Shown one piece after another: positions 1-64,000 of a stretch of DNA of 64,000 nucleotides; the first letter of the stretch is position 1; the number at the start of each line of letters is the position of its first letter. The notes below the pieces were generated by a model. It saw only the letters and a program-made list of their open reading frames with translations. It had not been told where the DNA came from and did not search any database. The stretch covers positions 85,503-149,502 of the forward strand of contig CAWHCF010000010.1 of NCBI GenBank assembly GCA_963827655.1. The letters run 5' to 3'. This stretch comes from an uncultured Acidobacteriota bacterium (GTDB lineage Bacteria; Acidobacteriota; UBA6911). The position numbers and the translations under genes were made by a program.

Positions 1-2
1 GG

Positions 3-893
3 CCGGATATCTACGTTGCCTCCGACTCCACGGCCAACATTCTTTATCATAACGAGAGGAACGGTACCTTTACTGATATCGGACTAGTTTCCGGCACTGC
101 TTACAATCGGGATGGCAAGGAGCAGGGAGGTATGGGAGTTTCGGCCGCCGATTACGACGGTGATGGTTTCTTCGACATCGTCAAAACCAACTTCGACGGC
201 GACACCTCGACTCTCTACCACAACAACGGCGACGGGTCGTTCTTCGACGTCACTTTACCCGCCGGGCTCGGTCGCAATACGCACTTCGTCGGCTGGGGAA
301 CTGGCTTTTTCGATATCGACCATGACGGCTGGAAGGATATCTTCATGGTCAATGGTCACATTTATCCCGAGGTAGACCGTTACCGGCTGGAGCGAACTTA
401 CCGGCAGGATCGTCAGATCTTTTGGAATTCAAGGAAGGGAAAGTTCCTGGACATTTCTTCTCAGGCGGGACCTGCCATACTCGACCGCCGCAGCTCGAGG
501 GGAGCGGCCCTGGGGGATCTGGACAACGATGGCAGTCTCGAAATCGTCATCAACAATATGAATGACCTGCCGAGCCTGCTCAAGAACCTGGGTGAAAAGG
601 AGAACTGGATTCTTATCAAGACCGCAGGCAAGCAATCCAACCGAAACGGTATCGGAGCCCGAGTTGCCGTGATTACCGGAAAGCACCGGCAGATCGACGA
701 AGTCCGCAGCGGAGGGAGTTATCTCTCGCAAAGTGATCTGCGGCTGCATTTCGGCCTTGGACCAGCAGTGAAAGTCGATCGCGTCGAGGTCCTCTGGCCC
801 AGCGGGAAGAAGGAGTTCTTTAAAGATTTGAAAGCGGGTCAAATCGCGATCCTGGAAGAAGGCAGGGGTAGTGAAATGACGAGCGACAAGTGA
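3..893 (+). CDS. CRTAC1/ASPIC-UnbV family FG-GAP repeat protein, 5' partial (runs off the window start)
   Basis: The reading frame is open from position 3 with no stop upstream of the tracked ORF 132..893. Motifs DIYVA.DS..N.LYHN..NGTFTD, DYDGDGFFD and LDNDGSLE are typical of VCBS/FG-GAP repeats, and a C-terminal UnbV_ASPIC-like segment is present. Confidence 0.7.
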   Translation, partial: PDIYVASDSTANILYHNERNGTFTDIGLVSGTAYNRDGKEQGGMGVSAADYDGDGFFDIVKTNFDGDTSTLYHNNGDGSFFDVTLPAGLGRNTHFVGWGTGFFDIDHDGWKDIFMVNGHIYPEVDRYRLERTYRQDRQIFWNSRKGKFLDISSQAGPAILDRRSSRGAALGDLDNDGSLEIVINNMNDLPSLLKNLGEKENWILIKTAGKQSNRNGIGARVAVITGKHRQIDEVRSGGSYLSQSDLRLHFGLGPAVKVDRVEVLWPSGKKEFFKDLKAGQIAILEEGRGSEMTSDK

Positions 894-922
894 GCTCTAC
901 TCGCGGTGGCGGCTTTCGGTTG

Positions 923-2328
923 ATGAAAACTCGATTCTGGAGTCTTGTCCTCTTATTGTTTCCTCTCTTGCGCGGCCCAGGCGGGTGATCGACAAGCGGA
1001 GGACTGGCTGGCTGAAGGGAAAAAGCTCATCGCGGAAAGACGTTTCGCCGACGCAGTCGTTGCCTTCAAGCATCTGAAGCAAGCGGCTCCTGAGGATCCC
1101 CGGGCTTACTTTTTTTCCGGCATCGCGCTGGCCGAAGCGGGCCAGCTGAGCGCCGCCGCAGCCGAGTTAAACGAAGCGGTTCGCCTCGATCCCGCTCAGC
1201 CCGAATATGCCCTGTCCCAGGCGAACGTGCTGGTACGACTGGGCCAGAAAGCTCTCGCCGTAAAGGCTCTGGCCGTATTCGAGAATGAAGGATATGCCAG
1301 CCGGCTCACGGCAGCCGGGCTCTGGCTTCTTGCCGATATTCACTATCGCCTGGGCAAAAACCAGGAATCGCTGAGAGCCCTTCAACTATTAGCCAGTCGC
1401 AATCCGGAAGATTCCCGCATCGATTTCCACCGCGGCCAGATCTACAAGATCATGGGAAACCTCGATCTTGCGCAGGAAGCTTTCGCAAAGAGTATCAAGA
1501 ACTCGGCCGATAACCCCGCCGCGTATTTCGAGCTGGGCCGGATACTCGAGCAGCGCAACGATATGAACGCTGCCAAGAAAGCTCTACTGGAGGCAGTGAG
1601 ACAGGATGGAGACGAATCCCGAATACCTTCATGGGCTGGGGGCCGTGTGTCTGGCGCTGGGCGAGGTTGACGAGGCCATCGGGTACCTGGAACGGGCAGA
1701 GCCCTCGGGTGCCGCCTTTCCCAAGATCTACTACGCCCTGGGGCAAGCGTACCAGCGGAAAGGGGATCGAAACAAAGCCGCGAAATACCTTGCCAAGGTC
1801 CAAGAAACGAACCTCGCTCAGCGGAAGAAGGAAGTCCGGGATCACGGAGAGCTGACACTGATCACCCTGGGAGAGAAGCAGCTCGAACAGGGGAATACGG
1901 CTGAAGCGCGCGTCTTGTTCGAAGAGGTCCTCCAGGCAAATCCGGACAACTGGCATGCTCATGAATATCTGGCCCGGATGTTTCTTTCTTCCGGAGACCG
2001 GCCGCGCGCGCATCAACACCTGCTCAAGATGGAACAGATCGATTCGCACTCAGTCGAGGGAAATTATTTGATGGCTCTTTATTGCTATCAGAACGAGGAG
2101 TTTGCACGAGCAGCCGCCTACGCCGAGCGCGCCCGATCGGTTCAGCCGGGAAATGCCGAGGTTCGCAATTTGCTGGGGAACATTTACCTCAGGCTGGCAC
2201 AACCGGAAAAAGCCCTGGAAGAATATCGAGCTGCGGTGCGGCTGGCTCCGGCTCGTTCGGATTTCCGGGCGAATCTGGAGAACGCTGAGAAGCCAAAAGA
2301 GCCCCCAGCAACCAAACCGCAGAAGTAG
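923..2328 (+). CDS. Secreted tetratricopeptide (TPR) repeat protein; reading frame broken twice (ORF fragments 945..1670 and 1606..2328, signal peptide in a third frame from ATG 923)
   Basis: Both tracked ORFs consist of TPR-like A/L/Y-rich helical repeats. Their 65-nt overlap joins as ...EAVRQD|PNNPEYLHGLGAV..., a textbook TPR junction. ATG 923 encodes MKTRFWSLVLLLFPLL, which stops after 21 codons but continues as AAQAGD... in the frame of ORF 945. Confidence 0.55.
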
Positions 2329-2420
2329 CGCGGCGATCGCTCGTGGGTGAGCCAGCAGATTTGCCGATTAGTCCAGCCAAGCCGGCCAGGAAAGAATGCT
2401 ATTGAAACTTAAAGAATGCA

Positions 2421-2672
2421 ATGCTCGTTGGACCACTGAGAGTCAGGAGGAAAAGTGGTTTCCCCGCCGAGGACTCTCAAGAACAAGGGCTCCAAATGTC
2501 TCGAGTGACATCAGACCAGATTCGACAGCATGCCGCCGAAAAATACGTTGTGCCGGCTCGTAAGGCACGCTTGGAGGAGTTTGAGATCGTCGCCGGAGAT
2601 CTTCACCGCGATCTTCGGCTGCAGAACCGGGTTCCTAAGTCTGTGCCGCGCTCCGCTCCAAGAAGTTCCTGA
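2421..2672 (+). CDS. hypothetical small protein
   Basis: 83-codon ORF in an otherwise gene-free 650 bp gap. No recognisable family, and codon usage is consistent with neighbouring genes. Confidence 0.25.
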   Translation: MLVGPLRVRRKSGFPAEDSQEQGLQMSRVTSDQIRQHAAEKYVVPARKARLEEFEIVAGDLHRDLRLQNRVPKSVPRSAPRSS

Positions 2673-2691
2673 CTGAGAACAGTCTCGTTCT

Positions 2692-2997
2692 GTGGATCAG
2701 TCAGGGCCACCGTCGGAGATGAGCACGACAGTGAGATTTAAGTACAGGTTCCGACACCAGCCAGATCAAAAGGAATCTTCGGAAGCGCCACCCGACAAAT
2801 CGATCTATCACAAAATCCGTGAACTTTACGGTGTCGCGGAGGAGCTCTATCGCAGCCTCGGAGGAGGGAAGCGAGTCCTTGGTGAAGAGCGCGAGGGCTT
2901 CTTCGGTAACGCCACGGGGTCCGATTCTTCGAGCCGAGACCGGGATGAGTCTCATTTACTGGGATTCTGGTCCTGGTGGTATTTGTTTCCCACCTGA
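2692..2997 (+). CDS. hypothetical small protein (may be a second half of the 2421 ORF if another frameshift is present)
   Basis: 101-codon ORF beginning 20 nt after the preceding ORF. No recognisable family. Confidence 0.2.
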   Translation: MDQSGPPSEMSTTVRFKYRFRHQPDQKESSEAPPDKSIYHKIRELYGVAEELYRSLGGGKRVLGEEREGFFGNATGSDSSSRDRDESHLLGFWSWWYLFPT

Positions 2998-2998
2998 A

Positions 2999-4834
2999 CT
3001 ATTTGATCGAGACATCGTCCACGTAGTACGTAACGGGCACGACCGGGTCATCGGCGCCTGCTAGATCTCCCCCGGAATAGCGGTCCGTTTTTCGGGTCGG
3101 CTCGGTGCGAAACTCGCCGGTGCGAAACGAGAGTCGTTCAACACTGGCCGCCGGTTCGGCAAATGCGGCCTGGCGGATGACCAGCTTCCCGTTGATCGAG
3201 AGGTCATAATTACCTATCGCGTTGACCGAGATCTCGAAGCGATACCAGGAGCCGGCCTTGTAAAGGCCGGCCTCAGCACGGCTGTTTCCATCCAGCGCTC
3301 GCACGTGGCCGTCCTCACCGAAGGCGAGTCGTACCGGCCGGTGGCCCGCCTCGTCCAGAACTTCGATTTCCAGGCGGCCGCGGTCTGACTGCCGCGCGAA
3401 GACTCTGAATGCAAGACGCACTGTTTTCGCCTCGGCAAACACTCGCACGGCCTTGGCGTAGTCATAAGGGTCCCGATCCTCGAGCTGAAGACTCTTGTTA
3501 GCGGCGCTGGGAAAGGCGACGACGGCGGTTCGTGCCCAGCGTGGGTGATGGATGTTCCAGTCCGGAATCCGGCCGCCCACGTCGAGCTTGTCGAACGAAT
3601 CTTCCACCGGGCCTTCGATCTTATGCCGGATCGGCACGGGGATGCGGCTCACCCAAATGTCCTCCTTGTTGCTGCTATAGGTCAGCCACAAGTCGTTGCC
3701 GGGGGGATCGCCATTACCCTCGGATATGCCGCGCACATATTGCAATCCGAAGTCCTTGGCTCGCCCGAAGAAGCGGCGGGGCGCAACGTCGCCGTTGACG
3801 AGCAGCATGTTCTCGAACACGATGCCGTCGTTGCCGGTCGCCACGGCAAGCGGCCAGCGATGCGAGCCGAAGTCGGCTGGATTGTAAACGATGGCATAAC
3901 GGCCATCGTCGGTCCGCTGCCCCCAGGTCTTTGCCCCATCGGTGACGATGCTCGGCACGCGGACGGGAGTGCTCCAGGATTTGCCTTCGTCCGCGGAGAG
4001 CGCGGCCCATGATGCCTTAAACAGGGCGACCGCCATCCCGTCCTTGCGATGATAGACGGACGGCGCCTGACGCACCTGGCCGGGGACGGTGTAGAAACCA
4101 TCGGTGCTGCGATCCTCTTCATGCCATTGCATCGTCTTCAGCTTGTCGGCGAGCAACGCATTACAGGCATCGAGAAAACCCTTGTCGTTCGAGCGCGTGT
4201 AGAACGGAAACGTGGGCGTGTTGCTCTCGTTTCGATCGGCAAGACTGTTGTAGCGCAGAAAATAGATCGGCCCGTAAGAACCGTCTTTGTTCGCTTCCCG
4301 CACCACACGTCCGATGCCCGTGGCGCCCCATGGGGTCGGCGCATGACCATAAAAGGCGAGGACCAGGAGCCTCCCGTTGGGAGCGACATAGAAGCCCATG
4401 CGCTGATGCATCATCGCCATGCCCGATTCGTTGCCCGAAATGGGCCCCGGCCGCAGAAGATAAATGGGAAATACCTGTTTGGGCATGTCCCAATTGCGCC
4501 CGTCGCTGGAGGTGGCGACGAGGGTCTGGCCAGGCGGAAGATGCTCCCCGAAAGGGTTGCTCAAGTATTGAAGGTAGAACTTATCGTGCCAGTACGCGAG
4601 CATCGGCGCGTGACTGTAGGTCCAGCCGTAGCCATCGGCCATTTCCGGATGAGTGCGATTGGCACGCATAACCTGGATGTTTTCGACGCCGACTGCCGGC
4701 CGGAGACGACCGTCATGGACGTCCAGGTCGATGGCGCCGGCCAACACGCGCACGGGCTCATCAGGACCGCCCGGCTGGGTGGAAAAAGTGGACGCCAGAA
4801 TCGAGCAGAGCAAGACAAGGGTGGTGTTCTTCAT
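2999..4834 (-). CDS. Secreted BNR/Asp-box repeat glycoside-hydrolase-like protein (sialidase-like beta-propeller) with a C-terminal concanavalin/LamG-like lectin domain
   Basis: 611 aa with an N-terminal signal peptide (MKNTTLVLLCSILAST). Asp-box motifs SSDGRNWD and SADEGKSWS are present, and a C-terminal beta-sandwich-like region is predicted. Confidence 0.55.
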   Translation of the reverse strand: MKNTTLVLLCSILASTFSTQPGGPDEPVRVLAGAIDLDVHDGRLRPAVGVENIQVMRANRTHPEMADGYGWTYSHAPMLAYWHDKFYLQYLSNPFGEHLPPGQTLVATSSDGRNWDMPKQVFPIYLLRPGPISGNESGMAMMHQRMGFYVAPNGRLLVLAFYGHAPTPWGATGIGRVVREANKDGSYGPIYFLRYNSLADRNESNTPTFPFYTRSNDKGFLDACNALLADKLKTMQWHEEDRSTDGFYTVPGQVRQAPSVYHRKDGMAVALFKASWAALSADEGKSWSTPVRVPSIVTDGAKTWGQRTDDGRYAIVYNPADFGSHRWPLAVATGNDGIVFENMLLVNGDVAPRRFFGRAKDFGLQYVRGISEGNGDPPGNDLWLTYSSNKEDIWVSRIPVPIRHKIEGPVEDSFDKLDVGGRIPDWNIHHPRWARTAVVAFPSAANKSLQLEDRDPYDYAKAVRVFAEAKTVRLAFRVFARQSDRGRLEIEVLDEAGHRPVRLAFGEDGHVRALDGNSRAEAGLYKAGSWYRFEISVNAIGNYDLSINGKLVIRQAAFAEPAASVERLSFRTGEFRTEPTRKTDRYSGGDLAGADDPVVPVTYYVDDVSIK

Positions 4835-5081
4835 ACGGTCGATTTCCGCAAGTCCTCTTCGTTAGGTGACACGCGTTCGAACGGCCAATGACCATGGGCT
4901 GCGATTCGTCCTGAACCACACATGCTGGCAGGCTGCGAGGACGAGCCCCAGCCGACGAGTCAAGATCATACGCCAGCGAGGAGGTTCAACGAAATACAGA
5001 AGGCAAACCTGCCACTGACAAGAAGCGCGCTTTCGAGATTACGCCACGATTCCGCGTCAAACAACGACTTCAGCCGCCGGT

Positions 5082-7133
5082 TTACTTGACGAACTCTACG
5101 TAACCCCGCCTTTCCAGAAATCGAAAGTAACCGAGGAAATCGAAGTCCGACGGACCGAGTTCAAGGCGCGTCAACCGGGCCACTTCGGCGAGATTTCGCT
5201 GACCGTCGCACCAGTACAGCGCCCGGATGGGCACGGCAGCCCAGGCGCCCGAGGGGTAACCTTCGCGCTGGTCCGGCGGCAGCTCGTCGAGTGGAATTGT
5301 CCCGAGTCTCTTTCGCCTGACCACAATCCGCGCCGCTTCGGCTTGTTGTGGATCCTGCGGCGGTGGAATCGGTTTGATAGCCGTGGGAAGGCCGAGCTGT
5401 GCCGCTCTCCTCTGGAGCGCTGCCTCGAGTCGCTTCAGCTGATCCCGGCCGAACTGGTCGAGCCGTTCCACCATGGACTCGATCCAGGGCCGGGCTTTTT
5501 CGCGGCGCGTTTCCGGCGCCAGGCGCAAAACCGAGCGGACCGCCTGGTTTTCGCGCGCCACGCAATAGTCAATCCGTTCTTTACCCTCATGAAAGAGCCG
5601 GCCCAGCCGCTCCGTGCCCTCTGCAGTCGAAACCGAGTCGAGAATTGACGTCACGGCGCTGACGACCTGCTCCTGGCCCCGGCTCAACGCGGCTTCGCCC
5701 AGCCAGGAAGCCTCGCGTTCGGAGGCTGTCGCCAGGTAGTAAAGATAGGCTGCGCTTACTATGGTCAGGTCGCGCAGCGAGCGAGGGTCGACCGTTTCCG
5801 GCCTGTCTTCGCTATTGTGATGAGTATGGATTCCCGTGCCGCTGTAGGGCCATACGGTCGGAATCCCAATGGTCGGTTCTCCCAGAAAAGAATCGGTGCC
5901 GCTCCTGTACTCCTTCCAGTGCCAGGGCCGGGGCGGCGAAAGCCGGGAAAAATAACTTTCGGCGACTCGCAGGATAAAAGCATCCACGTAAGACTTCGCC
6001 GCATGTGGATTCATGTGAAAGGTGTATTCCGTCCCGGCCAGTCCGTAGGACGCGGCAGGGGTGTCCAGACACAAGGCGGCTACGGTGCGGCGAACCCGGT
6101 CCGGGTTGGTGGCCAGGTAATGCATCGACCCATACATTTCCCCCATCGCCAGCATGCGGATGTGACGTCGCGGTCTGGGCAGTCGCCCGTCACCGATCAA
6201 CCGATTCAAGCTCCCCAGCGCCTCGAGCATCGCCGCCACGCCAGTGGCATTATCGTGCGCGCCTTGTTCGGACGTATGCCCCAGGACAAGCACCTCTTCG
6301 TTCTCGTCCCCGGATCCGGGAATGATCCCGGTGACGTAGGGATAGGTTCCGGAGTAGTAGCGGCTCTCGACGACGGCTCTCACCCTCACCTTGCGCGGCT
6401 CACGCAGCAGCTTTCGTAGAAACTCGGCCTGAGACGGAGAAATGGAGAAGCAGAGCAGCGGTGAGTTACCTTTGTTGAACGCCCAACCGTTGTCACCCCA
6501 GGCGTTGATCCATTGCCGGCCGTCTTTGAGATCCTGATTTTCCGTGAACGCGTTGATGGCCCCCGGCGACCCCTTCCTGGCAAGCAGCCACTTGATGTCT
6601 GCCGGATTTCGCGGCGTGAGAACGATTTTACCCTTCAGATCCAGAGCTTCGATGCTCTTGACCGACATGTCTTTCAACTCGACCACCTCTGCGGTGATCC
6701 CCCCTTCGGGAGTGGGACCACTCCACATGCCGAGCGAAGCGGGAACTTTCTCGTAGTCGGCCAGCACGCGGAATCCTTCCGGAACAGCCGGCTCGACGAT
6801 CTCCAGGCGCGCCTTCTTGACGTCCCAGGCGAGCGGCATGGTCCAGTAGCCGAACTGGCTCACCCCATCTGCAGGAGGAGCGACTACTTCTGCATCACGC
6901 AGGCCAATCTGGTTCATCGTCCGCTTGAGATGTTCCGCAGTTTCCTGAAACTTCGGAAACGTAAACCACCGGTCGGTCTGATAGATCTGTTGCATGTACT
7001 GCATGGCGCGCTCCGGGCTTACCTCGGAGCCGATCTGGCGCATCAAGGGTTCGAGCTGGCCCTGAGCCATCAAAGGAACGGCTACGAGGATCCATATCAA
7101 CGCCGGCAATGTTCGAGCTGATGAACCTTTCAT
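5082..7133 (-). CDS. M28-family metallopeptidase with PA domain and C-terminal DUF4910-like domain, secreted
   Basis: Carries the HxD...D...EE...H metal-ligand pattern typical of M28 (GHTSEQGAHDNATG, LAMGEMYGS). A signal peptide begins at MKGSSARTLPALIWILVAVPLMAQG. The tracked ORF extends 24 codons further upstream to 7205, probably not translated. Confidence 0.65.
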   Translation of the reverse strand: MKGSSARTLPALIWILVAVPLMAQGQLEPLMRQIGSEVSPERAMQYMQQIYQTDRWFTFPKFQETAEHLKRTMNQIGLRDAEVVAPPADGVSQFGYWTMPLAWDVKKARLEIVEPAVPEGFRVLADYEKVPASLGMWSGPTPEGGITAEVVELKDMSVKSIEALDLKGKIVLTPRNPADIKWLLARKGSPGAINAFTENQDLKDGRQWINAWGDNGWAFNKGNSPLLCFSISPSQAEFLRKLLREPRKVRVRAVVESRYYSGTYPYVTGIIPGSGDENEEVLVLGHTSEQGAHDNATGVAAMLEALGSLNRLIGDGRLPRPRRHIRMLAMGEMYGSMHYLATNPDRVRRTVAALCLDTPAASYGLAGTEYTFHMNPHAAKSYVDAFILRVAESYFSRLSPPRPWHWKEYRSGTDSFLGEPTIGIPTVWPYSGTGIHTHHNSEDRPETVDPRSLRDLTIVSAAYLYYLATASEREASWLGEAALSRGQEQVVSAVTSILDSVSTAEGTERLGRLFHEGKERIDYCVARENQAVRSVLRLAPETRREKARPWIESMVERLDQFGRDQLKRLEAALQRRAAQLGLPTAIKPIPPPQDPQQAEAARIVVRRKRLGTIPLDELPPDQREGYPSGAWAAVPIRALYWCDGQRNLAEVARLTRLELGPSDFDFLGYFRFLERRGYVEFVK

Positions 7134-7152
7134 GGCCACCCCGTTGTTTTGG

Positions 7153-7201
7153 TTGGCGTTTCTTCGCGTCTTCGAGTCTTCGAGGTATGATGAAACGCCA
7201 A
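7153..7201. repeat. Hairpin (10-bp arms TTGGCGTTTC/GAAACGCCAA) whose loop carries the TCTTCGCGTCTTCG motif shared with the elements flanking the TBDR tandem array
   Basis: A perfect inverted repeat read directly from the sequence. The motif tcttcgcgtcttcg recurs at 11051 and 14805. Confidence 0.5.
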
Positions 7202-7408
7202 GCATCTTAGCACCCTTTTTTTTACTTGAACTGATTGTTGCCGCAAGTTACTGTTTTGCATCAACCAACCCTGGCTGATCGGTACGGTGGCGAAGGGTCC
7301 AAAAGCCGCCCAATGTCGAGCTACGTTCGAGAAGGTAGAGTTATCTCGTATCCAAGGCCCGTCAACTTCCCTGGGTCCGGATGCCATCCTTATCATGCTG
7401 GAGGAAGA

Positions 7409-10400
7409 ATGCGAAAGTCGAAGAGCACGAACAAAGCAACGCCAGAATAGCCATCTTTTTTCTTGCCGCTCTTATCACGCTGGCCCTGGCCGCACCGCCT
7501 GGATTAGCGCAGACGGGCACGGGAACGGTCCAGGGAAGGATCCTGGACGCCAACCGCGCGGTGATTCCAGGGGCCGATATCACAATCACAAATCAGGATA
7601 CAAATATCTCACGCAAGACGGTTGCTTCCGGAGACGGGAATTACGCTATTGGCGCCCTTCCGCCGGGCCCTTACACGCTGGCCGTGGAGGTGCCGGGATT
7701 CAAGAAATGGACGGGCAAGCTGGTGCTGGAGGTCGGCCAGACGGCGGTCGTGGATGCCGTCATGCAGGTCGGCGACATCGCCACCGAAGTTGAAGTCGTC
7801 GGCGCCGCCCCGCCCATCACGCTCGAGAGCGCGGAAGTGTCGGATGTGAAGGATGCGGTCCGCATTCGACAGTTGCCGCTCAACGGCCGGGCCATCAGCA
7901 ATCTGTTTGACTTGACCCCCGGAGTCGAGGGGGGCGGCAACCCGAGGGTCAACGGCCTCAAGGTCGGGTCGGTGGAAATGACGATCGACGGGATCTCCCT
8001 CGTGGATCGGTTTGGCGGCGGCATCGCCCGCGTCCAACCTGGATTGGACACAATCCAGGAATTCCGGATTGAGACGACCGGATCCGATGCCCAATTCTCG
8101 CGCCCTGCGACTGTCACGCTGGTAACCAAGAGTGGAACCAATGCCTTTCACGGCAGCGTTTTCGAGACCCACCGCAACAATGCAGCCGGCTTGCGCGCTC
8201 GCCGCCGTGAGGATGGAAACACATCATCCAAGCTGATTCGCAACGAATTTGGAGCCTCGGCCGGCGGTCCGGTGTATCTCGGAAACTGGTACAACGGCCG
8301 CGACAAGACGTTCTGGTTTGCCGCTTATGAGGGGCTGCGAAACCGCCAGTCCAGATTCGTCGATAGCGTCGTACCGACAGCGGCCATGTGGGCGGGCGAC
8401 TTCAGCGGCATCGTCGACATAAACGGCGTCCAAACTCACATCTACGATCCATTGACTACCGACGCCCGGGGTTTGCGCCAGCAGTTTCCCAATGACATCA
8501 TTCCCGGCAACAGGATTCATCCCTTCTACAAACAGATGCAGGCGCTGACGGCCTTGCCCACCAGCACGGTGAATCCATTCCAGGGGAACAACTTCCAGAA
8601 GTTTTATCCGGACAATCTGGATACCAACACCTTCACCGTGCGCGGCGACCACAAGTTTTCCGACCAGGATAATCTATCGGCAAGATTTTCGCGCAGCCGG
8701 CGCCTGTCGCAAGTCTTCGGAGGTGTCTTCGGCAATCCGGTCGACACCCTGGAAAATGGATTCGGAACCGGCCGGTCGGATACCAAGGTCTACAGCACGT
8801 CGATCCGTGAAACCCACGTTTTCTCACCCACCTTCCTGAGCGAATTGCTCGTAGCCGGCCATCGCTCGAATCAGGGTTCCGGGACCCTCGCGGACTTCAC
8901 CGATTGGCCCAAAGAGCTGGGGTTGCCGAACCCGTTCAACGTTCAAGGTTGGCCGACTCTGGGCGCCGGAATCTTTGCCTGGGATTCCGACAACCGTCAT
9001 GACCAGAAGCTGACCGCCTACGTGGTTGAAGAAAACCTGAGCTGGCTCAAGGGCAAGCACTCGCTGAAGTTTGGCGGGAAGGTCCGTTACGAATACAATA
9101 ACGTCCGGGAACTGCAACAGGCTCAGGGCTCGCATACCTTTGGCAACGCCTGGACCGCGCTGTACGATCCGGTCGGAGACCAGACGGCTTCTTTCACCGG
9201 CGACGGCCTGGCCGCAATGGCCCTGGGGGTCCCGACTTTCCTGTCCAATCAATATAACCGGGGCTACTTCTACTTCGAGCAGCAAGAGATCGGCCTTTAC
9301 TTCCATGACAGCTGGAAGGCTCATCCGCGCCTGACGCTGGATCTGGGGGTCCGCTGGGACAAGTGGACGGCATACGAAGAGAAGTACAACCGGCTGGTGA
9401 ATGTCGATCTCAACAACTTCGCCAACCAATTTCAGGTCGTCACGCCCAAGGACGTGAGGATGGAAGACCTGCCCGGCATTCCATCGTCGGTGCTTCAGTC
9501 CTATGCCGTGCGCGGACTGACCTGGACGACCGCGCGGAATGCGGGTTTGCCGGACAATCTGGTCAAGGGAGACAACAACAATTTCGCCCCCCGCATCGGC
9601 GCGGCATTCCGGATCACCGACAAAACCGTCTTGCGCGGCGGGTATGGAGAGTATTTCTGGACCATGCCGCTGGCGCAGATCCTGCAGACCTCGAGAACCA
9701 ACCCCCCGCTCAACCTGAGATTCACGAACCAACTCGGATCCTTGGACGGCACTTCCACCTTTGGGGTTCGAACCACGCCGAGACCGGAATTCTTCGTCGG
9801 GACTGCAACGGTTGATACCGAGGGCATCGTCTTCATCCCTCCGAATGCCCATTGGGATGATGCCCTGGGCCGCTGACGATTGGAAAGATGGCCGCGCCCA
9901 GGCGTGGCACCTTACTCTGGAGCGCGAAGTGATGCGCAATACGGCCCTTCGCTTGAGCTACATCGGCGATCATGGCCGGGATATGGAGCAGCGATTCGCT
10001 CTCAACAACCAGGAGGCGGAATACAATTACGTGGCACGGACCGGACAGAACCCTCCCGCCAACCGCGCGTTCATGCGGGTTAACCCGAACTGGAACTTCT
10101 CAGCCGCCAACCGTACCGGATTCTCCAATACGCATTCGGCGCAGGTGGAGGTCGAGCGCAAGTATTCCACCGGCCTGGCATTCCAGTTCTTCTACACCTT
10201 CACCCGATCCCTGACCACTTCGGACGCCGGTGGCTTCACCAGCGGTAATGGCGGACATAAACGCCACCGATGGCCAGTTTCAGGTACCGGAGAACATCCA
10301 GCTTCTCGGCGGCAACTCCAATCTCAGCTACGATCAAAGGCTCCGTCTCGGTTATTACAACAACACCAACATCCCCCCGCATAGGATCCGTTACAACGGA

Positions 10401-11037
10401 ATCTATGACCTTCCCTTTGGCCGGGGGAAGCAGTTCGGTGGAGATGTCGCTCGCGGCTGGGACACCCTGATCGGCGGCTGGCAGATTGCCGCGATCGGGG
10501 ACTGGCGTGGCGGCCTGTGGAGAAGTGTTGGCAGCGGGCTCTACTGGTTCGGAGATCCTACGCTCGCATCCCGATGCAGCAACTGGAGATGACCATTTTC
10601 GGCCGGCATCAGCGGCTGTGGTTCCGTGGAGATTTCGATCCGCGCCAGGCCACGAATGTCTCGCAGGAGGCCTTGCAGGCTCTGGTGCCGGTAAACCGTG
10701 CCGAAAGAGTTCTGCGCCCGCTGGGAGCAGCCTTCGACAACCGGCTGCCGCAGACTCTGTCAAACGGCGCCGTCCGGCAAACTCCCATCACCGACACGGT
10801 GAATCCCAAACCCAAGGGCGTTCTACATCGGTCCGCGGCAGCTGGAATGTCGACCTCGCGCTATTCAAGAACTTCAACATCACCGAGAGAGTAAACGCTC
10901 GCTTCTCGGCCGACTTCTTCAACTTCTTCAATCATCCGGTCGACGTCGCGCCCAATACCACCACAGGTCTGCAAGACTTGAGTGTCCAGGCCAACGAGCC
11001 TCGGATCATTCAGTTCTCGCTTCGTTTGGACTGGTAG
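7409..11037 (+). pseudogene. TonB-dependent receptor (CarboxypepD_reg-like N-domain + plug + 22-strand barrel), copy 1 of a tandem pair, disrupted by about 5 frameshifts (ORF fragments 7381..9876, 9761..10384, 10230..10592, 10517..10894, 10486..11037)
   Basis: The fragments are collinear with the intact-looking copy 2 at roughly 85% amino-acid identity. A strong RBS GGAGGAAG precedes ATG 7409 (MRKSKSTNKAT, matching copy 2's MKNSKSNNRAS), but the frame is lost after 13 codons at a CCC/CC run. The C-terminal ...IIQFSLRLDW is identical to copy 2. Confidence 0.7.
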
Positions 11038-11050
11038 ATCCTTCTTTGAG

Positions 11051-11106
11051 TCTTCGCGTCTTCGTGGTTAGTGCATGAAAACAAGCGCACCACGAAGACG
11101 CGAAGA
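11051..11106. repeat. Conserved 18-bp-stem hairpin (TCTTCGCGTCTTCGTGGT ... ACCACGAAGACGCGAAGA, 20-nt loop) immediately 3' of TBDR copy 1
   Basis: Perfect inverted repeat. A near-identical element lies after copy 2 at 14805..14860. No T-run follows on the + strand, so it is not a canonical intrinsic terminator. Confidence 0.6.
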
Positions 11107-11169
11107 AAAACCAAAACCGTCAACTTCCCCCTGGGTTCCGGATGCGTGGCTGATTATCCTGGAGAACGT

Positions 11170-14100
11170 ATGAAAAATTCGAAGAGTAACAACCGGGCAA
11201 GCGCCCGAATTGCCGTCTTTATTCTTGCTGGCCTTATCACGCTGGCCCTGGCCGCACAGCCTGGATGGGCGCAGACGGGAACGGGAACGGTTAAAGGAAC
11301 GGTACTGGACTCAAACCGTGCCATAGTCCCTGGAGCCGACATTACCATCACGAACGAGGAGACAAACATCTCGCGCAAGGCGATCAGCGCCGCCGAGGGG
11401 ACTTACTCCATAGGCGCCCTGTCTCCGGCCCCCTACGTGCTGGTGGTCGAGGCGCCGGGATTCAAGAAATGGTCGGGCAAGCTGGTGCTCGAGGTCGGTC
11501 AGACGGCGGTAGTCGACGCCGTTCTCCAGATCGGCGATATCTCCACCACCGTCGAGGTGGTCGGCGCCGCGCCGGTCATCACGACTCAGAGCGCAGAGAT
11601 CTCAGATGTCAAAGACGCCCAGCGCATCCGGCAGCTGCCGCTCAACGGCCGCGCCATCAGCAGCCTGTTTGACTTGACTCCCGGGGTCGAGGGCGGAGGA
11701 AACCCCCGGGTCAACGGTCTCAAGGTTGGTTCGGTCGAGATGTTGATGGACGGCATTTCGCTTGTGGATCGATTCGGCGGCGGCATCGCCCGGGTGCAGC
11801 CGGGGCTGGATACGATCCAGGAATTCCGGATCGAGACGGTCGGATCTAACGCCCAATACTCGCGGCCGGCCTCGATTACGCTGGTAACCAAGAGCGGAAC
11901 CAATAACTTTCACGGCAGTGCTTTCGAGACCCACCGGAACAACGCGGCCGGTCTGAGGTCGCGCCGCCGGCAAGACGGAGACACATCGTCCAAATTGATT
12001 CGGAATGAGTTCGGGGTCTCGGCCGGCGGGCCGGTTTATCTGGGTAGCTGGTACAACGGGCGCGACAAGAGCTTCTGGTTTGCCGCCTACGAGGGCCTGA
12101 GAAATCGCCAGGATAGTTTCGTCCAGAGTATTGTGCCGACAGCGGCCCTGTGGGCGGGTGACTTCAGCGGCATCGTCGACGCCAACGGCGACCGGACTCA
12201 CATCTACGATCCATTGACGACGGACGCGCGGGGTCTGCGCCAGCAATTTACTAATGACGTCATTCCCAGCACCAGAATCCACCCCTTCTACAAGACGATG
12301 CAGTCTCTCACCGCTCTGCCCACGAATACCGTGAATCCATATCAGGGAAACAACTTTGAGAAATTTTATCCAGACGTCCTCGACGTCAACACATTAACCC
12401 TGCGAGGCGACCACAAGTTCTCAGACAAGGATAACCTGACGGGAAGGTTCTCGCGCAGCGAGCGTCTCGCGCGCGTATTCGGAGGGGTTTTCGGCAATCC
12501 TCTGGAAACCCTCGACAATGGATTCGGCACCAGCCGGTCGGACGCCACGGTTTACAACACGTCGATCCGCGAGACCCACATCTTCTCTCCGAATTTTTTG
12601 AACGAGCTGCTACTGGCCGGACACCGCTCCAACAAGAGCTCCGGGACTCTGGCCGATTTCACCGACTGGGCCCAGGATCTGGGATTGCCCAACCCGTTTG
12701 CCACCCAGGGATGGCCCACCATGTACGCGGGCGATTTCCCCTGGGATGGAGACAATCGCAAGGACGAGATGCTTACGGCCTACGTCGTCGAGGACAACCT
12801 GAGCTGGGTCAAGGGCAAGCACTCGATGAAGTTCGGCGCCAGGGGCCGTTACGAATACAACAACGTGCGCGAATTACAGCAGGCTCAGGGCTCACACGAT
12901 TTTGGCGGCAGCTGGACGGCTTTGTATGACCCCGTCGGCGATCAGGCGGTTTCGTTCACGGGTGACGGCCTGGCCGGGATGGCTCTCGGGCTTCCCACCT
13001 ACTTGTCCAACCAGTATAACCGGGGCTATTTCTACTTCCAGCAGCAGGAGTTCGGCCTCTACTTCCATGATAGCTGGAAGGTCTCTCCCCGGCTGTCCCT
13101 GGAGCTGGGAGTTCGCTGGGACAAATGGACCGCGTACGACGAGAAGTACAACCGTCTGGTGAACGTGGATCTCGACAACTTTGCCAACAAGTTCGAGGTC
13201 ATCACGCCGAAGGATGTCCGCATGGAGGAGCTCTCAGGGAATCCCGCCGTCGGTGCTTGACTCCTGGGCGGCGCGAGGTCTCACATGGAGGACCGCGCGG
13301 GATGCGGGTTTGCCTGATAATCTGATCACGGGAGACAACAACAATTTTGCCCCGCGTATCGGTGCCGCTTTCAGGATCACCAACAAGACCGTCTTGCGCG
13401 GCGGGTATGGCGAGTACTTCTGGACCATGCCCCTTTCCCAGATCCTGCAGACATCGAGAACCAACCCTCCGCTCAACCTGAGATTCGAGAATCCACTCGA
13501 TGTTCTGGACGGAACCGACACTTTCGGTGTCCGAACCAGGCCCGGGTCGGAATTCTTCATCGGAAACGCCACGGTCGACACCGCGGGCATCGTTTCAATC
13601 CCCCCGGGGGCCCAATCGGTAATGCCATGGGACGCTCGCAACTGGAAAGACGGCCGCGCCCAGTCGTGGCACGTCAGCCTGGAACGCGAAGTGATGGGCG
13701 ATACCGCTCTTCGGCTGAGCTACATCGGCGATCACGGGAGGGATCTGGAACAGCGCTACGCGCTCAACAACCGGGAGGCAGAATTCAACTACGTGGCGCG
13801 CACCGGACAGAATCCTCCAGGCAACCGGGACTTGATGCGCGTCAATCCGAACTGGAACTTTGCGGCCGCCAATCGCACCGGATATTCCAATACGCATTCG
13901 GCGCAGGTTGAGATCGAGCGCAAATATTCCGCCGGCGTGGCCTTCCAGTTGTTCTACACCTTCACGCGATCCCTTACCACCACGGACGCCGGCGGGTTTA
14001 CCAGCGGCAATGGCGCCATAAACGCCACCGATGGCCAGTTTCAGGTGCCGGAGAACATCCAGCTTCTGGGCAATCCCAATCTCAGCTATGACGAGAGGCT

Positions 14101-14791
14101 TCGCCTCGGATACTACAACTCGACCAACATTCCCCCGCATCGGATCCGCTATAACGGGATCTTCGACCTCCCGTTCGGCCGGGGAAAACACTTCGGTGGG
14201 GATGTCTCACGCGGCTGGGACACCCTGATCGGCGGCTGGCAGATTGCCACTATCGGTGATTGGCGCAGCGGCCTGTGGAGGAGTGTTGGCAGCGGCCTCT
14301 ACTGGTTTGGCGATCCCACGCTCGCGGCCGATGAGCGCCTGGAGATGACCATTTTCGGCCGGCATCAGCGGCTGTGGTTCCGGGGAGATTTCGATCCGCG
14401 CCAGGCCACGAATGTCTCGCAGGACGCCTTGCAGGCTCTGGTGCCGGTAAACCGTGCCGAAAGAGTCCTGCGCCCGCTGGGAACGGCTTTCGACAACCGG
14501 CTACCGCAGACCCTGGCAAACGGCACCGTTCGGCAGACTCCCATCACCGACACCGTGAATCCGAACCCGAGGGCATTCTACCTCGGTCCGGGCAGCTGGA
14601 ATGTAGACCTCTCGCTGTTCAAAAACTTCAGCATCACAGAGAGGGTGAAGGCTCGATTCACGGCCGACTTCTTCAACTTCTTCAATCATCCGATCGACGG
14701 CGCGCCCAGTACAACCACGGGTCTGCAAGACTTGAGCGTCCAGGCCAACGAGCCTCGGATCATTCAGTTCTCGCTTCGTTTGGACTGGTAG
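11170..14791 (+). CDS. TonB-dependent receptor (CarboxypepD_reg-like N-domain + plug + barrel), copy 2, with one apparent frameshift near 13200-13260 (fragments 11071..13260 and 13181..14791)
   Basis: RBS GGAGAA is followed by ATG 11170 and a signal peptide (MKNSKSNNRASARIAVFILAGLITLALAAQPGWAQ). The two fragments join across ...PKDVRMEEL|...GIPPSVLDSWAARGLTW, collinear with copy 1. The GTG at 11071 used by the ORF track lies inside the upstream hairpin loop. Confidence 0.7.
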
Positions 14792-14804
14792 ACGATTCTT
14801 TGAG

Positions 14805-14860
14805 TCTTCGCGTCTTCGTGGTCAGCGCGTGAAAACAAGCGCACCACGAAGACGCGAAGA
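14805..14860. repeat. Conserved 18-bp-stem hairpin 3' of TBDR copy 2 (second copy of the 11051 element)
   Basis: Arms are identical to 11051..11106, and the loop differs at only a few positions. Confidence 0.6.
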
Positions 14861-14900
14861 AAGAACCCTTTCGTTAAGCTCGGTTTCGTTGGGCGGTCGC

Positions 14901-15293
14901 TCAGGCCGGCGTCCTTAGAGGAACCAACTGGGAGATCTCAACGGAGTTTGAGCCGCGCATGGCATGCCAGAGATCCCAGTCCGATTGCAGGCCGAGCCAG
15001 AAGTCCGCTGACATCCCCAGCACGCGCGCCAGCCGAAGTGCCGTGTCGGGCGTCACCGCCCGTTTTCCCCGGATGATCTCGTTCAGCCGCGGAAACGAAA
15101 CTCCCAGTCGTAACGCCAACTCCGACTGCGTAATTCCAAGAGGCTTGACAAACTCCTCGAGCAGCATCTCGCCGGGATGAGTAGGCGGACGGCGACGAGG
15201 CAGGCGGCGACGGATGAGCTCACCTGACCTGACTTGCTTCCCTGTTGTGGTACGACTCTTAGTGGTAGTCCGTGATCTCGACTTCGTAGGCAT
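14901..15293 (-). CDS. higA: HigA-family antitoxin (XRE-type HTH)
   Basis: The motif ...HPGEMLLEEFVKPLGITQSELALRLGVSFPRLNEIIRGKRAVTPDTALRLARVLGMSADFWLGLQSDWDL is the canonical HigA/VapI HTH_XRE signature. It lies immediately downstream of HigB. The tracked ORF extends 29 codons upstream to 15380; a start at the MPTKSRS methionine is more likely. Confidence 0.75.
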   Translation of the reverse strand: MPTKSRSRTTTKSRTTTGKQVRSGELIRRRLPRRRPPTHPGEMLLEEFVKPLGITQSELALRLGVSFPRLNEIIRGKRAVTPDTALRLARVLGMSADFWLGLQSDWDLWHAMRGSNSVEISQLVPLRTPA

Positions 15294-15552
15294 CTCCCGC
15301 CTCCCACCGAAAACAAAGGCGATACTGATTGTTGATCCTGATGCTGTGCTGCCCGCTACGGCCGCCGCGCAGTCCTTCAAGACGATTCCCCGCGGGAACG
15401 GCGAGTTCGAAGAGATCCTTCACGCGATTCACCTGATCCAGCTTCCTCTGAGCCACCTGCCATAAATCGCGCGGGCAGGCCCGTCGAGCTGCGGCGGTGT
15501 CAGCGCCATCAAAGATATCCGCGGTACCTCGGCCCCGGAAAGACCGTATCAC
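15259..15552 (-). CDS. higB: HigB-family toxin (RelE/ParE superfamily mRNA interferase)
   Basis: 97 aa beginning (GTG)IRSFRGRGTADIF and ending ...EAGDAYEVEITDYH, the HigB plasmid-maintenance-killer pattern. Toxin-first order with a downstream HigA is characteristic of higBA. Confidence 0.7.
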   Translation of the reverse strand: MIRSFRGRGTADIFDGADTAAARRACPRDLWQVAQRKLDQVNRVKDLFELAVPAGNRLEGLRGGRSGQHSIRINNQYRLCFRWEAGDAYEVEITDYH

Positions 15553-15559
15553 GGCTTAC

Positions 15560-15588
15560 ATTATAACGGGTGCCGGTATAACGCTCAA
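15560..15588 (-). promoter_or_regulatory. Putative sigma70-type promoter (TTGAGC - 17 nt - TATAAT) ending 8 nt upstream of the higB GTG, implying a leaderless or very short-leader transcript; contains direct GTTATA repeats (candidate HigA operator)
   Basis: Reverse complement of 15560..15588 reads TTGAGCGTTATACCGGCACCCGTTATAAT. No Shine-Dalgarno sequence lies between it and the start codon. Confidence 0.4.
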
Positions 15589-15733
15589 CGTCTTGGACGC
15601 GGCCACACCCTCGATCAGCCTGCGTCCCCTGGCCGGTACGTACACCTCGCCTGCCGACCAGCACGCACCGTTGTGGTCGCGCAAATGAGAAGCCGTCAGT
15701 CGGAACATATCACCCGAGCCGGTGGCGCCGCGT

Positions 15734-16474
15734 TTAATCGGCAGGGACGCGATACCAGTATCGGTACAACTCGCGAAAACCGAGTTTTTCATAGAGACGG
15801 CGCGCCGGGATGTTGGTTTCGACGACCTGGAGGTACGCGTGCTTGGCTCCGCGCTCTTGAGCCCAGTTCAGCATCGCCGTGACAAGCGCGGCGCCATGTC
15901 CGTGCTTACGGCGCGTGGGAGCGGTTACCAGATCAAAGAGCCCGAAGCAGTCCTGGCCCAGCACTCCTAATCCGATTGCGGCAACCTCCGTCCCTTCCGG
16001 CAACGATGCCAGGAGCCTCCCCCCAGGAATCCTCTGCAGCATTGTCTCATGGGTAAATTGCTGATCGCGCGCCACGCCATGGAAGCGACAGTAGAGATCC
16101 AGCCAGGTGTCAAGCGGCTCTTCCTTCAGTCGACGCGAGAGAGGTTGCAAGGTGTGCGCACTCTCCAGATCGAGCTGGAGCACCAGAGAGGGATCGACGA
16201 CTCTGTAGCCCCGGTCGGCGAGAACCTGGTCCAGCCTCCCAGGAGCCGTGATCGAGTTCAGCCTGAAGATGCAGGGCTGTTGCCGGGCACGATACAGTTC
16301 TTCGCATCGCTGAACATGCTCTTCCAGCGGCACAGCCGAGGGGTAAAGCGGATTGACCGAGTTCGCTCGTTTCGTGTAACCGCGGCTGAAGCGGATGAGC
16401 CAGCCGTCCAGCAGGACCTGCTCCAGCGCCGGCCATGCGTTCAATGACGCTTCTTCAATGCGCAGCGCGATCAT
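15734..16474 (-). CDS. GNAT-family N-acetyltransferase
   Basis: 246 aa. A C-terminal acetyl-CoA-binding-like core (LFDLVTAPTRRKHGHGAALVTAMLNWAQERGAKHAYLQVVETNIPARRLYEKLGF) matches the GNAT motif A/B region. Confidence 0.65.
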   Translation of the reverse strand: MIALRIEEASLNAWPALEQVLLDGWLIRFSRGYTKRANSVNPLYPSAVPLEEHVQRCEELYRARQQPCIFRLNSITAPGRLDQVLADRGYRVVDPSLVLQLDLESAHTLQPLSRRLKEEPLDTWLDLYCRFHGVARDQQFTHETMLQRIPGGRLLASLPEGTEVAAIGLGVLGQDCFGLFDLVTAPTRRKHGHGAALVTAMLNWAQERGAKHAYLQVVETNIPARRLYEKLGFRELYRYWYRVPAD

Positions 16475-16722
16475 GTGTGAGTCTGAATTGGATCAAGCAT
16501 TGAGCCGCTACCGGAGCGAGCGGGTTTTGCGAGGGGTAACCAGAGCCTGGCATGCAGATCTGTGACGCAGCGACAACCTGGAATCCGGCGGGGCGCTGCA
16601 CGCGCGTTAACCGGCTCTCTTTGAACCGCGTCTCTTATTCTTCCCTTGTCGAGCGTCAAGCCATTTCTTTAGCGATAGAGGACTCTCTCCTGATTGCCGG
16701 CCAGCCAGCAAGCCCGCGACTG

Positions 16723-16938
16723 TTAAATCTTCGTCCAGGTCCGGCCAATGGATGTAGCGCCGTCTCCGGCAATTTCATAATGATTCCGCTCTTGTGGAGT
16801 ACCATGCCAAAGGCGAGGAAACCAAACCAAAGGCACGATTATTGTCCGGCCATCCACCAGATCAACGGTTAAGGCGTCCTCGCTCATCGTCACGGATTGA
16901 GCTCGCGCTTCCTGTATCTCAACGGCCAAAGAATTCAT
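16723..16938 (-). CDS. DUF2442-family small protein
   Basis: 71 aa containing LTVDLVDGRTIIVPLVWFPRLWHGTPQERNHYEIAGDG, the DUF2442 signature. No DUF4160 partner was found. Confidence 0.55.
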   Translation of the reverse strand: MNSLAVEIQEARAQSVTMSEDALTVDLVDGRTIIVPLVWFPRLWHGTPQERNHYEIAGDGATSIGRTWTKI

Positions 16939-16959
16939 ACCAACTCCTAAGTAATCGCT

Positions 16960-17125
16960 GGTTAAGGATTTATAGATTCTATGCTCCCTGACTGGGCCGC
17001 CGGAGCATTGAAGGCAGCGTCCAGCGCCCCTCCGGGGCGCGTCTCTTTCGTGTCTGTGACCGGGGGCAGGCGCTCCGCTGGCCCCCGGCTAATTTCCTTC
17101 GCCCTTTCAGGGCGCGAGCTGGCGT
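16960..17125. repeat. Copy 3 (partial) of a dispersed ~200 bp non-coding repeat family (see 39880 and 43795)
   Basis: The segment ggatttatagat...ggagcattgaaggcagcgtccagcgcccctc...gggcgcgtctctttcg...ggctaatttccttcgccctttcagggcg aligns to 43850..44010 with high identity. Confidence 0.55.
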
Positions 17126-17142
17126 AACCACTCGTTCAGACC

Positions 17143-18016
17143 TCAGCGTTTCAGCGTCGTACCGATGTAGGCTTTCACCACGTCGACGACATATTCCTGA
17201 CAGGCTTCACCGGTTCTGGCGTCATAGGACCCGCCGTTGGTGATGTTGTTGGACAAAACCCGGATACCGAGAAACGGGATCTGGAAGAAGCCGGCAATCT
17301 GCGCCGCCGACGCGGTTTCCATTTCCTCGACCGAGGTGCCGTATTGACTGCGGAGCCGGTCGTATCCGATCGACTTCGCTGTTCCAGATCTCGCCGGATC
17401 CAATCACGCCTTCCACCACGCGTCCTTTCCGATAGAGATGCTTCACGCTGTTGGCGGCGGCGAGCAGTTGTTCGTTCGCCTCGAAGCGCCGCATGGTGCG
17501 CGCGTTCGGGTCTTCGCCGGCGCTACCCTCCGATGCCATCAGGTCCATCGGTTTCCATTCCAGAAAATCGCTGCCTTGCCCAGGCTTCCGGTAACCGGTT
17601 TTGAACGCCCCCAGATTGACGGAGTGCTTGCCCAGCACGATGTCGTAGACGTGTAACTCCGGGTCATGGCCGCCCGCGGTTCCCTGGTTGACGATCGCCA
17701 CTGGACGATAGCGTTCAGCAGCGATCGCCGTCGCTGCCGCGGAGTTCGACACGCCCTTCATGGTCTTGGAAACCACCACCGGGTAGCCGTCCAGCGTGCC
17801 GCGCCAGAATGTCCAGCCGGCGATTTTCTCCACGCTGACGTTGTCCAGACCGCCGGCAATTTTTTCCGTCTCTACGGGCATCGCGCCCTGTACGAGCACG
17901 GGACGCAACACCGGCATTCTACTGTCTGACGATCGAGTGATCCGGTCCGGGGCTCCGCACCCGCCCAGCAGCAGGTGGATCAACAGTGCCACGCTCATGA
18001 TGGATGCTTTTCTCAT
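17143..18016 (-). CDS. Periplasmic lipoprotein of the purine nucleoside phosphorylase / MTA-SAH nucleosidase (PNP_UDP_1) family, with an apparent frameshift near 17390 (fragments 17222..18088 and 17143..17403)
   Basis: Starts MRKASIMSVALLIHLLLGGCG (lipobox) and is preceded by RBS GGAGAG. Family motifs VNQGTAGG and SGEIWNSE are present, and the C-terminal piece ...FLGIRVLSNNITNGG continues in another frame. Confidence 0.6.
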
Positions 18017-18313
18017 CTGAGTCTCTCCGGAGGTTGCGGCAATTTCACCGCGCCCCGTTTCTGGCAGCGGGAAGACGCTGCCGCTCAAATCTTCGCGAAC
18101 TGGCCGGCGAGCGCGGTGAGGTCTGCCCGCGTCCAGCGACGATGCTTAACGAAGAATCGACCCAAGGTTCGCAAACCGTTGCCAATGAAGAAGCCGACAA
18201 CTGAGTATAATGCCACCCGGGGGATCTAAACATTCTCGTGAGTGGAACGTCAGCGATTCGGGACCGCTCCGAGTAGATCGCGCGGCAAAGCCGGAAAGAA
18301 ACTGCGAGACACC

Positions 18314-20689
18314 ATGAAGAGAACCAGGAAGTTCGCCTTCGCGGCGCTGTCCGTCGCCGGTCTGATGGCCTCGGCAGCAATACACAAGAGAGACCGGATC
18401 ACCCTTGCAGCACAGCCCGGTCTGGCGGCGCAGCTTCGTTCTGTTCAACCAAACCTCTTCCCGGACGGCGAGAGGAAGTCGCTGGCACGAATGCTGCGTA
18501 ATGACGCCGGGCGGCGGCGCGACGCGGCCAATCAGCGCGACGCGCAGGCGTGGGCCAAGGTGAAGTCCAGAAGCGATTGGGAGAAGTTTCGCGCTCCGCG
18601 GATAGACGCGCTGCGCAGGTCGCTGGGCCACTTCCCGGCGGCGCCGAAAACCGTGAACGCGCACGTGACCCGCACGCTGGACGGCGACGGCTACCGGATC
18701 GAGAACCTGGTCTATGAAAGCCGAAGCGGAGTGTTTGTTTCCGCGAATCTCTACCTGCCTCGAAGCCAGCAATCTCGTTTGCGGCCGACCGGGAAGCTTC
18801 CTGCCATCCTGATCATCCACAGCCATCACAATCCAAAGACGCAGGCCGAACTGCAGGACATGGGGATGACCTGGGCGCGGCAGGGCTGCGCAGTGCTGGT
18901 CATGGATCAACTCGGCTACGGCGACCGGCGCGAGCACGCGCCGGGTCCCAGACAGGACTACCGCTTTCGCTACATCAATAGCCTTCAGTTGTACCTCATC
19001 GGCGATAGTCTTACCGGCTGGATGGCGTGGGATGTGATGCGGGGTGTGGACCTGCTGCTCGGGCGCGAAGAGATCGACAGGAATAAAGTGATCCTCATGG
19101 GCGCGGTCGCGGGCGGCGGCGACCCGGCAGCCGTGGTGGCGGCGCTCGACCCGCGCATCAGCTGCGTTGTCCCCTTCAACTTCGGCGGGCCTGAACCGGA
19201 AAGCCCGTACCCATTGCCCGCCGATGCCGAGACGACCTTCAACTACATGGGAGACGGCTCCTGGGAGTCCACACGCTGCTTGCGGCTCAGCGGGCGCGAC
19301 GGCTTCCTCCCCTGGGTCACGGTTGCGTCGGTGGCGCCTCGCCATCTGATCTACGCCCATGAGTTCAGCTGGGATAGAGAGCACGATCCGGTATGGAAGC
19401 GCCTGCAAAAGGTCTTTGACTTTTACGGTTCGCAAAGGCTTGCGTTCGCCCACGGCGCCGGCTTGCTCTCCGGACGACCTCCCGAGGCGACGCACTGCAA
19501 CAACATCGGCGCGGTGCATCGCAAAATGATTTACCCGCCGCTCGAGCGATGGTTTGGCATCGCGGCACCGGAGCAGGATTACCAGCAGCGCCACCGGGAC
19601 GAGGATCTGACGTCCTTTACGCCGGAACTTGCCTCGAAGCTGAAGCCGCGACCGATGCATGAATTGTTCGGCGAGATCGGCGCGTCTCGTGCCACTACCA
19701 TGCGCGTCCAACTCAGTAAACTTCCCGCTAATGAGCAGCGGCAACGATTGCGCCAGGAATGGGCCAGGTTGCTCGGCAACATCGAACCCGTGACGGCATC
19801 GGAGATTTCAAAGGCTGGATCTGAAATCGGGAACCACAAACCAATGATCCAGATCGAGCGCATCGTGTTGGAGATGGAACCGAACATCGTCGTGCCTATG
19901 CTGCTCCTGTTGCCGGAACCCCCGGCAAGTAAGGAATTACCCCTGGTGGTTGGCCTCTCGCAGGAGGGCAAAGAAAAGTTCCTGAGCGAAAACGCCGACG
20001 CGATCGCCGAGCTGCTGGCGCGCAATGTCGCCGTCTGCCTGCCCGACCTTCGCGGCACGGGTGAGACGAGGCCCGACTCGCCCCGCGACCGTCAGACTGA
20101 AGCTACGTCCGTTTCGGCAACCGAGTTGATGCTGGGACAGACGCTGCTCGGCTCCAGGCTGCGCGACCTGCGGTCCGTCCTGCGCTACCTGCGCGCGCGG
20201 GGCGATATGAAGTTTCAGCGGATCGCCCTGTGGGGCGATTCCTTCGCGCCGGTAAACCCGGCGCAGTTCACTGACCCGGTGATGGGCGAGGGCGAAGGTC
20301 CGCCGCAGTCTGAACCCCTCGGCGGGCTGCTCGCGCTGTTCGGGGCACTGTATGAAGACTCGGTTCACTCGGTTGTGGCGCGCCGCACGCTGGCAGGTTA
20401 TCAGTCGGTGCTGCACGACCGTTTCTGTTACATCCCGCACGATGCCATTGTGCCCGGGGCGCTGACGGCGGGCGATCTATGCGACGTGGCCGCAGCCCTG
20501 GCGCCGCGTACGCTGCGGCTGGAGGGACTGGTGGATGGACGCAATCGCCTGATGGAAGCGCAAGATCTGCGCCGCCTCTTCGAACCGACCGTGCAGGCCT
20601 ATCGCGCGACGTCCGACAAACTGCTCCTGACGCCCGGAGGGGGCGACAGCATTGCCGCCTGGTTGGTGAATTCGCTGAATACGCCGTAA
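18314..20689 (+). CDS. Secreted tandem alpha/beta-hydrolase (acetylxylan esterase / dienelactone hydrolase-like, two domains)
   Basis: Signal peptide MKRTRKFAFAALSVAGLMASAA. Two a/b-hydrolase regions, each with a nucleophile-elbow-like G-x-S/A-x-G (LMGAVAGGGD, ALWGDSFA). The tracked ORF begins 24 codons upstream at 18242. Confidence 0.55.
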   Translation: MKRTRKFAFAALSVAGLMASAAIHKRDRITLAAQPGLAAQLRSVQPNLFPDGERKSLARMLRNDAGRRRDAANQRDAQAWAKVKSRSDWEKFRAPRIDALRRSLGHFPAAPKTVNAHVTRTLDGDGYRIENLVYESRSGVFVSANLYLPRSQQSRLRPTGKLPAILIIHSHHNPKTQAELQDMGMTWARQGCAVLVMDQLGYGDRREHAPGPRQDYRFRYINSLQLYLIGDSLTGWMAWDVMRGVDLLLGREEIDRNKVILMGAVAGGGDPAAVVAALDPRISCVVPFNFGGPEPESPYPLPADAETTFNYMGDGSWESTRCLRLSGRDGFLPWVTVASVAPRHLIYAHEFSWDREHDPVWKRLQKVFDFYGSQRLAFAHGAGLLSGRPPEATHCNNIGAVHRKMIYPPLERWFGIAAPEQDYQQRHRDEDLTSFTPELASKLKPRPMHELFGEIGASRATTMRVQLSKLPANEQRQRLRQEWARLLGNIEPVTASEISKAGSEIGNHKPMIQIERIVLEMEPNIVVPMLLLLPEPPASKELPLVVGLSQEGKEKFLSENADAIAELLARNVAVCLPDLRGTGETRPDSPRDRQTEATSVSATELMLGQTLLGSRLRDLRSVLRYLRARGDMKFQRIALWGDSFAPVNPAQFTDPVMGEGEGPPQSEPLGGLLALFGALYEDSVHSVVARRTLAGYQSVLHDRFCYIPHDAIVPGALTAGDLCDVAAALAPRTLRLEGLVDGRNRLMEAQDLRRLFEPTVQAYRATSDKLLLTPGGGDSIAAWLVNSLNTP

Positions 20690-20955
20690 CAGCGCCGGTT
20701 GACCAGCAACGATCAACCACCAAGACTCAAAGACTCGAAAAAACACCAAGGCCAGGCTCGTGGTGAATGCCACAAAGACAAGGAGCCGCGACGCTCCGCC
20801 GGTGTCCGATTCTGCTTAGCCGAATCCCACAACCGGGCACGCTGGTCGCAGAACCGCTGCTGGTTCTGGCCCAATCTCCATGTAATCTGTTGCTTGCAGG
20901 CGCCGATGCTGGCATGGAAGTTGCTTTGACGCTGACTTACGGGCAGGGAGGATTT

Positions 20956-23400
20956 ATGCAAACACTCTGGCAGGACTTGCGTTATGCGACACGACTGATG
21001 CTTAACCAGCCCGGTTTCACAGCCGTGGCCGTCCTGACGCTGGCATTGGGGATCGGGGCAAACACCACAATCTACAGTGTCATCAATGCCGTCCTCCTTC
21101 GGCCGCTCCCCTACCCGGAGCCGGAGCAGATCGTCCGGGTCTTTGAGACCACCAGAAGCATGACCGAAAGCCCGGTTTCACCTCCCAACTTTGTTGACTG
21201 GAAGGGGCAGAGCCGCGTTTTCGAACGGATCGCGGCTTTTCAGGGATGGGCCGCCGGCTTCGCAGGTCCCGAAGGCGTCGAGCAGGTTTCCGCCCTCAGG
21301 ATCTCGGCGGACTTTTTCCCGTTGCTCGGGGTTACGACGTCGAGGGGTCGCGTTTTCCTCCCCGAAGATGACCGTCCCGGGAGTGACCGGGTGGTTATCC
21401 TCAGTCACGGCTTGTGGCTCTCGCGTTTTGGAGGCGATCCCGGCATGATCGGCAAGGGCCTCACGCTCGACGGTCAGAGTTTCACGGTGGCCGGCGTTCT
21501 GCCGCGCGACTTCGAATTCCTCTCGCCCGAAATCGGCATCTGGATTCCGCTGAGGCTTGGTGATGAAAGTCATCGCATGAAGCGCACCGAGCGCTATCTG
21601 CAGGTGATCGCCCGGCTCAAGCCAGGAGTGACACTGGAACAGGCGCAGGCAGAGATGAACGGCCTCGCGCTTGATCTGTCACGCCAGTATCCCGAAGCCA
21701 ATGCCAGTAGCGGGGCGCGCCTGGTTCCGCTGCACAAACACCTCGTCCGTAACTTGACAGATTCACTTCTGCTCGTGCTTGGGGCGGCATGCTTCGTGCT
21801 GCTCATCGCCTGCGCGAACGTGACCAATCTGCTGCTCGCCCGCGCCAGCGCAAGGCAGAAGGAGATGGCGATTCGCGCCACGCTTGGAGCCGGCCGCTGG
21901 CGGGTCATGCGCCAGCTCCTCACGGAATCCGCGCTGTTGTTTCTCCTCAGCGGCGCAATCGGGGTTTTACTCGCATGGTGGAGCCTTGACATACTCATCG
22001 CCCTCTGGCCGCGGAGCGGCGGCGCTCTCAGCTTTGCGGTCTCCCGCCTTCAGACCGGCGGCGTCGACCTTCGCGTACTGCTCTTCACTTCGCTGGTGTC
22101 ATTGGCCACCGGAATCGTCTTCGGCCTTGCTCCGGCCTGGCAGACGGCGCGCGGCAGCCTCAACCAATCGCTCAAGGAAGCGGGAAGAGGTTCAACGGTT
22201 AGCCTGACCGGACTCCGCTTGCGTCATACGCTCGTGGTGAGTGAAATCGCGGTTGCGCTGGCTCTGCTGATCGGAGCAGGGTTACTCATCAACAGCCTGT
22301 GGCGTCTTCATAACGTGAATCCGGGATTCAATCCTGAACGTGTGATAACTATGCAGGTCGCTTCACCGGTGGTTGCGTCCAAGGAAGGAAAAGAACAGCA
22401 ACCGGCTGCTTTTTTCCACGAGGTCGTGTCCCAGGTCGAGGCCGTGCCGGGCGTCCAGTCGGCAAGTGTCATTAACACGACGCCACTGGCAGGCGAAGGC
22501 TCACTGACTCGTTTCACGATTGAAAACCGCCCGCCGGCTTCGCCGGCTGACGTACCGATGGTGAATTACCGGGTCGTCGGGCCGGGGTATTTTCGCGTGA
22601 TGGATATTCGTCTGATGCAAGGCCGGCATTTCGTCGAAGCTGACGGGTCCGATTCAACGGCAGTCGTCATCATCAACGAAGCCCTGGCGCGGCGATTCTG
22701 GTCCGACGCGAGCCCGATAGGCCAACGCATCCGTCGCGGCGGCCTCGACGGGTTCGGTCCCTGGTACGTCATTGTAGGGGTGGTAAGCGATGTCAGGGCT
22801 TACGGGATCGACGCCGACCCGCGACCGGAAATCTTCATTCCGCACGCTCAGTTTCGCTTGCCGCAAATGACCCTGGTCGCGCGAACCGCGGGTGATCCGT
22901 CGCAGCTCGTCAATGCGATCCGCGCACAGATTCGAGCTGTCAACCGGAACGCGCCGATCACCGGAGTGCAGACCATGGAGCAGTTGCTCTCGAGGTCGGT
23001 CATGGCGCGGCGATTCACCATGGCACTACTCACCGTTTTTGCCGGGCTGGCTTTGATCCTCGCCGCGGTTGGTATTTTCGGCGTGATGTCTTATTCGGTC
23101 ACCGAGCGCACGCGCGAGATCGGCATCCGCATGGCTTTGGGCGCGCGAGCGGGCGATGTGGTGAAGGTGATCGTCAGGCAAGGGATGATACTTGCAGTGA
23201 TTGGCATCGTGTTTGGTCTGGCGGCATCGTTCGCGCTGACGCCGTTGATGCAAAGTCTGCTGTTCGGCGTGAGCCCGACCGATCCGGTGACGTTTATCGT
23301 GCTTGCGTTCTTGCTCGCTGCAGTGGCTCTAGCGGCCTGCCATCTTCCGGCCCGGCGAGCGGCAAGAGTCGATCCCATGGTGACGCTGCGGCACGAGTGA
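20956..23400 (+). CDS. ADOP-family duplicated permease (MacB-like periplasmic core domain + FtsX, two copies)
   Basis: RBS GGGAGGAT is followed by ATG 20956. The N-terminus [60 protein letters not shown] is the diagnostic ADOP start. Two FtsX-like four-TM blocks are predicted. The tracked ORF starts 63 codons upstream at 20767. Confidence 0.75.
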
Positions 23401-23614
23401 GATACGTGGTCGCGTCGCCAGTCGAACTCTTGTTCGCGGCCATTGTCGGTGTGCTCGTTAAGGCTCTACTACACCCAGCCCGATAAAGTAGTCCCGGTAA
23501 TAGCCGCGGTCGCGGGCCACAACCGTGGTGACGAAGAAACCGCTGGCCGTCAGGTGAGGGTTCGTAGCTCGACGACGTCGTCAACGAGAACAGCGCGCGC
23601 GGCTCTCGTTCAAT

Positions 23615-26600
23615 TCATGGTGCCAGCCGCTTCAATTCCTCAAACCAGTTCTGAACCACGATCATCTGTGTGATGACATCAGGTGGACGCTCTCGGGCTT
23701 GAATCAGTAAAAACCGTTGGCCGTCGGCAGTCACGTCATACCCACGCGCCGGCTGGTTCATCTGGTACGGCCCTTCGAACAGCGCACCGGGCTTGCCAAA
23801 AGTCAACGCAGGTTGCGTGGTAACGCCCACTGCCATCATCTGGACATCGAGCGTTTCCTGAGGCGGCGTCCCGACCCTCTGCCGCGCGTAGAAGAGCTCG
23901 CGGCCATCAGCACGCCAGATTGGGGACATCCCGCCGTCCGTGGACACCTGATAGCGCGGCCCGGGGCCGGGATGCGCCTGAACATATACCTGAAGCTGGC
24001 CGGAGTCATCCGAGTGGTAGGCAATCCAGCGTCCGTCGGGGGACACATCGACTCCTCCTCGGTTTTGCGACCCAACCGGGGCGGGTATGCCCTTCAACGC
24101 GCCGTTCTGAGAAAACAAGGTCTCCTGTCTACCCGAGAGGAAGGCGCTTGGCCCTGGGTAATACAGCAGCTCTCCAGCAGCCGTCCACGTACCGGGGACG
24201 AGGTTGTGCTCGCTGGCGATGAGCTGCTCCGGGAGCCCGCCGCCGTCGGCCCGAACTCGGTACAGCTTGTCCGCACCTGCGGTGCTCGAGGCGTAAGTGA
24301 TCCAGTAGCCATCGCGCGACCAGATCGGCACGTTGAGGCGCCCAGGAAGCGACAGCCTGGTCAGCATCTCTCGCGCGAGCGAATACAGCCAGATGTCCCG
24401 GTCGCGGCCGAAGGTATTGAGAGCGATCTGCCGTCCATCGGGCGAGAGGCGCAGGGTAGCAAACGCACGCGGCGGAATCGGAAGAGTCTCAGATCGTCCT
24501 GTCCGGTCGACCCGTACCACCGATCGTTCGGCCGGGGCAAAGACGCCGCCCGGCAGGTAGACCAGCGTACCGGTCGACGCGGCGGTAAATTGCGCGACAC
24601 CCGAATCGCTCATCCCCTCACGTGCATACGCCGCCTGCATGACGTCAGCAACCACTCCGACCGGCCCCCCCCTCACCTCGAGGCGCTGCAGATCGAACCG
24701 TGCGGCAAGCAGGACGCCTTCCCGCGCGTACACAAGGTGGCCGCTCGAGACATACCGGGCATCGGCGCCCCCATTGATGAGCGGTCGCGTGAGGCGCGTT
24801 CGACGCGAATAGACGCGGATCTGCGTCTGGTCCCATCGTGGAAACCGGTGGTGCGTAACGGTAAAGAGAATGGCATCGCCTCCCGGCAGCACGTGCGGAA
24901 GACGGTAACTGACCTCACCACGGGATTGATCGGGAGTGATGATTTCGGTCGGCGCACCGCCCGAGGCCGCAACTTCCCAAAGTGCCCCCGGCCGCCGAGC
25001 GAACACGATCCGGTCGTCGTCCCCCCAGCTGGCGCCGAGCGGTCCAAGGACCAACCCCGTGTCGGCGACGTGGACGGAGGGGCCGCCGGCCAGCGGCAGT
25101 TTGCGTATCTCACCGGCGACGAAGAAACCCACCCACTTCCCGTCGGGCGAAAAGAAGGGGCTGATAGCGCCCTCGGTGCCCGGAATCATGGTGGCATCCG
25201 CCTGATCGAACTGCCGAACATAGAGGGCTCGTCGATTCGCGCGCAGCGCCGAAAACACGAGCGTTCGACCGTCCGGAGACAACGCGAGCGCGGCTCGCGT
25301 CGGACGCCCCTCTATGCCGCCCAATTGATCCGCAGGCGTTACTCCTACCAGAAGCCGTGTCACTTGAGCCGAGGCAGCGGGGCCGCGTCCCGCACTGAAC
25401 CAGCCGCTGGCAAGGGCGGCTATCGCCACGAGAGCGATCGCCCAGCCAGCGTAGGCGAGGCGCGCATACGAGGGTCGGCCGCGTTCCCCGGTGCCGTCGC
25501 CTGACGGCAGCTCGAGGGCGCCCTCCAGCGCGAGACGCACGTCGGCGATATCGTGGAAGCGCTGTCGCAAGTCCTTCTGCAGACAACGCCGCAGGGACAG
25601 CCGCAGTGCCGCGGGTGTATCCACCGGGAGCGCACTCCAATCGGGTTCCGACTTGATTACGTTGGCGAGCACCTCGGCGACGCCGTCGCCCGCGAGCGCG
25701 GGCGCGCCTGTGAGCATCTCGTAGACCACACAACCAAACGCCCAGATATCGGTGCGCTTGTCGGCCAGCCGTCCGCGCGCCTGCTCAGGGCTCATGTAGG
25801 GCGCAGTGCCCAGCAGCACGCCGTCTTGCGTGTCACACACTGCGACCGTCGGTGAATTCGCAAGCTGGGGCCCGCCGCCGGTGCCGCCCATCGCCCTCGC
25901 GAGGCCGAAGTCGAGCACTTTCACACGCCCCTCGGGCGTGATCTTGATGTTGGCCGGTTTCAGGTCCCGGTGGACGATGCCGCGCTCGTGCGCCGCCTCG
26001 AGCGCCTCGATCACCTGGCTCGCGATGCTCATGACCTCGTCGATGGGCAGGCCGGGTCCTGCAGGACCCGCCCGACGCGCGATGCGGTCGGCGAGCGTCT
26101 CGCCCTCGACCAATTCCAACACGAGCGCCTTGACCGCCAGCCCCCCGCGTGTCGAAGCATCGCTCTCGTGGACGCCATAGATGGCGCCAATGTTGGGATG
26201 GTTGAGCGACGCCAGCAGGCGCGCCTCGCGGTCGAAGCGGGCGCGCCGGTCGGGATCGGCGAGCCACAGGTCGGGCAGGATCTTGACGGCGACGTCGCGG
26301 CCGAGCGCCGTGTCGCGGGCTCGATAGACCTGGCCCATGCCGCCGGCCCCGAGCAGTCCGGTGATCTCGTAGGTTCCGAGGTGGTCGCCCGCCGTGAGCG
26401 CGTGCGTCGGATCGTTGAGAGCGCCCGCGACGGCATCGAACACAGGTCCGCGTATCGCGCGACCAACCAGGTGTTCGAAGACAGATCCGTGGCCGGCATC
26501 GGCGGCCAGCAGCGATTCGACCTCGCCCTGAAGCACGCGGTCATCACCGCACAAGTCACGCACGAGTGCCGAGCGATCTTCGATGCGACAGGACACGGCC

Positions 26601-26647
26601 GAGTCGAAGATCTCCTTCACTCGCCTCCAGCGCTCGGCCTCGCTCAC
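23615..26647 (-). CDS. Ser/Thr protein kinase with transmembrane segment and C-terminal TolB-like (PD40/WD40) beta-propeller
   Basis: Kinase subdomains GLLGAGGMGQVYRA, VAVKIL and HRDLKPANI, plus the DFG and SPEQ regions. The C-terminal ~600 aa are rich in PD40-like repeats (SPDG.., DIW..). Its start overlaps the upstream ECF sigma stop by 4 nt. Confidence 0.75.
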   Translation of the reverse strand: MSEAERWRRVKEIFDSAVSCRIEDRSALVRDLCGDDRVLQGEVESLLAADAGHGSVFEHLVGRAIRGPVFDAVAGALNDPTHALTAGDHLGTYEITGLLGAGGMGQVYRARDTALGRDVAVKILPDLWLADPDRRARFDREARLLASLNHPNIGAIYGVHESDASTRGGLAVKALVLELVEGETLADRIARRAGPAGPGLPIDEVMSIASQVIEALEAAHERGIVHRDLKPANIKITPEGRVKVLDFGLARAMGGTGGGPQLANSPTVAVCDTQDGVLLGTAPYMSPEQARGRLADKRTDIWAFGCVVYEMLTGAPALAGDGVAEVLANVIKSEPDWSALPVDTPAALRLSLRRCLQKDLRQRFHDIADVRLALEGALELPSGDGTGERGRPSYARLAYAGWAIALVAIAALASGWFSAGRGPAASAQVTRLLVGVTPADQLGGIEGRPTRAALALSPDGRTLVFSALRANRRALYVRQFDQADATMIPGTEGAISPFFSPDGKWVGFFVAGEIRKLPLAGGPSVHVADTGLVLGPLGASWGDDDRIVFARRPGALWEVAASGGAPTEIITPDQSRGEVSYRLPHVLPGGDAILFTVTHHRFPRWDQTQIRVYSRRTRLTRPLINGGADARYVSSGHLVYAREGVLLAARFDLQRLEVRGGPVGVVADVMQAAYAREGMSDSGVAQFTAASTGTLVYLPGGVFAPAERSVVRVDRTGRSETLPIPPRAFATLRLSPDGRQIALNTFGRDRDIWLYSLAREMLTRLSLPGRLNVPIWSRDGYWITYASSTAGADKLYRVRADGGGLPEQLIASEHNLVPGTWTAAGELLYYPGPSAFLSGRQETLFSQNGALKGIPAPVGSQNRGGVDVSPDGRWIAYHSDDSGQLQVYVQAHPGPGPRYQVSTDGGMSPIWRADGRELFYARQRVGTPPQETLDVQMMAVGVTTQPALTFGKPGALFEGPYQMNQPARGYDVTADGQRFLLIQARERPPDVITQMIVVQNWFEELKRLAP

Positions 26648-27231
26648 GTCAACTCCCGGGACCAGCCCGACGTCATTCGACGATAGAGCCAGGCCTTCGC
26701 GCTTCTCAGCTCTCTGGCTACCGTCGATCGTGAGACCGACATGGCAGCGGCGACCTCGTCTTCAGTGAGTCCGCCGAAGTAACACAGCTCGACGATGCTG
26801 CCTTGCCGCTGGTCGAGGTGAGCAAGCTCGGACAACGCTTGATCCAACAGGAGGAGATCGCACCCGCGGGGATCAATGCCCGCGAGGTCGCTGTCGAGCG
26901 TCACCCGCAGCGCTCCGTCCGGACGTTTTGCCGCCGCCCGGGCGCGGGCGTGGTCCACGAGAACCCGCCGCATCATTCGCGACGCCAGCGCGAAGAAGTG
27001 CGCACGGCTTTGCCAGTCGACCTCTCGCTGGCCGAGCAGGCGCAGATAGGCTTCGTGTACCAGCGCGGTGGGTTGGAGCGTGTGGTCACGGCGGTCACGG
27101 CGCAGATGGCCCGCGGCGCGCCGCCGCAACTCGTCGTACACGATCGGCAGCAGCTTCTCCTCCGCGTGCGGATTCCCTTCCGACCATGCCCGGAGCAGAC
27201 GCGTCACCACGCCCGTTGACGCCGATTGCAT
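26644..27231 (-). CDS. ECF-type RNA polymerase sigma factor (sigma-70 regions 2 and 4; the ECF subgroup typically encoded with Ser/Thr kinases)
   Basis: Region 2 (LVHEAYLRL) and region 4 HTH (LTEDEVAAAMSVSRSTVARELRSAKAWL) are present. A start at MQSASTGVVTRLLRAWSEG (27231) is more likely than the tracked 27309. Confidence 0.7.
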   Translation of the reverse strand: MQSASTGVVTRLLRAWSEGNPHAEEKLLPIVYDELRRRAAGHLRRDRRDHTLQPTALVHEAYLRLLGQREVDWQSRAHFFALASRMMRRVLVDHARARAAAKRPDGALRVTLDSDLAGIDPRGCDLLLLDQALSELAHLDQRQGSIVELCYFGGLTEDEVAAAMSVSRSTVARELRSAKAWLYRRMTSGWSRELT

Positions 27232-27508
27232 ATCTGTGCGCCCCCCCTCGGTCGAAACCGTGACACAACCGAGTCGAATTTTCCGCGTTAAATAGTAGCG
27301 AGTGACCATGACTATGCCACCAGAGCCGGGCTTGAGTCAAGGCGGGCGCGCCATTTCCAAGGACGGATTGAGTCTCTACCTCCACTCCGACTGACCTGGC
27401 GATGCGCAAGACGGTGTTCGCTCCCTGGTCTTGTTGGGTGCGTCTCCTATCGCCGGGGCCTCTGACGTCATCGGAAACGGTCATTCCGATCGGAAAGGAG
27501 TAACGACG

Positions 27509-28770
27509 ATGAAAGCGAAGTTCAAGTACGCTCCGATTCTCTCGACCCTGCTGGTTGTCGTGGTTGCTGGACGCGGGGCATTCGCCGAGGACATTCGCGG
27601 AGCGATCGCAGCGACCAAGATTATAGCGGAGGACAGTCGGTTGGTGGGCGATGTGACTTGTAGCGTTATAGACAATCCCTGTATCGCGTTAGTCGCCTCC
27701 GGGATCAAGCTGTCGCTCAATGGATTCACGATCACGGGTCCCGCTAATCCGGACGATTCTGCCACCTGTAATCCGGGTGGAGGTCCGCCGCCCGCGGACC
27801 TCATAAATATCGCCAACCTGACGGATGTGCAAATCCTCGGTCCCGGTCTGGTACAGCGAGCTCGTAGAAACGGAATCTACATCGGGGGGGCGGCCAACAC
27901 GAGAATTACAGTGAAGCAAGTGACACTGCATCACAACTGTGGAAGCGGTATCATGACCGCCAACATGTGGGACAGCATCATCGAGGGAAATACTTCGATC
28001 AGGAATGCGATGAACTCTGGTGCAGCTCCACGTGGAGGCCATACGCTTCTCGACAGCAACAATAATCACGTTCGGAGGAACCAATTCAGCGGCAACGGCT
28101 CGGTCTGTCCGACTCCTGCTTGCACCGCTGCTGCCGCGACAGCAGCTTCCAATAACGACTTCGGCGTGGGTCTCATCGGCACCAGCAGTGGCAATCTGAT
28201 CGAATCGAACAGCATCACCGGGAATACAAATGGGGTACTCGTCGAAGTGGGTGCCGCCGGTAATGTTGTCCGCCAGAACAGCATTGCCGGGAACCCTCCC
28301 AGTCAGATCTCGCGAGATTACGGTCCGATCGGATTCGACATAATGGACCAATCGGCAACCAACGGCGCCCGCAACATGATCGAAAGCAACCAGTGTATTT
28401 CGTATTCTGGCCCCGGACCGAGTCCTTGTCCCAACTTGCCAGCGGGCGATGTAACGACGATACTGACCGCCGCGAACGCGCCGAGCGCCACGGGTGTGTC
28501 TTTCGCTTCAAGTGCGGTGAACGCCGGCGGCTCATTCACGGCCACATTCTCGGGCAGCAATCTCAGTGCGACTACGTACTTCGATGTGAGATTCCGGATG
28601 CCAGGATCGACGACAGATCTCATAGCGCTGAATTGGCAGCGGGGAACATCCGCGCCACACGTTTTGGCCGTTGGCACATCGGCGGGCAGGATGGATTGTC
28701 ACCGGTGTGCGGGCACATACGGACTCCGGCGATGCAGCTGGTCCATTTACTCAGGTTTCTGCGACGCTAA
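27509..28770 (+). CDS. Secreted right-handed parallel beta-helix repeat protein (pectate-lyase/NosD-like) with a C-terminal ~60-aa module shared with the neighbouring esterase; probable frameshift near 28665 (the tracked ORF reads through to 29287)
   Basis: RBS GGAAAGGAG is followed by ATG 27509 and signal peptide MKAKFKYAPILSTLLVVVVAGRGAFA. Repeated N-x-I/V-x-x-N motifs are typical of PbH1 repeats. After ...SAPHV, an alternate frame continues the homology (FGRWHIGGQDG...) to a stop at 28770, just before a strong terminator hairpin. Confidence 0.5.
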
Positions 28771-28828
28771 GCGTGGTCCCATAAGTTGGATTGAGAACCG
28801 TCGCAAGTCGTCAAAAAGTAGAAAGTTG

Positions 28829-28875
28829 AAAGTGCTGAGTCCAAAGGCTTTCAACTCAGCACTCAGCACTTTTTA
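28829..28875. terminator. Rho-independent-like terminator hairpin between convergent genes (12-bp stem AAAGTGCTGAGT/ACTCAGCACTTT followed by TTTTT)
   Basis: A perfect inverted repeat with a T-run on the + strand, read directly from the sequence. It sits between the beta-helix gene and the minus-strand carboxylesterase. Confidence 0.6.
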
Positions 28876-28900
28876 CTCTAATGTTACACCCTGTGAAGAT

Positions 28901-31464
28901 TCAGGGCGCCGAAGCTGGAACGGATCCGACCACAGAACGGAAGAAGAAAGGCTTCAGGAAATCGCATGGCTGCGACCGCAAACCTCTGCTTTCTCTTATA
29001 ACAGAATCAAGGATCAGGTATTCGTCGCCGCTCACAAATGCGATTGGATATTGGTACGCGGACCAATGCACGGCAGTATTGTCGCTCGTGCGGTTAGGAT
29101 CTCCATAAGCTGCAAAGCGGGTCCAATAAGCGCCCATCGAGCGTCGAAAGCGCAACGGTCCGCTGCGTTGAGCACACGGTTATCTGGAGCGCCAAAGTCA
29201 TTTCCAAACACGAAGTTCGTGTCGAGGCCATGGATGACGCGGTTGGAAGCGAGACCGTCGACCACATACTCAAACGAATACAAGTAGACCGGCGTCAGCG
29301 TTCGAGCGACGAGTTCGGCCAGTCGGGTTGTTTCGCAGACATATTCGACGTCGCCGGTAAGCTGAGCCAGCGCCTCCTTGGGTGTTGCGAAATCCTGTGG
29401 CCGGTACCTGGCGAGAACTGCTGGAGCGTCGCGGCCAAATTCCACTTCGACCGCCGCTTGATATTGTGCGGCGCTAAGGCCGCCGGGAAAGCTCCGGTCA
29501 ACAAAAGCCCAGCCTTCGTCTCGAGTTGCTCCGAGAAGGATGGGGACACGATTGAAAGCCCCTCGTTCGTACAGGAAGCGAGGCTGATCCGGGATCTCCA
29601 GGCCATCGACAACCGGACTCCAATGGGCGGCAGTCTCGACAAATTCCCACCTGGCGGCGGTGCGCAACGCTCGAAGCACCTCATCTCTCGACTTGGATCG
29701 CATGCACGAAAGAACCTGCGACGGATTCGCACAACCGAGAGCGGCTGCGAAATCATTGCCCTGCGACTCTGCTTCTTCTCGTGTTTTCCATCGGCTTGAC
29801 GCGTAACCACTCTCCATCACAGCCCGATGGAATAGTCCTGCACTTCGAGGCGATACCAGGTGGAGACTCACACTGTGCGCTCCGGCCGATTGCCCGGCAA
29901 TCGTGATATTGCCTGGGTCTCCTCCCAATGAAGCGATGTTGTCCCTCACCCAAACCATAGCCGCACGCTGGTCCAGAAGCCCGTAATTGCCGGATGAACG
30001 GTAATCCGGATTCTCGTTGGTGAGGGCGCTGTGGGCAAGGAAACCGAAAGGACCGAGACGATAATTGGGAGCGACAACGATTACACCATTCTGTTCGGCA
30101 AGCTTCTGGCCATTGTGAGCTGCAAAGTTGGCGGAAGCTGCAACAAAGGCGCCGGTGTGAATCCAGACGATCACGGGCGCCGGTGGCGTGGGAGTCCGCT
30201 TGGGTATCCAGACATTGAGTTTCAAGCAGTCTTCGGATCCTGCGGCTGCCCAGCCTGGTTCAGGAGCGCAGAGAGGAGGTGACGTCGCAAAAAGAATCGA
30301 AGGGCTCCAGGGCGGACTCGGCTGCGGCGGTTGCCATCTGAGATTCTCCAACGGCGCGGCAGCATAGGGAATGCCTAAGAAGGCACAAGAAGCGCCAAGA
30401 TCCTGTCCTTGGATGGCTCCGGAGGGTGTTGTTATGAAGCAGGTCGATGAGATAACTGCAAGAGTCGCGGAGACGGCATCGAAATCACCGCTATGTTCGT
30501 CTCTGTCTTGGTGCGCTCGTACGCCGTTTATCGTCCAGTTTCCAAGGGCAGTACCGGGGACGATGCCGTGGCTTCCCGACAGTCCCTGCTGCCAATTGAG
30601 AACCACCAGGTCGCTCGAGCTGCCTGGAGCACGAAAGCGTACGTCCAGGTAAGTGTCGTTGGTAACATTCGTACCCGCGAACTTTGCAACAAAGGAGCTA
30701 CCAACCTGCGCTGTAGCCGGTTCGAACTTCAGTTCGCTGACGACCGGGTTCGAGTCAACGCCGGACCATGAGACAGCGTTAGCAACCAGGCGGCCGTAAG
30801 TCGCATTTCCGAGTTCCAGCGTGCCAAGCACAGTGGAAAACTGGATGACGCGACCCGAACCAAACTGCCAGCCCACGACGCCTGCTCCCCCCGACCCTCC
30901 CGCGCTTGTGTAGAAAACAGTGGCGCCTCTTCTTGGGGCAAAATAAGTCTCCGTCCCATAGTAGTAATCAGCCGTAAACGTCAGTGTCGAAGGGACACCG
31001 CTGTTGAGCAGTGGATCCGGAGTAGCTTCTTTGTAGGTAATGGAGCGGCTTTCACTATAGGAGACATTCGGCAGCACCGGAAGAACGGGAACTAACGCCG
31101 CAAAAGAGCGGAATGCCGACATGCAAATCGTCCATTCGCTTGTCACAAGCCCGCCGCCGGCTGAGACAAAGTTCACCAGCGCGTTCTGACCAGCCAACGG
31201 CATATCGCCACTTTCGTCGCCCAGATTGGGCAGCAAAACCACGACCTTCTGTCCAGCAAGCCCTTCGCCAGAGAACCCCGTAAACTCGTTGCCCAGAGTG
31301 ACGACGTGGCCTTGGTCTTGCAGAATGGTTCGCAGCTGGTCATCGAGGGCTGTCGAACCGCTTGAGAGAACGAGCACGTCGTGAGCGGACGCCGATGCCG
31401 GACCTAGTGCGCCTAATACCAAAGTTGTGAGTGCAGTAAAGAGCGTGGTCGTGAGCCTTCGCAT
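28901..31464 (-). CDS. Secreted multidomain carboxylesterase type B (N-terminal ThuA/GATase-like domain + shared ~60-aa module + COesterase), with an apparent frameshift near 29150 (fragments 29032..31464 and 28901..29155)
   Basis: Signal peptide MRRLTTTLFTALTTLVLGALGPASASA. COesterase motifs EDCL.LNVW, the G-Q-S-A-G nucleophile elbow (IAGQSAGAHS) and HGLDTNFVFG are present. The expected C-terminus (..MGAYWTRFAAYGDPN..YLILD..GLRSQPCDFL) is in the frame of ORF 28901..29155. Confidence 0.65.
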
Positions 31465-31628
31465 TCGATTCTCCTCTCTGATGGTTGTCTGTGTTAGATG
31501 TCGGCCCGGAACACGCCTGGCTTCGGGCGTGTGTGCCAGAGAGTAGGCGTCGTGCCATGTCGAAGTCCTTGCAAAAAGCTCCCAAAATAGTCCAAAATTC
31601 CCCCTTCTAACAATTTCCGGGAATATCT

Positions 31629-33776
31629 ATGAAGCTTGGGGACGGAATGTCCTACGAATTCGGTCTGTTCCGAATGGATGTTGCGGAGCACACGCTGCTG
31701 CGTGACGGCCATCCCGTGCAGCTCACGCCGAAAGTCTTCGATGTGCTCCGTGTGCTTGTTCAACACAGCGGCCATCTGGTTGAAAAGGAAACGCTACTAC
31801 GGGAAGTCTGGCCCGACTGTTTCATTGAAGAAGCTAATCTCAACCGGAGCATCTCGGTCCTCAGAAAAGCCTTAGGTGAGACTGCGGCGGGAAGCACGTT
31901 TATCGAAACGGTACCGAAGCGCGGATACCGTTTCACCGCAACGGTTAAAGTGGTCGGCAATCACGTCGACTCGATGGTGAAACCCGAAGGGCCAGCCCTC
32001 AGTTCCGTTCTAATTCCCGAGCTTGCTCCGCGCAACGAGACTGTCCGGATTTCCCGGCGCATTTCGGGTCCTGTTGTTGTTGTCGTTGCCTTATTCGTCG
32101 TCTGCGCTATTGCCTTTATCCCTGTACTAGTACCGCGTGTCTGGAAGAAGCCAGCTTCTGAAGTCCGCCTGAAGCAGGCTGAGTGGAAGCAACTTACCTC
32201 AGAGACTTTGGGCGCCATCAAACCGGTTTTTTCTACAAAGGGAAATATTCTCCACATCGCTAATGGGGCCATCCACGTCAGAGATGTCTCAGGGGACGGT
32301 CTCCTGCAGATTACCGAAGAGATTAATCCGAGTGGAGACATGCCTGTATTTACAGCCGATGGCAGCCATGTTGTCTTTTCGATGCCGCGGAGCGGGGCAG
32401 AAGGGAGTCGTTCTTATGACTTATGGATGGTTCCAAGTATTGGTGGCGCTCCGAAGCTTTTCATTCGCGGGGCCAGTGGCGCGGGGTTCTCTCCAGATGG
32501 GAAGTGGGTCGCTTATACGAAATACCTTTCGTCCCGGACAGCTCTCTGGATCAGTAGCGCATCCGATTTGAATAAGAATAGTGAGGTGGCGAGTCCTGGT
32601 TTTGTACCGCGATGGTCACCTGACGGAAAGTGGCTCGTCTATACTAGCTGCGACCCGAATCGCGAAACGGGAAGCATCTGGATTTCGTCAATTTTATTTT
32701 CAGATGATGGGAAACTAACTCTGGGACAACGAAAGGAGTTGACTAGAGAGAAGGAGCGAATCTATGGCATGACGTGGACTGCGGATAGCCGCTCGATCAT
32801 TTACGCGGCGAGCCGTAATGGCCCATGGCATCTTTACAGGCTCTCGATTCTCGACGGCTCAGTGACGCCTGTAACTACGGGCATGGGCGATTACTCCTCC
32901 CCATCCATATCTCCCGACGGAAAGACGCTGCTCTGCTGGCATGGTATGCCCGTCATAAATCTGGTCACCCTCGATGGCCTGACAAGTTCCAAAGAAACCC
33001 ATAGCACTCAGGACGAATATCATCTCTGGCCCAGACTTTCTCCTTCGGCAAACCGAGTGGTCAGCGTCATGCGGCGGCCTGATTCCGATCAGCATCTTTA
33101 TTTAACCGACCTCAAGACCATGAAACGCTTGCGATTGAGCGACCGCTCGGCCCGTCATCCCTGCTGGATAGATGAAGAAACCGTTGCTTACCTGGAAGAT
33201 ACTCCTTCCGGAGATACAGAAGTTCGCGTAGCGAACATTGCTGCCGGCATCAGAACCTCGTTGACGCAGTTTTCTGGCACCGCTGTCTGGCTGGCGGTCG
33301 ATCCGACCACCAAGAGACGAGTCGCCGTAGCGATGAAATCACCGGGCGGAATGCAGCGGATTGTGCTGCGAGATCTCGATAAGCAACAGGATGACCGGAT
33401 AGTTGTCCAAGGTGGGGAATATGAGCAACTCCGTTGGTCGCCTGACGGGTCAGCCATTTCATGGAGTGGAACTGAGCGCTCATCGAACGAGACAAACAAT
33501 GGCATCTGGGTGTTTGATCTTAGGAAGTCAGTACCCTATCGCCTAGTCGCAGACGGTTACGGGCCGGTATGGAGCAGGGACAGCTCCATTATCTTTTTTT
33601 CCAGGATCCGTGATTACTCTGGCTTGTGGTGCCTCGATTTAGAACAAAAAAGAGAGAGGCAGGTTCGCAGTTGGAGTGCCAGTTCCCGCCATGATTTCGA
33701 TCTCGTGGGTGAGCGGCTGTTGCTTGCGTACGAAGCTGGGCGAGGTCAGGTCTATTCCATGTCTCTGGACCAGTAA
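31629..33776 (+). CDS. CadC/OmpR-family winged-helix transcriptional regulator fused via one TM helix to a periplasmic TolB-like beta-propeller (one-component transmembrane regulator)
   Basis: The N-terminal Trans_reg_C signature (FRMDVAEHTLLRDGHPVQLTPKVFDVLRVLVQHSGHLVEKETLLREVWPD...TVPKRGYRF) is followed by a hydrophobic helix (VVVVVALFVVCAIAFIPVLV). PD40-like repeats (SPDGKW.., WSPDG..) follow. Confidence 0.65.
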   Translation: MKLGDGMSYEFGLFRMDVAEHTLLRDGHPVQLTPKVFDVLRVLVQHSGHLVEKETLLREVWPDCFIEEANLNRSISVLRKALGETAAGSTFIETVPKRGYRFTATVKVVGNHVDSMVKPEGPALSSVLIPELAPRNETVRISRRISGPVVVVVALFVVCAIAFIPVLVPRVWKKPASEVRLKQAEWKQLTSETLGAIKPVFSTKGNILHIANGAIHVRDVSGDGLLQITEEINPSGDMPVFTADGSHVVFSMPRSGAEGSRSYDLWMVPSIGGAPKLFIRGASGAGFSPDGKWVAYTKYLSSRTALWISSASDLNKNSEVASPGFVPRWSPDGKWLVYTSCDPNRETGSIWISSILFSDDGKLTLGQRKELTREKERIYGMTWTADSRSIIYAASRNGPWHLYRLSILDGSVTPVTTGMGDYSSPSISPDGKTLLCWHGMPVINLVTLDGLTSSKETHSTQDEYHLWPRLSPSANRVVSVMRRPDSDQHLYLTDLKTMKRLRLSDRSARHPCWIDEETVAYLEDTPSGDTEVRVANIAAGIRTSLTQFSGTAVWLAVDPTTKRRVAVAMKSPGGMQRIVLRDLDKQQDDRIVVQGGEYEQLRWSPDGSAISWSGTERSSNETNNGIWVFDLRKSVPYRLVADGYGPVWSRDSSIIFFSRIRDYSGLWCLDLEQKRERQVRSWSASSRHDFDLVGERLLLAYEAGRGQVYSMSLDQ

Positions 33777-34007
33777 CCCGGAGTGACCCATCATAGCAAA
33801 GCGGCTGTGTACGATCTTCAACCTGATATCCGACTGTATGATAACGAGCGCGTCTCGGCGCGACTGTCATCAAGAACCTCTCTGGGCGCGGCACAGGCTG
33901 GAGCAGTGGTAATCGGATTTGACGTAATGAGTCACATGTCTGGCTAAGGGTGCGGCGGAAGAACGCGTGGGAGCAGGTCACGGCCGCCGGGGCCGGTCTC
34001 CCGCCCT

Positions 34008-35370
34008 TCAGGCCGGCGGCGTTAACCTCTTTACTTCGCCGACAAGCTCGGCGACCGGCTCTCCCGTGGTGTCGTTCACGGAATTGGCAATTTTCACGGG
34101 CCGGCCGATCGGGTGCATGTACTCCTTGTGCCAATCGATGCCGAATGCCTTGTACACCGTGGCGAACAGGTCCCCGATGGTCGTCCTGCGGCCGTCGGCG
34201 AGGTAGGCGCCGCGCTCGTCGCTCTTGCCAATGACCTGTCCTCCGCGGATCCCGCCTCCTCCTATCGCGAGCGACCAGCAGTGAGACCAGTGATCGCGCC
34301 CGGCCGCCGGATTCAGGAAGGGCGTGCGGCCGAACTCGCCCATGGCGAGCACGATCGTCGACTCGAGGAGCCCCCGGGCCTCGAGATCGTCGAGCAGCGT
34401 CGAAAGCGCCTGATCGAGCTGCGGCACGAGTTCGTCGCGGTGCTTCTTGTTGTTGTCGCCATGCGTGTCCCAGGCGTTGAACGGATATCCCGCGGCCGTG
34501 ACGAAGCGGCTTCCGGCCTCGACCAGCCGGCGCGCCAGAAGCACGCTCTGGCCGAAGCCGTTGCGTCCGTACTGCATCCCGAACCTTGTCCGGCTCCTCG
34601 GCGATGTCGAACGCCTTCCTGACCTCGGGGGCGAGGATCATCGCGCGCGCCTGGTCGGTGAAGGCGTCCGTCGGGCTCTGTTCGGCGGCCTGGACCCGCT
34701 CACGGTAGAGGCGATCGACGATCCTGAGGAACCCGCGCCGGTCCTCGAGCCGTTCGACGGTGATGGACTTCGGCAGAACCAGGTCGGGTGGCCGGAAGTC
34801 CTTCGCGCTGGGATCCGGAATCACCAGCGGATCGCACTCTGCCCCGAGAAAGGCCGCCCGGAATGATTCCTCATACTGCCGCTGGCTCTCCCACTGCGGC
34901 GCCAGGACGTGCGGAGGCACGGCTCCCCGCGCGCCCAGTTCCTTGGTGATCACCGCCCCGAAACTCGGGAATTCCATGGCCGGATTGGGGCGGTGGCCCG
35001 TAAGGGCATAGTAGGTAGCCTGGGGATGATTGTTCTCTTCCGTGTACATCGAACGGATCAGCGCCAGCTTGTCCATACGCCGCGCGACACGCGGCATCAG
35101 CTCGGACACCTGAATGCCTGGTACGTTGGTCGAGATCGGGTGGAACGGGCTGCCCGGCTTCGGATCCCACGTGTCCATCTGGCTGGGACCACCCTCCAGC
35201 CACAGAAGGATACAGGCCTGCGCCTTCCCGCCAGGGGAGCCCAAAGCGTGCCGCAATTGAAGGTACTGGCCCAGGCTGATTCCGAGAAACCCAAGCGAGC
35301 CGACACGCAGGAAGTCGCGCCGGCCCAGGCTTTCTGTAGTGCAGTGGAGACATCCAGTTTGCATCGACAT
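34008..35370 (-). CDS. DUF1501-family protein (sulfatase-like fold) with Tat signal; apparent frameshift near 34570 (fragments 33589..35415 N-part and 34008..34577)
   Basis: Tat motif RRDFLRVGSLGFLG. The DUF1501 core is present (ACILLWLEGGPSQMDTWDPKP ... then YGRNGFGQSVLLARRLVEAGSRFV...DTHGDN). The two pieces join at ..KVRDA|YGRNGFGQ. The long 608-codon tracked ORF downstream of the break is out of frame. Confidence 0.65.
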
Positions 35371-35372
35371 CC

Positions 35373-37871
35373 TCAATGATTGTGCGTGAATTCCTCGGAG
35401 CTCAGGATCGCCCAAAGGAGATCTTCGACCGCCTGCCGCCGGGACGTGCGGCGCGTCGCCGCCTCGAGAGCCGCCTCGAGTTCGCCGAGCTCGCGCGTGT
35501 CCGGCCGCCGGGAGAGTGCCGCGAGATAGAGCTCGTGGATCATCTCACGGCTGGAGACACGACTCCTGACGAGTCGATCCACTCGACCGCCGTCGGCGGC
35601 AAGCTTATCGGTATAGGTTTCGCCCGCGAGCTGGTGGAGCGTCTGACCCAGGCTGGGCTTGGCGCTGCGCTCCGGCAGGGTTGCGCGGCTCGGGCGGCCA
35701 TGCAGCTCGAGGAACCGGCAGGGATACATGTCGGGCTCGTCCAGTTCGATCGCGCGCGTGCCCGGCGGCGCCATGCCCCCGTTCGGGAGCTTGAAGACCT
35801 CCGTGGTTTCGGTCACGCGCGAGACGGCATCGAGCAGGATCTCGGCGTCGAGCCGACGCGGAAGCGCGCGGCTATAGTTAATCTTGTCGTCGCGGTTGGT
35901 TTCGTTGGGCGCGCTCGAGAGCTGGTACGTCCGGGACGAAACGATCCGCCGCATGAGGTGCTTGAGATCGTACCTGTGGCTGCGGAAATCCTCGGCCAGC
36001 GCGGCGAGCAGCTCCGGATGCGTTGCCGGATTGCCTGGCCGGAAATCATCGACGGGGTCGACGATGCCCCGGCTGAAGAAGTGGCTCCAGATCCGGTTCG
36101 CAGCCGCCTCGGCAAAATACGGGTGCGCGGTGACCCAGCGGGCCAGAGCCCGCCGGGGGTCCTTCCGTTGCTCGGCCGGCAGCGCGGTACCATCAAGAAA
36201 TGCCGGCTCGACCTCGTGGCTCGTCCGGGGATTCATCACCCTGCCCATGTTCCCGCGCCGGCTGTACCCGTCGGCGTCATCGGCGACGATGGTCTCGACC
36301 CCGATGTCGCCATACCAGTAGAACGTGAGGCGGCGGAAGAAGGCTGCCAGGCCCCAGAACTGGTTTTGAGTCCAGTTTTCGAACGGATGATCGTGGCATT
36401 GCGCGCAGTCCATCCGGCGGCCCAGAAACGCGCGTACCTGCTCCGACGCGGCGTCCTGGGGCAGCGGAGGCTGCAGGATTGGAAGATAATGCCGGGACGG
36501 CCCGTCATACCCCTGCGCCGCAATGCGTTCGCCGGCGATCTCGTCGTACGGCCGGTTCTCGGCGATGGCGCGCCGCAACCACTCGCCGTATGCCTGGCTG
36601 TATTTGGGATTGCCGCCATTCGGGTGCAGAGCGACGCGGAAAAGGTCGCCGAAGCGGAACGTCCAGTAGTCGACATACTCCGGCGTCTCGAGCAGGCGAT
36701 CGACCAGTTTCTCGCGCTTCCGCGGGTCGCGGTCGGCCAGAAACTCGTCGACGCGTTCATGTGGAGGCAGCGTTCCTGTCAAATCGAGGCAGACCCGCCG
36801 GAGGAACTCCGCGTCGCTCGAAAGCTCGGACGGCAGGATATGAAGCTTCCGGAGCTTTCCGAACACGAATTCGTCGATGAAGTTCCGTTGCTCGACCTCC
36901 GGGTAGCGCGCCAGCGCGCGCGGGATCACGGCGATCCGCGCCGTCGCAACTTTCCCCGGCGCGCGCACGAGGACCGCCGCTTCGCCTGGCCGCCGGGCCT
37001 CGGCACGCCCCCGCTCATCAATTGTGAGAACTTCGGGATTGAGGGATTCATACAGGACGGATTCCGTCACGTCCTGCCGCCCGCCGCCGGCAAGATGCGC
37101 AGTCACGATCATCTGCTGTTTCGAGCCGGTCAGCATCACGGCGTCGCGCGGGAACGGCTCGACCCGTTCCACCCGCGGGCTCTCATCGGTATACGGAGCG
37201 CCGTTGGCGATCCATTCGGCGAGCGTCTTGTAGTCTCGCGAGCCGGGCTCGATGCGGTAGCCGCCGCCGTGAGTTACGGCAAATGTCGGCTTCATCAGAA
37301 GCAGGCTCTTGCCCGGCTCACTCGGGTTCACGCGGGGCAAGATCGGCGGGGCCACAGCGTCGGTGAGGACCTGGTAGGTTCCGCCTTTGACAATCCAGCG
37401 GTAGTCCTCGCGAGGGTCGCTGCCGTGGAGCGAAAGCTTCAATCCGCCCCGCCCCTTCACTCCGCCGTGGCAGCCGGAGCCGTTACAGCCATTGCGGGTC
37501 AAGACCGCTTCGACGTCCCAGGCAAACGTCGAGGCGCGCGGGAGGCGGACATCGCGAACCCGCACGGTTGCTTCCGCAACGCCTCCCTGGTAATCGACCC
37601 GCAGGATCGCGTCGCCATCAGCGAGCGCGGTCACACGGCCCTCGAGGTCCACCACAATCGTAGAAGTATTTTTCGTCGTGAAGCGGCACTGGGAGGTAAC
37701 GTCGCGTTCGAGACCGTCGACGCCCTTCGCAAGCGCCACGAACCGCTGCGTGGCGGCGGCGCCCGACAGAGTCGTTTCGGCGGGAACCAGGCGGAGCGCG
37801 GGAGGGGCCGCGGCTACAAGCGGACCACTTCCGACGACAGCCAGCAGGATCAGGCGCAAGCCAAATTTCAT
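35373..37871 (-). CDS. DUF1549 (PSCyt2) / DUF1553 (PSD1) domain protein with N-terminal Ig-like domain, secreted
   Basis: 832 aa with a signal peptide. The conserved DUF1549 block (FIDEFVFGKLRKLHILPS...FLRRVCLDLTGTLP) and DUF1553 block (CAQCHDHPFENWTQNQFWGLAAFF) are present. It is the obligate partner of DUF1501, and its stop overlaps the DUF1501 start. Confidence 0.7.
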   Translation of the reverse strand: MKFGLRLILLAVVGSGPLVAAAPPALRLVPAETTLSGAAATQRFVALAKGVDGLERDVTSQCRFTTKNTSTIVVDLEGRVTALADGDAILRVDYQGGVAEATVRVRDVRLPRASTFAWDVEAVLTRNGCNGSGCHGGVKGRGGLKLSLHGSDPREDYRWIVKGGTYQVLTDAVAPPILPRVNPSEPGKSLLLMKPTFAVTHGGGYRIEPGSRDYKTLAEWIANGAPYTDESPRVERVEPFPRDAVMLTGSKQQMIVTAHLAGGGRQDVTESVLYESLNPEVLTIDERGRAEARRPGEAAVLVRAPGKVATARIAVIPRALARYPEVEQRNFIDEFVFGKLRKLHILPSELSSDAEFLRRVCLDLTGTLPPHERVDEFLADRDPRKREKLVDRLLETPEYVDYWTFRFGDLFRVALHPNGGNPKYSQAYGEWLRRAIAENRPYDEIAGERIAAQGYDGPSRHYLPILQPPLPQDAASEQVRAFLGRRMDCAQCHDHPFENWTQNQFWGLAAFFRRLTFYWYGDIGVETIVADDADGYSRRGNMGRVMNPRTSHEVEPAFLDGTALPAEQRKDPRRALARWVTAHPYFAEAAANRIWSHFFSRGIVDPVDDFRPGNPATHPELLAALAEDFRSHRYDLKHLMRRIVSSRTYQLSSAPNETNRDDKINYSRALPRRLDAEILLDAVSRVTETTEVFKLPNGGMAPPGTRAIELDEPDMYPCRFLELHGRPSRATLPERSAKPSLGQTLHQLAGETYTDKLAADGGRVDRLVRSRVSSREMIHELYLAALSRRPDTRELGELEAALEAATRRTSRRQAVEDLLWAILSSEEFTHNH

Positions 37872-37875
37872 CTCC

Positions 37876-39675
37876 TCAACTCCCAGCGCGGACGACCATC
37901 AGTAGAAGCTCGTGCACCGTAATGGTAGCACCCAGCCGGCCACGCACGACCGGTGTCGCCTTGAGGCGCACGGTCGCAGGCAGCCTGGTCTCGGCCGCAT
38001 CGGGGCGCGCCACGAACAGCATCGTCGCGGTGCGGGCGACCGGCCGGTAGCGCTCCTTTTTGCCTTCGTCGATGACACCCGGACGTTCGGGCTCGACCTC
38101 GGTGGCCGGGAGCGCATCGACGCCGGCGGGCAGCCCTTCGACCGTGAGGGCGACCTCTCCATCATATCCTTCTTCCTGCTCAGTCAATACCGTGACCTTC
38201 TTCGCCTGGCCAGGCTCGAGGTTCAGCCGATCGGCCTCGCGTCCCCGTCTCACGTTGCCATCGGTGAGGGGCTGGAAACCGAGTCCCGCCTCCACCCTTC
38301 CCATATGGGGCAACTGTCGCCGCACCAGAACGCGGTAGCGGAAGTCCGGGCCGCCGTGGCGTGCGGTGACCTCTTCGATGCGCAAGCGATACTCGCCGCC
38401 CCGCTCGAAGCTCGCGGTGACTTTGGGTTCGATCGTCTTCTCGATGAATTCGCCGCTTCCCTGGACATAGGCGTATACGTTGTTGACCAGTTCACGGCCG
38501 CCCGCGTCGACGACCGCAACGCGCGGCGTGAAGAGCGGCGCCGGCCGCTCGGAGGTCTCGATTTCGAAGGCCAGCCGGGCACCGTCGGTGATACCGAAGC
38601 GGAACCAGTCGACGTCTCCCGGCCGGTCGATAGCGCCCTCGATGAGCGATGGCACTGCGGATTCGAGCGCCTCCTGCTCGCCGTCGTTCGGTTCCCGCTC
38701 CGGAATCCGGACGAGCGCGGGTCTCTCCGCGTCGGACGGCGCCTCTTTCGCCGGTGGAGCCGCGACGGTCCGCGAAGCGACGAGGTCGAGCCGGTCCAGA
38801 TCCAGACGGCGAGTGAAGCTCCGCTCGTCCCATCGTCCAGGGTTCGGATGCGCCAGGAGCGGATCCGAGAAGCAAGGCGCCGCTGGTAGTGCGACCCGCA
38901 GCAAGTAACAGTAGTCCGGGCCTCCGCGCCCGAGGAAGCTCGCCACTGACACGACGTAACGACCCGACTTTGCGAACCGGTGGGTCAAGTTCGGGTTCCT
39001 GTTGCGCGACGCGGTGTTCGACTCGTCAATATGGGCCAGGCTGCGCCAGCGCTGCGGATCGAACCAGCTGCCGGCCGGCTCGTAGATCGTAATCTGCGCG
39101 TCCAGGCGATCGGCCGCGACCACCTCGAACCGGAGCTCCTGTTGAGCGGCTGCCTCGAACACGTAGGAGTCGACCTCGCCGTCCTGCGCGATCCGGCCGC
39201 TGACGGCCGCCGGAACGCTGAGGCGGAGCGCCCTGAGATTCGCTTCCTGGGTTAACTGTGCCTCTTCGCCCGCCGGGTCGTCATGGACCACGAACGAGAC
39301 GGCGTTCGACACTCCACGCGGCGACACCACGCGGACCGAGTGGACACCGAGGGCGGCTCCCGGAGCGAGCGCGAGCTCCGTGACAACCCGGTACGTCTTC
39401 GGTCGTTGCTTTTTGACATCCGAAGTTTCGACCGCCGGCAACTCCTCAACCGCGCGGATTGTCCCCTGCAGTTCAGGACAGTCCGTCCAGAGGGCATAAG
39501 CTCCTTCCAGGGCCTGGCCTCGAATCTCGCACTGGGCGGCACCGCCACGGCGAGCCCCGAGCGGTGCTATCGACGAGAGCTGGGGCTCCGGCGCCGGCGT
39601 CTGCGCTACCACGCAGATGCCTGACATGGCGAGGAGCGGCAGCAAGAGAAGGGTCGTCGCGAGCTTCATAATCAA
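37876..39675 (-). CDS. Secreted hypothetical protein with pre-peptidase-C-terminal-like beta-sandwich domains; first gene of the DUF1549/1553-DUF1501 operon
   Basis: 599 aa with signal peptide MIMKLATTLLLLPLLAMSG. Repeated G.VD.YVF/WFRF segments resemble PPC domains. Only a 4-nt gap separates it from the next gene. Confidence 0.45.
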   Translation of the reverse strand: MIMKLATTLLLLPLLAMSGICVVAQTPAPEPQLSSIAPLGARRGGAAQCEIRGQALEGAYALWTDCPELQGTIRAVEELPAVETSDVKKQRPKTYRVVTELALAPGAALGVHSVRVVSPRGVSNAVSFVVHDDPAGEEAQLTQEANLRALRLSVPAAVSGRIAQDGEVDSYVFEAAAQQELRFEVVAADRLDAQITIYEPAGSWFDPQRWRSLAHIDESNTASRNRNPNLTHRFAKSGRYVVSVASFLGRGGPDYCYLLRVALPAAPCFSDPLLAHPNPGRWDERSFTRRLDLDRLDLVASRTVAAPPAKEAPSDAERPALVRIPEREPNDGEQEALESAVPSLIEGAIDRPGDVDWFRFGITDGARLAFEIETSERPAPLFTPRVAVVDAGGRELVNNVYAYVQGSGEFIEKTIEPKVTASFERGGEYRLRIEEVTARHGGPDFRYRVLVRRQLPHMGRVEAGLGFQPLTDGNVRRGREADRLNLEPGQAKKVTVLTEQEEGYDGEVALTVEGLPAGVDALPATEVEPERPGVIDEGKKERYRPVARTATMLFVARPDAAETRLPATVRLKATPVVRGRLGATITVHELLLMVVRAGS

Positions 39676-39879
39676 GGCTACATCGTACCCCGAAACACTA
39701 CGCCATGCGACTGCTTCTTTGGAGTGGCAAGCAAGCGTAGCACCTGGAGCTTGTAAATTGGGGCGTCCGATTTCCTAGGATGGATTGTCCGACCGGCGCA
39801 CAGAGTTCAACGCGCGGCCCGAAGGAGCCGGTTCAGCAATTCGGTAAGTAACGTAATTTGGGCAGAGTGGTCGGAGTTG

Positions 39880-40060
39880 GCCTTGGCACCTCGCCCGGAG
39901 GAGCCGGACGGAAATTCAGCGCACGGCGCCAAGCGAAGCGCAGCCTGGGGTTTGGAGCGTATTATAGTCTGTTGCGCACAAGGAGCGCAGTGGCATTGAC
40001 CAGGCACGTCCAGGCCTCCGGTGGCGACGTGTCTTCGCCCGTGAGTGACGGGGGCAGGGA
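39880..40060. repeat. Copy 1 of a dispersed ~200 bp non-coding repeat family, located just 3' of TBDR copy 3
   Basis: Anchors shared with 43795..44020: gacggaaatt.agc...caagcgaagcgcag.c.ggggtttg...attata.gtc...gcattga...cgtccag...cgtgtcttcgcc. Confidence 0.5.
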
Positions 40061-40272
40061 AAACCTCTAGCCCTCGCTAAGTTCTTTCGTGCACTCTGGG
40101 GGCCGCGAGCTTGGCGTACCCGTTCGTAATGGACCGATGCGAGTGCTTGTAACGGTCCAGAGCTTACGCACTACCGGCCCTTGGGTCTGGCGAAGCTTGC
40201 TTCGCCATCTCGTCGTCAGAAGTTTACGGTCAGCCCAGCTTTTTCCGCGCGAGATCCTCCAGGCGTACTTGC

Positions 40273-43200
40273 CTAGAACACAAATTTCATTCCCAGCTGC
40301 ATCGAGCGCGCCGACCCCGCTGAGAAGATCTTGCCTGTATCCGAAACACCGATGGTCGTGTTGGGATTGTTCAGATTCACATGATTGGGCATGTTGAACA
40401 TCTCCCAGCGGAACTGCAGGAACTTGGTCTCTCTGATGTAAAAGTTCTTGGTCAAGCTCGTGTCGAGTACATGGATGCCCGGACCGTCGATAAGGCCGAT
40501 CCCGGAGCTGCCGAATGTGTAGAGCGGAGGGGCCGCCAGCGCCTGAGGATTAAACCAGAGACTGGCGCTCGGGTTGTCGACTTCGAGCTCCCCAACCTGG
40601 TTTGGACGTGTGTTCCTTCCGTTGCCAAGCGTAGCTCCCGGCGTGGTGAAACTCAGCGGCGATCCCGAAGTGAAATTGTAGATGCCAGCCAGCTGCCAGC
40701 CTCCGAGTATCCCGTTAACCACTGGATGGGCGTCACTCAGGAATTTCCTTCCCCTTCCAAAAGGCAGCTCATATATGCCGTTAATGGCCAGTATATGGGT
40801 GCGATCAAACGTCGAACGACCCCGATCATAGCCTTCCGGACCAAACGGCGTCGTTCCCGGGAAGTCATCAATGTGCTTGGAAAAGGCATAGGAAAGCAGG
40901 TACGAGAGCCCGTCGCCAAACCGTTTTTCCCATTTCAACTGAGCCGAGTTGTAATAGGAGTCGCCAATGTTGTCGTAGATGGTGACCTCTCCAAACTTTG
41001 GCCAGGGCTTGGCAGCTTGCAGATCTGTATACAACCCCGGTCGTACTTCGTTAAAAGTGGGAGAGCCGAATACATCGGCAGTACGGTTCCCAACGTACGA
41101 GACCGTCACCGCAGAATCACCCGGCATGGTCTTTTGAATTGACACGTTCCACTGGTGCGACTTGTTACTCACGATATCCACGCCGGGCGCGACCACGGAC
41201 GGCGTCACAAAGGATTGTGGATTCTCCGGCCACGCGTTTTCCCAACGCTGCAACGAGGAAGCGCTCCAGCCTGTCGATTCAAAAGTCCAGTAGGGCGGTC
41301 CAATGATCGACGATGCCGTTCGATTGCCGCTAAAGCTGCTGGTAAAGATGCCATACCCGGCCCGCACGACCAGGCCGCTGCTTCCGCCCGGGCGCCAGGC
41401 TATGCCCAAGCGCGGCGAGAAGTAGCCATTGGCTTTGAACAAGCCCGCCGGGGCGTCGGCCTGCGAAGCCGGGATCCAGAGATCTTTCGTGGCCTCGGCC
41501 AGGAATGGAGCAACCGGCTGCGAAGTCAAATCAACCCGGCCATCCTTGTCCTCGCCCGCGATCGACTTTCCAAGCTTCACATCGAAAGTGGCTACGTTCC
41601 CGCGCACTGCTGCCTTGTCATGCCAGTAGTCCCAGCGGAGTCCCAGATTGACAGTCAAGTTCGGTGAGACGTGCCAGAAGTCCTGAACATACAGCGCGGA
41701 ATAAGGGGAGTTTGCCATGCCAAAAGTCTGAATGGGGTAGTTTCTCGCGGAATTCTGTACCAGGCCCAACAAGTAATCGGCAAAGCCGTCACCCGTGTAC
41801 TGACCGTTAAAAGTAAACGTGCCTCTGGAACAGCAAGAACCATGCCGGCCATAGGTGGTGCGGTTATTGTATTCATAGCCGAGGTTCAGTGAATGCGGCC
41901 CCCGAACCATGTTCACACTGGCCTTTCCGCTCTGCGACTCGAACCACAAGCGTCCTGGTGTTCCCCAGGGAGCGCCAAACCCCTCGTATCCGGTAAAACC
42001 GACTGTCGGTAAACCAATCATCTCCTCTCTTCCGGGTGATGGAAATCCCTGAATCCCAGCCTGCTCGGTGAGGTTTTCTGTTCCCGCCACCGGCGTGGTG
42101 AAAAGATTGAGCGAGCGAAGATAATTGGCTCCCACGGTGAAAAGCGTCGTTGAAGTCATGGCATAAGTGTAATTGAGGCCGACATTCTGCTGCTTGGTAC
42201 TGTTGTCCTGGGTAACATCCGGCCGGTATTGAGGCAAGATCGTGCGCAAAGTCGTTGATGACGTACCGCCCGTAGATTCTCTGTTTGTCTGTGAGTTGCT
42301 GGTCGACCCGAACCATGATTTCGTCGGTATCGCTTGGCTGCGAAGCGACCGCCCGGAAGCGGCCATCCGCCGAATTCGGCTGCAGAATATAGGGGAAAAA
42401 GAATTTCGCGGAGCTGACGATCCGATCCGCCGGAATGATATTGCCAGGAAAGGGCTGTCCGGTCAGAGGGTCTCGGATCTGTCTGCTCGATGACGAGAAA
42501 TTCCCTTGAAAGAACGCAGTCGGAACCGGAGTCGAATTGTAGATTCTCTCCTGCCGGATCCGGGTGCCCTCGTAACTGGTAAAGAAGAAGGTCTTGTCTC
42601 TGATGATCGGGCCGCCAATGCTGTAGCCGAATTGATTTCGAATAAGCTTCGGCTTGCTGGCGCCCGGTGATTTGGCGAACGTATTGAATGCGTCCAGCTT
42701 GTGGTTTCGGTGAAACTCCCACAATGTGCCATGAAACGCATTCGAGCCTGACCTGGTTACCGACAGTACCTGAAGCGCGTTCCGGCCATGTTCGGCGCTG
42801 AAATTGGCCGTCTCGACGTTGAACTCGGCGATCGTGTCTACATTCGGGATCCCGAATCCGCCTTCATCCATTCCAGCATTTGCGTTCAGCCCATCGACCT
42901 GGAATTCGGTACCGCCTCCATCGCCCGTCCGGTTACCCAGGCCCTGAACCGTGATGCCTCTCTCCGGGCCCCCCTGTCCCAGATACCTCATGCCGGGAAT
43001 CAGTCTGACCAGTTCAACCGGATTCCTCCCGTTAAGTGGCAAATCAGCAATCAGTTTCGAGGCGATCGTTGCTTCCACCGATCCTTTTTCAGTCTGAATA
43101 ATCTCAGCTTGCGCCTCGATCGTGATCTTTTCCGTAATCGCCCCAACATCCAGAACCGGTGACAGCCGCTTCCGTTCACCCAGAGTCAATTCCACCCTCT

Positions 43201-43490
43201 CCAGACAGCCACGTCTTGAAGCCCGTAAGCGACGCGGCAACGGAGTAGAATCCTCTCGGCAGAGCCAGCACCTCAAAGTTCCCGCCGGAATCGGTAACCA
43301 CCATTTTCTTCAAGTTGGTGTCAACATTCGTCACGGTCACTTCCGCTCCGGCGATGACGGCGCCCGATGAGTCTTTGACGACGCCCAGTATGGCGCCTTC
43401 GGTTCCGACCTGGGCTAGCAGCGTGGAATTGGCCGCGAAAACCAGCAGCGATACTCCTAATCCCAATCGCAGAACTAACTGCTTTCTCAT
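40273..43490 (-). pseudogene. TonB-dependent receptor (CarboxypepD_reg-like N-domain + plug + barrel), copy 3, disrupted by at least 2 frameshifts (fragments 43176..43583, 41873..43276, 40273..42366)
   Basis: N-terminal fragment: MRKQLVLRLGLGVSLLVFAANSTLLAQ followed by a Cna-B-like domain (EGAILGVVKDSSGAVIAGAEVTVTNVDTN). Middle fragment: plug and early-barrel motifs (ITVQGLGN, NFHGTLWEFHRN). C-terminal fragment ends with the TonB C-terminal Phe (..QLGMKFVF). Confidence 0.65.
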
Positions 43491-43794
43491 GCAAGTCTCC
43501 TCGCTCAGTTCATTCAACCGGGTCCACTCGAGCCATTTGTGGACAGCCGCCCCTCGACTGTTGAATGGGTAGATGTCTCCCATGCAGTCTTTGCCAGAAC
43601 GTCCTCCGTATAAATCGTCTGATTATTGGAGTCAAGCGCAAATTCAAAGTTCGTCCAGAATGTCTCCTGTAGAACTCGAATCCGACAGGGGTGATCAGGG
43701 GTGCGGAAGCACCCCTGGAGTTTGGCCATTTCACGGGTCGACCTTGGAGTGCGGTAGCTTGCTCTGAACCTTACACGCATCTCGATCGGTCTTG

Positions 43795-44020
43795 GGGATT
43801 TCGCCCCAGAGGGGCGACGGCAAATTAGCCCCGGGCAAGCGAAGCGCAGTCCGGGGTTTGCGGGATTATAAGTCCAAGGCGCCCTGGAGGGGCGCAGGAG
43901 CATTGAGGGCAAGCGTCCAGCGCCCCTCGCACGGGCGCGTCTCTTTGCTGGTGTAGCCCGGGCGGCAGCGCTTCGCCTGGCCCGGCTTAATTTCCTTCGC
44001 CCTGTTCAGGGCAAAGGCGG
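43795..44020. repeat. Copy 2 (longest) of the dispersed ~200 bp repeat family, located just 5' of TBDR copy 3, in the divergent promoter region shared with the S9 peptidase gene
   Basis: Aligns over its 5' half with 39880..40060 and over its 3' half with 16960..17125. All three copies are in the same orientation. Confidence 0.55.
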
Positions 44021-44252
44021 CCCTGGAGTCCCGCGCCGACAGCTTTGTCACATGCGGCTCCTGCTCGCTAACCGCCGCGCTGCACGCGGATGCCGAACCG
44101 GAAACTCACGCAAATTTCGCAACCTGGGGCGCTTCCCACATGGTAAAGTCCACCGTACTTGAGCGGGCGGTGGTGAACCTGCCCGGCGCGACAGATAACT
44201 TCCCGGAGCTGAACGCCGGGCGCGAGTTCGGTCGCTCGTCCCCATTCTTTCC

Positions 44253-46301
44253 ATGTTTCTCGGAGATTATCGTACGGCTTTGAGAGGAAACCGCAAAAAC
44301 GGCTCGGCACTTCGATTGCTTCTAGTTGCCGCCTGCCTGTTTGCCGCTCTGGCGGCGCCGGCCGCCGAGAAGCCCTGGACAGTCGATGCGCTGATGCGCA
44401 TCAAGACAGTGGCCGATCCCCAGATCAGTCCGGATGGGGCCCGAATCGCCTACGTGGTGCGCTCGGCAAACTTTGAGCGGAACGCGTACGACTCGGAAAT
44501 CTGGATAGCGCCGGCCGACGGAGGCAGGCCACAGCGGATTACCCAGCCTCACACCTCCGACGACCTGCCACGCTGGTCGCGCGACGGTCGCCTCGCCTTC
44601 GTCTCGCGCCGTAACGGCGCGGCCCAGATCTACATCCTCCAAAAAAACGGGGGCGTACGCCAACTGACGAGTTCGCCGACGGCCGTGACCTCCTTCAAAT
44701 GGTCGCCAGACAGCAGCAGCATTGCGTACATGGCCGTCGATCCGATCCCGGCGGACGAGCAGGCGCTTCAGCGCCGCGGCAGCGATCCGGTGGTTGCGGA
44801 CCGGGTCTACCGCTACACGCGCATCTATGTGACTCGCGTGACGGACCTGCCCGCTGGACCGGCGCGGCTGCTGACGCGCGCGGATCGGCACGTCCTCTCG
44901 TTCGATTGGTCCCCGGACGGCGCCAGGATCGTCTACGCCGGGCAGGCTACACCGAGGAATCGGGACGCCTTCAACGTGGACCTGCATGAGATCGAGGTGG
45001 CGACGGGCCGCGACAGCGCGCTCGTGGAGCAGCCGGGCCGCGACGGCAACCCGAGCTATTCGCCGGACGGGCGCCTGGTTGCCTTCCACTCTCAGGCCGG
45101 TACAAACAACTACTTCGAGGCTCGTCACATAGGCATCGCTCGCTCCGGAGGGAGCGCCGTCCGGTATGTAACCGAGAAGCTCGATATCGACGTCTTTCGC
45201 GGCGGCAACGAGTTTTCGTGGTCCGGCGATGGGCGCCAGCTCATTTTCGGCGGAGGCAAGGGTACGCACGATGAACTGGTCGCTCTGGATTTGGAGGCGC
45301 TCACGTTGACGCGCCTGGTCACGGCGGTGGCCGGACCGTCAAGCTTCAGCGCGAGTGGCGACGGGCAGCGCATCGCGTTTCTGCGCGCGAGTCCCACGGC
45401 CCCGCCGGAGGTTTGGCTTCTCGACCGGCGGCACGTAAAGCCCGAAGAGCGTCAGATCTCGCGCGTGAACCCGCAGATCTCAGAATACTCGAGTTTCCAA
45501 ACCCGGACCCTGGGCTGGAAGTCGAAGGACGGCCTCCAGATCGAGGGAGTTCTCCGACTCCCGGTCGGATACGGATCCGGGGCGCGCGTACCATTGCTGG
45601 TCGAGCTTCACGGCGGTCCCACCGGTGTGGCGCTCGAGGATTACCCCGTTCCCCGGACCTATCCGACCCAGCTCTACCTCCAGGCCGGTTTCGCCGTGCT
45701 GGCTCCGAACTTCCGGGGCAGCTCGAACTATGGCGCGTCCCTGCGTCTTGCCAACATCAAGTCGCAGGGTTTCGGAGACATGGACGATGTAATGGCCGGG
45801 ATCGATCACCTCGTCGCGCAGGGCATCGCCGATCCGGACCGCCTGGGTGTCATGGGCTGGAGCTATGGGGGATTCCTCAGCATCTGGATCGTGAGTCACT
45901 CGCAGCGGTTCAAGGCAGCTTCGATTGGCGCCCCGACGACCGATTGGATCTCATGGTATGGCGAGAGCGACGGCGCGAAAGAAGTTCTTTGGACCTACTT
46001 CGGGGGCAAGCCGTGGGACAACTGGCAGACCTACAACCGGCATTCACCCCGCTACTCGCTCATCGACGTGAAGACACCGTCACTGCTGCTCCATGGCGAG
46101 AAGGACATCGACAGCACACCGGAAATCTTCTACGCGCTGACGGACCTTCAGGTGCCGGTGGAGTTCGTCACCTATCCGCGCGAGGGGCACGGCATCGGGG
46201 AGCCTTGGCACCAGCGCGACCTGCTCGAGCGGAACCTGGGCTGGTTCCAGCGCTGGATGGGGGGGGCCGATCCCCTCTTTCGACGATCCTCAGGAAAATG
46301 A
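44253..46301 (+). CDS. S9-family serine peptidase (prolyl oligopeptidase / acylaminoacyl-peptidase type) with N-terminal beta-propeller
   Basis: PD40-like repeats (SPDG.RIAYV, SRDGR, SPDGR). The C-terminal a/b-hydrolase carries GWSYGG (nucleophile elbow), then D (..GEKDID) and H (..EGHGI), the catalytic triad order of S9. Confidence 0.7.
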   Translation: MFLGDYRTALRGNRKNGSALRLLLVAACLFAALAAPAAEKPWTVDALMRIKTVADPQISPDGARIAYVVRSANFERNAYDSEIWIAPADGGRPQRITQPHTSDDLPRWSRDGRLAFVSRRNGAAQIYILQKNGGVRQLTSSPTAVTSFKWSPDSSSIAYMAVDPIPADEQALQRRGSDPVVADRVYRYTRIYVTRVTDLPAGPARLLTRADRHVLSFDWSPDGARIVYAGQATPRNRDAFNVDLHEIEVATGRDSALVEQPGRDGNPSYSPDGRLVAFHSQAGTNNYFEARHIGIARSGGSAVRYVTEKLDIDVFRGGNEFSWSGDGRQLIFGGGKGTHDELVALDLEALTLTRLVTAVAGPSSFSASGDGQRIAFLRASPTAPPEVWLLDRRHVKPEERQISRVNPQISEYSSFQTRTLGWKSKDGLQIEGVLRLPVGYGSGARVPLLVELHGGPTGVALEDYPVPRTYPTQLYLQAGFAVLAPNFRGSSNYGASLRLANIKSQGFGDMDDVMAGIDHLVAQGIADPDRLGVMGWSYGGFLSIWIVSHSQRFKAASIGAPTTDWISWYGESDGAKEVLWTYFGGKPWDNWQTYNRHSPRYSLIDVKTPSLLLHGEKDIDSTPEIFYALTDLQVPVEFVTYPREGHGIGEPWHQRDLLERNLGWFQRWMGGADPLFRRSSGK

Positions 46302-46468
46302 GGCTGAAAGTTGACCGAATTCCGCCAGTCTCTCCAAGCTCCTGTTCCTGTTTCTTCGACGCTCTAACCACGAAGACGCCAAGACCTGAGAAATTGAATC
46401 GAAGTTGACCCGCCCACGCCTGCTGAATTACAGTCGAGACTACTGATCCGTACAACGGAGGTAACTGA

Positions 46469-47735
46469 ATGCCTAGCCGAAGGGAATTCGCGCGCTTGTT
46501 TGCCGCCGGAGGTTCGGCGGCGCTTTTCTTGCACCCAGCCTTTGCCGACAAGACCAAACCGTTCGTCCCGTCGCCCGTCGTCAACGAGGGTTTCTGGAAA
46601 ACGGTGCGGGAGCAGTTTCTCATGCCGCCGGGCATCGCGGTGCTGAACGCCGCGAACCTCTGCCCGTCGCCCGCGCCTGTGCTCGAAGCCATGTACAAGA
46701 CCACGCGCGAGCTCGACCGCGAGCCTTCGTCGTCCTATCGAGCGGGCTTGCTCGACGTCAAGGAAGCCACGCGGCGCAAGCTGGCCGATTTCCTTCGGGC
46801 CAGTCCTGATGAGATCGTGATCACGCGCAACACCAGCGAATCGAACAACCTGGTCTCGAGCGGTCTCGACCTCAAGGCCGGCGACGAAGTCGTCGTGTTT
46901 TCCGACAACCACCCGAGCAACAAGACGGCCTGGCAGGAGAAAGGCAAGCGTTTCGGTTACTCCGTGCGAACCATCGACATCGTCAACCCGCATCCGGGCG
47001 CCGACTATTACCTCGAAGCTGCGGCACGGCAGCTCGGCCCGCGCACCAAGGTGCTCGCGTTCAGCCATCTCACCAATACCGTCGGAGACCTGTTTCCGGC
47101 GCGCGAGCTCTGCCGGCTGGCGCGCGAGCGCGAGGTCTTGACCCTCATCGATGGAGCCCAGTCGTTCGGGTTACTGGATGTCGACCTTAGTGATATTCAA
47201 CCCGACTTTTATACCGGGAGCGCCCACAAGTGGCCCTGCGGACCCAAAGAGGCAGGTGTGCTCTACATCAACAAGCGATCGCACTCGGAAGATCTGGCCC
47301 AGCATTTACAGCGCGTTTCCGGGAGCCACCGGAATATCCAAGAGCTTCGAGTGTTTCGGGCAGCGTGATGACGGAGCTATGGCCGCTTTCGGCGCTGCGA
47401 TTGACTTTCAGGTCAAAGTGGGCCGCAAGAACATCGAGGATCGGGCGCGGCAGATCGGCCAGGCGTTCGTGCAGGAGCTGGGAAAAATCAGCGACGTGAA
47501 GCTCTGGACCCACGCCGATCCCCAGCGCACGGGGCCGGTCGTGACGTTTCGACCGGGCGAGCTGAAATCCGAGAAGCTGGCCCAGGTCTTGTTCGAAAAG
47601 GAAGGTGTCATCTGCGCAGTCCGCGGAGGGAGCGATCGTCCCGGCATCCGCTTCTCCCCGCACTTCTACAACTCGCATCGGGAAGTCGAACGCGTAGCCG
47701 CCGCTATCCGCCGATACATGGCCTCCGGGTTGTAA
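46469..47735 (+). CDS. Tat-secreted class-V aminotransferase-fold PLP enzyme (isopenicillin-N-epimerase/cysteine-desulfurase-like), with an apparent frameshift near 47280 (fragments 46469..47368 and 47151..47735)
   Basis: RBS GGAGG is followed by ATG and Tat motif RREFARLFAAGGSAALFL. Motifs ..VLAFSHLTNTVG.. and DGAQSFG..DV..DFYTGSAHKW (the PLP-lysine region) identify Aminotran_5. The C-terminal half continues in another frame. Confidence 0.6.
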
Positions 47736-47840
47736 TATCGCACGCCGGTTCAGCAAGCTGCCCGCCTTTGACGTAGCCGTCCGTCTGAGTCTAGAAAGAG
47801 GACCTCGAGCCCTATTACTTATCGACCAGGGGGGACAACG

Positions 47841-48032
47841 GTGAAATCAAAACCCAGACAACAGTCGCAAAACGATGAGGTTTTTTTTGAAGGTGTGGAC
47901 GCTGCTTTACGCAGAGCCGCGAAACGTGCCCGGGAAGTGGCGATCCGGACCGGCACACCCCTGGTGATTTACCGGAACGGAAAGATCGAAAAGCTCAAGA
48001 TGGCACGCGGCGGGAAATCGAAATCAGTCTAA
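47841..48032 (+). CDS. hypothetical small protein (63 aa), first gene of a low-GC islet
   Basis: Clean ORF with a start context; no family recognised. Confidence 0.3.
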   Translation: MKSKPRQQSQNDEVFFEGVDAALRRAAKRAREVAIRTGTPLVIYRNGKIEKLKMARGGKSKSV

Positions 48033-48192
48033 TTTTGGAGCAGGCACGAGCCAGATTCCAAAACGGCGTTCTCACTGCCCCGCCCGACGGCTCGATCGAA
48101 TCATGAGGGCTAGCAATGCCGCGAAGTAAGGTCCCCGAACGGTCACTCCAGCAGCACATCACGGGAATCAACAATTGCTTCGGAGGCACGTA

Positions 48193-48591
48193 ATGACAGA
48201 CTCGCAAGTCGAGAAGGAAATAGATAGCGTGGAACAGGAATTGATAGATGCGGCGAGACGGCAGGACGCCGCTGCCCTGGACCGCATCGTCGCTGACGAC
48301 TTCTTGATTACGAGTGACACCATGGCAGACAAACTCGGAGATAAAAAGCTATACCTTGCGGAATGTCTGGCCTCTGGAACCATCGAGGGGGGGTCTGCCA
48401 GCTACGACAAGGTGAAAGTGCGAGTGTACGGAAATACCGCCATCGTGAATTCAATATTCAAGTATCAAGTTACCATTGCAGGCGAGGAACATGGCGGTGT
48501 ATTTCTCTCGACAAAAGTATGGGTAAAGAATGGCGAACAGTGGCAATTTGTCGCTTGTCATTCACATCGATTGCCAGAGGCAGCTTTGTGA
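48193..48591 (+). CDS. NTF2-like / SnoaL-like (DUF4440) small protein
   Basis: Pattern ..AARRQDAAALDRIVADDFLITS....VRVYGNTAIVNS......G......FLSTKVWVKNGEQWQFVACHSHRL matches DUF4440. Local GC is clearly lower than in flanking genes. Confidence 0.55.
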   Translation: MTDSQVEKEIDSVEQELIDAARRQDAAALDRIVADDFLITSDTMADKLGDKKLYLAECLASGTIEGGSASYDKVKVRVYGNTAIVNSIFKYQVTIAGEEHGGVFLSTKVWVKNGEQWQFVACHSHRLPEAAL

Positions 48592-48845
48592 ACTGCTTTG
48601 GGGAGTTGAAGGCATCCTTCCAGGCTTGTAAGGATTGACGCGCAAGAGCCCACCAGCGAGGCAAAGCTTCGAAGACGTTAAACGCGATACTTGGCCAGCG
48701 TCTTGTCATTCAGGGTGATGCCGAAGCCCGGACGCTGGGAGAGAAGACGTCAGAGAAAGATCATCGGATTAAGCCTAGATCCTGAATCCTAGATCCTGAA
48801 TCCTGATCTTGATTAAGCCCGATCCCGTCCGTTAAGATCATCGCT

Positions 48846-49525
48846 ATGCGGGCACTTTTGAAGCGCTTCTTGACGTGGTTGGGCGGGATCCTGCCGGAAT
48901 CCCTGGTCTGGAAACTGCACATGGCCGGCAAACATGTTCACACCGGCTGGTGGATGAAGGACCATGACTTCTCCTGTGACGTGAGAGTGCGTCATCGAGA
49001 ACAGGTGATCGAGGCGATGGCGCGGCCCATCGCCGACAAGCAGGTTCTGTACCTCGAATTCGGCGTTTTCCACGGCGGCTCCATGCGCCAGTGGGTCAAG
49101 TGGCTTAAAAACCCAAAGTCAAAACTTCGCGGGTTCGACAGCTTCGAGGGGATCCCCGAAAACTGGAGCGGCTGTGATCAAAAAAAGGAGAACTGACCAC
49201 GGGTGGCGTCATGCCGAACATCCCGGACGAAAGGGTCCGGTTTATCAAGGGATGGATCGAGGACACGCTGCCAGTCTACAAGATGGAAGAAAACGAAGTC
49301 CTGGTCATTTTTATTGATACCGATCTGTACTCGTCGACCTACTTCGTCCTGAAGCACCTCAAGGATTACTTCAAAGTCGGCACCCTTTTCTACTTTGACG
49401 AGTTTGCCGTAGTAGAGCACGAGCTGCAGGCGTTCGATAACTTCATCCGCGAGTCGGGCATGAAGTTCGAATTGATTGCGGCCGACTACGGCATGATGAA
49501 CGTTGCCTTCAGACGCGTCGGTTGA
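48846..49525 (+). CDS. TylF/MycF-family class I SAM-dependent O-methyltransferase, split by an apparent frameshift at an A7 homopolymer (49182..49188; fragments 48846..49196 and 49211..49525)
   Basis: Family motifs: EFGVFHGGSM, GFDSFEGIPE, then RVRFIKGWIEDTLP and VLVIFIDTDLYSSTYFVL.., collinear with TylF. The two pieces are adjacent and in different frames. Lower GC than surroundings. Confidence 0.55.
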
Positions 49526-49624
49526 TGCACTCTGAGCCTCGCGTTTGACTCAACTCGAAATCGAGCACTCCTCCCCGGGGATCCGCAGCTTAATCGCCAA
49601 GAGGCGACGACACCAGAGTTTAAG

Positions 49625-52600
49625 ATGAGATCCCGAACTTTCTTGATTCTTTTGCTTGGCATCCATGCTCCGCTCGGGGCGCAGGAGGCCGCGCGCGTGG
49701 AGCTCTTTTCCCCTCAGGGGACGGTCAAGCAGGTGCGCCAGGCGCGGGCGCGCTTTTCAGAGCCCATGGTCCCCTTCGCTGATCCAAGGGCCGCCGCCCA
49801 ACCTTTTGTGATTGACTGCGCCGAGAAGGGAACCGGCCGTTGGGTCGACGCCAGAAACTGGGTCTACGACTTTGAAAGGGACCTCCCCGCCGGTGTCCGG
49901 TGCGAGTTCAGGATTCAGGACAGCCTGAGAACCGTTAGCGGCAGGACTCTGGGCGGGGAGCAAAGATTCGCGTTTTCAACGGGCGGACCGGCCATCATCG
50001 CGTCGTTCCCGCCTGAAGGCTCAGAACGCATTGACGAAGCGCAGATCTTCGTCCTTGAACTCGACGGTGAAGCTACCGAAAGCTCTGTTCTCGCCAGTGT
50101 GCGGTTCGATGTGGAAGGACTGGCCGAGCGCATCGGAGCGCGGATAGTGTCGGGGACCGAGCGCGAGCAGATACTCAAGACCTCCCACTATCGTTACCGA
50201 AAACCGCTTCCCCCGCTCCTTTTAATCCAGGCCCGGCAGCGATTCCCCGCCGGATCTGCAGTCACGCTGATCTGGGGCAAAGGAGTGGCCGCGGCCAGCG
50301 GCGTCGCTACCGAATCGGACCTCACCCGAGCCTTTGTCACACGAACTCCATTCACTGCCAGTCTCAACTGCCCGCGGGAAAATCCCGACGCCGACTGCAT
50401 ACCCATAACTCCGGCGCGCCTGACATTCTCCGCGCCGGTCGCGGCCTCCGAAGCCCGGAAGGCAGTGGTAAGGGGCCCGGGGAACCGCCGCTGGCTCGCC
50501 GAGATTGCCGAGTCTGAAAAGGATGATCCGTACGTTCACGCAGTCTTCTTCAAGGGCCCTTTTCCGGAGCGTGCCGCCTTTACGCTCGAGATTCCTGCGG
50601 GCCTCAAGGACGACTCCGGACGAAACCTGACCAATTCGGATAAGTTCCCGCTTTCGTTTCGCACCGATGCCTATCCTTCGCTGGCGAAGTTTGCGGCCGA
50701 CTTTGGAATTGTGGAGGCAAAGCCGAGGGCGCTGCTTCCGGTCACGCTCAGGAATGTCGAGCCGTCAGTTTCCGCTCGAGCGTTTGAGGTCCTGGGCGGG
50801 GAAGAGAACACCGATCCACCCGCTCCCGCCCGGCCGGACGAAGACATGGCTGCAAAGTTGAGAGGCAGGATCTTCCGGGTTCCGCCCGACAGGGCCGGTC
50901 AGATGCTCGACTGGATCAAGAAGGTATCCGGCCGCGGCTGGGAGGATCGGGAAAAGTCGGTCTTCGGGCCCGTAACGGCCGCGAAAACCAAGCCGTTCAC
51001 CGTCCCGAAACTCCATGGCCCGAAAGCCTTCGAAGTCGTCGGCATTCCATTGCCGAAGCCCGGGTTTTACGTGGTCGAAATCGAGAGCGGGATCCTTGGA
51101 GCCGCCCTGCTCGGCGCCGCCAAGCCGATGTTCGTGCCCACCGCGGTTCTGGCCACGAACCTCTCGGTCCATTTCAAGTGGGGGCTCGAATCGTCGCTCG
51201 TCTGGGTAACGGCGCTCGACACCGGCAAACCGGTAAGCCAGGCCGCAATCGTGATCCGCGACTGTGGCGGAAAGCCGCTCTGGGAAGGACAATCCGACCG
51301 GGACGGCATTGCCCGCGTCCAGACGGTTCCTCCGCGCGGCACCTCGCAGCAATGCGGCGATTATCCCCTGGAAGGCGGCCTGCTCGTCAGCGCGCAGCTC
51401 GGGGACGACATGGCTTTCGTCCACACCAGCTGGAACGACGGCATCGAACCGTGGCGTTTTCAGCTTCCGACTGAATACGAGACCAGCCTGGTCGCGGCAC
51501 ACACAATCTTTGACCGAACCCTGCTACGTGCCGGCGAGACTGTGCACATGAAGCATATCCTGCGCCGGCATGTCAGTTCCGGCTTTTCAAGAGTGCCTGA
51601 AAATGAACGACCGGGCGCCGTCATCATGACCCATTGGGGGAGCGATCAGAAGTATGAATTCCCCCTTCGATGGGATCCGGCAGGGATCGCCGAGACCGCC
51701 TGGAAAATTCCGAACGAGGCCAGGCTGGGAAACTATCAGGTGACCCTTGCAACCAACGGGCGCGCGGGCCATCACTCCGGGGAATTCCGAGTCGAGGAGT
51801 ATCGCGTGCCCCTGATGAAAGGGGCGATTCAGACGCCTTCGCGGATGCTGGTCGCGCCAGCTTCAGTGCCACTCGACCTTACGGTCAGTTACCTGGCAGG
51901 GGGAGCCGCCGGCAATCTTCCCGTGAGGCTGCGCCATGTCGTCCAACCGAGAGCTGCGACGGTCTTCCCGGCGTTTGACGACTTCCATTTCTCGAATGGA
52001 AAACTAAAGGAGGGCCTGATTCGTCACGGGGCGGAGGAGGGAGAGCCTCAAGAACGGAAGCCTTTTGAGCTGAACAGCACCGATCTCACTCTCGACAGGC
52101 AAGGCTCGGCACGGACGGTGATATCAGAACTGCCCGGGCTCGAGAAGCCGATGGAGATTCTGGCCGAACTCGAGTTCCGCGATCCCAATGGCGAGACCCA
52201 GACGGTTTCGTCCCGTATCCCGCTCTACCCCGCTGATCGTCTCGTCGGCATCAAGCCGGCTTCGTGGTTAACTTCCGAGCAGTCGGCGCTCCGGTTCCAG
52301 GTTGCGGTGGTCGATTTGAGCGGCAATCCGATCGCCGGGGCCCCTGTGCGGGTTGATTTATTCGAACGAAAGACATATTCCCATCGGAAACGCCTGGTCG
52401 GAGGATTCTACGCGTTCGAACACGCCACCGAGACGCGACGGGTCGGCGGCCTGTGTGAGGGAAAGACCGACCAGCGCGGGTTGCTCCTCTGTGACAAGCG
52501 GTCGCCCATTTCCGGAAACTTGATTCTCCAGGCCACCACAGCTGACAGCGCCGGCCGCGAAACCACCGCCAACCGCGATATCTGGGTTGCCGGCAAAGAA

Positions 52601-55267
52601 GATTGGTGGTTTGCCGCGCGCGACAGCGACCGCATCGATGTCATCCCGGAGATGAAAAGCTACGAGCCTGGAGACAAAGCGCGATTCCAGGTGCGGATGC
52701 CCTTCAGGCGCGCCACAGCCCTCGTCACCGTGGAACGCGAGGGGATCGCGGATGTGTTCGTGCGCGAGCTTCAGGGAAGAGAGCCGATCGTCGAAGTCCC
52801 GGTGAAGGGAAATTTCGCCCCCAACGTCTTTGTTTCTGTCCTCGCGGTTCGAGGTCGGGTCGGAGGCGTGCAGCCGACGGCCACGGTTGACCTGGGGCGT
52901 CCGGCCTACAAACTGGGGATCGCGGAGATCCGGGTCGGCTGGAAAGCTCACGAGCTTAAAGTGAAGGTCTCGACCGATCGTCCGGTCTACAGAGTGCGGG
53001 AAAAGGCCAGGGTGGATATCGCGGTCACGACGCCCGAAGGGACCGCTCCGCCGGCAGGGACGGAGGTTGCCCTTGCTGCCGTCGATGAAGGCCTGCTGGA
53101 GCTGCAGCCCAACGCCAGCTGGCAGCTCATCGACGCCATGATGCGCCGGCGCGGCTGCGGCGTCGAAACTTCAACGGCCCAGATGCACGTCATCGGAAAG
53201 CGGCACTTCGGGCTGAAGGCACTCCCGCAGGGGGGCGGGGGAGGCAAGCAGGCGACGCGCGAGCTTTTCGATACGCTGCTTTTATGGAGAGGGCGTGTCC
53301 CGCTCGACGGGCAAGGACGGGCCTCCGTTGAGGTCCCGTTGAACGACTCTTTGACCGGTTTTCGCATCGTCGCCGTAGCCACGGGAGGCACGGATCGCTT
53401 CGGCACCGGATCGACTTCGATCCGCTCCACGCAGGAGCTCATGATCTTGTCGGGAATCGCGCCCGTAGTTCGCCAGGGTGACCAGTTCCGCGCCACGTTC
53501 ACCGTGCGCAACGCCACCGAGCGTCCGCGAGACGCGACGGTTTCCACGCGGGTCAAGGGAATTGCCGAGCCGCTCCAGCCCACGACCGTCGCACTTGCGC
53601 CCGGAGAGGCGCGAGAGATCGCCTGGACGGTAACCGCTCCCGCTACGGTCGATTCGCTCACCTACGAAGTTGAGGCCAAAGGCGCGGAGGGCGTCACGGA
53701 TCGCCTGAGCGTCTCCCAGAGAGTCGTTCCTGCCGTTCCGGTTCGCCCCTTTCAGTCCGTCCTGATTCCAGTCGAGGGGGAAGTGCTGATGGACCTGGAG
53801 CGCCCCAACGACGCGCTTCCCGGGCGAGGCGGCATCCTGGTATCGCTGCAGCCTACTCTGCTTGATGGCCTCAAGGGCGTAACCGACTACATGCGCAGCT
53901 ATCCCTATACCTGCCTGGAGCAGGAAATCTCGCGCGCCGTTGCGCTGCGGGATCGGGAACGGTGGAACAGGCTCATGGCTCAGCTCCCTGCGTACCTCGA
54001 CTCGAATGGTCTTGCAAAATACTTCCCGTCGAACCCCAGGGGCAGCGACGTTTTGACTTCATATATCCTCGCCATTGCCGGCGAGGCCGGTTGGCAGATG
54101 CCGGATCAACCCAGGAACGCGATGACGCGAGGGCTGCAGGGCTTCGTCGAGGGTCGAGTCATTCTTCACTCCCCGGTTTCGGCGGCCGACCTGGCGCTTC
54201 GCAAACTCTCGGCGCTGAATGCGCTCTCTCGCTGGGAGAAAGTCGAACCTGCCTTGCTCTCGGCGATCACCGTCGAGCCGAACCTCTGGCCTACCTCGGC
54301 TGTGATCGACTGGTTCGACATCATCCAGAGGGTTTCAGGAATCCGTAACGGGAGCGACCGGCTCCGGGAAGCCGACCAGATCCTCAGATCGAGGCTCAGC
54401 TTTCAGGGGACCACGATGGGTTTTTCCACGGAACGAAGCGATTTCCTCTGGTGGCTCATGGTCTCAAACGACACCAATGCGGTGCGATTGCTGCTCTCGG
54501 TGGCCGGCGCCGACTCCTGGCGCGAAGACCTTCCCAGGTTGGCCAGGGGATCTCTGGCGCGCCAGCGGCGAGGATCCTGGGATACGACGGTGGCAAACGC
54601 GTGGGGCGTTCTGGCGCTGGAGAAGTTTTCCAAGGCTCTGGAAAAAACTTCAGTCACAGGCTCGACCTCCGTAACACTGAACACGACCCAGACGATCGAC
54701 TGGAATGAAACGCCCGCAGGGAAAGCGGTCTCATTCCCTTGGCCCGCCCAGCGAAGCCCGCTTTCGATCCGGACTTCCGGCGCCGGAAGGCCGTGGGCCA
54801 CAGTGCAGAGCCTCGCGGCCATTCCGCTCAAGCAGCCTCTGACGAGCGGGTTCAAGCTCCGCAAGACCCTGACGGCAGTCGAGCAAAGACGACCAGGCGT
54901 CTGGAGTCGAGGGGACGTCCTAAGAGTAAGGATCGAGCTCGAAGCTTCGTCCGACATGACCTGGGTGGTGGTGAGCGATCCGATTCCGGGCGGTGGCGCG
55001 ATCCTCGGGACCGGACTCGGACGGGACTCGCAGCTGCTAACGCGCGGCGAGGAGCGCAAGGGGTGGGTGTGGCCGGTTTTCGAAGAGCGCTCTGCCGAAG
55101 CCTTCCGCGCCTACTACGAGTACGTTCCAAAAGGGGAGTGGACCGTGGAGTACACCCTTCGATTGAACAACGAGGGGCTGTTTTCGATTCCCGCCACTCG
55201 GGTCGAGGCGATGTACGCTCCGGAAATGTTCGGAGAGACCCCGAACGAGGCCATGCGCATCCAATGA
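49625..55267 (+). CDS. Alpha-2-macroglobulin family protein (bacterial YfhM-type, thioester-containing)
   Basis: 1880 aa with a signal peptide. The thioester motif CLEQ is present within ..MRSYPYTCLEQEISRAVAL. The domain order matches MG-domain/A2M/thioester/receptor-binding, and it is translationally coupled (ATGA overlap) to PBP1C. Confidence 0.8.
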   Translation: MRSRTFLILLLGIHAPLGAQEAARVELFSPQGTVKQVRQARARFSEPMVPFADPRAAAQPFVIDCAEKGTGRWVDARNWVYDFERDLPAGVRCEFRIQDSLRTVSGRTLGGEQRFAFSTGGPAIIASFPPEGSERIDEAQIFVLELDGEATESSVLASVRFDVEGLAERIGARIVSGTEREQILKTSHYRYRKPLPPLLLIQARQRFPAGSAVTLIWGKGVAAASGVATESDLTRAFVTRTPFTASLNCPRENPDADCIPITPARLTFSAPVAASEARKAVVRGPGNRRWLAEIAESEKDDPYVHAVFFKGPFPERAAFTLEIPAGLKDDSGRNLTNSDKFPLSFRTDAYPSLAKFAADFGIVEAKPRALLPVTLRNVEPSVSARAFEVLGGEENTDPPAPARPDEDMAAKLRGRIFRVPPDRAGQMLDWIKKVSGRGWEDREKSVFGPVTAAKTKPFTVPKLHGPKAFEVVGIPLPKPGFYVVEIESGILGAALLGAAKPMFVPTAVLATNLSVHFKWGLESSLVWVTALDTGKPVSQAAIVIRDCGGKPLWEGQSDRDGIARVQTVPPRGTSQQCGDYPLEGGLLVSAQLGDDMAFVHTSWNDGIEPWRFQLPTEYETSLVAAHTIFDRTLLRAGETVHMKHILRRHVSSGFSRVPENERPGAVIMTHWGSDQKYEFPLRWDPAGIAETAWKIPNEARLGNYQVTLATNGRAGHHSGEFRVEEYRVPLMKGAIQTPSRMLVAPASVPLDLTVSYLAGGAAGNLPVRLRHVVQPRAATVFPAFDDFHFSNGKLKEGLIRHGAEEGEPQERKPFELNSTDLTLDRQGSARTVISELPGLEKPMEILAELEFRDPNGETQTVSSRIPLYPADRLVGIKPASWLTSEQSALRFQVAVVDLSGNPIAGAPVRVDLFERKTYSHRKRLVGGFYAFEHATETRRVGGLCEGKTDQRGLLLCDKRSPISGNLILQATTADSAGRETTANRDIWVAGKEDWWFAARDSDRIDVIPEMKSYEPGDKARFQVRMPFRRATALVTVEREGIADVFVRELQGREPIVEVPVKGNFAPNVFVSVLAVRGRVGGVQPTATVDLGRPAYKLGIAEIRVGWKAHELKVKVSTDRPVYRVREKARVDIAVTTPEGTAPPAGTEVALAAVDEGLLELQPNASWQLIDAMMRRRGCGVETSTAQMHVIGKRHFGLKALPQGGGGGKQATRELFDTLLLWRGRVPLDGQGRASVEVPLNDSLTGFRIVAVATGGTDRFGTGSTSIRSTQELMILSGIAPVVRQGDQFRATFTVRNATERPRDATVSTRVKGIAEPLQPTTVALAPGEAREIAWTVTAPATVDSLTYEVEAKGAEGVTDRLSVSQRVVPAVPVRPFQSVLIPVEGEVLMDLERPNDALPGRGGILVSLQPTLLDGLKGVTDYMRSYPYTCLEQEISRAVALRDRERWNRLMAQLPAYLDSNGLAKYFPSNPRGSDVLTSYILAIAGEAGWQMPDQPRNAMTRGLQGFVEGRVILHSPVSAADLALRKLSALNALSRWEKVEPALLSAITVEPNLWPTSAVIDWFDIIQRVSGIRNGSDRLREADQILRSRLSFQGTTMGFSTERSDFLWWLMVSNDTNAVRLLLSVAGADSWREDLPRLARGSLARQRRGSWDTTVANAWGVLALEKFSKALEKTSVTGSTSVTLNTTQTIDWNETPAGKAVSFPWPAQRSPLSIRTSGAGRPWATVQSLAAIPLKQPLTSGFKLRKTLTAVEQRRPGVWSRGDVLRVRIELEASSDMTWVVVSDPIPGGGAILGTGLGRDSQLLTRGEERKGWVWPVFEERSAEAFRAYYEYVPKGEWTVEYTLRLNNEGLFSIPATRVEAMYAPEMFGETPNEAMRIQ

Positions 55268-57414
55268 GAAGACCGCGCGTTCTCTTCGTCGTTGCCGCTG
55301 TCGCCGGCACGATCCTGCTGCTCTTGTTCGCCCTTTCCCGCTCCGTACCGATGCCTGCGTTTCAGGAAGTGCGCAGCGCCTACAGCGGGTCCGAGGCCAC
55401 CGTGCTGGACCGTCACCATCAGGTCATTCACCAGCTTCGAGTCAAGCATCAGGGCCGCCGCTTGGACTGGGTGGCGCTTTCGGAGATATCGCCTGCCTTT
55501 CGGTCCGCGCTGGTTCACGCCGAAGACCGAAGATTTCACACTCACCGGGGGGTCGACTGGATCTCGTTTGGCGGGGCGCTGGCCGGCAGCTTCAGGTCCG
55601 CCAGGAATCGGGGCGCCAGCACCATCACGATGCAGCTGGCCGCCATGCTCCACGAGCAGCTGCGCCCGCGAGGCCATGGCCGTTCCGTCGCCCAGAAATG
55701 GAATCAGATCCGGTCGGCGCTCAGTCTCGAGCGAAGCTGGTCCAAAAATGACATTCTGGAAGCCTACGTCAATCTGGTTACATTTCGCGGCGAGCTTCAG
55801 GGAATCGGTGCGGCGGCCAAGGGGCTTTTTGACAAGAGTCCCCATGGCCTGGATGACATCGAATCCATGATACTGGCGGCTCTGGTGCGCTCGCCGAACG
55901 CCGAGAGCGACGCGGTGACCCGAAGGGCAATCGCGCTCTCGGAGTCGATGGGCCTGCGCCTGGAGGCGGCCGAGATCGGGGTCAGGGCGAAGGCGGTTCT
56001 TTCGCGTCCTTACTTTGTCCAGCCTGAGGTTGCGCTCGCGCCCCACGTGGCGCTCCGGCTGGTCGGAATCAATCCGGGCGCAACGACAATCGTCTCGACG
56101 CTCGACCGCGATCTGCAGAGCTTCGCCCTTGGCGTTTTGCGTCACCACCTTCTCTCGCTTCGATCTCAGAATGTTGCCGACGCGGCTGCGCTCGTGGTCG
56201 ACAACCGCACAGGCGAGGTCCTGGCTTACGTCGGGAACGCCGGCGACCAGACAAGCGCGAAATACGTGGATGGGGTCGAGGCGCTCCGCCAGGCCGGCTC
56301 CACGCTGAAGCCGTTCGTTTACGCCACCGCTCTCGAGCGGCGTTACCTGACGGCCGCTTCCCTGATCGATGACAGCCCGGTCGACCTTCCAGTGCCGGGC
56401 GGAGTCTACCGGCCGATGAATTACGACCAGCGGTTCCATGGCCTTGTCACCGCGCGCGCCGCGCTGGCTTCGTCATTGAACGTGCCCGCGGTCAAGGCGC
56501 TCAACATGATCGGCGTCGAAGCCTTTGTCGAGCAGTTGCGTGCCCTCGGTTTCCGAAAACTTCGCTCCGCGGAATTCTACGGGCCCTCTCTTGCGCTGGG
56601 TTCGGCGGATGTTGCACTGTGGGATCTGGTGAACGCTTATCGCGCGCTTGCCAATGCCGGACGCGTCGGATCGATGCGTCTGACTTTCGACGACCCGGCA
56701 GGACCATCGAAACCGGCTTTCTCCCCTGAGGCGGCTTTCCTGGTCTCGCACATCCTGTCGGATCGGGAGAGTCGTAGCATGACGTTTCAGCTGGAGAGTC
56801 CTCTGGCCACCCGCTACTGGTCCGCCGTAAAGACCGGGACCAGCAAGGATATGCGCGACAACTGGTGCGTCGGCTACTCGAGCCAATACACGGTTGGGGT
56901 ATGGGCCGGCAACTTTTCGGGAGCGCCTATGTGGAACGTCACCGGCATCACGGGTGCGGCTCCCGTGTGGGTGGAGATCATGAACTGGCTCCACCGGGAC
57001 GGCTCGAGTCGCGAGCCGGAAGCGCCGCCGGGAGTTGTCTGCCGGGACGTAGAATTTTCCCATTCGGGACGAAGCCGCCGCGAGTGTTTCATCGAAGGAA
57101 CTGAAACGCCCGTGGTGCAAGAAACGGCCGCTTCGGTAAGGATCAAGATCGCATACCCGGCTTCAGGCACCGTGATTGCGCTCGACCCCGATATACCGGC
57201 GGCCCAGCAGAGGCTCTTTCTTGAAGCCGAACCCCGTGATGACCGCCTGCGCTGGGTACTTGACGGCGAAGTTCTGGGGTCCGCCGGGTCGCTGGTGTTG
57301 TGGATCCCGAAGGTCGGGCCGCATACGCTCGCGCTACAGGACAAAACCGGGCGGGTACTGGATTCCGTCGTGTTCCAGGTTCGCGGCCGTGTGAATCAAC
57401 TGGCTTCCAAGTAA
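55264..57414 (+). CDS. pbpC: Penicillin-binding protein 1C (bifunctional glycosyltransferase/transpeptidase)
   Basis: N-terminal TM (MRRPRVLFVVAAVAGTILLLLFAL). Transglycosylase motifs (EDRRFHTHRGVDWIS, RGASTITMQLA) and transpeptidase motifs (SxxK: GSTLKP; SxN; KTG: KTGTSKD) are present, followed by the C-terminal PBP1C-specific domain. The ORF track start at 54739 is inside the A2M gene. Confidence 0.8.
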   Translation: MRRPRVLFVVAAVAGTILLLLFALSRSVPMPAFQEVRSAYSGSEATVLDRHHQVIHQLRVKHQGRRLDWVALSEISPAFRSALVHAEDRRFHTHRGVDWISFGGALAGSFRSARNRGASTITMQLAAMLHEQLRPRGHGRSVAQKWNQIRSALSLERSWSKNDILEAYVNLVTFRGELQGIGAAAKGLFDKSPHGLDDIESMILAALVRSPNAESDAVTRRAIALSESMGLRLEAAEIGVRAKAVLSRPYFVQPEVALAPHVALRLVGINPGATTIVSTLDRDLQSFALGVLRHHLLSLRSQNVADAAALVVDNRTGEVLAYVGNAGDQTSAKYVDGVEALRQAGSTLKPFVYATALERRYLTAASLIDDSPVDLPVPGGVYRPMNYDQRFHGLVTARAALASSLNVPAVKALNMIGVEAFVEQLRALGFRKLRSAEFYGPSLALGSADVALWDLVNAYRALANAGRVGSMRLTFDDPAGPSKPAFSPEAAFLVSHILSDRESRSMTFQLESPLATRYWSAVKTGTSKDMRDNWCVGYSSQYTVGVWAGNFSGAPMWNVTGITGAAPVWVEIMNWLHRDGSSREPEAPPGVVCRDVEFSHSGRSRRECFIEGTETPVVQETAASVRIKIAYPASGTVIALDPDIPAAQQRLFLEAEPRDDRLRWVLDGEVLGSAGSLVLWIPKVGPHTLALQDKTGRVLDSVVFQVRGRVNQLASK

Positions 57415-57462
57415 GACGTCAAAATCGACCACCAAGGCCCAAGGACGCGAAGCATCACGAAA

Positions 57463-58818
57463 ATGACATCCCTCTTGATCCGACAGGCCGCCTGGCTCGT
57501 CGCCATGGACGATGCCGATAGTCGCTGGGCCGGCGGCGGGCTCTATGTCGTCGACAACGTAATTCGACAGGTAGGACCGAGTTCACAACTGCCGCAAGAC
57601 GCCGACCAGACGATCGACGCGCGTGACATGCTGATCCTGCCGGGTATGGTCAACACCCACCATCACTTTGTTCAGACCTTGACACGAAATCTACCGGCTG
57701 CCCAGGACGCGAATCTTTTCAATTGGCTGCGAACCCACTATCCGATTTGGGCCGGCCTTACGCCGGAGGCTGTCTACGTCAGCAGTAAGACTGCAATCGC
57801 CGAGCTCATGCTGTCGGGTTGCACGACTTCAAGTGATCATACTTACCTCTGGCCGAACGGGGCATGCGTTGACGACCAGATTCGGGCTGCTGCCGACATG
57901 GGCTTCCGCTTTCACGCCGCTCGCGGCTCGATGTCGGTCGGCGAATCGAAGGGAGGTTTGCCGCCCGATTACCTGGTCGAAAGCGAGGACCAGGTTCTCC
58001 GCGACTCCGAGCGCGTTCTTGAAAAACATCACGACCCTCGCCCCTACGCCATGACGCGAATCGTGCTGGCGCCCTGTTCACCTTTTTCGGTTTCGCGAGA
58101 TCTCATGCGGGAAAGCCTGGCTCTGGCCCGGGACTACGGCGTTTGTTCCCATACCCATCTTGCCGAAACCCTGGACGAAGCCGTCTATTGCCGCGAGAAG
58201 TTCGGCCGCACGCCGGTAGAATTTGCGGAGGAGCTGGGATGGGTGGGGCCGGATGTATGGCACGCCCACATGGTCCATCCTTCGGCAGACGAGATCAGCC
58301 GGCTCGGGAAGAGTCATACCGGGATCGCGCACTGTCCGAGCTCGAACATGCGACTGGCGTCTGGGATCGCGCCGGTCCGGTCGTTGCAAAAGGCGGGAGC
58401 CCGCGTGGGGCTCGGAGTCGACGGTTCGGCATCCAACGATGGATCACACATGCTTGCAGAAGCCCGGCAGGCGATGCTGTTACAGCGGGTGTCGGGGAAT
58501 CCCGCCGCCATGACCGCATTCGACGCGCTTCGGATGGCGACTCGCGGCGGGGCGGCGGTGCTGGGACGGGAGGATATCGGCTGCCTGGCGCCCGGAATGG
58601 CCGCCGACTTCATCGGCTACCGTCTGGATCGACTGGCGCTTGCAGGCGGCGCGGTTCATGATCCGCTCGCCTCTCTGGTCTTCTGTCACCCGCCGGCTGT
58701 GGATCTGAGTGTGATCAACGGCCGGGTGCGCGTGAAGGAAGGCTGCTTGCTCGAGACCGATCTCGACCAGCTCGTCCGGCAGCACAACGACCTTGCACGC
58801 CGCCTGGTGACCCGGTGA
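57463..58818 (+). CDS. Amidohydrolase of the ATZ/TRZ-like guanine/8-oxoguanine deaminase group
   Basis: Metal-binding HxH at ..MVNTHHHFVQTLTRN... Conserved HTHLAET and HC..SNMRL motifs and a C-terminal D (..GVDGSASND). It is adjacent to the purine permease/hpt cluster. Confidence 0.65.
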   Translation: MTSLLIRQAAWLVAMDDADSRWAGGGLYVVDNVIRQVGPSSQLPQDADQTIDARDMLILPGMVNTHHHFVQTLTRNLPAAQDANLFNWLRTHYPIWAGLTPEAVYVSSKTAIAELMLSGCTTSSDHTYLWPNGACVDDQIRAAADMGFRFHAARGSMSVGESKGGLPPDYLVESEDQVLRDSERVLEKHHDPRPYAMTRIVLAPCSPFSVSRDLMRESLALARDYGVCSHTHLAETLDEAVYCREKFGRTPVEFAEELGWVGPDVWHAHMVHPSADEISRLGKSHTGIAHCPSSNMRLASGIAPVRSLQKAGARVGLGVDGSASNDGSHMLAEARQAMLLQRVSGNPAAMTAFDALRMATRGGAAVLGREDIGCLAPGMAADFIGYRLDRLALAGGAVHDPLASLVFCHPPAVDLSVINGRVRVKEGCLLETDLDQLVRQHNDLARRLVTR

Positions 58819-58915
58819 CGATTCGACGATTCTGGTCGACGATTTACGATTGCGAAAGGCGCATCCACGTTCGAATCGTCAATCGTCGACGGTCTGAGAT
58901 CGTCAATTGCTCTAG
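58819..58915. repeat. Palindromic element built from GACGATT / AATCGTC heptamer repeats, between convergent genes
   Basis: tgacgattcgacgattctggtcgacgatttacgattgcg ... ttcgaatcgtcaatcgtcgacggtctgagatcgtcaattgc. A related element lies at 63485..63572. Confidence 0.5.
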
Positions 58916-60240
58916 GCGCTGGTTCCGAGAACAAAATGGAGTATGAAAAGGGCAGTCAAGCTGTAGGTGACGAGATTATTCTCGTGGTGCCTGCCGGCCA
59001 GGAATTTGACGATCGTGTAGGACATGAAGCCGAAAGCCAGCCCCTGCGCGATCGAATAAGTCAGCGGCATCATCAGGATGGTAAGGAAGGCCGGGAAGGC
59101 TTCCGTGAAGTTACTGAAGTCAATGTGCGCGATCTCTGCCATCATCAGGACGCCGACAATGATCAACGCCGGCGCCGTGGCCTGAGCCGGAATTAACCCA
59201 ACCATGGGCGCGAACACCAACGCGACCACGAACAGGAAAGCCACCACCAGCGCGGTAAGCCCGGTCCTCCCGCCTTCCGAAACTCCCGCGGCGCTTTCGA
59301 CATAGCTCGTGACCGTGCTCGTCCCCATCAGCGCGCCGAACATCGTCCCGAGGGAATCCGCGAAAAGCGCCTTCCCGATGCGAGGCAGCTGTCCTCGTTC
59401 GTCCAGCAGGCCGGCCTTGCGAGAGACACCGATCAGAGTGCCGATGTTGTCAAACAGGTCCACAAAGGTGAAGGAGAACAAGATCGGAATCAGCCCGACT
59501 TCCAGCGCTCCCTTGATGTCTAACTGAAAGGCGGTGGGCTTGAGCGCTGCCAGAGGATTCGTGACCGCGATGAAGCTGCCGATCCCCACGGGAGCCGGAG
59601 ATACGCCGAAACCCATCGCAACCGCCGTGGTAAAACCAATCCCAAGCAGCAACGCGCCTTTGATCCGACGCGCCATGAGAAATGCCGTGGCGATTAATCC
59701 TGCAATCGACACCAGGACTCCCGCATCCTTCATGCTCCCCAGCGCGACCAGCGTTGCGTCACTCTTTACAATGATGCCCGCGTTGCGCAGCCCGATAAAC
59801 GCGATGAACAGGCCTATTCCGACGCCAATGGCCGAGCGCAGCACGTGCGGGACGCCATCGACGATCCATTCCCGCACCTTTGTGACCGTGAGCACGAAGA
59901 AAACCACGCCGGAAATAAAGACCGCCCCCAGCGCCGTCTGCCAGGGAAGCTTCATACCGATTACGACGGCGTAGGTGAAGAACGCGTTGAGACCCATGCC
60001 GGGCGCCACGGCAATCGGGTAGTTCGCATAAAGCCCCATGACCAGGGTGGCGAAAGCCGAGGCGACACACGTTGCCGCGAAGGTCGCTTCGACGGGCATC
60101 CCGGCGTCTTTCAGAATGTTCGGATTGACAAACAGGATGTAGGCGAGCGTGACGAACGTGGTGATACCAGCCAGAACCTCGGTCCGAACGTTGGTCCGGT
60201 TTTCTTCCAGGTGGAAAACCCGTTCGAGTATTCGCAGCAA
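58912..60240 (-). CDS. NCS2-family purine permease (adenine/guanine/hypoxanthine, AzgA/PbuG-type)
   Basis: 442 aa with about 13 predicted TM helices. The N-terminus FHLEENRTNVRTEVLAGITTFVTLAYILFVNPNIL matches the AzgA/PbuG family start. Confidence 0.75.
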   Translation of the reverse strand: MLRILERVFHLEENRTNVRTEVLAGITTFVTLAYILFVNPNILKDAGMPVEATFAATCVASAFATLVMGLYANYPIAVAPGMGLNAFFTYAVVIGMKLPWQTALGAVFISGVVFFVLTVTKVREWIVDGVPHVLRSAIGVGIGLFIAFIGLRNAGIIVKSDATLVALGSMKDAGVLVSIAGLIATAFLMARRIKGALLLGIGFTTAVAMGFGVSPAPVGIGSFIAVTNPLAALKPTAFQLDIKGALEVGLIPILFSFTFVDLFDNIGTLIGVSRKAGLLDERGQLPRIGKALFADSLGTMFGALMGTSTVTSYVESAAGVSEGGRTGLTALVVAFLFVVALVFAPMVGLIPAQATAPALIIVGVLMMAEIAHIDFSNFTEAFPAFLTILMMPLTYSIAQGLAFGFMSYTIVKFLAGRHHENNLVTYSLTALFILHFVLGTSA

Positions 60241-60282
60241 GAGCCCTCACCACGAAAGACGCTAGGAAACGAAAACCTTGAG

Positions 60283-61542
60283 CTAATCGTTGATTGAGAC
60301 GGGAGCTGCGGGGTAGTGGGACTCGACATACTCATTGAGCAGGGCAATGAACCTGTCGACCATCCCTTCGCCGCGCAAGGTAGTCACCAGCCGGCCATCG
60401 ACAAAGACAGGCGCCTTCGGCTCCTCTCCTGTACCCGGCAGCGATATTCCGATGTTGGCGTGCTTCGACTCCCCCGGCCCGTTCACTACACAACCCATGA
60501 CGGCAACCTTCAGCTCCTCGACTCCTCGATACTGGCTCTTCCACACCGGCATCTGGTTCCTTAAATAGGTCTGGATCTGATCCGCCATTTCCTGGAAAAA
60601 GGTCGAGGTCGTGCGACCGCAACCAGGGCAAGCCGAGACCTGCGGGGCAAAGCTGCGAATCCCAAGCGACTGCAGAATCTGCTGCGCTACCAGCACCTCC
60701 TCGGTCCGGTCTCCATTCGGAGCAGGGGTGAGAGAAACGCGGATCGTATCGCCGATTCCCTCTTGCAACAGGATCGCGAGCGCCGCCGCCGAGGCAACCA
60801 CTCCTTTGGTTCCCATCCCGGCTTCGGTCAGGCCCAGGTGCAATGCGTAATCGCATTGCTCAGCCAGCAGGCGGTAAACTTCGACGAGATCCTGGACACC
60901 CGAGACCTTCGCGCTGAGAATGATCTGGTCGCGGCGCAGCCCGTAATCCTCGGCCATACGCGCGGATTCGAGAGCGCTCAGATTCATGGCTTCGATCAAA
61001 ACGCCGCGCGCGTCCCTGGGCTCGGGCCGCAGCGTGTTCTGGTCCATGAGCCGCGTCAGCAGGGCCTGATCCAGGGAGCCCCAGTTCACGCCGATGCGCA
61101 CCGGCTTCCCGTTTTCGACCGCCACCTGAATCATCTGGCGGAAGTTCTCGTCGTGGCGCTTTCCGACTCCGACGTTACCCGGATTGATCCGGTATTTGGC
61201 GAGCGCGCGCGCGCACTCCGGATACTCGGTGAGAAGAATATGCCCGTTGTAGTGGAAGTCGCCGACAACCGGGACGCGCACTCCCATGTCTTCCAGGCGG
61301 CTGACAATCTCGGGTACTGCCCGCGCGGCCTCGTGGGTATTGACCGTGATGCGCACCAGTTCGGACCCGGCCGCAGCCAACCTTGCCACCTGGTCTGAGG
61401 TCGTCAGGGGATCGGCCGTATCGGTGTTGGTCATGGACTGGACCACAACCGGCGCCCCTCCTCCCACCATTACCCCGCCGACGCTCACGCCGGTTGATTT
61501 TCTGCGCACCGGCCCTGACGTGCCAAGCTCTCTCATTGTCAT
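60283..61542 (-). CDS. ispG: 4-hydroxy-3-methylbut-2-enyl diphosphate synthase (flavodoxin)
   Basis: N-terminal ..[30 protein letters not shown].. and C-terminal [4Fe-4S] cysteines (..[10 protein letters not shown].., ..[10 protein letters not shown]..) are diagnostic of GcpE/IspG. Confidence 0.8.
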
Positions 61543-61738
61543 ACTGGAATTCAACAATGTAGCCCAACCAAATGCAAGCCACAAGAGCTTCGGGTCGCCG
61601 CGCCTATGTGGTTGCTGTTGCCAGACAAATCAGCCACGAAGACACCAGGGTATGGCGCGAGAGCCCCCGGTCTTGGCTCATAACTTCATTTATGGTAAAG
61701 AATGACAGCCCCTTTTGTGGCATGGAAAGGAGTCACCG

Positions 61739-62290
61739 TTGAGAGCACGACTCGACGAAGAACTGGGACCCCCTCTCTTCACGGCCGACGCCATTCAGAA
61801 GCGGGTCCGGGAGCTAGGGGCCACGATCACCCGGGACTATCAGGGCAGGTCTCCGCATCTGATCGCGATCCTCAAAGGCGCAAGCATCTTTCATGCGGAC
61901 CTGGTCCGCTCGATTGAATTGCCGGTCTCGTGCGACTTCATCGCGGTCGCCAGCTATGGCGCCTTGACGAAGAGCAGCGGAGAAGTGAGGATTCTCAAAG
62001 ACCTGGATGAAAGTCTCGAAGGCAAAGACGTGCTCCTGGTCGAAGACATTCTGGACACCGGTCTTACGCTTAATTACCTGCTTCAAAACCTTCAATCCCG
62101 GGGTCCGCAATCGGTAAAGGTCGTGGTTCTCCTGAACAAACCTTCCCGGCGTCAGATCGAAGTTTCCGCTGACTACGTGGGATTCGAGATTCCGGACCAT
62201 TTCGTCGTGGGCTACGGGCTGGATTACAACCAGCGATACCGCAACCTCCCCTGCATTTCCACCTTGAGGGTCGGCTCCAATACGGCTTGA
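61739..62290 (+). CDS. hpt: Hypoxanthine(-guanine) phosphoribosyltransferase
   Basis: PRPP-binding motif VLLVEDILDTGLTL, plus ..DFIAVASYG.. and ..GYGLDY... The strong RBS GGAAAGGAG, 7 nt before TTG 61739, is favoured over the tracked ATG 61715, which lacks an RBS. Confidence 0.75.
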   Translation: MRARLDEELGPPLFTADAIQKRVRELGATITRDYQGRSPHLIAILKGASIFHADLVRSIELPVSCDFIAVASYGALTKSSGEVRILKDLDESLEGKDVLLVEDILDTGLTLNYLLQNLQSRGPQSVKVVVLLNKPSRRQIEVSADYVGFEIPDHFVVGYGLDYNQRYRNLPCISTLRVGSNTA

Positions 62291-62314
62291 GAGGTCCACC
62301 GCCACCAGGTTGCG

Positions 62315-63484
62315 CTACCGGAGCTGGGAGAGAAACGAAATGCCGGCCGGAAGGCGCGCGCCGAAATTCTCCGCGATGGTTTGCCCGATATCGGCCATGG
62401 TCCGGCGGGTTCCGAGATCGACGTTGCCCTCGAGCTTCTTGCTGTACACCAGGATGGGAACATACTCGCGCGAGTGGTCGGTGCTCGGCGTGGTGGGATC
62501 GCACCCGTGGTCGGCGCTGATCACGAGGCAGTCGTCCGCGTTCATCGCGTTGATGAGATCCGGAATTCTCCGATCGAAATCTTCAAGGCCCCGCGCATAA
62601 CCTCCAGGGTCGTTGCGGTGGCCCCAGAGCATATCGAAATCAACGAAGTTGCTGAAGATCAAACCATCCGGGGCCCACTGGAGCGCATCGATCGTCTGGT
62701 CCATTGACTCTGTATTGTCTTGCGCCTTCAGATTCTCGGTGATCCCACGATAATTGAAGATCGATGCAATCTTGCCGACGGCGACGGCCGCCAGGTTCCG
62801 GGCATGCAGCACATCGAGCAATGTGTTCTCCGGCGGCGGCACTGCGAAATCCTTGCGATTCTTGGTCCGCTGAAAATTCCCCGGCGTGCCGGTGAAGGGG
62901 CGCGCGATGACGCGTCCGACGCGATCCTGTCCGTCCAGCAACTTCCGCGCAATTTCACAAATGCGGTACAGCTCCTCGAGCGGGATGACTTCCTCGTGGG
63001 CCGCAACCTGAAATACCGAATCGGCGGACGTATAGACGATGGGACGCCCTGTCTTGACGTGTTCCTCGCCCAGCTCCTTGATGATCTCCGTCCCCGACGC
63101 CGGCTTGTTCCCCAGCACCCCGCGGCCGATGGTCTTCTCGAAAGGCTCCAGCACTCTCGGCGGAAAACCGCGCGGATACGTGGGGAAGGGTTGCGGCGTG
63201 ATGATCCCGGCCATCTCCCAATGTCCGACGGTGGTATCCTTGCCGTTCGAGCAGATCGCTGCTTTTCCGAAAGATCCTTCGGCTCGCGCGCATGGGGGCA
63301 ACTCTGGCAGCGAGCGGATATTGCCCAGCCCGAGCCTTTGCAAGTTGGGCAGCCTCGGTTTCTCGGCGGCGAGAACGTTTCCGATCGTGTCACTCCCTTC
63401 ATCCCCCCATTCGGCGGCGTCGGGCATTTCGCCGATTCCGGCGCTATCAAGAACAACAAGCACAACTCTTCTAAACAGAACCAT
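62315..63484 (-). CDS. deoB: Phosphopentomutase
   Basis: N-terminus ..[31 protein letters not shown].. with Mn-binding DHGCDPT and ..SADHG.. motifs, typical of DeoB. Confidence 0.75.
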
Positions 63485-63572
63485 GATTCGACTTGACGAT
63501 TCGGTACGATTGACGATTTGACGATTGACGATTGAAGACCGGCTTCAATCGTCAATCGTCAATCGTCAATCG
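63485..63572. repeat. Perfect palindrome built from tandem TTGACGA/TCGTCAA heptamers (4-5 units per arm), between two minus-strand genes
   Basis: gattgacgatttgacgattgacgattgaagaccggcttcaatcgtcaatcgtcaatcgtcaatcgtcaatcc, read directly from the sequence. Confidence 0.6.
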
Positions 63573-64000
63573 TCAATCCTTCTTGAGGCTGCTAAGAATG
63601 CGCTGCTGGTACTCTCGCGCCTTCTGTTTGATCCGCTTCTCGTCCAGAGTCAGCACGCGCCCTTCCGACATCACGAGCTTGCCATTGATTATGCTCGTCT
63701 TCACATCCGCCCCCTTCAACGAATAGACCAGGTGGGAGTAAACGTTGTAAAGCGGAACGGCGTGGGCGAGGTCGGTTTCGACGACGATCAGATCCGCTCG
63801 CTTGCCCACCTCCAGCGACCCGATTTCCCCTTGCAGCCCGAGGGCGCGCGCTCCGCCTAGAGTGGCCATCTCTACGACTTTCTCGGCCGGCAGTGCCGTG
63901 GGGTTCATTGAGACAAGTTTGTGCAGCATAGCCGCCGAGCGCATCGCCTCGAACATGTCGAGATCATTGTTGCTGGCCGCTCCATCCGTTCCTAGGCCAA
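63573..64000 (-). CDS. Amidohydrolase, MtaD-like (5-methylthioadenosine/S-adenosylhomocysteine or related nucleoside deaminase), C-terminal part only; the N-terminus lies beyond the window end
   Basis: Contains ..GLGTDGAASNNDLDMFEAMRSAAMLHK...LGGARALGL...GSLEVGKRADLIVVE..., the C-terminal signature of MtaD/Atz-Trz deaminases. The frame is open to position 64000. Confidence 0.65.
   Translation of the reverse strand, partial: GLGTDGAASNNDLDMFEAMRSAAMLHKLVSMNPTALPAEKVVEMATLGGARALGLQGEIGSLEVGKRADLIVVETDLAHAVPLYNVYSHLVYSLKGADVKTSIINGKLVMSEGRVLTLDEKRIKQKAREYQQRILSSLKKD

What the first reader, a model, noticed from the sequence alone, without database searches (positions are those of the whole stretch)
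1..64000. Pervasive +/-1 frameshifts (at least 16) across unrelated genes: an assembly-quality or pseudogene-burden signal
Genes recognisably split across frames: TPR protein (2 breaks), TBDR copy 1 (5), TBDR copy 2 (1), nucleosidase (1), beta-helix protein (1), carboxylesterase (1), DUF1501 (1), TBDR copy 3 (at least 2), class-V aminotransferase (1), TylF methyltransferase (1). Several breaks sit at homopolymers (A7 at 49182..49188; CCC->CC near 7445). That is the signature of uncorrected long-read indels, which suggests many of these are artefacts. The uneven distribution (5 in one TBDR paralog, none in the 5.6 kb A2M gene or the 3 kb kinase gene) leaves room for real pseudogenes. Any downstream analysis of this contig (protein families, operon structure) should treat the raw ORF calls with caution.
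Basis: partly seen in the sequence, partly recalled or inferred. Interest (0 to 1): 0.5.

Follow-up and report, generated by a model that had tools for sequence, protein, structure and literature searches.

The report
Assembly indel errors splitting ten genes
Ten unrelated genes in this Acidobacteria contig are split by about twenty single-base indels that are missing from every independent assembly of the same species, so they are almost certainly consensus errors of this assembly, not real pseudogenes.

Summary
Ten of about 33 genes are split across reading frames by about 20 single-nucleotide indels: 18 insertions, 1 deletion, 1 of ambiguous sign. The same fragments exist as public gene calls on the deposited 298,541-nt NCBI/ENA contig, so the breaks are in the deposited assembly.

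The breaks are very probably artefacts.
- I fetched eight conspecific or closely related contigs (91-99% nt identity): five ENA contigs with Flye-style names and three JGI contigs. I also had two JGI gene tables without DNA.
- Each break with DNA coverage is absent from every comparator, except in the TPR gene. That gene is intact in a JGI gene table.
- Deleting or adding the private bases restores single ORFs with no internal stops and ortholog-like lengths.
- pN/pS downstream of the breaks equals upstream (about 0.1-0.2).
- Each sister ENA contig carries its own private frame-breaking indels at other sites. The JGI contigs carry essentially none.

Only 5 of 20 sites touch a run of 3 or more bases, which equals background. 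The indels are mostly insertions, often next to mismatches, and enriched at strain-polymorphic positions. This suggests mixed-strain consensus errors.

There is no evidence for real pseudogenes. Biological interest is low, but the practical warning about raw ORF calls is valid.

The parts
923..2328 (+). TPR lipoprotein-like gene with two breaks. The first lies between the signal peptide (ATG 923, MKTRFWSLVLLLF...) and the gene body at about 955-975. The second is a 1-nt insertion within 1607-1614.
   Evidence: The repaired ORF is 467 aa with no stops. JGI 3300041966 has an intact 465-aa orthologue. L079 is also broken within the same few bases but with a different sequence.
7409..11037 (+). 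TonB-dependent receptor copy 1 (TBDR1). It has a 1-nt deletion at 7439/7440 and 1-nt insertions at 9854-57, 10253-56, 10567/68, 10576/77, 10804-08 and 10835-37.
   Evidence: Paralogue DNA alignment. L079 and L086 lack or restore each base. The repaired ORF is 1207 aa, has no stops, and aligns in a single frame to L079 and L086. Intact orthologues are 1202-1207 aa.
11170..14791 (+). TonB-dependent receptor copy 2 (TBDR2), a tandem paralogue, with a 1-nt insertion at 13233-13237.
   Evidence: L086 has an intact 1206-aa orthologue. JGI protein P0060 spans the junction in one frame. The repaired ORF is 1206 aa.
17143..18016 (-). PNP_UDP_1 nucleosidase with a 1-nt insertion at 17361.
   Evidence: Orthologues of 289-290 aa are intact in L079, L086 and two JGI contigs.
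27431..28784 (+). Beta-helix (NosD-like) protein with a 1-nt insertion at 28687. The raw ORF runs on spuriously to 29287 and overlaps the esterase gene.
   Evidence: The repaired C-terminal domain aligns without gaps to a paralogous domain in the esterase (46% identity, E 2e-34).
28901..31464 (-). Carboxylesterase with a conserved N-terminal extension of about 340 aa. It has two 1-nt insertions at 29143-45 and 29154-57, a net -1 frame change.
   Evidence: The extra bases are absent from all four comparators (L081-L084). The repaired ORF is 853 aa; orthologues are 847-859 aa.
31466..31467 (.). Window-private 1-nt insertion in intergenic DNA, 2-3 nt upstream of the esterase start codon. The two comparator alleles (C or G) appear stacked as CG in the window.
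34008..35415 (-). DUF1501 protein with a 1-nt insertion at 34572/73. The comparators carry C or T at this site and the window carries CT.
   Evidence: Orthologues of 445-457 aa are intact.
40273..43583 (-). TonB-dependent receptor copy 3 (TBDR3) with 1-nt insertions at 42245 and 43204.
   Evidence: L084 has an intact 1097-aa orthologue that aligns in one frame.
46469..47735 (+). Class-V aminotransferase with a 1-nt insertion at 47287.
   Evidence: The repaired ORF is 421 aa, equal to L080 and L085.
48846..49525 (+). TylF-type O-methyltransferase with two 1-nt insertions at 49176 and 49179, just 5' of the A7 run at 49180-49186.
   Evidence: The repaired ORF is 225 aa, equal to L080.
7164..7164 (-). 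Possible further private 1-nt deletion near the N-terminus of the M28 peptidase. The ORF stays open.
   Evidence: Both L079 and L086 have one more base here. L086 compensates 23 nt further on. Not resolved.

Best explanation
The frame breaks are consensus errors of this particular metagenome assembly, not biology. The contig is very probably a long-read, Flye-type assembly without short-read polishing.

About 20 single bases, nearly all spurious insertions, were written into the consensus. They split ten otherwise intact, selectively maintained genes.

The errors are not homopolymer slippage. They sit in ordinary sequence, often with a mismatch beside them, and preferentially at positions where co-occurring strains of the species differ. 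At several sites the window carries both alleles side by side: C/G becomes CG at 31466, and C/T becomes CT at 34572. This points to a consensus or polishing step run over mixed-strain read pile-ups. Error density varies locally and is highest at the 3' end of the tandemly duplicated TBDR1.

Shown here:
- The indels are private to this assembly.
- The repaired genes are intact.
- Selection is not relaxed downstream of the breaks.
- Sister long-read assemblies have their own private breaks.

Inferred:
- The sequencing platform.
- The mixed-strain mechanism.
For: 1. The breaks are in the deposited record. Public gene calls on a 298,541-nt NCBI/ENA contig equal the window's fragments exactly: P0377 = 7381-9876, P0380 = 10248-10592, P0401 = 11170-13260, P0405 = 13214-14791.

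2. The breaks are absent elsewhere. In every gene except TPR, each frame-breaking indel is absent from every comparator with DNA that covers it (one to four contigs, 91-99% nt identity). For TPR the only DNA comparator, L079, is also broken. Intactness there rests on a JGI gene table, and JGI gene tables also show intact TBDR1 and nucleosidase.

3. Repair works. Removing or adding those bases gives single ORFs with no internal stops. Lengths match orthologues: TBDR1 1207, TBDR2 1206, aminotransferase 421, TylF 225, esterase 853, TBDR3 1102. They align in a single frame at 88-99% aa identity.

4. Selection is unchanged. pN/pS upstream versus downstream of the breaks is 0.20/0.20 for TBDR1, 0.15/0.11 for TBDR2 and 0.17/0.18/0.18 for TBDR3, like the intact control genes.

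5. The defect tracks the assembly type. The sister ENA contigs named contig_N each carry different private frame-breaking indels:
- L079: 791, 6786, 10814, 10883, 10896.
- L084: 28751, 30140, 36066, 36178, 40341.
- L083: 27241, 37149.
- L085: 42546, 43461, 43572.
The JGI contigs have no uncompensated ones inside genes, apart from single-base differences at the extreme end of one gene (37891) and the start of another (61582).

6. Real evolutionary indels behave differently. Between the window and the JGI contigs they are in-frame or intergenic, except exactly at the window's break sites.

7. Ten of 17 private indel sites lie where the comparators themselves differ within +/-2 nt, against a 19% background (binomial p = 3e-4).

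8. Established knowledge. Nanopore-only consensus assemblies retain indels that fragment gene calls, and bins below about 40x coverage need short-read polishing (PMC9262707). Large Flye plus one-round-Medaka soil assemblies are deposited in ENA (PMC12313526).
Against: - No reads, coverage or quality values are available, so the error status is inferred from comparison, not seen directly.
- The comparators are other strains or samples (1.3-9% divergent). A private indel could in principle be a real strain-specific mutation.
- The strong insertion bias (18:1) differs from the mixed insertion/deletion pattern of the sister ENA contigs (about 6:9). It is also not the textbook Nanopore pattern of homopolymer deletions.
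- The platform and pipeline of the source could not be verified.
- The enrichment at polymorphic sites rests on 17 partly clustered sites.
- Several breaks have only one comparator with DNA: TylF (L080), TBDR2 (L086) and TPR (L079, itself broken). TBDR2 is further supported by the TBDR1 paralogue and JGI protein P0060, and TPR by a JGI gene table.
- The TPR breaks coincide in position with breaks in another long-read assembly, L079.
Confidence: 0.9

Rival explanations
1. Genuine, recent strain-specific pseudogenes. This population has really inactivated TBDR1 (a redundant tandem duplicate) and several other genes by single-base insertions.
For: The distribution is uneven: seven events in TBDR1, and none in the A2M, PBP1C or kinase genes. 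TBDR1 has a close paralogue that could make it dispensable. The comparators are not the identical strain.
Against: None of the events with DNA coverage outside the TPR gene is shared by any conspecific assembly. The TPR gene is intact in a JGI gene table. There are no nonsense codons and no larger deletions in any repaired gene. pN/pS downstream of the breaks is unchanged. Seven independent indels with no accompanying decay in 3.6 kb is not how pseudogenes age. The other long-read assemblies show the same kind of defect at different places and the short-read ones do not. A private insertion also occurs in intergenic DNA (31466).
Confidence: 0.05
2. Classical homopolymer-length miscalls of long reads.
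For: The TylF break abuts an A7 run. A few sites touch 3-nt runs (962, 9854, 10804, 28687). One comparator error (L083 at 27241) is in a C7 run.
Against: Only 5 of 20 sites touch a run of 3 or more bases, which equals the 22% background. Ten of the 11 runs of 7 or more bases, eight of them inside genes, are unbroken. At TylF the orthologue shows the extra bases are G and C flanking 'AT' 5' of the run. Most events are insertions between unlike bases, with adjacent mismatches.
Confidence: 0.04
3. Programmed ribosomal frameshifting or another recoding mechanism in these genes.
For: None beyond the existence of +/-1 frame changes.
Against: Orthologues at 91-99% nt identity encode the same proteins in one frame. 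The breaks affect ten unrelated families. No k-mer is enriched near the sites after correction for multiple testing.
Confidence: 0.005
4. Corruption introduced after deposition, so that the window differs from the public record.
For: None.
Against: Public gene calls from the 298,541-nt NCBI/ENA contig match the window's fragment ORFs residue for residue and coordinate for coordinate.
Confidence: 0.005

Closest known systems
Indel-fragmented gene calls in unpolished long-read (Nanopore) consensus assemblies, the problem measured by the IDEEL test and addressed by tools such as proovframe
   Same: Single-base indels split ORFs of unrelated genes. The defect is specific to the assembly, disappears in short-read assemblies, and also affects sister long-read assemblies at other sites.
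   Different: The events are not concentrated in homopolymers. They are almost exclusively insertions, frequently sit beside a mismatch, and are enriched at strain-polymorphic positions. This is more like a mixed-haplotype consensus artefact than a run-length miscall.
Pseudogene accumulation in genomes under relaxed selection (reductive evolution, recent host restriction)
   Same: A high fraction of genes (10 of about 33) is interrupted by frameshifts.
   Different: There are no nonsense mutations, no deletions and no relaxed pN/pS. The breaks are not shared by conspecifics, and every gene is restored by removing or adding the private bases.
Programmed +/-1 ribosomal frameshifting (prfB, dnaX, IS3 transposases)
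   Same: The reading frame changes by one base inside a gene.
   Different: The frame change is not conserved in orthologues. No common motif is present, and ten unrelated families are affected.

Membership tests
Assembly/consensus indel artefact | The indel is absent from independent assemblies of the same species | tested here: met
   Each event with DNA coverage is absent from every comparator that covers it (one to four contigs), except in TPR. JGI gene tables show TPR, TBDR1 and nucleosidase intact.
Assembly/consensus indel artefact | Reverting the single base restores one full-length ORF collinear with orthologues | tested here: met
   All ten genes are restored, with no internal stops and with lengths equal or close to orthologues.
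Assembly/consensus indel artefact | The same class of defect occurs at other positions in assemblies made the same way, and not in short-read assemblies | tested here: met
   There are private frame-breaking indels in L079, L083, L084 and L085. L080-L082 have none uncompensated inside genes, apart from single-base differences at 37891 and 61582 at gene ends. That the ENA contigs were made the same way as the window is inferred from the contig names.
Assembly/consensus indel artefact | Read pile-ups do not support the consensus base | not testable with these tools
   No reads or quality values are available.
Homopolymer-type long-read error (subclass) | Indels lie within homopolymer runs and change the run length | tested here: not met
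   Only 5 of 20 sites touch a run of 3 or more bases, against a 22% background. Ten of 11 runs of 7 or more bases are unbroken.
Genuine pseudogene | The disruption is reproducible in independent sequence of the lineage | tested here: not met
   No event is shared. The TPR site is broken in L079 but with a different sequence, and the gene is intact in JGI 3300041966.
Genuine pseudogene | Selection is relaxed, or further lesions such as stops and deletions appear, downstream of the first lesion | tested here: not met
   pN/pS is equal upstream and downstream. There are no in-frame stops after repair.
Programmed ribosomal frameshift | The frameshift is conserved in orthologues at a slippery site | tested here: not met
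   Orthologues are in one frame. No motif is enriched.

The most novel reading that the evidence does not exclude
Some break sites may be reproducible, context-dependent error or mutation hot spots and not random noise. Both TPR breaks fall within a few bases of breaks in an independent long-read assembly (L079), but with different sequences. This could reflect a base-modification motif or local structure that systematically derails basecalling or polishing. Much less likely, it could be a truly hypermutable site.

More generally, the insertion-at-SNP pattern ('allele stacking') would be a specific, recognisable failure mode of mixed-strain long-read consensus. It could be detected and corrected without reads.
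Probability: 0.15. Interest if true: 0.25.

Novelty: not a real feature. Interest (0 to 1): 0.1.

Why it matters
The result matters as quality control, not as biology.

About 30% of the genes in this window would be mis-annotated as fragments or pseudogenes. One spurious ORF extension (beta-helix, 28785-29287) creates a false 380-nt overlap with the convergent esterase gene.

The same probably holds for the rest of the 298.5-kb contig and for sister assemblies.

The one mildly useful technical point is the error pattern. The errors are non-homopolymer insertions enriched at strain-variable sites. Homopolymer-focused correction would miss them, whereas comparison with conspecific contigs finds them.

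Tried and rejected
- Exact look-up of two intact window ORFs and of P0121 found nothing. The window's own contig cannot be fetched, although its gene calls appear as cluster members.
- The genome-contig scan gave only relatives at 69% aa identity or less. The species is not among the GTDB representatives. The scan was useful only for supplying intact homologues.
- Two JGI contigs returned gene tables but no DNA.
- A first test for polymorphism at indel sites failed because gap placement hid the variation. It was redone on ungapped local strings.
- A k-mer and motif search around the sites found nothing that survives Bonferroni correction. This covered GATC-like methylation motifs. The best raw p was 4e-3 for GAT/ATC among 32 trimers.
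- Rfam at gathering thresholds found no RNA families in the window.
- I tried to tie ENA analyses ERZ25039531 and ERZ25039541 to the Microflora Danica long-read project through supplementary tables. The tables are not held, so the link is unverified.
- I considered whether the FG-GAP/UnbV ORF (3-893) was part of the TPR gene. It is a separate gene that ends at a normal stop.
- I considered 37891 as an extra break. The window agrees with L083 and L084 there and only L081 differs, so it is real variation.
Full report
**What is in the window.**
The window is a 64-kb stretch of an Acidobacteriota genome, Bryobacterales/Terriglobia-like. The best hits among GTDB species representatives reach only 68-69% aa identity. 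It holds about 33 genes (Pfam scans). A codon-usage frame plot shows reading frames that switch inside coding regions with no intergenic gap.

**Checking the observation.**
- Neighbouring ORFs in different frames hit consecutive parts of one Pfam model for seven genes: TBDR1, TBDR2, TBDR3, the PNP_UDP_1 nucleosidase, DUF1501, the class-V aminotransferase and TylF.
- Intact homologues from 78 related loci, aligned by tblastn and by a frameshift-aware dynamic programme, chain across the same junctions.
- The carboxylesterase aligns to PDB esterases only up to about residue 811-817. Its conserved C-terminal motif (MGAYWTRFAAYGDPN) lies in another frame.
- The beta-helix ORF continues spuriously into the esterase gene. 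Its real C-terminus (GWIVTGVRAH...SVVP*) is in the +1 frame.
The FG-GAP/UnbV ORF at 3-893 is a separate gene.

**Locating the events to the base.**
TBDR1 and TBDR2 are tandem paralogues, 81.6% identical in DNA. Their alignment shows uncompensated single-base differences:
- one base missing in TBDR1 at 7439;
- one base extra in TBDR1 at each of about 9854, 10253, 10568, 10577, 10805 and 10836;
- one base extra in TBDR2 at about 13234.

What looked like a -1 break at about 10575 is in fact two insertions 9 nt apart. The same holds for the esterase (29145, 29157) and TylF (49176, 49179).

**The breaks are in the public record.**
Cluster members from an NCBI/ENA contig of 298,541 nt are residue-for-residue the window's fragments: P0377 = 7381-9876, P0380 = 10248-10592, P0401 = 11170-13260, P0405 = 13214-14791. 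Intact ORFs match as well: P0121 = 31629-33776 and P0390 = 44253-46301.

**Independent assemblies.**
Searching with a repaired TBDR1 and with two intact proteins found near-identical relatives. Their contigs were fetched.
- ENA contigs: L079 and L084 (ERZ25039541), and L083, L085 and L086 (ERZ25039531). Nucleotide identity to the window is 94.7-99.3%.
- JGI contigs: L080, L081 and L082. Identity is 91-95%.
- Two JGI gene tables came without DNA.

A cross-table of all indels (contexts) shows that each frame-breaking event with DNA coverage is private to the window, except in the TPR gene. It is absent from every comparator that covers it:
- two comparators for TBDR1, nucleosidase, beta-helix, TBDR3 and the aminotransferase;
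- three for DUF1501;
- four for the esterase;
- one (L086) for TBDR2, supported by the TBDR1 paralogue and by JGI protein P0060, which spans the junction in one frame;
- one (L080) for TylF.

For TPR the only DNA comparator, L079, is itself broken within the same few bases. Its sequence differs: GGGAGC against the window's GGAGAC, where GGAGC would be in frame. JGI 3300041966 encodes an intact 465-aa TPR protein.

**The repair test.**
Removing the private insertions and adding one N for the deletion gives ten single ORFs with no internal stops. Lengths equal or approach those of orthologues:
- TBDR1 1207 aa, TBDR2 1206, aminotransferase 421, TylF 225;
- esterase 853 (orthologues 847-859);
- TBDR3 1102 (1097);
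- nucleosidase 314 from the TTG start, or 290 from the ATG;
- TPR 467 (465).

Each aligns in one frame to the comparators at 88-99% aa identity. The repaired beta-helix C-terminus also aligns without gaps, across the repaired site, to a paralogous domain in the esterase's N-terminal extension (46% identity, E 2e-34).

**Are they real pseudogenes?**
- pN/pS between the window and its closest comparators is the same upstream and downstream of the breaks: TBDR1 0.20/0.20 and 0.16/0.19, TBDR2 0.15/0.11, TBDR3 0.17/0.18/0.18. These values are like those of intact genes.
- No nonsense codon or larger lesion accompanies any break.
- Indels between the window and the JGI contigs are otherwise in-frame or intergenic, as expected under selection. 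The only exceptions sit exactly at the window's break sites.
- Each sister ENA contig, all with Flye-style 'contig_N' names, has its own private frame-breaking indels elsewhere: 5 in L079, 5 in L084, 2 in L083 and 3 in L085.
- The JGI contigs have no uncompensated one inside a gene, apart from single-base differences at the ends of two genes (37891 and 61582).
- The defect therefore tracks the type of assembly, not the organism.
- A private insertion also occurs in intergenic DNA (31466).
- I conclude that the breaks are consensus errors (confidence about 0.9). Genuine strain-specific pseudogenes remain formally possible (about 0.05), because no reads are available.

**What kind of error.**
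- Only 5 of 20 sites touch a run of 3 or more bases, against a 22% background.
- Ten of the 11 runs of 7 or more bases are unbroken.
- At TylF the extra bases flank 'AT' 5' of the A7 run, which is at 49180-49186.

The pattern that does emerge is different.
- The events are 18 insertions, 1 deletion and 1 of ambiguous sign.
- Many have a mismatch beside them.
- Ten of 17 lie where the comparators themselves differ within +/-2 nt, against a 19% background (p = 3e-4).
- At 31466 and 34572 the window carries the two comparator alleles side by side (CG, CT).
- At 29143-57 and 10567-77 the window looks like the union of two haplotypes.

I infer, but cannot show, that the consensus was built over mixed-strain pile-ups. 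The events are clustered: dispersion 1.97, p = 0.013, with six inside 1 kb at the TBDR1 3' end, where the two paralogues are most alike, and none after 49.2 kb. No sequence motif is enriched after correction for multiple testing.

**Source.**
I could not establish the platform. Nanopore-only Flye assemblies polished once with Medaka, with contigs named contig_N, are deposited in ENA by the Microflora Danica long-read project (PMC12313526). That group also showed that Nanopore bins below about 40x coverage retain indels that fragment genes (PMC9262707). The link of ERZ25039531 and ERZ25039541 to that project is unverified.

**Verdict.**
The interpretation as artefact is right in outcome but wrong in mechanism. 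Biologically this is not a feature. Practically, raw ORF calls on this contig should be replaced by frameshift-aware or repaired translations.

Noticed in passing
window 7409-14791: TBDR1 and TBDR2 are tandem paralogues, 81.6% identical in DNA and rising to 91% at the 3' end, and they share upstream regions. Copy number varies between strains: L079 has one copy, while L086 and JGI 3300041966 have two.
   Followed up: partly
window 49625-57414: The alpha-2-macroglobulin and PBP1C gene pair is absent from L080 and L085, which join TylF/DUF4440 directly to the amidohydrolase. It is a strain-variable island, and it is free of indel errors.
   Followed up: partly
window 27431-28784 and 28901-31464: The C-terminal ~100 aa of the repaired beta-helix protein and a segment of the esterase's conserved ~340-aa N-terminal extension share an uncharacterised domain. 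Identity is 46% and E is 2e-34. The shared sequence reads Y(F/L)DVRFR.PGS..DL..LNWQ.G...GVRAH...SATL.V. No Pfam family matches it.
   Followed up: partly
window 16994-17113 and 43889-44012: An intergenic repeat of about 120 nt is 82.8% identical between the two sites. Intergenic stretches of L079 (14358-14599) and L081 (20175-20423) also match it. Rfam has no match.
   Followed up: no
window 26062-26077 (kinase gene 23615-26647, minus strand): L083 and L084 carry 40 and 31 extra bases here, inside the kinase domain, and their genes are called at 805 aa. The window's 1010-aa ORF is intact with a continuous Pkinase match.
   Followed up: no
window 14901-16474: The HigB/HigA toxin-antitoxin pair and a GNAT acetyltransferase sit between TBDR2 and the nucleosidase. 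This block differs between strains: L086 has only the GNAT, and the JGI contigs have an HTH gene with other neighbours.
   Followed up: no
window 23600-33800: The kinase, ECF sigma and beta-helix block is absent from L081 and L082, where MacB abuts the esterase. Within 28-34 kb the G+C content is lower (0.54-0.57) than in flanking DNA (0.63-0.66).
   Followed up: no
window 7164 (M28 peptidase N-terminus): Both L079 and L086 have one more base than the window. L086 compensates 23 nt further on. This may be a further private deletion in the signal-peptide region, and the ORF stays open.
   Followed up: partly
L086 1-4700; L083 13740-16239; L085 3542-6759: Comparator long-read contigs also show fragmented genes. 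A type I R-M system is in pieces in L086, PSCyt2/PSD1 is split 577+274 aa in L083, and TBDR3 is split 730+342 aa in L085. This is consistent with the same assembly problem.
   Followed up: partly

Follow-up and report, generated by a model that had tools for sequence, protein, structure and literature searches.

Two questions are raised by a locus in which a pair of TonB-dependent receptor (TBDR) genes lies head-to-tail in an uncultured Acidobacteriota bacterium: whether the many frame breaks in the first gene record the decay of a paralogue, and what is meant by the conspicuous hairpin that follows each gene. A sequence-only reading of the 64,000 nucleotides that we analysed (the window) had recognised the pair, which is confirmed here with both genes on the forward strand (Table 1), and had taken copy 1 for a decaying gene in a duplication unit delimited by the hairpin. 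On the sequence comparisons below, the locus very probably holds an old, functional tandem duplication, in which the breaks are consensus errors from mixed haplotypes and a REP-like hairpin was copied together with the gene.

Table 1. Features of the receptor locus and its flanks (positions in the window; ".", no strand assigned)
Feature	Position	Strand	Description
Upstream relic	7150-7204	.	Intergenic, between copy 1 and the divergently oriented M28 peptidase gene; octamers TCTTCGCG/TCTTCGAG/TCTTCGAG (7161-7184)
Copy-1 leader	7362-7408	+	RBS GGAGG; 5' edge of copy-1/copy-2 homology and start of the unit (alignment)
Copy 1	7409-11037	+	CarboxypepD_reg + OMP_b-brl_4 TonB-dependent-receptor-like gene, 1,207 codons; seven single-base indels
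Hairpin 1	11043-11112	.	18-bp perfect stem 11051-11068 / 11089-11106; loop TAGTGCATGAAAACAAGCGC; degenerate third octamer TCTTTGAG at 11043
Copy-2 leader	11121-11169	+	RBS GGAG; ATG 63 nt past hairpin 1
Copy 2	11170-14791	+	Paralogue of copy 1, 1,206 codons; one inserted base at 13234-13236
Hairpin 2	14797-14866	.	Same 18-bp stem, 14805-14822 / 14843-14860; loop CAGCGCGTGAAAACAAGCGC
Variable islet by hairpin 2	14870-17142	.	Content different in every related assembly
HTH_3 gene in islet	14901-15380	-	
GNAT gene in islet	15734-16474	-	
Half MITE-like repeat in islet	16960-17114		

Nucleotide alignment of the two genes gave 81.3% identity and mapped their indels; after indel correction the proteins are 82.6% identical across 1,207 aa, a value somewhat under the ~85% first estimated. 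An N-terminal CarboxypepD_reg domain (PF13620, residues 40-120) was found by Pfam in corrected copy 2 (E 2.5e-18) and in P0128, an intact orthologue of copy 1 (E 3.3e-20), and the OMP_b-brl_4 barrel (PF25183) was matched over its full length (1-838 of 838, E 9e-161). PF00593 scored 26.9 bits in copy 2 against a cut-off of 27, and 36.8 bits in P0128. The Plug domain (PF07715) had no Pfam match at E<=0.01 in the receptor proteins; by eye, residues 121-238 resemble a plug (…RQLPLNGR…VDGISLVD…TLVTKSGTN).

Copy 1 loses frame seven times, in agreement with the earlier count of at least five: one base is missing at 7441, and one is added at each of 9854, 10253, 10567, 10576, 10804-10810 and 10835. 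At 10307 there is also an in-frame gain of three bases relative to copy 2. The single break ascribed to copy 2 is likewise found, as an added base at 13234-13236. Each of the eight breaks is a 1-nt indel, a deletion in one case and an insertion in the other seven. The first of them had been put down to a CCC run shortened to CC; the base actually lost is the C or T of AAC[C/T]GCC, where relatives carry the codon ACC or ACT, and an in-frame ATG at 7381 bypasses this break. Break density in copy 1 (seven in 3.6 kb, six of them within 1 kb) compares with roughly one per 5-8 kb in the remaining window, where a third TBDR gene is split over three frames and genes for Aminotran_5, DUF1501 and PNP_UDP_1 are split as well.

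Copy 1 (and, more recently, copy 2) could be a real strain-specific pseudogene whose frameshifts are tolerated through paralogue redundancy. In favour of this, the breaks stand in the deposited record, whose gene calls on the 298,541-nt contig are matching fragments of 831, 114, 696 and 525 aa. Their density in copy 1, about ten times that of the rest of the window, would fit too, as would one JGI contig in which copy 2 is split into 183 + 1,023 aa, so that natural breakage of one paralogue may occur. The rest of the evidence makes such a pseudogene improbable: i) once the 1-nt indels are removed, no stop codon is left in either copy; ii) insertions outnumber deletions 7:1, although bacterial pseudogenes are biased to deletions; iii) against its nearest, 98.5%-identical orthologue copy 1 has a dN/dS of 0.14, also downstream of the first break at codon 11, which is not the mark of relaxed selection; iv) the break sites are intact in all related assemblies that cover them, the indels being private to this assembly; v) the indels coincide with bi-allelic sites, at which they combine both alleles; and vi) the same class of error occurs in an independent sister assembly, L001. 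The decay read into copy 1 was therefore not borne out.

As to the relatives, every break site is intact in assembly L058 (97.4% nucleotide identity), and so are all five sites covered by assembly L059, of which four belong to the 3' end of copy 1 and the fifth to copy 2. Intact orthologues of copy 1 are P0128 (1,207 aa, from L058), P0122 (1,204 aa) and P0124 (1,202 aa), together with the tail in L059; those of copy 2 are P0139 (1,206 aa, L058) and P0130 (1,239 aa, L059). P0060, 94.8% identical to copy 2, reads through the copy-2 break site, and, beyond L058 and L059, two JGI assemblies encode the orthologous receptor proteins at full length. These in-frame relatives also effectively refute biological recoding, whether as programmed frameshifting or as phase variation at slippery runs: some breaks do touch short runs (GG, GGG, CCC), but the runs are only 2-3 nt long and the seven sites share no common motif, and the chance of this explanation is negligible.

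Six of the seven copy-1 indels lie at sites that differ between the L058 and the L001/L059 alleles (binomial P 3.6e-6). At one, CTCG-ATCCCGAT-CAACAA and CTCGCGGCCGATGAGCGC are merged to CTCGCATCCCGATGCAGCAA in the window; at another, GCGC and GGGC give GCGGC; elsewhere a C/T site is dropped. Sister contig L001 lacks one nucleotide at each of three positions by which the two copies can be told apart; all three fall within 100 nt, and 26 codons are garbled as a result. The eight breaks would accordingly have arisen in an assembly from a mixture of close haplotypes, or from cross-recruited reads of both paralogues: at a site where haplotypes differ, the consensus would emit either the bases of both, hence a 1-nt insertion, or no base at all, hence a deletion. 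Such a model accounts for the density in copy 1 only on condition that polymorphism, or cross-talk between the paralogues, clusters in that gene, and the allele data suggest that it does. Against the model speak the 9854 break, which lies within a patch unique to the window, and the copy-2 break, for which no second allele is known.

Long-read assemblies are known to contain consensus indels that cause frameshifts (PMC9262707; 10.1101/2021.08.23.457338). The names of the form 'contig_N' in sister ENA assemblies hint at a long-read assembler but do not go beyond a hint. The window shares with long-read and mixed-strain consensus errors the single-base indels that split conserved genes, the many genes hit and the relatives free of them. 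It differs from the typical case in that most of its indels are not changes of homopolymer length; they sit on bi-allelic SNP sites with both alleles combined, which points to haplotype mixing and not to raw-signal error. The apparent decay of copy 1 is thus, to judge from these alignments, almost certainly sequencing-consensus error. Any annotation pipeline would take an asymmetry of "5 breaks versus 1" for the mark of a pseudogene, a caution for MAGs; on the other hand, indels on bi-allelic sites that carry both alleles offer a simple, reference-free-looking diagnostic that could be widely applied to them.

By alignment, the repeated unit occupies 7362-11106 and 11121-14860 and consists of a leader of ~55 nt followed by the gene and its hairpin, and the proposal that the hairpin belongs to the unit holds. 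The upstream motif had been thought to delimit it as well, but lies ~160 nt outside the homology boundary at 7362. Between the copies dS is 0.77 overall, 0.97 for the 800 codons at the 5' end and 0.49 for the 3' third, and dN/dS is 0.127; both copies are under purifying selection (dN/dS 0.13-0.14). Their nucleotide identity is 85-93% in the 3' ~600 nt versus 70-83% elsewhere. The tandem receptor pair is also present in L058, L059 and two JGI samples, and in L058 the copy-2 leader has no homology to the copy-1 leader; because of this, the similarity of the two leaders in the window's lineage is attributed to gene conversion. We infer an old tandem duplication of a gene for a TBDR-like outer-membrane protein in an acidobacterium, with both copies presumably functional and with 5' and 3' ends that gene conversion would have partly homogenised. 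The duplication is old (dS ~0.8-1.0), and its original join-point is therefore unreadable.

The 18-bp stem and near-identical 20-nt loop described after each copy were found at 11051-11106 and 14805-14860; these 56-nt hairpins begin 13 nt past each stop codon, and their loops differ at four positions. Their folds have a dG of -39 and -42 kcal/mol with z-scores near -8, and none of 200 shuffles was as good. The motif TCTTCGCGTCTTCG occurs nine times in the window with <=2 mismatches, against 1.2 expected, and eight of the nine matches are in the three hairpin places. The third, upstream hairpin is real but weaker (dG -30, z -4.4): it retains left-arm octamers only, inside an outer stem of unrelated sequence (GGCGTTTC/GAAACGCC), and at the same position L058 carries TCTTCGAGTCTTCGTGGT, which departs from the full hairpins' left arm by a single mismatch. 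The hairpin is conserved after both copies in all assemblies compared, one inner pair varying among U-G, U-A and C-G; in L059, hairpin 2 is a left arm only.

A position 13 nt past each stop codon and a strong GC-containing stem are what plain intrinsic terminators of two independently transcribed genes would have, and other long hairpins of the window do stand at gene ends, e.g. 58835-58890 between convergent genes. However, no U-tract follows either hairpin on the + strand (tails AAAAACCAAAACC and AAGAACCCTTTCG), a terminator scan called nothing on that strand at either, the stretch between hairpin 1 and the copy-2 ATG showed no promoter-like site, and of 40 classified family members in other genomes six sit in divergent promoter regions. 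Termination of this kind is consequently unlikely. Copy 2 is likely co-transcribed with copy 1, since only 63 nt separate hairpin 1 from its ATG, and at the mRNA level the hairpin would most likely serve as a 3' stem-loop, shielding the cistron upstream and reducing read-through to the gene that follows. Against Rfam 15 the window had no match at the gathering threshold; by E-value there were only sub-threshold look-alikes of microRNA precursors.

Within the window the hairpin family is present only as these copies; its arms are tandem octamers, (TCTTCGCG)n, with a consensus also given as (TCTTCGYG)n. A genome-wide scan of a genome collection that does not include the window's own genome returned 56 loci. 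The acidobacterial MAG gp18 AA62 has at least 31 copies beside unrelated genes, in which the hairpin is the core of a dispersed element of ~110-140 nt with a variable number of octamers, and MFD07386.bin.2.1 has five copies of the palindrome. Family copies are intergenic and occur in every gene orientation, a TBDR homologue adjoining only 2 of 57. Two metagenome scans for the family gave no matches, and beside more distant receptor homologues (67-68% identity) it is absent, other hairpins standing in its place. The suggestion that the hairpin is tied to TBDR genes is thus essentially refuted: judged by its distribution in other genomes, it is an ordinary dispersed palindromic repeat and not a receptor-specific signal, a putative member of a REP-like intergenic family that would have been copied along with the gene in the repeat unit.

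Di Nocera et al. 2013 (PMC3733652) describe the GTAG- and CGTC-tagged REP superfamilies, whose elements measure 20-40 bp, have stems of 8-9 bp and loops of 4-5 nt, and bear a GTAG or CGTC tag in terminal position. With these, and with the REP/BIME elements of Enterobacteria and Pseudomonas, the window's element has in common that it is short, intergenic, palindromic, dispersed in many copies and often just past genes; there, REP elements are thought to be RNA 3' stabilisers or attenuators and hot spots of recombination and insertion (PMC3733652). It differs in its 56-nt unit, 18-bp tandem-octamer stem, 20-nt loop and lack of a terminal tag, which rule out membership of the tagged superfamilies. 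A RAYT-type transposase gene was not seen within the window.

Structural-variant breakpoints lie in or beside the hairpins in L001, L058 and L059. L001 corresponds to the window with exactly one unit removed, and its loop is a chimera that carries the bases of hairpin 1 to the left and, to the right, those of hairpin 2 together with its flank; the other breakpoints, in L059 and L058, are in hairpin 2 or 10 nt past it. The last ~600 nt of the L001 gene are a copy-1/copy-2 mosaic with 1-nt deletions at discriminating sites, which looks like a collapsed repeat in the assembly graph; the one-copy contig may therefore be an assembly collapse and the one-unit 'allele' may not exist. SbcCD cleaves hairpin loops, and palindromes stimulate deletion. 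The earlier suggestion of a recombination substrate gains from these breakpoints but stays at the level of the plausible, with L001 in doubt; at the DNA level the hairpin would most likely be a palindrome prone to breakage or recombination, from which strain-specific deletions and insertions start.

Could the palindrome also have made the pair? Flanking an ancestral single gene, it would have been the join-point of unequal recombination and would still mediate loss and gain of the unit. The left-arm relic upstream of copy 1, the full hairpin past each copy, the variants just described and a published precedent speak for this: Shyamala et al. 1990 reportedly found REP sequences at the join-points of Salmonella tandem duplications. 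Phrases of that title are cited in PMC8450116 and others. Shared with REP-mediated duplication and palindrome-stimulated deletion are the palindrome at both unit ends and variant breakpoints in the loop or hairpin foot; the present case differs in being known from sequence alone, with one of three variants a possible collapse and a join-point too old to read. Moreover, the relic is not at the junction, and an identical product would result from ordinary homologous recombination between 3' ends that are 85-93% identical. We regard this origin as possible but rather doubtful, and prefer a hairpin that was copied with the gene within the unit.

The same arms, identical over 14 nt, are found in Acidobacteriota and in several other groups (Sphingomonadales/Caulobacterales, Nostocales, Planctomycetota, Gemmatimonadota and Methanothrix). 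Identity across such distant phyla and a position at strain breakpoints are unexplained in the literature searched and are worth following up. Very tentatively, (TCTTCGCG)n-loop-(CGCGAAGA)n might be an undescribed REP-like superfamily common to these phyla, with a common mechanism of spread or maintenance and with apex-breaking hot spots for cassette gain and loss, including duplication and deletion of the receptor unit.

Apart from this one curious repeat family, the locus is biologically ordinary for Acidobacteria. The receptors have 6,429 homologues, mostly of 1,170-1,250 aa and with source names of TonB-dependent receptor or Acidobacteria/Bryobacterales, thousands of them among Acidobacteriota/Bryobacterales MAGs. 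With acidobacterial CarboxypepD_reg TBDR-like outer-membrane proteins (PF13620 + PF25183 + PF00593) they share domain order, a length of ~1,200 aa, a signal peptide and a C-terminal aromatic residue, and nothing notable differs in copies 1 and 2. Genes nearby encode a BNR/sialidase-like protein, an M28 peptidase and an esterase, a hint at uptake of glycans or peptides.

Global nucleotide alignment of the two head-to-tail receptor genes, with the indels mapped on it, revealed 81.3% identity and only eight gap events. Once the single-base indels were removed, the conceptual proteins of copy 1 and copy 2 contained no internal stops and were 82.6% identical over 1,207 residues; thus the tandem paralogy described in the sequence-only reading held, while its ~85% amino-acid identity was slightly too high. 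Via Pfam, PF13620 (CarboxypepD_reg) was found at residues 40-120 and the OMP_b-brl_4 barrel (PF25183) was matched at full length (1-838 of 838, E 9e-161), while the match to TonB_dep_Rec_b-barrel was weak and no Plug domain was matched in the receptor proteins at E<=0.01. A database search returned 6,429 homologues, of which those named by their source were TonB-dependent receptors (TBDRs) of Acidobacteria or Bryobacterales. Because most homologues were 1,170-1,250 aa, ~1,200 aa is the usual size in this family, and what was called "giant" is normal for it. As a tandem pair of receptor genes in an acidobacterium, the locus is ordinary.

Features of the tandem receptor locus and sites of the frame breaks (window positions)
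Feature	Position	Strand	Description
Upstream relic	7150-7204		three octamers equivalent to the left arm; no matching right arm; unrelated outer stem
Copy 1	7409-11037	+	~1,207 codons, head-to-tail with copy 2
Copy-1 break	7441		deletion, 1 nt
Copy-1 breaks	9854, 10253, 10567, 10576, 10804-10810, 10835		insertion, 1 nt each
Hairpin 1	11051-11106		56-nt palindrome, 13 nt past the copy-1 stop codon
Copy 2	11170-14791	+	~1,207 codons, paralogue of copy 1
Copy-2 break	13234-13236		insertion, 1 nt
Hairpin 2	14805-14860		56-nt palindrome, 13 nt past the copy-2 stop codon

The frame breaks do exist, and the deposited record's own gene calls, on a 298,541-nt NCBI/ENA contig, show matching fragments, but the count was seven single-base indels in copy 1 versus one in copy 2 rather than five versus one. 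From this asymmetry copy 1 had been read as a genuinely decaying paralogue. Five lines of evidence argued against that reading and make it highly probable that all eight breaks are consensus errors: i) In L058 (ENA ERZ25039531), a 72.9-kb same-species contig 97.4% identical to the window and sharing its gene order, both paralogues are intact (1,207 and 1,206 aa) and each is followed by a hairpin; in L059 (JGI 3300081720; 97% identical) the copy-1 tail is in frame and copy 2 is intact; two further JGI samples carry intact copy-1 orthologues (1,204 and 1,202 aa); and P0060, a relative's protein 94.8% identical to copy 2, crosses the copy-2 break site in frame; ii) Selection on copy 1 is purifying, with dN/dS of 0.127 against copy 2 and of 0.14 against its 98.5%-identical orthologue in L001 (sister ENA contig, ERZ25039541) over the first 800 codons, all of them downstream of the codon-11 break; iii) The spectrum is wrong for decay, since insertions outnumber deletions seven to one and nonsense codons are absent, while bacterial pseudogenes are known for a bias towards deletions; iv) Six of the seven copy-1 indels lie exactly at sites where two natural alleles differ, an L058-type and a copy-2-like L001/L059-type (binomial P 3.6e-6, or 2.9e-4 if confined to the 3' third); v) Other genes in the window are split too. 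Genuine pseudogenisation of copy 1 is therefore improbable.

At these polymorphic sites the window sequence could be recognized as a merge of two alleles: CTCG-ATCCCGAT-CAACAA and CTCGCGGCCGATGAGCGC gave CTCGCATCCCGATGCAGCAA, while elsewhere GCGC and GGGC gave GCGGC, and AAC-CCA and AAT-CCC gave AATCCCA. L058-like haplotypes carry the string …CTCGATCCCGATCAACAA… and L059-like ones …CTCGCGGCCGATGAGCGC…; the C/T site at 7441 is absent from the window. Mismatch clusters around the indels (5-8 times enriched) had been considered noisy consensus patches, but comparison with L058 and L059 identified most of them as genuine alternative alleles, hence the reading as a merge of two haplotypes. Breaks were in excess within the last kilobase of copy 1, probably because the paralogues are most alike at the 3' end (85-93% identity; dS 0.49 vs 0.97) and strains differ there by gene-conversion tracts, so that the consensus draws on several haplotypes. 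Long-read assemblies are well known for gene-breaking indels in the consensus (PMC9262707; 10.1101/2021.08.23.457338), and the "contig_N" names of the sister contigs suggest a long-read assembler. Phase variation and programmed frameshifting were rejected, as no run at the breaks exceeds 2-3 nt and the orthologues keep their frame. At the 5' side, the copy-2 leader and signal-peptide region is copy-1-like in the window and L059 but not in L058 (window 11121-11260 vs L058 13696-13830), which indicates a putative 5' gene-conversion tract in part of the population, besides the 3' tracts.

Indel damage beyond the receptor pair points to a general problem of the window assembly: a third, distant TBDR-like gene (40282-43415, -) is spread across three frames, Aminotran_5 (46469-47735, +) is split between two overlapping ORFs, DUF1501 (33589-35415, -) gave a partial match only, PNP_UDP_1 (17146-18088, -) carries a private 1-nt insertion at 17361, and a TPR gene (945-2328, +) is split into 241 + 240 aa, versus 459-465 aa in JGI relatives. 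The sister ENA assemblies are also damaged. In L058 a type I restriction HsdR gene (2905-4689) is called as four small fragments, while L001 mirrors the fault of the window, having lost 1 nt at each of three sites by which copy 1 and copy 2 can be told apart. Because these deletions compensate each other, its receptor P0001 is called intact at 1,206 aa despite a 26-residue out-of-frame patch (L001 13399-13481, residues 1135-1160). A gene called at full length may still have an incorrect sequence.

The hairpin reported after each copy was confirmed: in each, the 18-bp stem pairs perfectly (TCTTCGCGTCTTCGTGGT/ACCACGAAGACGCGAAGA) and encloses a 20-nt loop with a short helix of its own, with RNA folds of -39 and -42 kcal/mol (z about -8). 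Their arms are tandem octamers, TCTTTGAG-TCTTCGCG-TCTTCGTG. Homology between the two units begins ~55 nt 5' of each ATG (at 7362 and 11121); therefore the repeated unit comprises leader, gene and hairpin. The octamers of the third, upstream hairpin are present, but as this relic is ~160 nt away from the unit, they do not delimit it. At the relic site L058 reads TCTTCGAGTCTTCGTGGT, one mismatch from a true left arm. The relic also overlaps an M28 peptidase ORF (707 aa; window 5082-7205, -), whose true start is probably the internal ATG near 7133, giving the signal peptide MKGSSARTLPALIWILVAVPLMAQG; if so, the relic hairpin is in a divergent intergenic region and not within a gene. L001 calls this gene at 561 aa owing to a 1-nt difference at window 6787.

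No U-tract follows hairpin 1 or hairpin 2, and no promoter-like site was found in the 63 nt from hairpin 1 to the copy-2 ATG. Copy 1 and copy 2 are probably co-transcribed, and by analogy with REPs each hairpin may act as a 3' stem-loop that would shield the mRNA of the upstream cistron and damp read-through into the next gene. Other long intergenic hairpins with short tandem-repeat arms occur in the window (63518-63578, 58835-58890 and 28817-28877), built of (TTGACGA)n/(TCGTCAA)n (dG -50 kcal/mol, z -10), a related TCGTCAA-type stem and (CTCAGCA)2. Palindromes with periodic arms thus appear to characterise the intergenic DNA of this organism in general.

Scanning one genome per prokaryotic species with TCTTCGCGTCTTCG-N20-40-CGAAGACGCGAAGA returned 56 loci, at least 31 of them in a single acidobacterial MAG, gp18 AA62. 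The hairpins of this MAG share the 18-bp stem of the window but differ from it in the loop, and each forms the core of a longer dispersed element of ~110-140 nt whose flanks are conserved; the element occurs in either orientation, and one arm contains two or three octamers. All scanned loci were intergenic, whether the adjoining genes were in tandem, convergent or divergent; just two adjoin a TBDR homologue, and receptor homologues of 67-68% identity are followed by hairpins unrelated to this one. Therefore the hairpin is a REP-like repeat that was captured and copied by the receptor unit: it belongs to a dispersed palindrome family and does not mark TBDR genes. Metagenome contigs had no match to the window-type hairpin including its loop, nor to the conserved 3' end of the gene; viral contigs (IMG/VR) had no hairpin match, and the octamer sequence did not turn up in the literature searched. 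The CGTC at each octamer junction suggested CGTC-tagged REPs, but the GTAG/CGTC-tagged families have 8-9-bp stems and 4-5-nt loops (PMC3733652), dimensions which rule out membership.

Palindromes with identical arms, each built from 2-4 copies of the octamer TCTTCGCG, were seen in several distant groups among the scan loci L002-L057 (for example L011 2226-2288, L043 6351-6412, L034 5130-5183 and L009 7556-7607): Acidobacteriota, isolates of Sphingomonadales and Caulobacterales, Nostocales, Planctomycetota, Gemmatimonadaceae, Thermoanaerobaculia and two Methanothrix MAGs. The stem top in these palindromes is often CGCG-TGA…TCA-CGCG. The occurrence of such identical octamer arms in several distant phyla is the one apparently unusual point.

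Breakpoints between strains fell at or next to the hairpins, which lends some support to their proposed role as recombination substrate. L001 equals the window minus exactly one unit, and the one hairpin it has is a chimera whose loop matches hairpin 1 on its left side and hairpin 2, flank included, on its right; in L059 hairpin 2 is reduced to its left arm, which runs straight into the PNP gene end (window 14823-17142 missing); and L058 jumps from 10 nt past hairpin 2 to the GNAT gene. Long palindromes are known to break at the apex, and tandem duplications are known to have REPs at their join-points. On the other hand, over its last ~600 nt the L001 gene alternates between copy 1 and copy 2, with errors where the two can be told apart, as a collapsed repeat would also look; that L001 is a true allele lacking one unit, joined within the loop of the hairpin, is accordingly less certain. 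Moreover, the original join-point is unreadable because the duplication is too old (dS ~0.8-1.0). That the hairpin made the duplication is thus conceivable but rather doubtful.

The segment from hairpin 2 to the PNP gene is a strain-variable islet with HTH_3 and GNAT (window 14870-17142), GNAT only (L058 17440-18392), the HTH region only (L001 13696-14448), HTH_3 and DinB (JGI 3300041966) or nothing (L059 4420-4422); on the left it invariably begins inside the hairpin or no more than 10 nt from it. A dispersed, GC-rich repeat of ~250 nt whose halves are reverse complements (MITE-like) occurs at window 16960-17114, 39894-40127 and 43763-44012, L001 14358-14621 and L058 18300-18544; Rfam gave no real match for it or for the hairpin. 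The third TBDR gene has a copy of this repeat on either side, and another copy lies beside the PNP gene.

Follow-up and report, generated by a model that had tools for sequence, protein, structure and literature searches.

Three similar noncoding segments (copies A, B and C), found in a 64-kb window that is the whole stretch of DNA analysed here, are probably the relics of a non-autonomous, palindromic, MITE-like element dispersed between the genes of a narrow acidobacterial lineage. The family, a mobile repeat of uncultured Acidobacteria which carries clean internal proof that it has transposed, had previously gone uncatalogued. Repeats of this kind break short-read assemblies, seed spurious open reading frames, and can be taken for regulatory RNAs.

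The initial annotation of this DNA had described two noncoding segments of approximately 200 bp in the same orientation and a third, partial copy; formal alignment bears out their relationship, and all three share the plus orientation. When compared by blastn within the window, B and C display 82.8% identity over 128 nt (E = 3e-23), and A and B display 70.4% identity over 125 nt (E = 6e-6), a level of similarity that is far above chance; with a family HMM, the scores are 170 bits for A (39837-40103), 227 bits for B (43743-44019) and 135 bits for C (16952-17122), and no further copy is detected in the window. When all of its filters were turned off, nhmmer recovered every copy in the sequences examined. 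The proposed shared anchors are also present: CAAGCGAAGCGCAGNCNGGGGTTTG matches twice in the window, and the pattern GCATTGA..CGTCCAG..CGTSTCTT three times, with no matches expected for either. The same pattern, when applied to a genome collection, returned 13 loci, all of which were chance matches. While the segments themselves are real, their bounds had been drawn too short (A, for example, extends from approximately 39815 to 40206, rather than from 39880 to 40060). Six-frame translations indicate that all reading frames across the elements are interrupted or are not conserved, in agreement with their description as noncoding, and the longest ORF across B (90 aa), which was used as bait for spurious ORFs arising from other copies, has no relative among 5.8 billion proteins. 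The coordinates of the elements, their parts and the adjoining features are collected in Table 1.

Table 1. Positions of the repeat copies, their structural modules and neighbouring features in the 64-kb window.
Feature	Position	Strand	Description
Copy A	39815..40206	+	Full-length, strongly decayed
Copy B	43743..44021	+	Best-preserved window copy; between divergent TBDR and S9 peptidase genes
Left arm of B	43802..43856	-	Two hairpins joined by linker GGCAAATTAGCC; loop AAGCGAAGCGCAG; helices 1, 4 and 5 of the covariation table
Central hairpin of B	43878..43938	.	Stem GCGCCCCTCGCACGGGCGC then GTCTCTTT; helices 6 and 7 of the covariation table
Right arm of B	43957..44013	+	Hairpin with loop GCGCTTCGC, linker GGCTTAATTTCCTT, short hairpin; helix 8 of the covariation table
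Copy C	16952..17142	+	Limited to the central hairpin and right arm; intact-form positions 134-310
Right arm of C	17075..17114	+	Resembles Rfam RF01687 (Acido-Lenti-1)
TonB-dependent receptor (TBDR) gene	40273..43490	-	CarboxypepD_reg and OMP_b-brl_4 domains (Pfam)
Variable slot holding B	43715..44064	.	Defined by blastn break points, junction sequences and gene lists

The form to which these relics can be compared is an intact copy in a close relative (L143), which is approximately 378 bp in length and is a near-perfect palindrome (DNA fold z = -10.4) with terminal inverted repeats of approximately 65 nt that are roughly 80% identical. Its plan consists of a terminal hairpin, the ~65-nt inverted repeat, an arm (two hairpins and a GGAAATTAGCC linker) and a central hairpin, followed by a mirror-image arm and terminus. 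Copy B corresponds to positions 27-285 of this form (canonical-element match 43751-44014), with both outer termini missing and a left arm that is the inverted counterpart of the right; its identity to two metagenome copies is 84% over 244 nt (L020) and 83% over 260 nt (L021), and its RNA fold gives z = -4.4 and -5.3 on its two strands. Copy C (canonical-element match 16962-17140; 86% and 85% identity to L021 and L020) also lacks the outer ends, being truncated on the left beside the start of a DUF2442 gene (16938) and on the right at the stop of a PNP_UDP_1 gene (17143). Copy A, which lies between a minus-strand 599-aa ORF that starts at 39675 and the stop of the TBDR gene at 40273, aligns to the L143 copy of the same site (39879-40205 covered in a single-sequence nhmmer search, E = 1e-30) and keeps decayed inverted repeats as well as a right terminal hairpin, GGCGAAGCTTGCTTCGCC, at 40189-40206. 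It retains only 72% of the consensus pairs, and its DNA fold (z = -1.4) is correspondingly weak when compared to that of the intact copy. Between 96%-identical genomes, the whole element at site A is sharply replaced.

A sister subfamily, represented by two elements (L018 and L022) of 278-279 bp, has its core and part of its ends in common with the 378-bp form. Its members begin with GATACTGCTGGCAAAC and end with GTTTGCCAGCAGTAT, with inverted repeats that are perfect over 20 bp in L018 and extend over 18-19 bp in L022. The L143 copy matches both at E = 1e-10, with the same modules in the same order, evidence that the two subfamilies are homologous. Within the local hairpins, compensatory changes are found at 11 of 55 pairs and have arisen independently in each arm; in a check of this covariation, 90.8% of the cells are paired, as compared to 40-50% when the alignment is slid, and none of 500 shuffles reaches the observed values.

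It is the sister subfamily that provides the evidence of movement. Perfect 6-bp direct repeats flank both L018 (CCGAGC) and L022 (AGTCCT), and in silico deletion of the L022 element along with one of its repeats generates a perfect host palindrome with a 33-bp stem; the restoration of this perfect host hairpin shows that transposition occurred. The insertions seen in this subfamily lie in or beside host hairpins. A search for inverted repeats and target duplications, which the initial annotation had proposed as a check, found both in L018 and L022, but no duplication is demonstrable for any copy of the window's own subfamily, among them A, B and C, nor for L143 or L020. One candidate at B (a 7-bp flanking repeat, CTTGGAG/CCTGGAG) was discarded: in alignments with L020, L021 and L143, CTTGGAG falls within the element.

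A general definition of MITEs is given in PMC11602168. They were taken here to be noncoding elements of 50-800 bp in prokaryotes, with terminal inverted repeats of at least 10-15 bp, a target duplication of 2-10 bp, dispersed, polymorphic copies, and a cognate autonomous element with a transposase that acts on the same ends. The elements in question are noncoding and 278-378 bp long, carry terminal inverted repeats (in the L018, L022 and L143 copies), and occupy seven distinct sites overall, adjoining unrelated genes, with insertion polymorphism. Among the possibilities that had been raised for these repeats, it is the MITE-like one that is upheld by the inverted ends, the target duplications and rebuilt empty site (the latter two in the sister subfamily), and the dispersal of copies among unrelated genes.

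The distribution of the family is narrow and falls within an acidobacterial lineage. Beyond the L143 copy, a metagenome scan using a pattern drawn from the arm returned five loci, all of which are true family members; two of these contigs (L019 and L021) terminate inside the element, as would be expected of a repeat that breaks assemblies. Three copies were seen in 64 kb, one in 22 kb and none in 13 kb, and none was found in three more distant relatives (63 kb in total; orthologous proteins with 61-63% identity to those of the window). The flanking genes differ at every site: outside of the window, the neighbours include a tail-sheath gene, a DAO oxidoreductase, a P450, MarR regulators and a histidine kinase. 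Scans of viral contigs with four patterns gave nothing or chance matches only, and a plasmid collection contained no match to the family. These two collections and the window yielded no autonomous partner, and no transposase gene was found in the 64-kb window. The S9 peptidase, GNAT and DUF2442 proteins of the window returned no record in exact look-ups.

Bacterial MITEs, such as Correia/NEMIS in Neisseria, ERIC/IRU in the enterobacteria and RUP in Streptococcus pneumoniae, are among the closest known systems. Like them, the elements described here are small, noncoding, intergenic and multi-copy, have long inverted ends that allow the whole element to fold as a single hairpin, are associated with a short target duplication (here in the sister subfamily), are polymorphic between close strains, and decay to truncated relics. 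They differ from the described MITEs to which they were compared in having no sequence similarity to them, in the elaboration of their plan (terminal hairpins, two double-hairpin arms and a central hairpin), and in having been observed to insert in or beside host palindromes. A transposase encoded elsewhere would recognise the ends of the element, and the 6-bp duplication would point to an enzyme of the DDE type. The window copies would have been inserted long ago and then truncated (B and C) or mutated (A), and the position of A and B on either side of the TBDR gene would be a coincidence, with the elements neither regulating, delimiting nor moving that gene. The compensatory changes that keep the hairpins intact might reflect selection on the ends at the level of DNA, or else palindrome-templated correction; they exceed the needs of a plain transposon end, and to that extent count against a MITE reading.

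The arms also resemble Acido-Lenti-1 (RF01687; Weinberg et al. 2010, PMC2864571), a published motif listed as a probable sRNA without an assigned function; in C, L143, L020 and L022 the resemblance is seen in the arm that corresponds to the right arm of B. Scores of 32.5 and 26.6 bits (L022), 28.1 bits (L143), 26.5 bits (L020) and 24.2 bits (window copy C) were obtained against a gathering score of 37, with E-values of 8e-6 to 1e-3 in small search spaces. In the right arm of C, the cmscan match (24.2 bits, E = 0.0012) is accompanied by a match of a seed-derived, sequence-only HMM at 17084-17113, and element arms account for all nine of that HMM's best matches; in the covariance-model search, neither A nor B was matched at E-values up to 5. 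The cmscan alignments match both stems and the conserved GGCUA-type linker, such that the arms and the motif share an 8-9-bp hairpin, a GGCUAAUUU-type linker of approximately 12 nt, and a 5-bp hairpin with a UYC loop. The two families are further alike in being acidobacterial, multi-copy and without ties to particular genes, and one pair of Acido-Lenti-1 seed sequences (wf3_AHAI13594_y1, 530-575 and 682-727) is arranged tail-to-tail, in the same manner as the two arms. In contrast to Acido-Lenti-1, the loop of the element's first hairpin is far larger and contains a GCG/CGC mini-stem, the scores are below threshold (24-32.5 versus 37 bits), and the motif is here only one module of a 278-378-bp palindrome that has additional inverted ends and, in the case of the sister subfamily, duplicated targets. 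Nothing in the window scores at the gathering level of any Rfam family, and the earlier designation of the repeat as ‘novel’ holds in that sense.

The elements might instead be viewed as REPIN-like doublets of a REP-type double hairpin, copied on single-stranded DNA hairpins by a RAYT/TIRYT-type tyrosine (HUH/Y1) transposase rather than by a DDE enzyme. We regard this as unlikely. In its favour, every arm constitutes a double hairpin complete in itself, with the pair inverted in REPIN fashion, REPINs and the RAYT-TIRYT repeats also consist of inverted hairpin pairs that build larger palindromes in which compensatory change preserves the hairpins, as the independent changes in each arm do here, and the loop tips and terminal hairpins of the elements carry GCGAAGC or GCGGAGC, which fits d(GCGNAGC), the motif of exceptionally stable DNA mini-hairpins (PMC13037366). 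An alternative route of mobilisation is suggested by the acidobacterial TIRYT genes (RAYT-like tyrosine transposases), on either side of which Di Nocera et al. described long inverted repeats, partly double-palindromic, that make up repeat families (PMC3733652). The Acido-Lenti-1 motif, moreover, is found as single copies, as tandem arrays, and in one case as an outward-facing pair. However, REP and REPIN sequences were defined here by palindromic units of 20-40 bp, a GTAG (or CGTC) tag, a Y1 transposase gene and the lack of a target duplication, whereas the arm units are approximately 55 nt in length, the elements (278-378 bp) exceed REPINs three- to fourfold in size, inspection by eye revealed neither a GTAG nor a CGTC tag, and no Y1 transposase gene adjoins any copy. 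The perfect 6-bp target duplications of the sister subfamily (L018 and L022) further set these elements apart from REPINs; Y1 transposases (IS200/IS605 and RAYT mechanisms) are not known to produce them.

The sub-threshold link to Acido-Lenti-1 raises the possibility that mobile DNA contains this ‘candidate sRNA’ as one of its modules. A bolder extension of that idea, to which we attach little credence, would have the Acido-Lenti-1-type double hairpin serve as the arm of hairpin-seeking mobile elements, the d(GCGNAGC)-tipped hairpins of which would be recognised as folded DNA by a putative transposase (possibly TIRYT-like, yet leaving 6-bp duplications); the replacement at site A would then represent active conversion or turnover, rather than passive decay.

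The small-RNA or cis-regulatory role that had also been suggested for these repeats finds less purchase. We consider it highly improbable that they form a structured noncoding RNA family (an extended relative of the Acido-Lenti-1 sRNA) or a UTR element that affects transcript stability or termination, even though the sub-threshold matches lie on the arms, the multi-hairpin structure is conserved with compensatory changes, and a terminator-like hairpin with a T-rich tail is present on the plus strand of B, C, L020 and L021 (the central hairpin of B is the sole terminator-like site in 39500-44400). The element is also antisense to its neighbours at the three sites where those neighbours are co-directional (A, C and L018), although only these three sites are informative. 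A broader rule, in which the left end always faces a gene start, describes 7 of 7 sites, but is not significant because the divergent sites are uninformative and only three count. The structure is equally good on both strands (alifold energies of -66.2 versus -64.0 kcal/mol), as expected of a DNA palindrome, and counts of G-U versus A-C pairs are symmetric once each strand is analysed alike; an apparent asymmetry of G-U pairs (21 versus 8, on the plus strand) vanished when the minus strand was treated in the same way. No Rfam family reaches threshold, a scan of the elements gave no sigma-70-like promoter, little of the structure survives in A, B is dispensable (close relatives are without it), and the neighbouring genes are unrelated to each other, with no association to any class of gene. 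Of the strand-specific structure, promoter or terminator, and gene association that would mark an sRNA or cis-acting RNA, a single terminator-like hairpin is present.

The TBDR gene is a neighbour of the elements, rather than a part of them, and the comparison with close relatives is informative in this respect. In L143 the orthologous TBDR gene is found at the corresponding position, site A carries a copy, and site B has none. Copy B is absent from L143 and from L014 (both ~96% identical genomes), which have the same right-hand break point at the slot and keep both of the genes that adjoin B. This absence does not take the form of a clean empty site, as other genes fill the slot: 1261 bp with a DCD/dUTPase-like gene in L143 (which had no PADLOC match when tested as a known defence gene), and at least 1014 bp with a TPR gene in L014. 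No element copy was found in either of these alternative fillers. The proposal that A and B are recombination sites that bracket and mobilise a TBDR cassette, as might be supposed from direct repeats on either side of the gene and from a B slot filled by different DNA in three closely related genomes, is almost certainly wrong, because the intact and syntenic L143 gene with its A-site copy only rules out a repeat-bracketed cassette, and because identity between A and B amounts to only 53-70%, the alternative fillers lack the element, the other family members adjoin unrelated genes rather than flanking TBDR genes, and no integrase or recombinase lies nearby, where integron-like sites would bracket cassettes beside a site-specific recombinase. 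The tempting idea that TBDR genes travel here in repeat-bounded cassettes is thereby removed.

The TBDR gene is indeed frameshifted, as had been noted: it is split by two 1-nt (+1) insertions, near 42244 and 43206. Its orthologue in L143 is intact (1071 aa; 97% nucleotide identity), and differs by exactly these two insertions in the window. Approximately 14 single-base insertions are scattered through the window when it is compared to a 96%-identical relative, which suggests that the frameshifts are probably assembly or consensus errors.

The three related segments that the initial annotation had placed on either side of a TonB-dependent receptor (TBDR) gene (A and B) and elsewhere in the window (C), all in the plus orientation, were recovered by blastn within the window (B against C, 82.8% identity over 128 nt, E 3e-23; A against B, 70.4% over 125 nt, E 6e-6), and the sequence anchors named for them were found beyond chance expectation. 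Of the roles proposed for these repeats (small RNA or cis-regulatory element, MITE-like mobile repeat, or recombination site bracketing a TBDR cassette), the MITE-like one is supported, and the elements are a new representative of a well-known kind of element. No fourth copy was found in the window using the family HMM and the intact copy as queries (filters off for both), and no Rfam family reached its curated threshold anywhere in it. No transposase was found in the window, whose remaining content is that of an ordinary chromosome (GcpE, amidohydrolase, ECF sigma factor, kinase, PSCyt2/PSD1/DUF1501 and others); the proteins homologous to those flanking the elements carry an Acidobacteriota annotation.

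Coordinates of the elements, their sites and other features (window positions unless another locus is named)
Feature	Coordinates	Intact-form positions	Flanks or remarks
Element A	~39815-40206	63-377, plus degenerate left part	start of 599-aa ORF / TBDR stop; both genes minus strand
Element B	43743-44021	27-285	TBDR / S9 peptidase gene; divergent pair
Element C	16952-17142	134-310	DUF2442 gene start / PNP_UDP_1 gene stop
TBDR gene between A and B	40273-43490 (-)
Intact element	L143 7137-7514
Second hairpin left of site A	L143 7573-7588		window counterpart 39720-39750
Segment syntenic with L143	25440-46264
Intergenic region of A	39740-40220		L143 ~7120-7600
B slot	43715-44064		L143 2370-3630; L014 1-1014
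B-slot right break point	~44058-44064
Hairpin at B-slot left break point	43697-43716
Heptamers GCGAAGC/GCGGAGC	43840-43848, 43968-43976, 40190-40206		L143 7137-7154, 7497-7514
Sister copies with their host palindromes	L022 1800-2330, L018 4780-5360		minus strand
Low-identity stretch	44160-44286		17-nt insertion at 44270
Low-identity stretch	28736-28835		26-nt insertion at 28787
1-nt insertions relative to L143	25469, 25484, 26444, 26892, 27241, 28688, 28882, 28894, 29143, 29154, 34575, 42244, 43206, 43702
Inverted pairs of GTCTTCGCGTCTTCGTGGTTAG	11050-11107, 14804-14861		just after each tandemly duplicated TBDR
Single GTCTTCGCGTCTTCGTGGTTAG	46364-46385		just downstream of S9 peptidase gene
Tandem duplication	7440-14862
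Segment missing from L014	49607-57439

The intact form of the element, 378 bp long, lies in L143, a 124-kb ENA contig that is syntenic with part of the window at about 96% nucleotide identity. Hairpins (GCGGCAGCaaGCTGCCGC and GGCGAAGCttGCTTCGCC) form its termini, and its inverted ends, each about 65 nt long, are about 80% identical; between them two mirror-image arms, each of two hairpins and a linker, enclose a central hairpin. Folded as single-stranded DNA, the element pairs along nearly its whole length (z = -10.4). Measured against this form, B and C are partial and little of the structure survives in A (z = -1.4), which makes relics of all three copies in the window; B folds into a long imperfect hairpin on both strands (z = -4.4 and -5.3). 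No target duplication is demonstrable at any copy of this longer subfamily, and a candidate at B was rejected when it proved to be element sequence. A second hairpin, GCGCGAAGCaaGCTTCGCG, nearly identical to the element's terminal hairpin, is found about 75 nt left of the site-A element in L143, with a degenerate counterpart in the window; this hairpin could represent an isolated end or a favoured target.

A scan of a genome collection with three core anchors yielded chance matches only. A stricter arm pattern, applied to metagenomes, returned five loci (L018 to L022), all five of them genuine. L019 is the L022 locus from a different sample, and the contigs of L019 and L021 end inside the element. 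The L020 and L021 copies match B at 84% and 83% identity over 244-260 nt; L018 and L022 (93% identical to each other) form a more distant subfamily in which the order of modules is unchanged.

It is this sister subfamily that supplies the evidence of transposition. Its elements (278 bp in L018, 279 bp in L022) begin with GATACTGCTGGCAAAC, end with its inverted complement, and are surrounded by perfect 6-bp direct repeats (CCGAGC and AGTCCT). Removal of the L022 element together with one repeat restores a perfect host palindrome with a 33-bp stem, and the intact partner arm of that hairpin thus records the uninterrupted target. Staggered-cut insertions of this type characterise transposase-mediated events, and the length of the duplication suggests a DDE enzyme. 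The L018 element adjoins a long host inverted repeat, and an inverted repeat of 15 bp lies beside its insertion. Both sister copies are located within or beside long palindromes of the host, a hint that hairpins such as terminators may be preferred as targets. The elements agree with the published criteria for MITEs (PMC11602168) in being small and non-coding, in having inverted ends and in being dispersed; duplications are seen in the sister subfamily only.

The main rival explanation invokes movement by TIRYT-type transposases. Di Nocera et al. (PMC3733652) describe these as RAYT-like enzymes of Acidobacteria with long, partly double-palindromic inverted repeats on their flanks, and these repeats make up families; the 6-bp duplications of the sister subfamily speak against that route. 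Among known motifs the closest is Acido-Lenti-1 (RF01687), whose seed members occur as scattered single copies, in tandem arrays and, once, as a pair facing outward. The element arms resemble it structurally, and a sequence-only HMM of the published seed placed its nine best matches, in about 110 kb of window and related loci, all on element arms. In E-value mode, however, the arms scored 32.5 and 26.6 bits (L022), 28.1 (L143), 26.5 (L020) and 24.2 (right arm of C), all below the gathering score of 37, and the elements are accordingly not assigned to RF01687. This link is the most interesting loose end.

A role as RNA is possible only as a secondary, exapted function. In an alignment of seven sequences from about three lineages, and hence with few independent events, the 55-pair consensus left 90.8% of cells paired (40-50% when partners were slid) and 11 pairs changed on both sides (3-6 when slid), values attained by none of 500 shuffles. 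The compensatory changes affect the central hairpin and, in each arm, the local hairpins; one pair-swap distinguishes L018 from L022. The two strands are equally structured (-64.0 kcal/mol for minus, -66.2 for plus, with symmetric G-U and A-C counts), as a DNA palindrome would give, and do not point to any particular RNA. At the loop tips and in the terminal hairpins stand the heptamers GCGAAGC or GCGGAGC, always on the strand running 5' to 3' into the element; they fit d(GCGNAGC), a motif of DNA mini-hairpins with exceptional stability (PMC13037366), and may be repeated protein-binding sites.

The notion of repeat-bounded TBDR cassettes is refuted by L143. There, site A holds an element at the same place and in the same orientation, well preserved (235 bits with the family HMM; 86-88% identical to C, L020 and L021) but only 55-60% identical to A itself. 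The genes flanking site A are 94-100% identical between window and L143, whereas the whole intergenic region is only 48-77% identical, a pattern that points to allelic replacement or conversion rather than to ordinary divergence. B is absent from both L143 and L014 (another relative about 96% identical to the window), through replacement and not as a clean empty site: the intergenic slot between the S9 peptidase and TBDR genes holds B alone in the window, 1261 bp with a DCD/dUTPase-like gene and two small ORFs in L143, and at least 1014 bp with a TPR gene in L014. The right-hand break point is common, and a conserved hairpin directly adjoins the left one; the DCD-like protein had no PADLOC match. 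The simplest reading is that recombination or conversion between alleles or copies may account for both the wholesale replacement at site A between near-identical genomes and the three fillers of the B slot. The 17 kb shared with L143 contain only two other places where identity over 100 nt drops below 85%: one (44160-44286) lies just upstream of and at the annotated S9 peptidase start and includes a 17-nt insertion, and the other (28736-28835) has a 26-nt insertion.

The family looks lineage-restricted. It occurs in three copies in the 64-kb window, once in 22 kb of L143 and in metagenome contigs of three JGI samples; none was found in 13 kb of L014 or in 63 kb of three Acidobacteriota relatives (orthologous proteins 61-63% identical to those of the window), and none was seen in viral contigs or plasmids. 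Neighbours of the metagenome copies are a tail-sheath-like gene, a DAO oxidoreductase, a P450, HTH/MarR regulators and a histidine kinase, with no TBDR.

The TBDR gene between A and B is intact in L143 (1071 aa), from which the window gene differs by exactly two single-base insertions. Over about 17 kb the window carries about 14 scattered 1-nt insertions relative to L143, against 2-3 deletions, mostly outside homopolymers, and because of this excess the frameshifts are read as consensus errors, not as biology; such assembly or consensus errors would explain the many split genes of the window (the TBDRs, PNP_UDP_1, DUF1501 and the giant ORF). The 'array' of the initial annotation is a tandem duplication (period about 3.76 kb, 79-92% identity) with two TBDR-like genes. 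An unrelated short repeat, GTCTTCGCGTCTTCGTGGTTAG, has five matches in the window where none is expected. A segment of about 7.8 kb with very long ORFs (1880 and 891 aa) is missing from the otherwise collinear L014, in which its two boundaries are adjacent.
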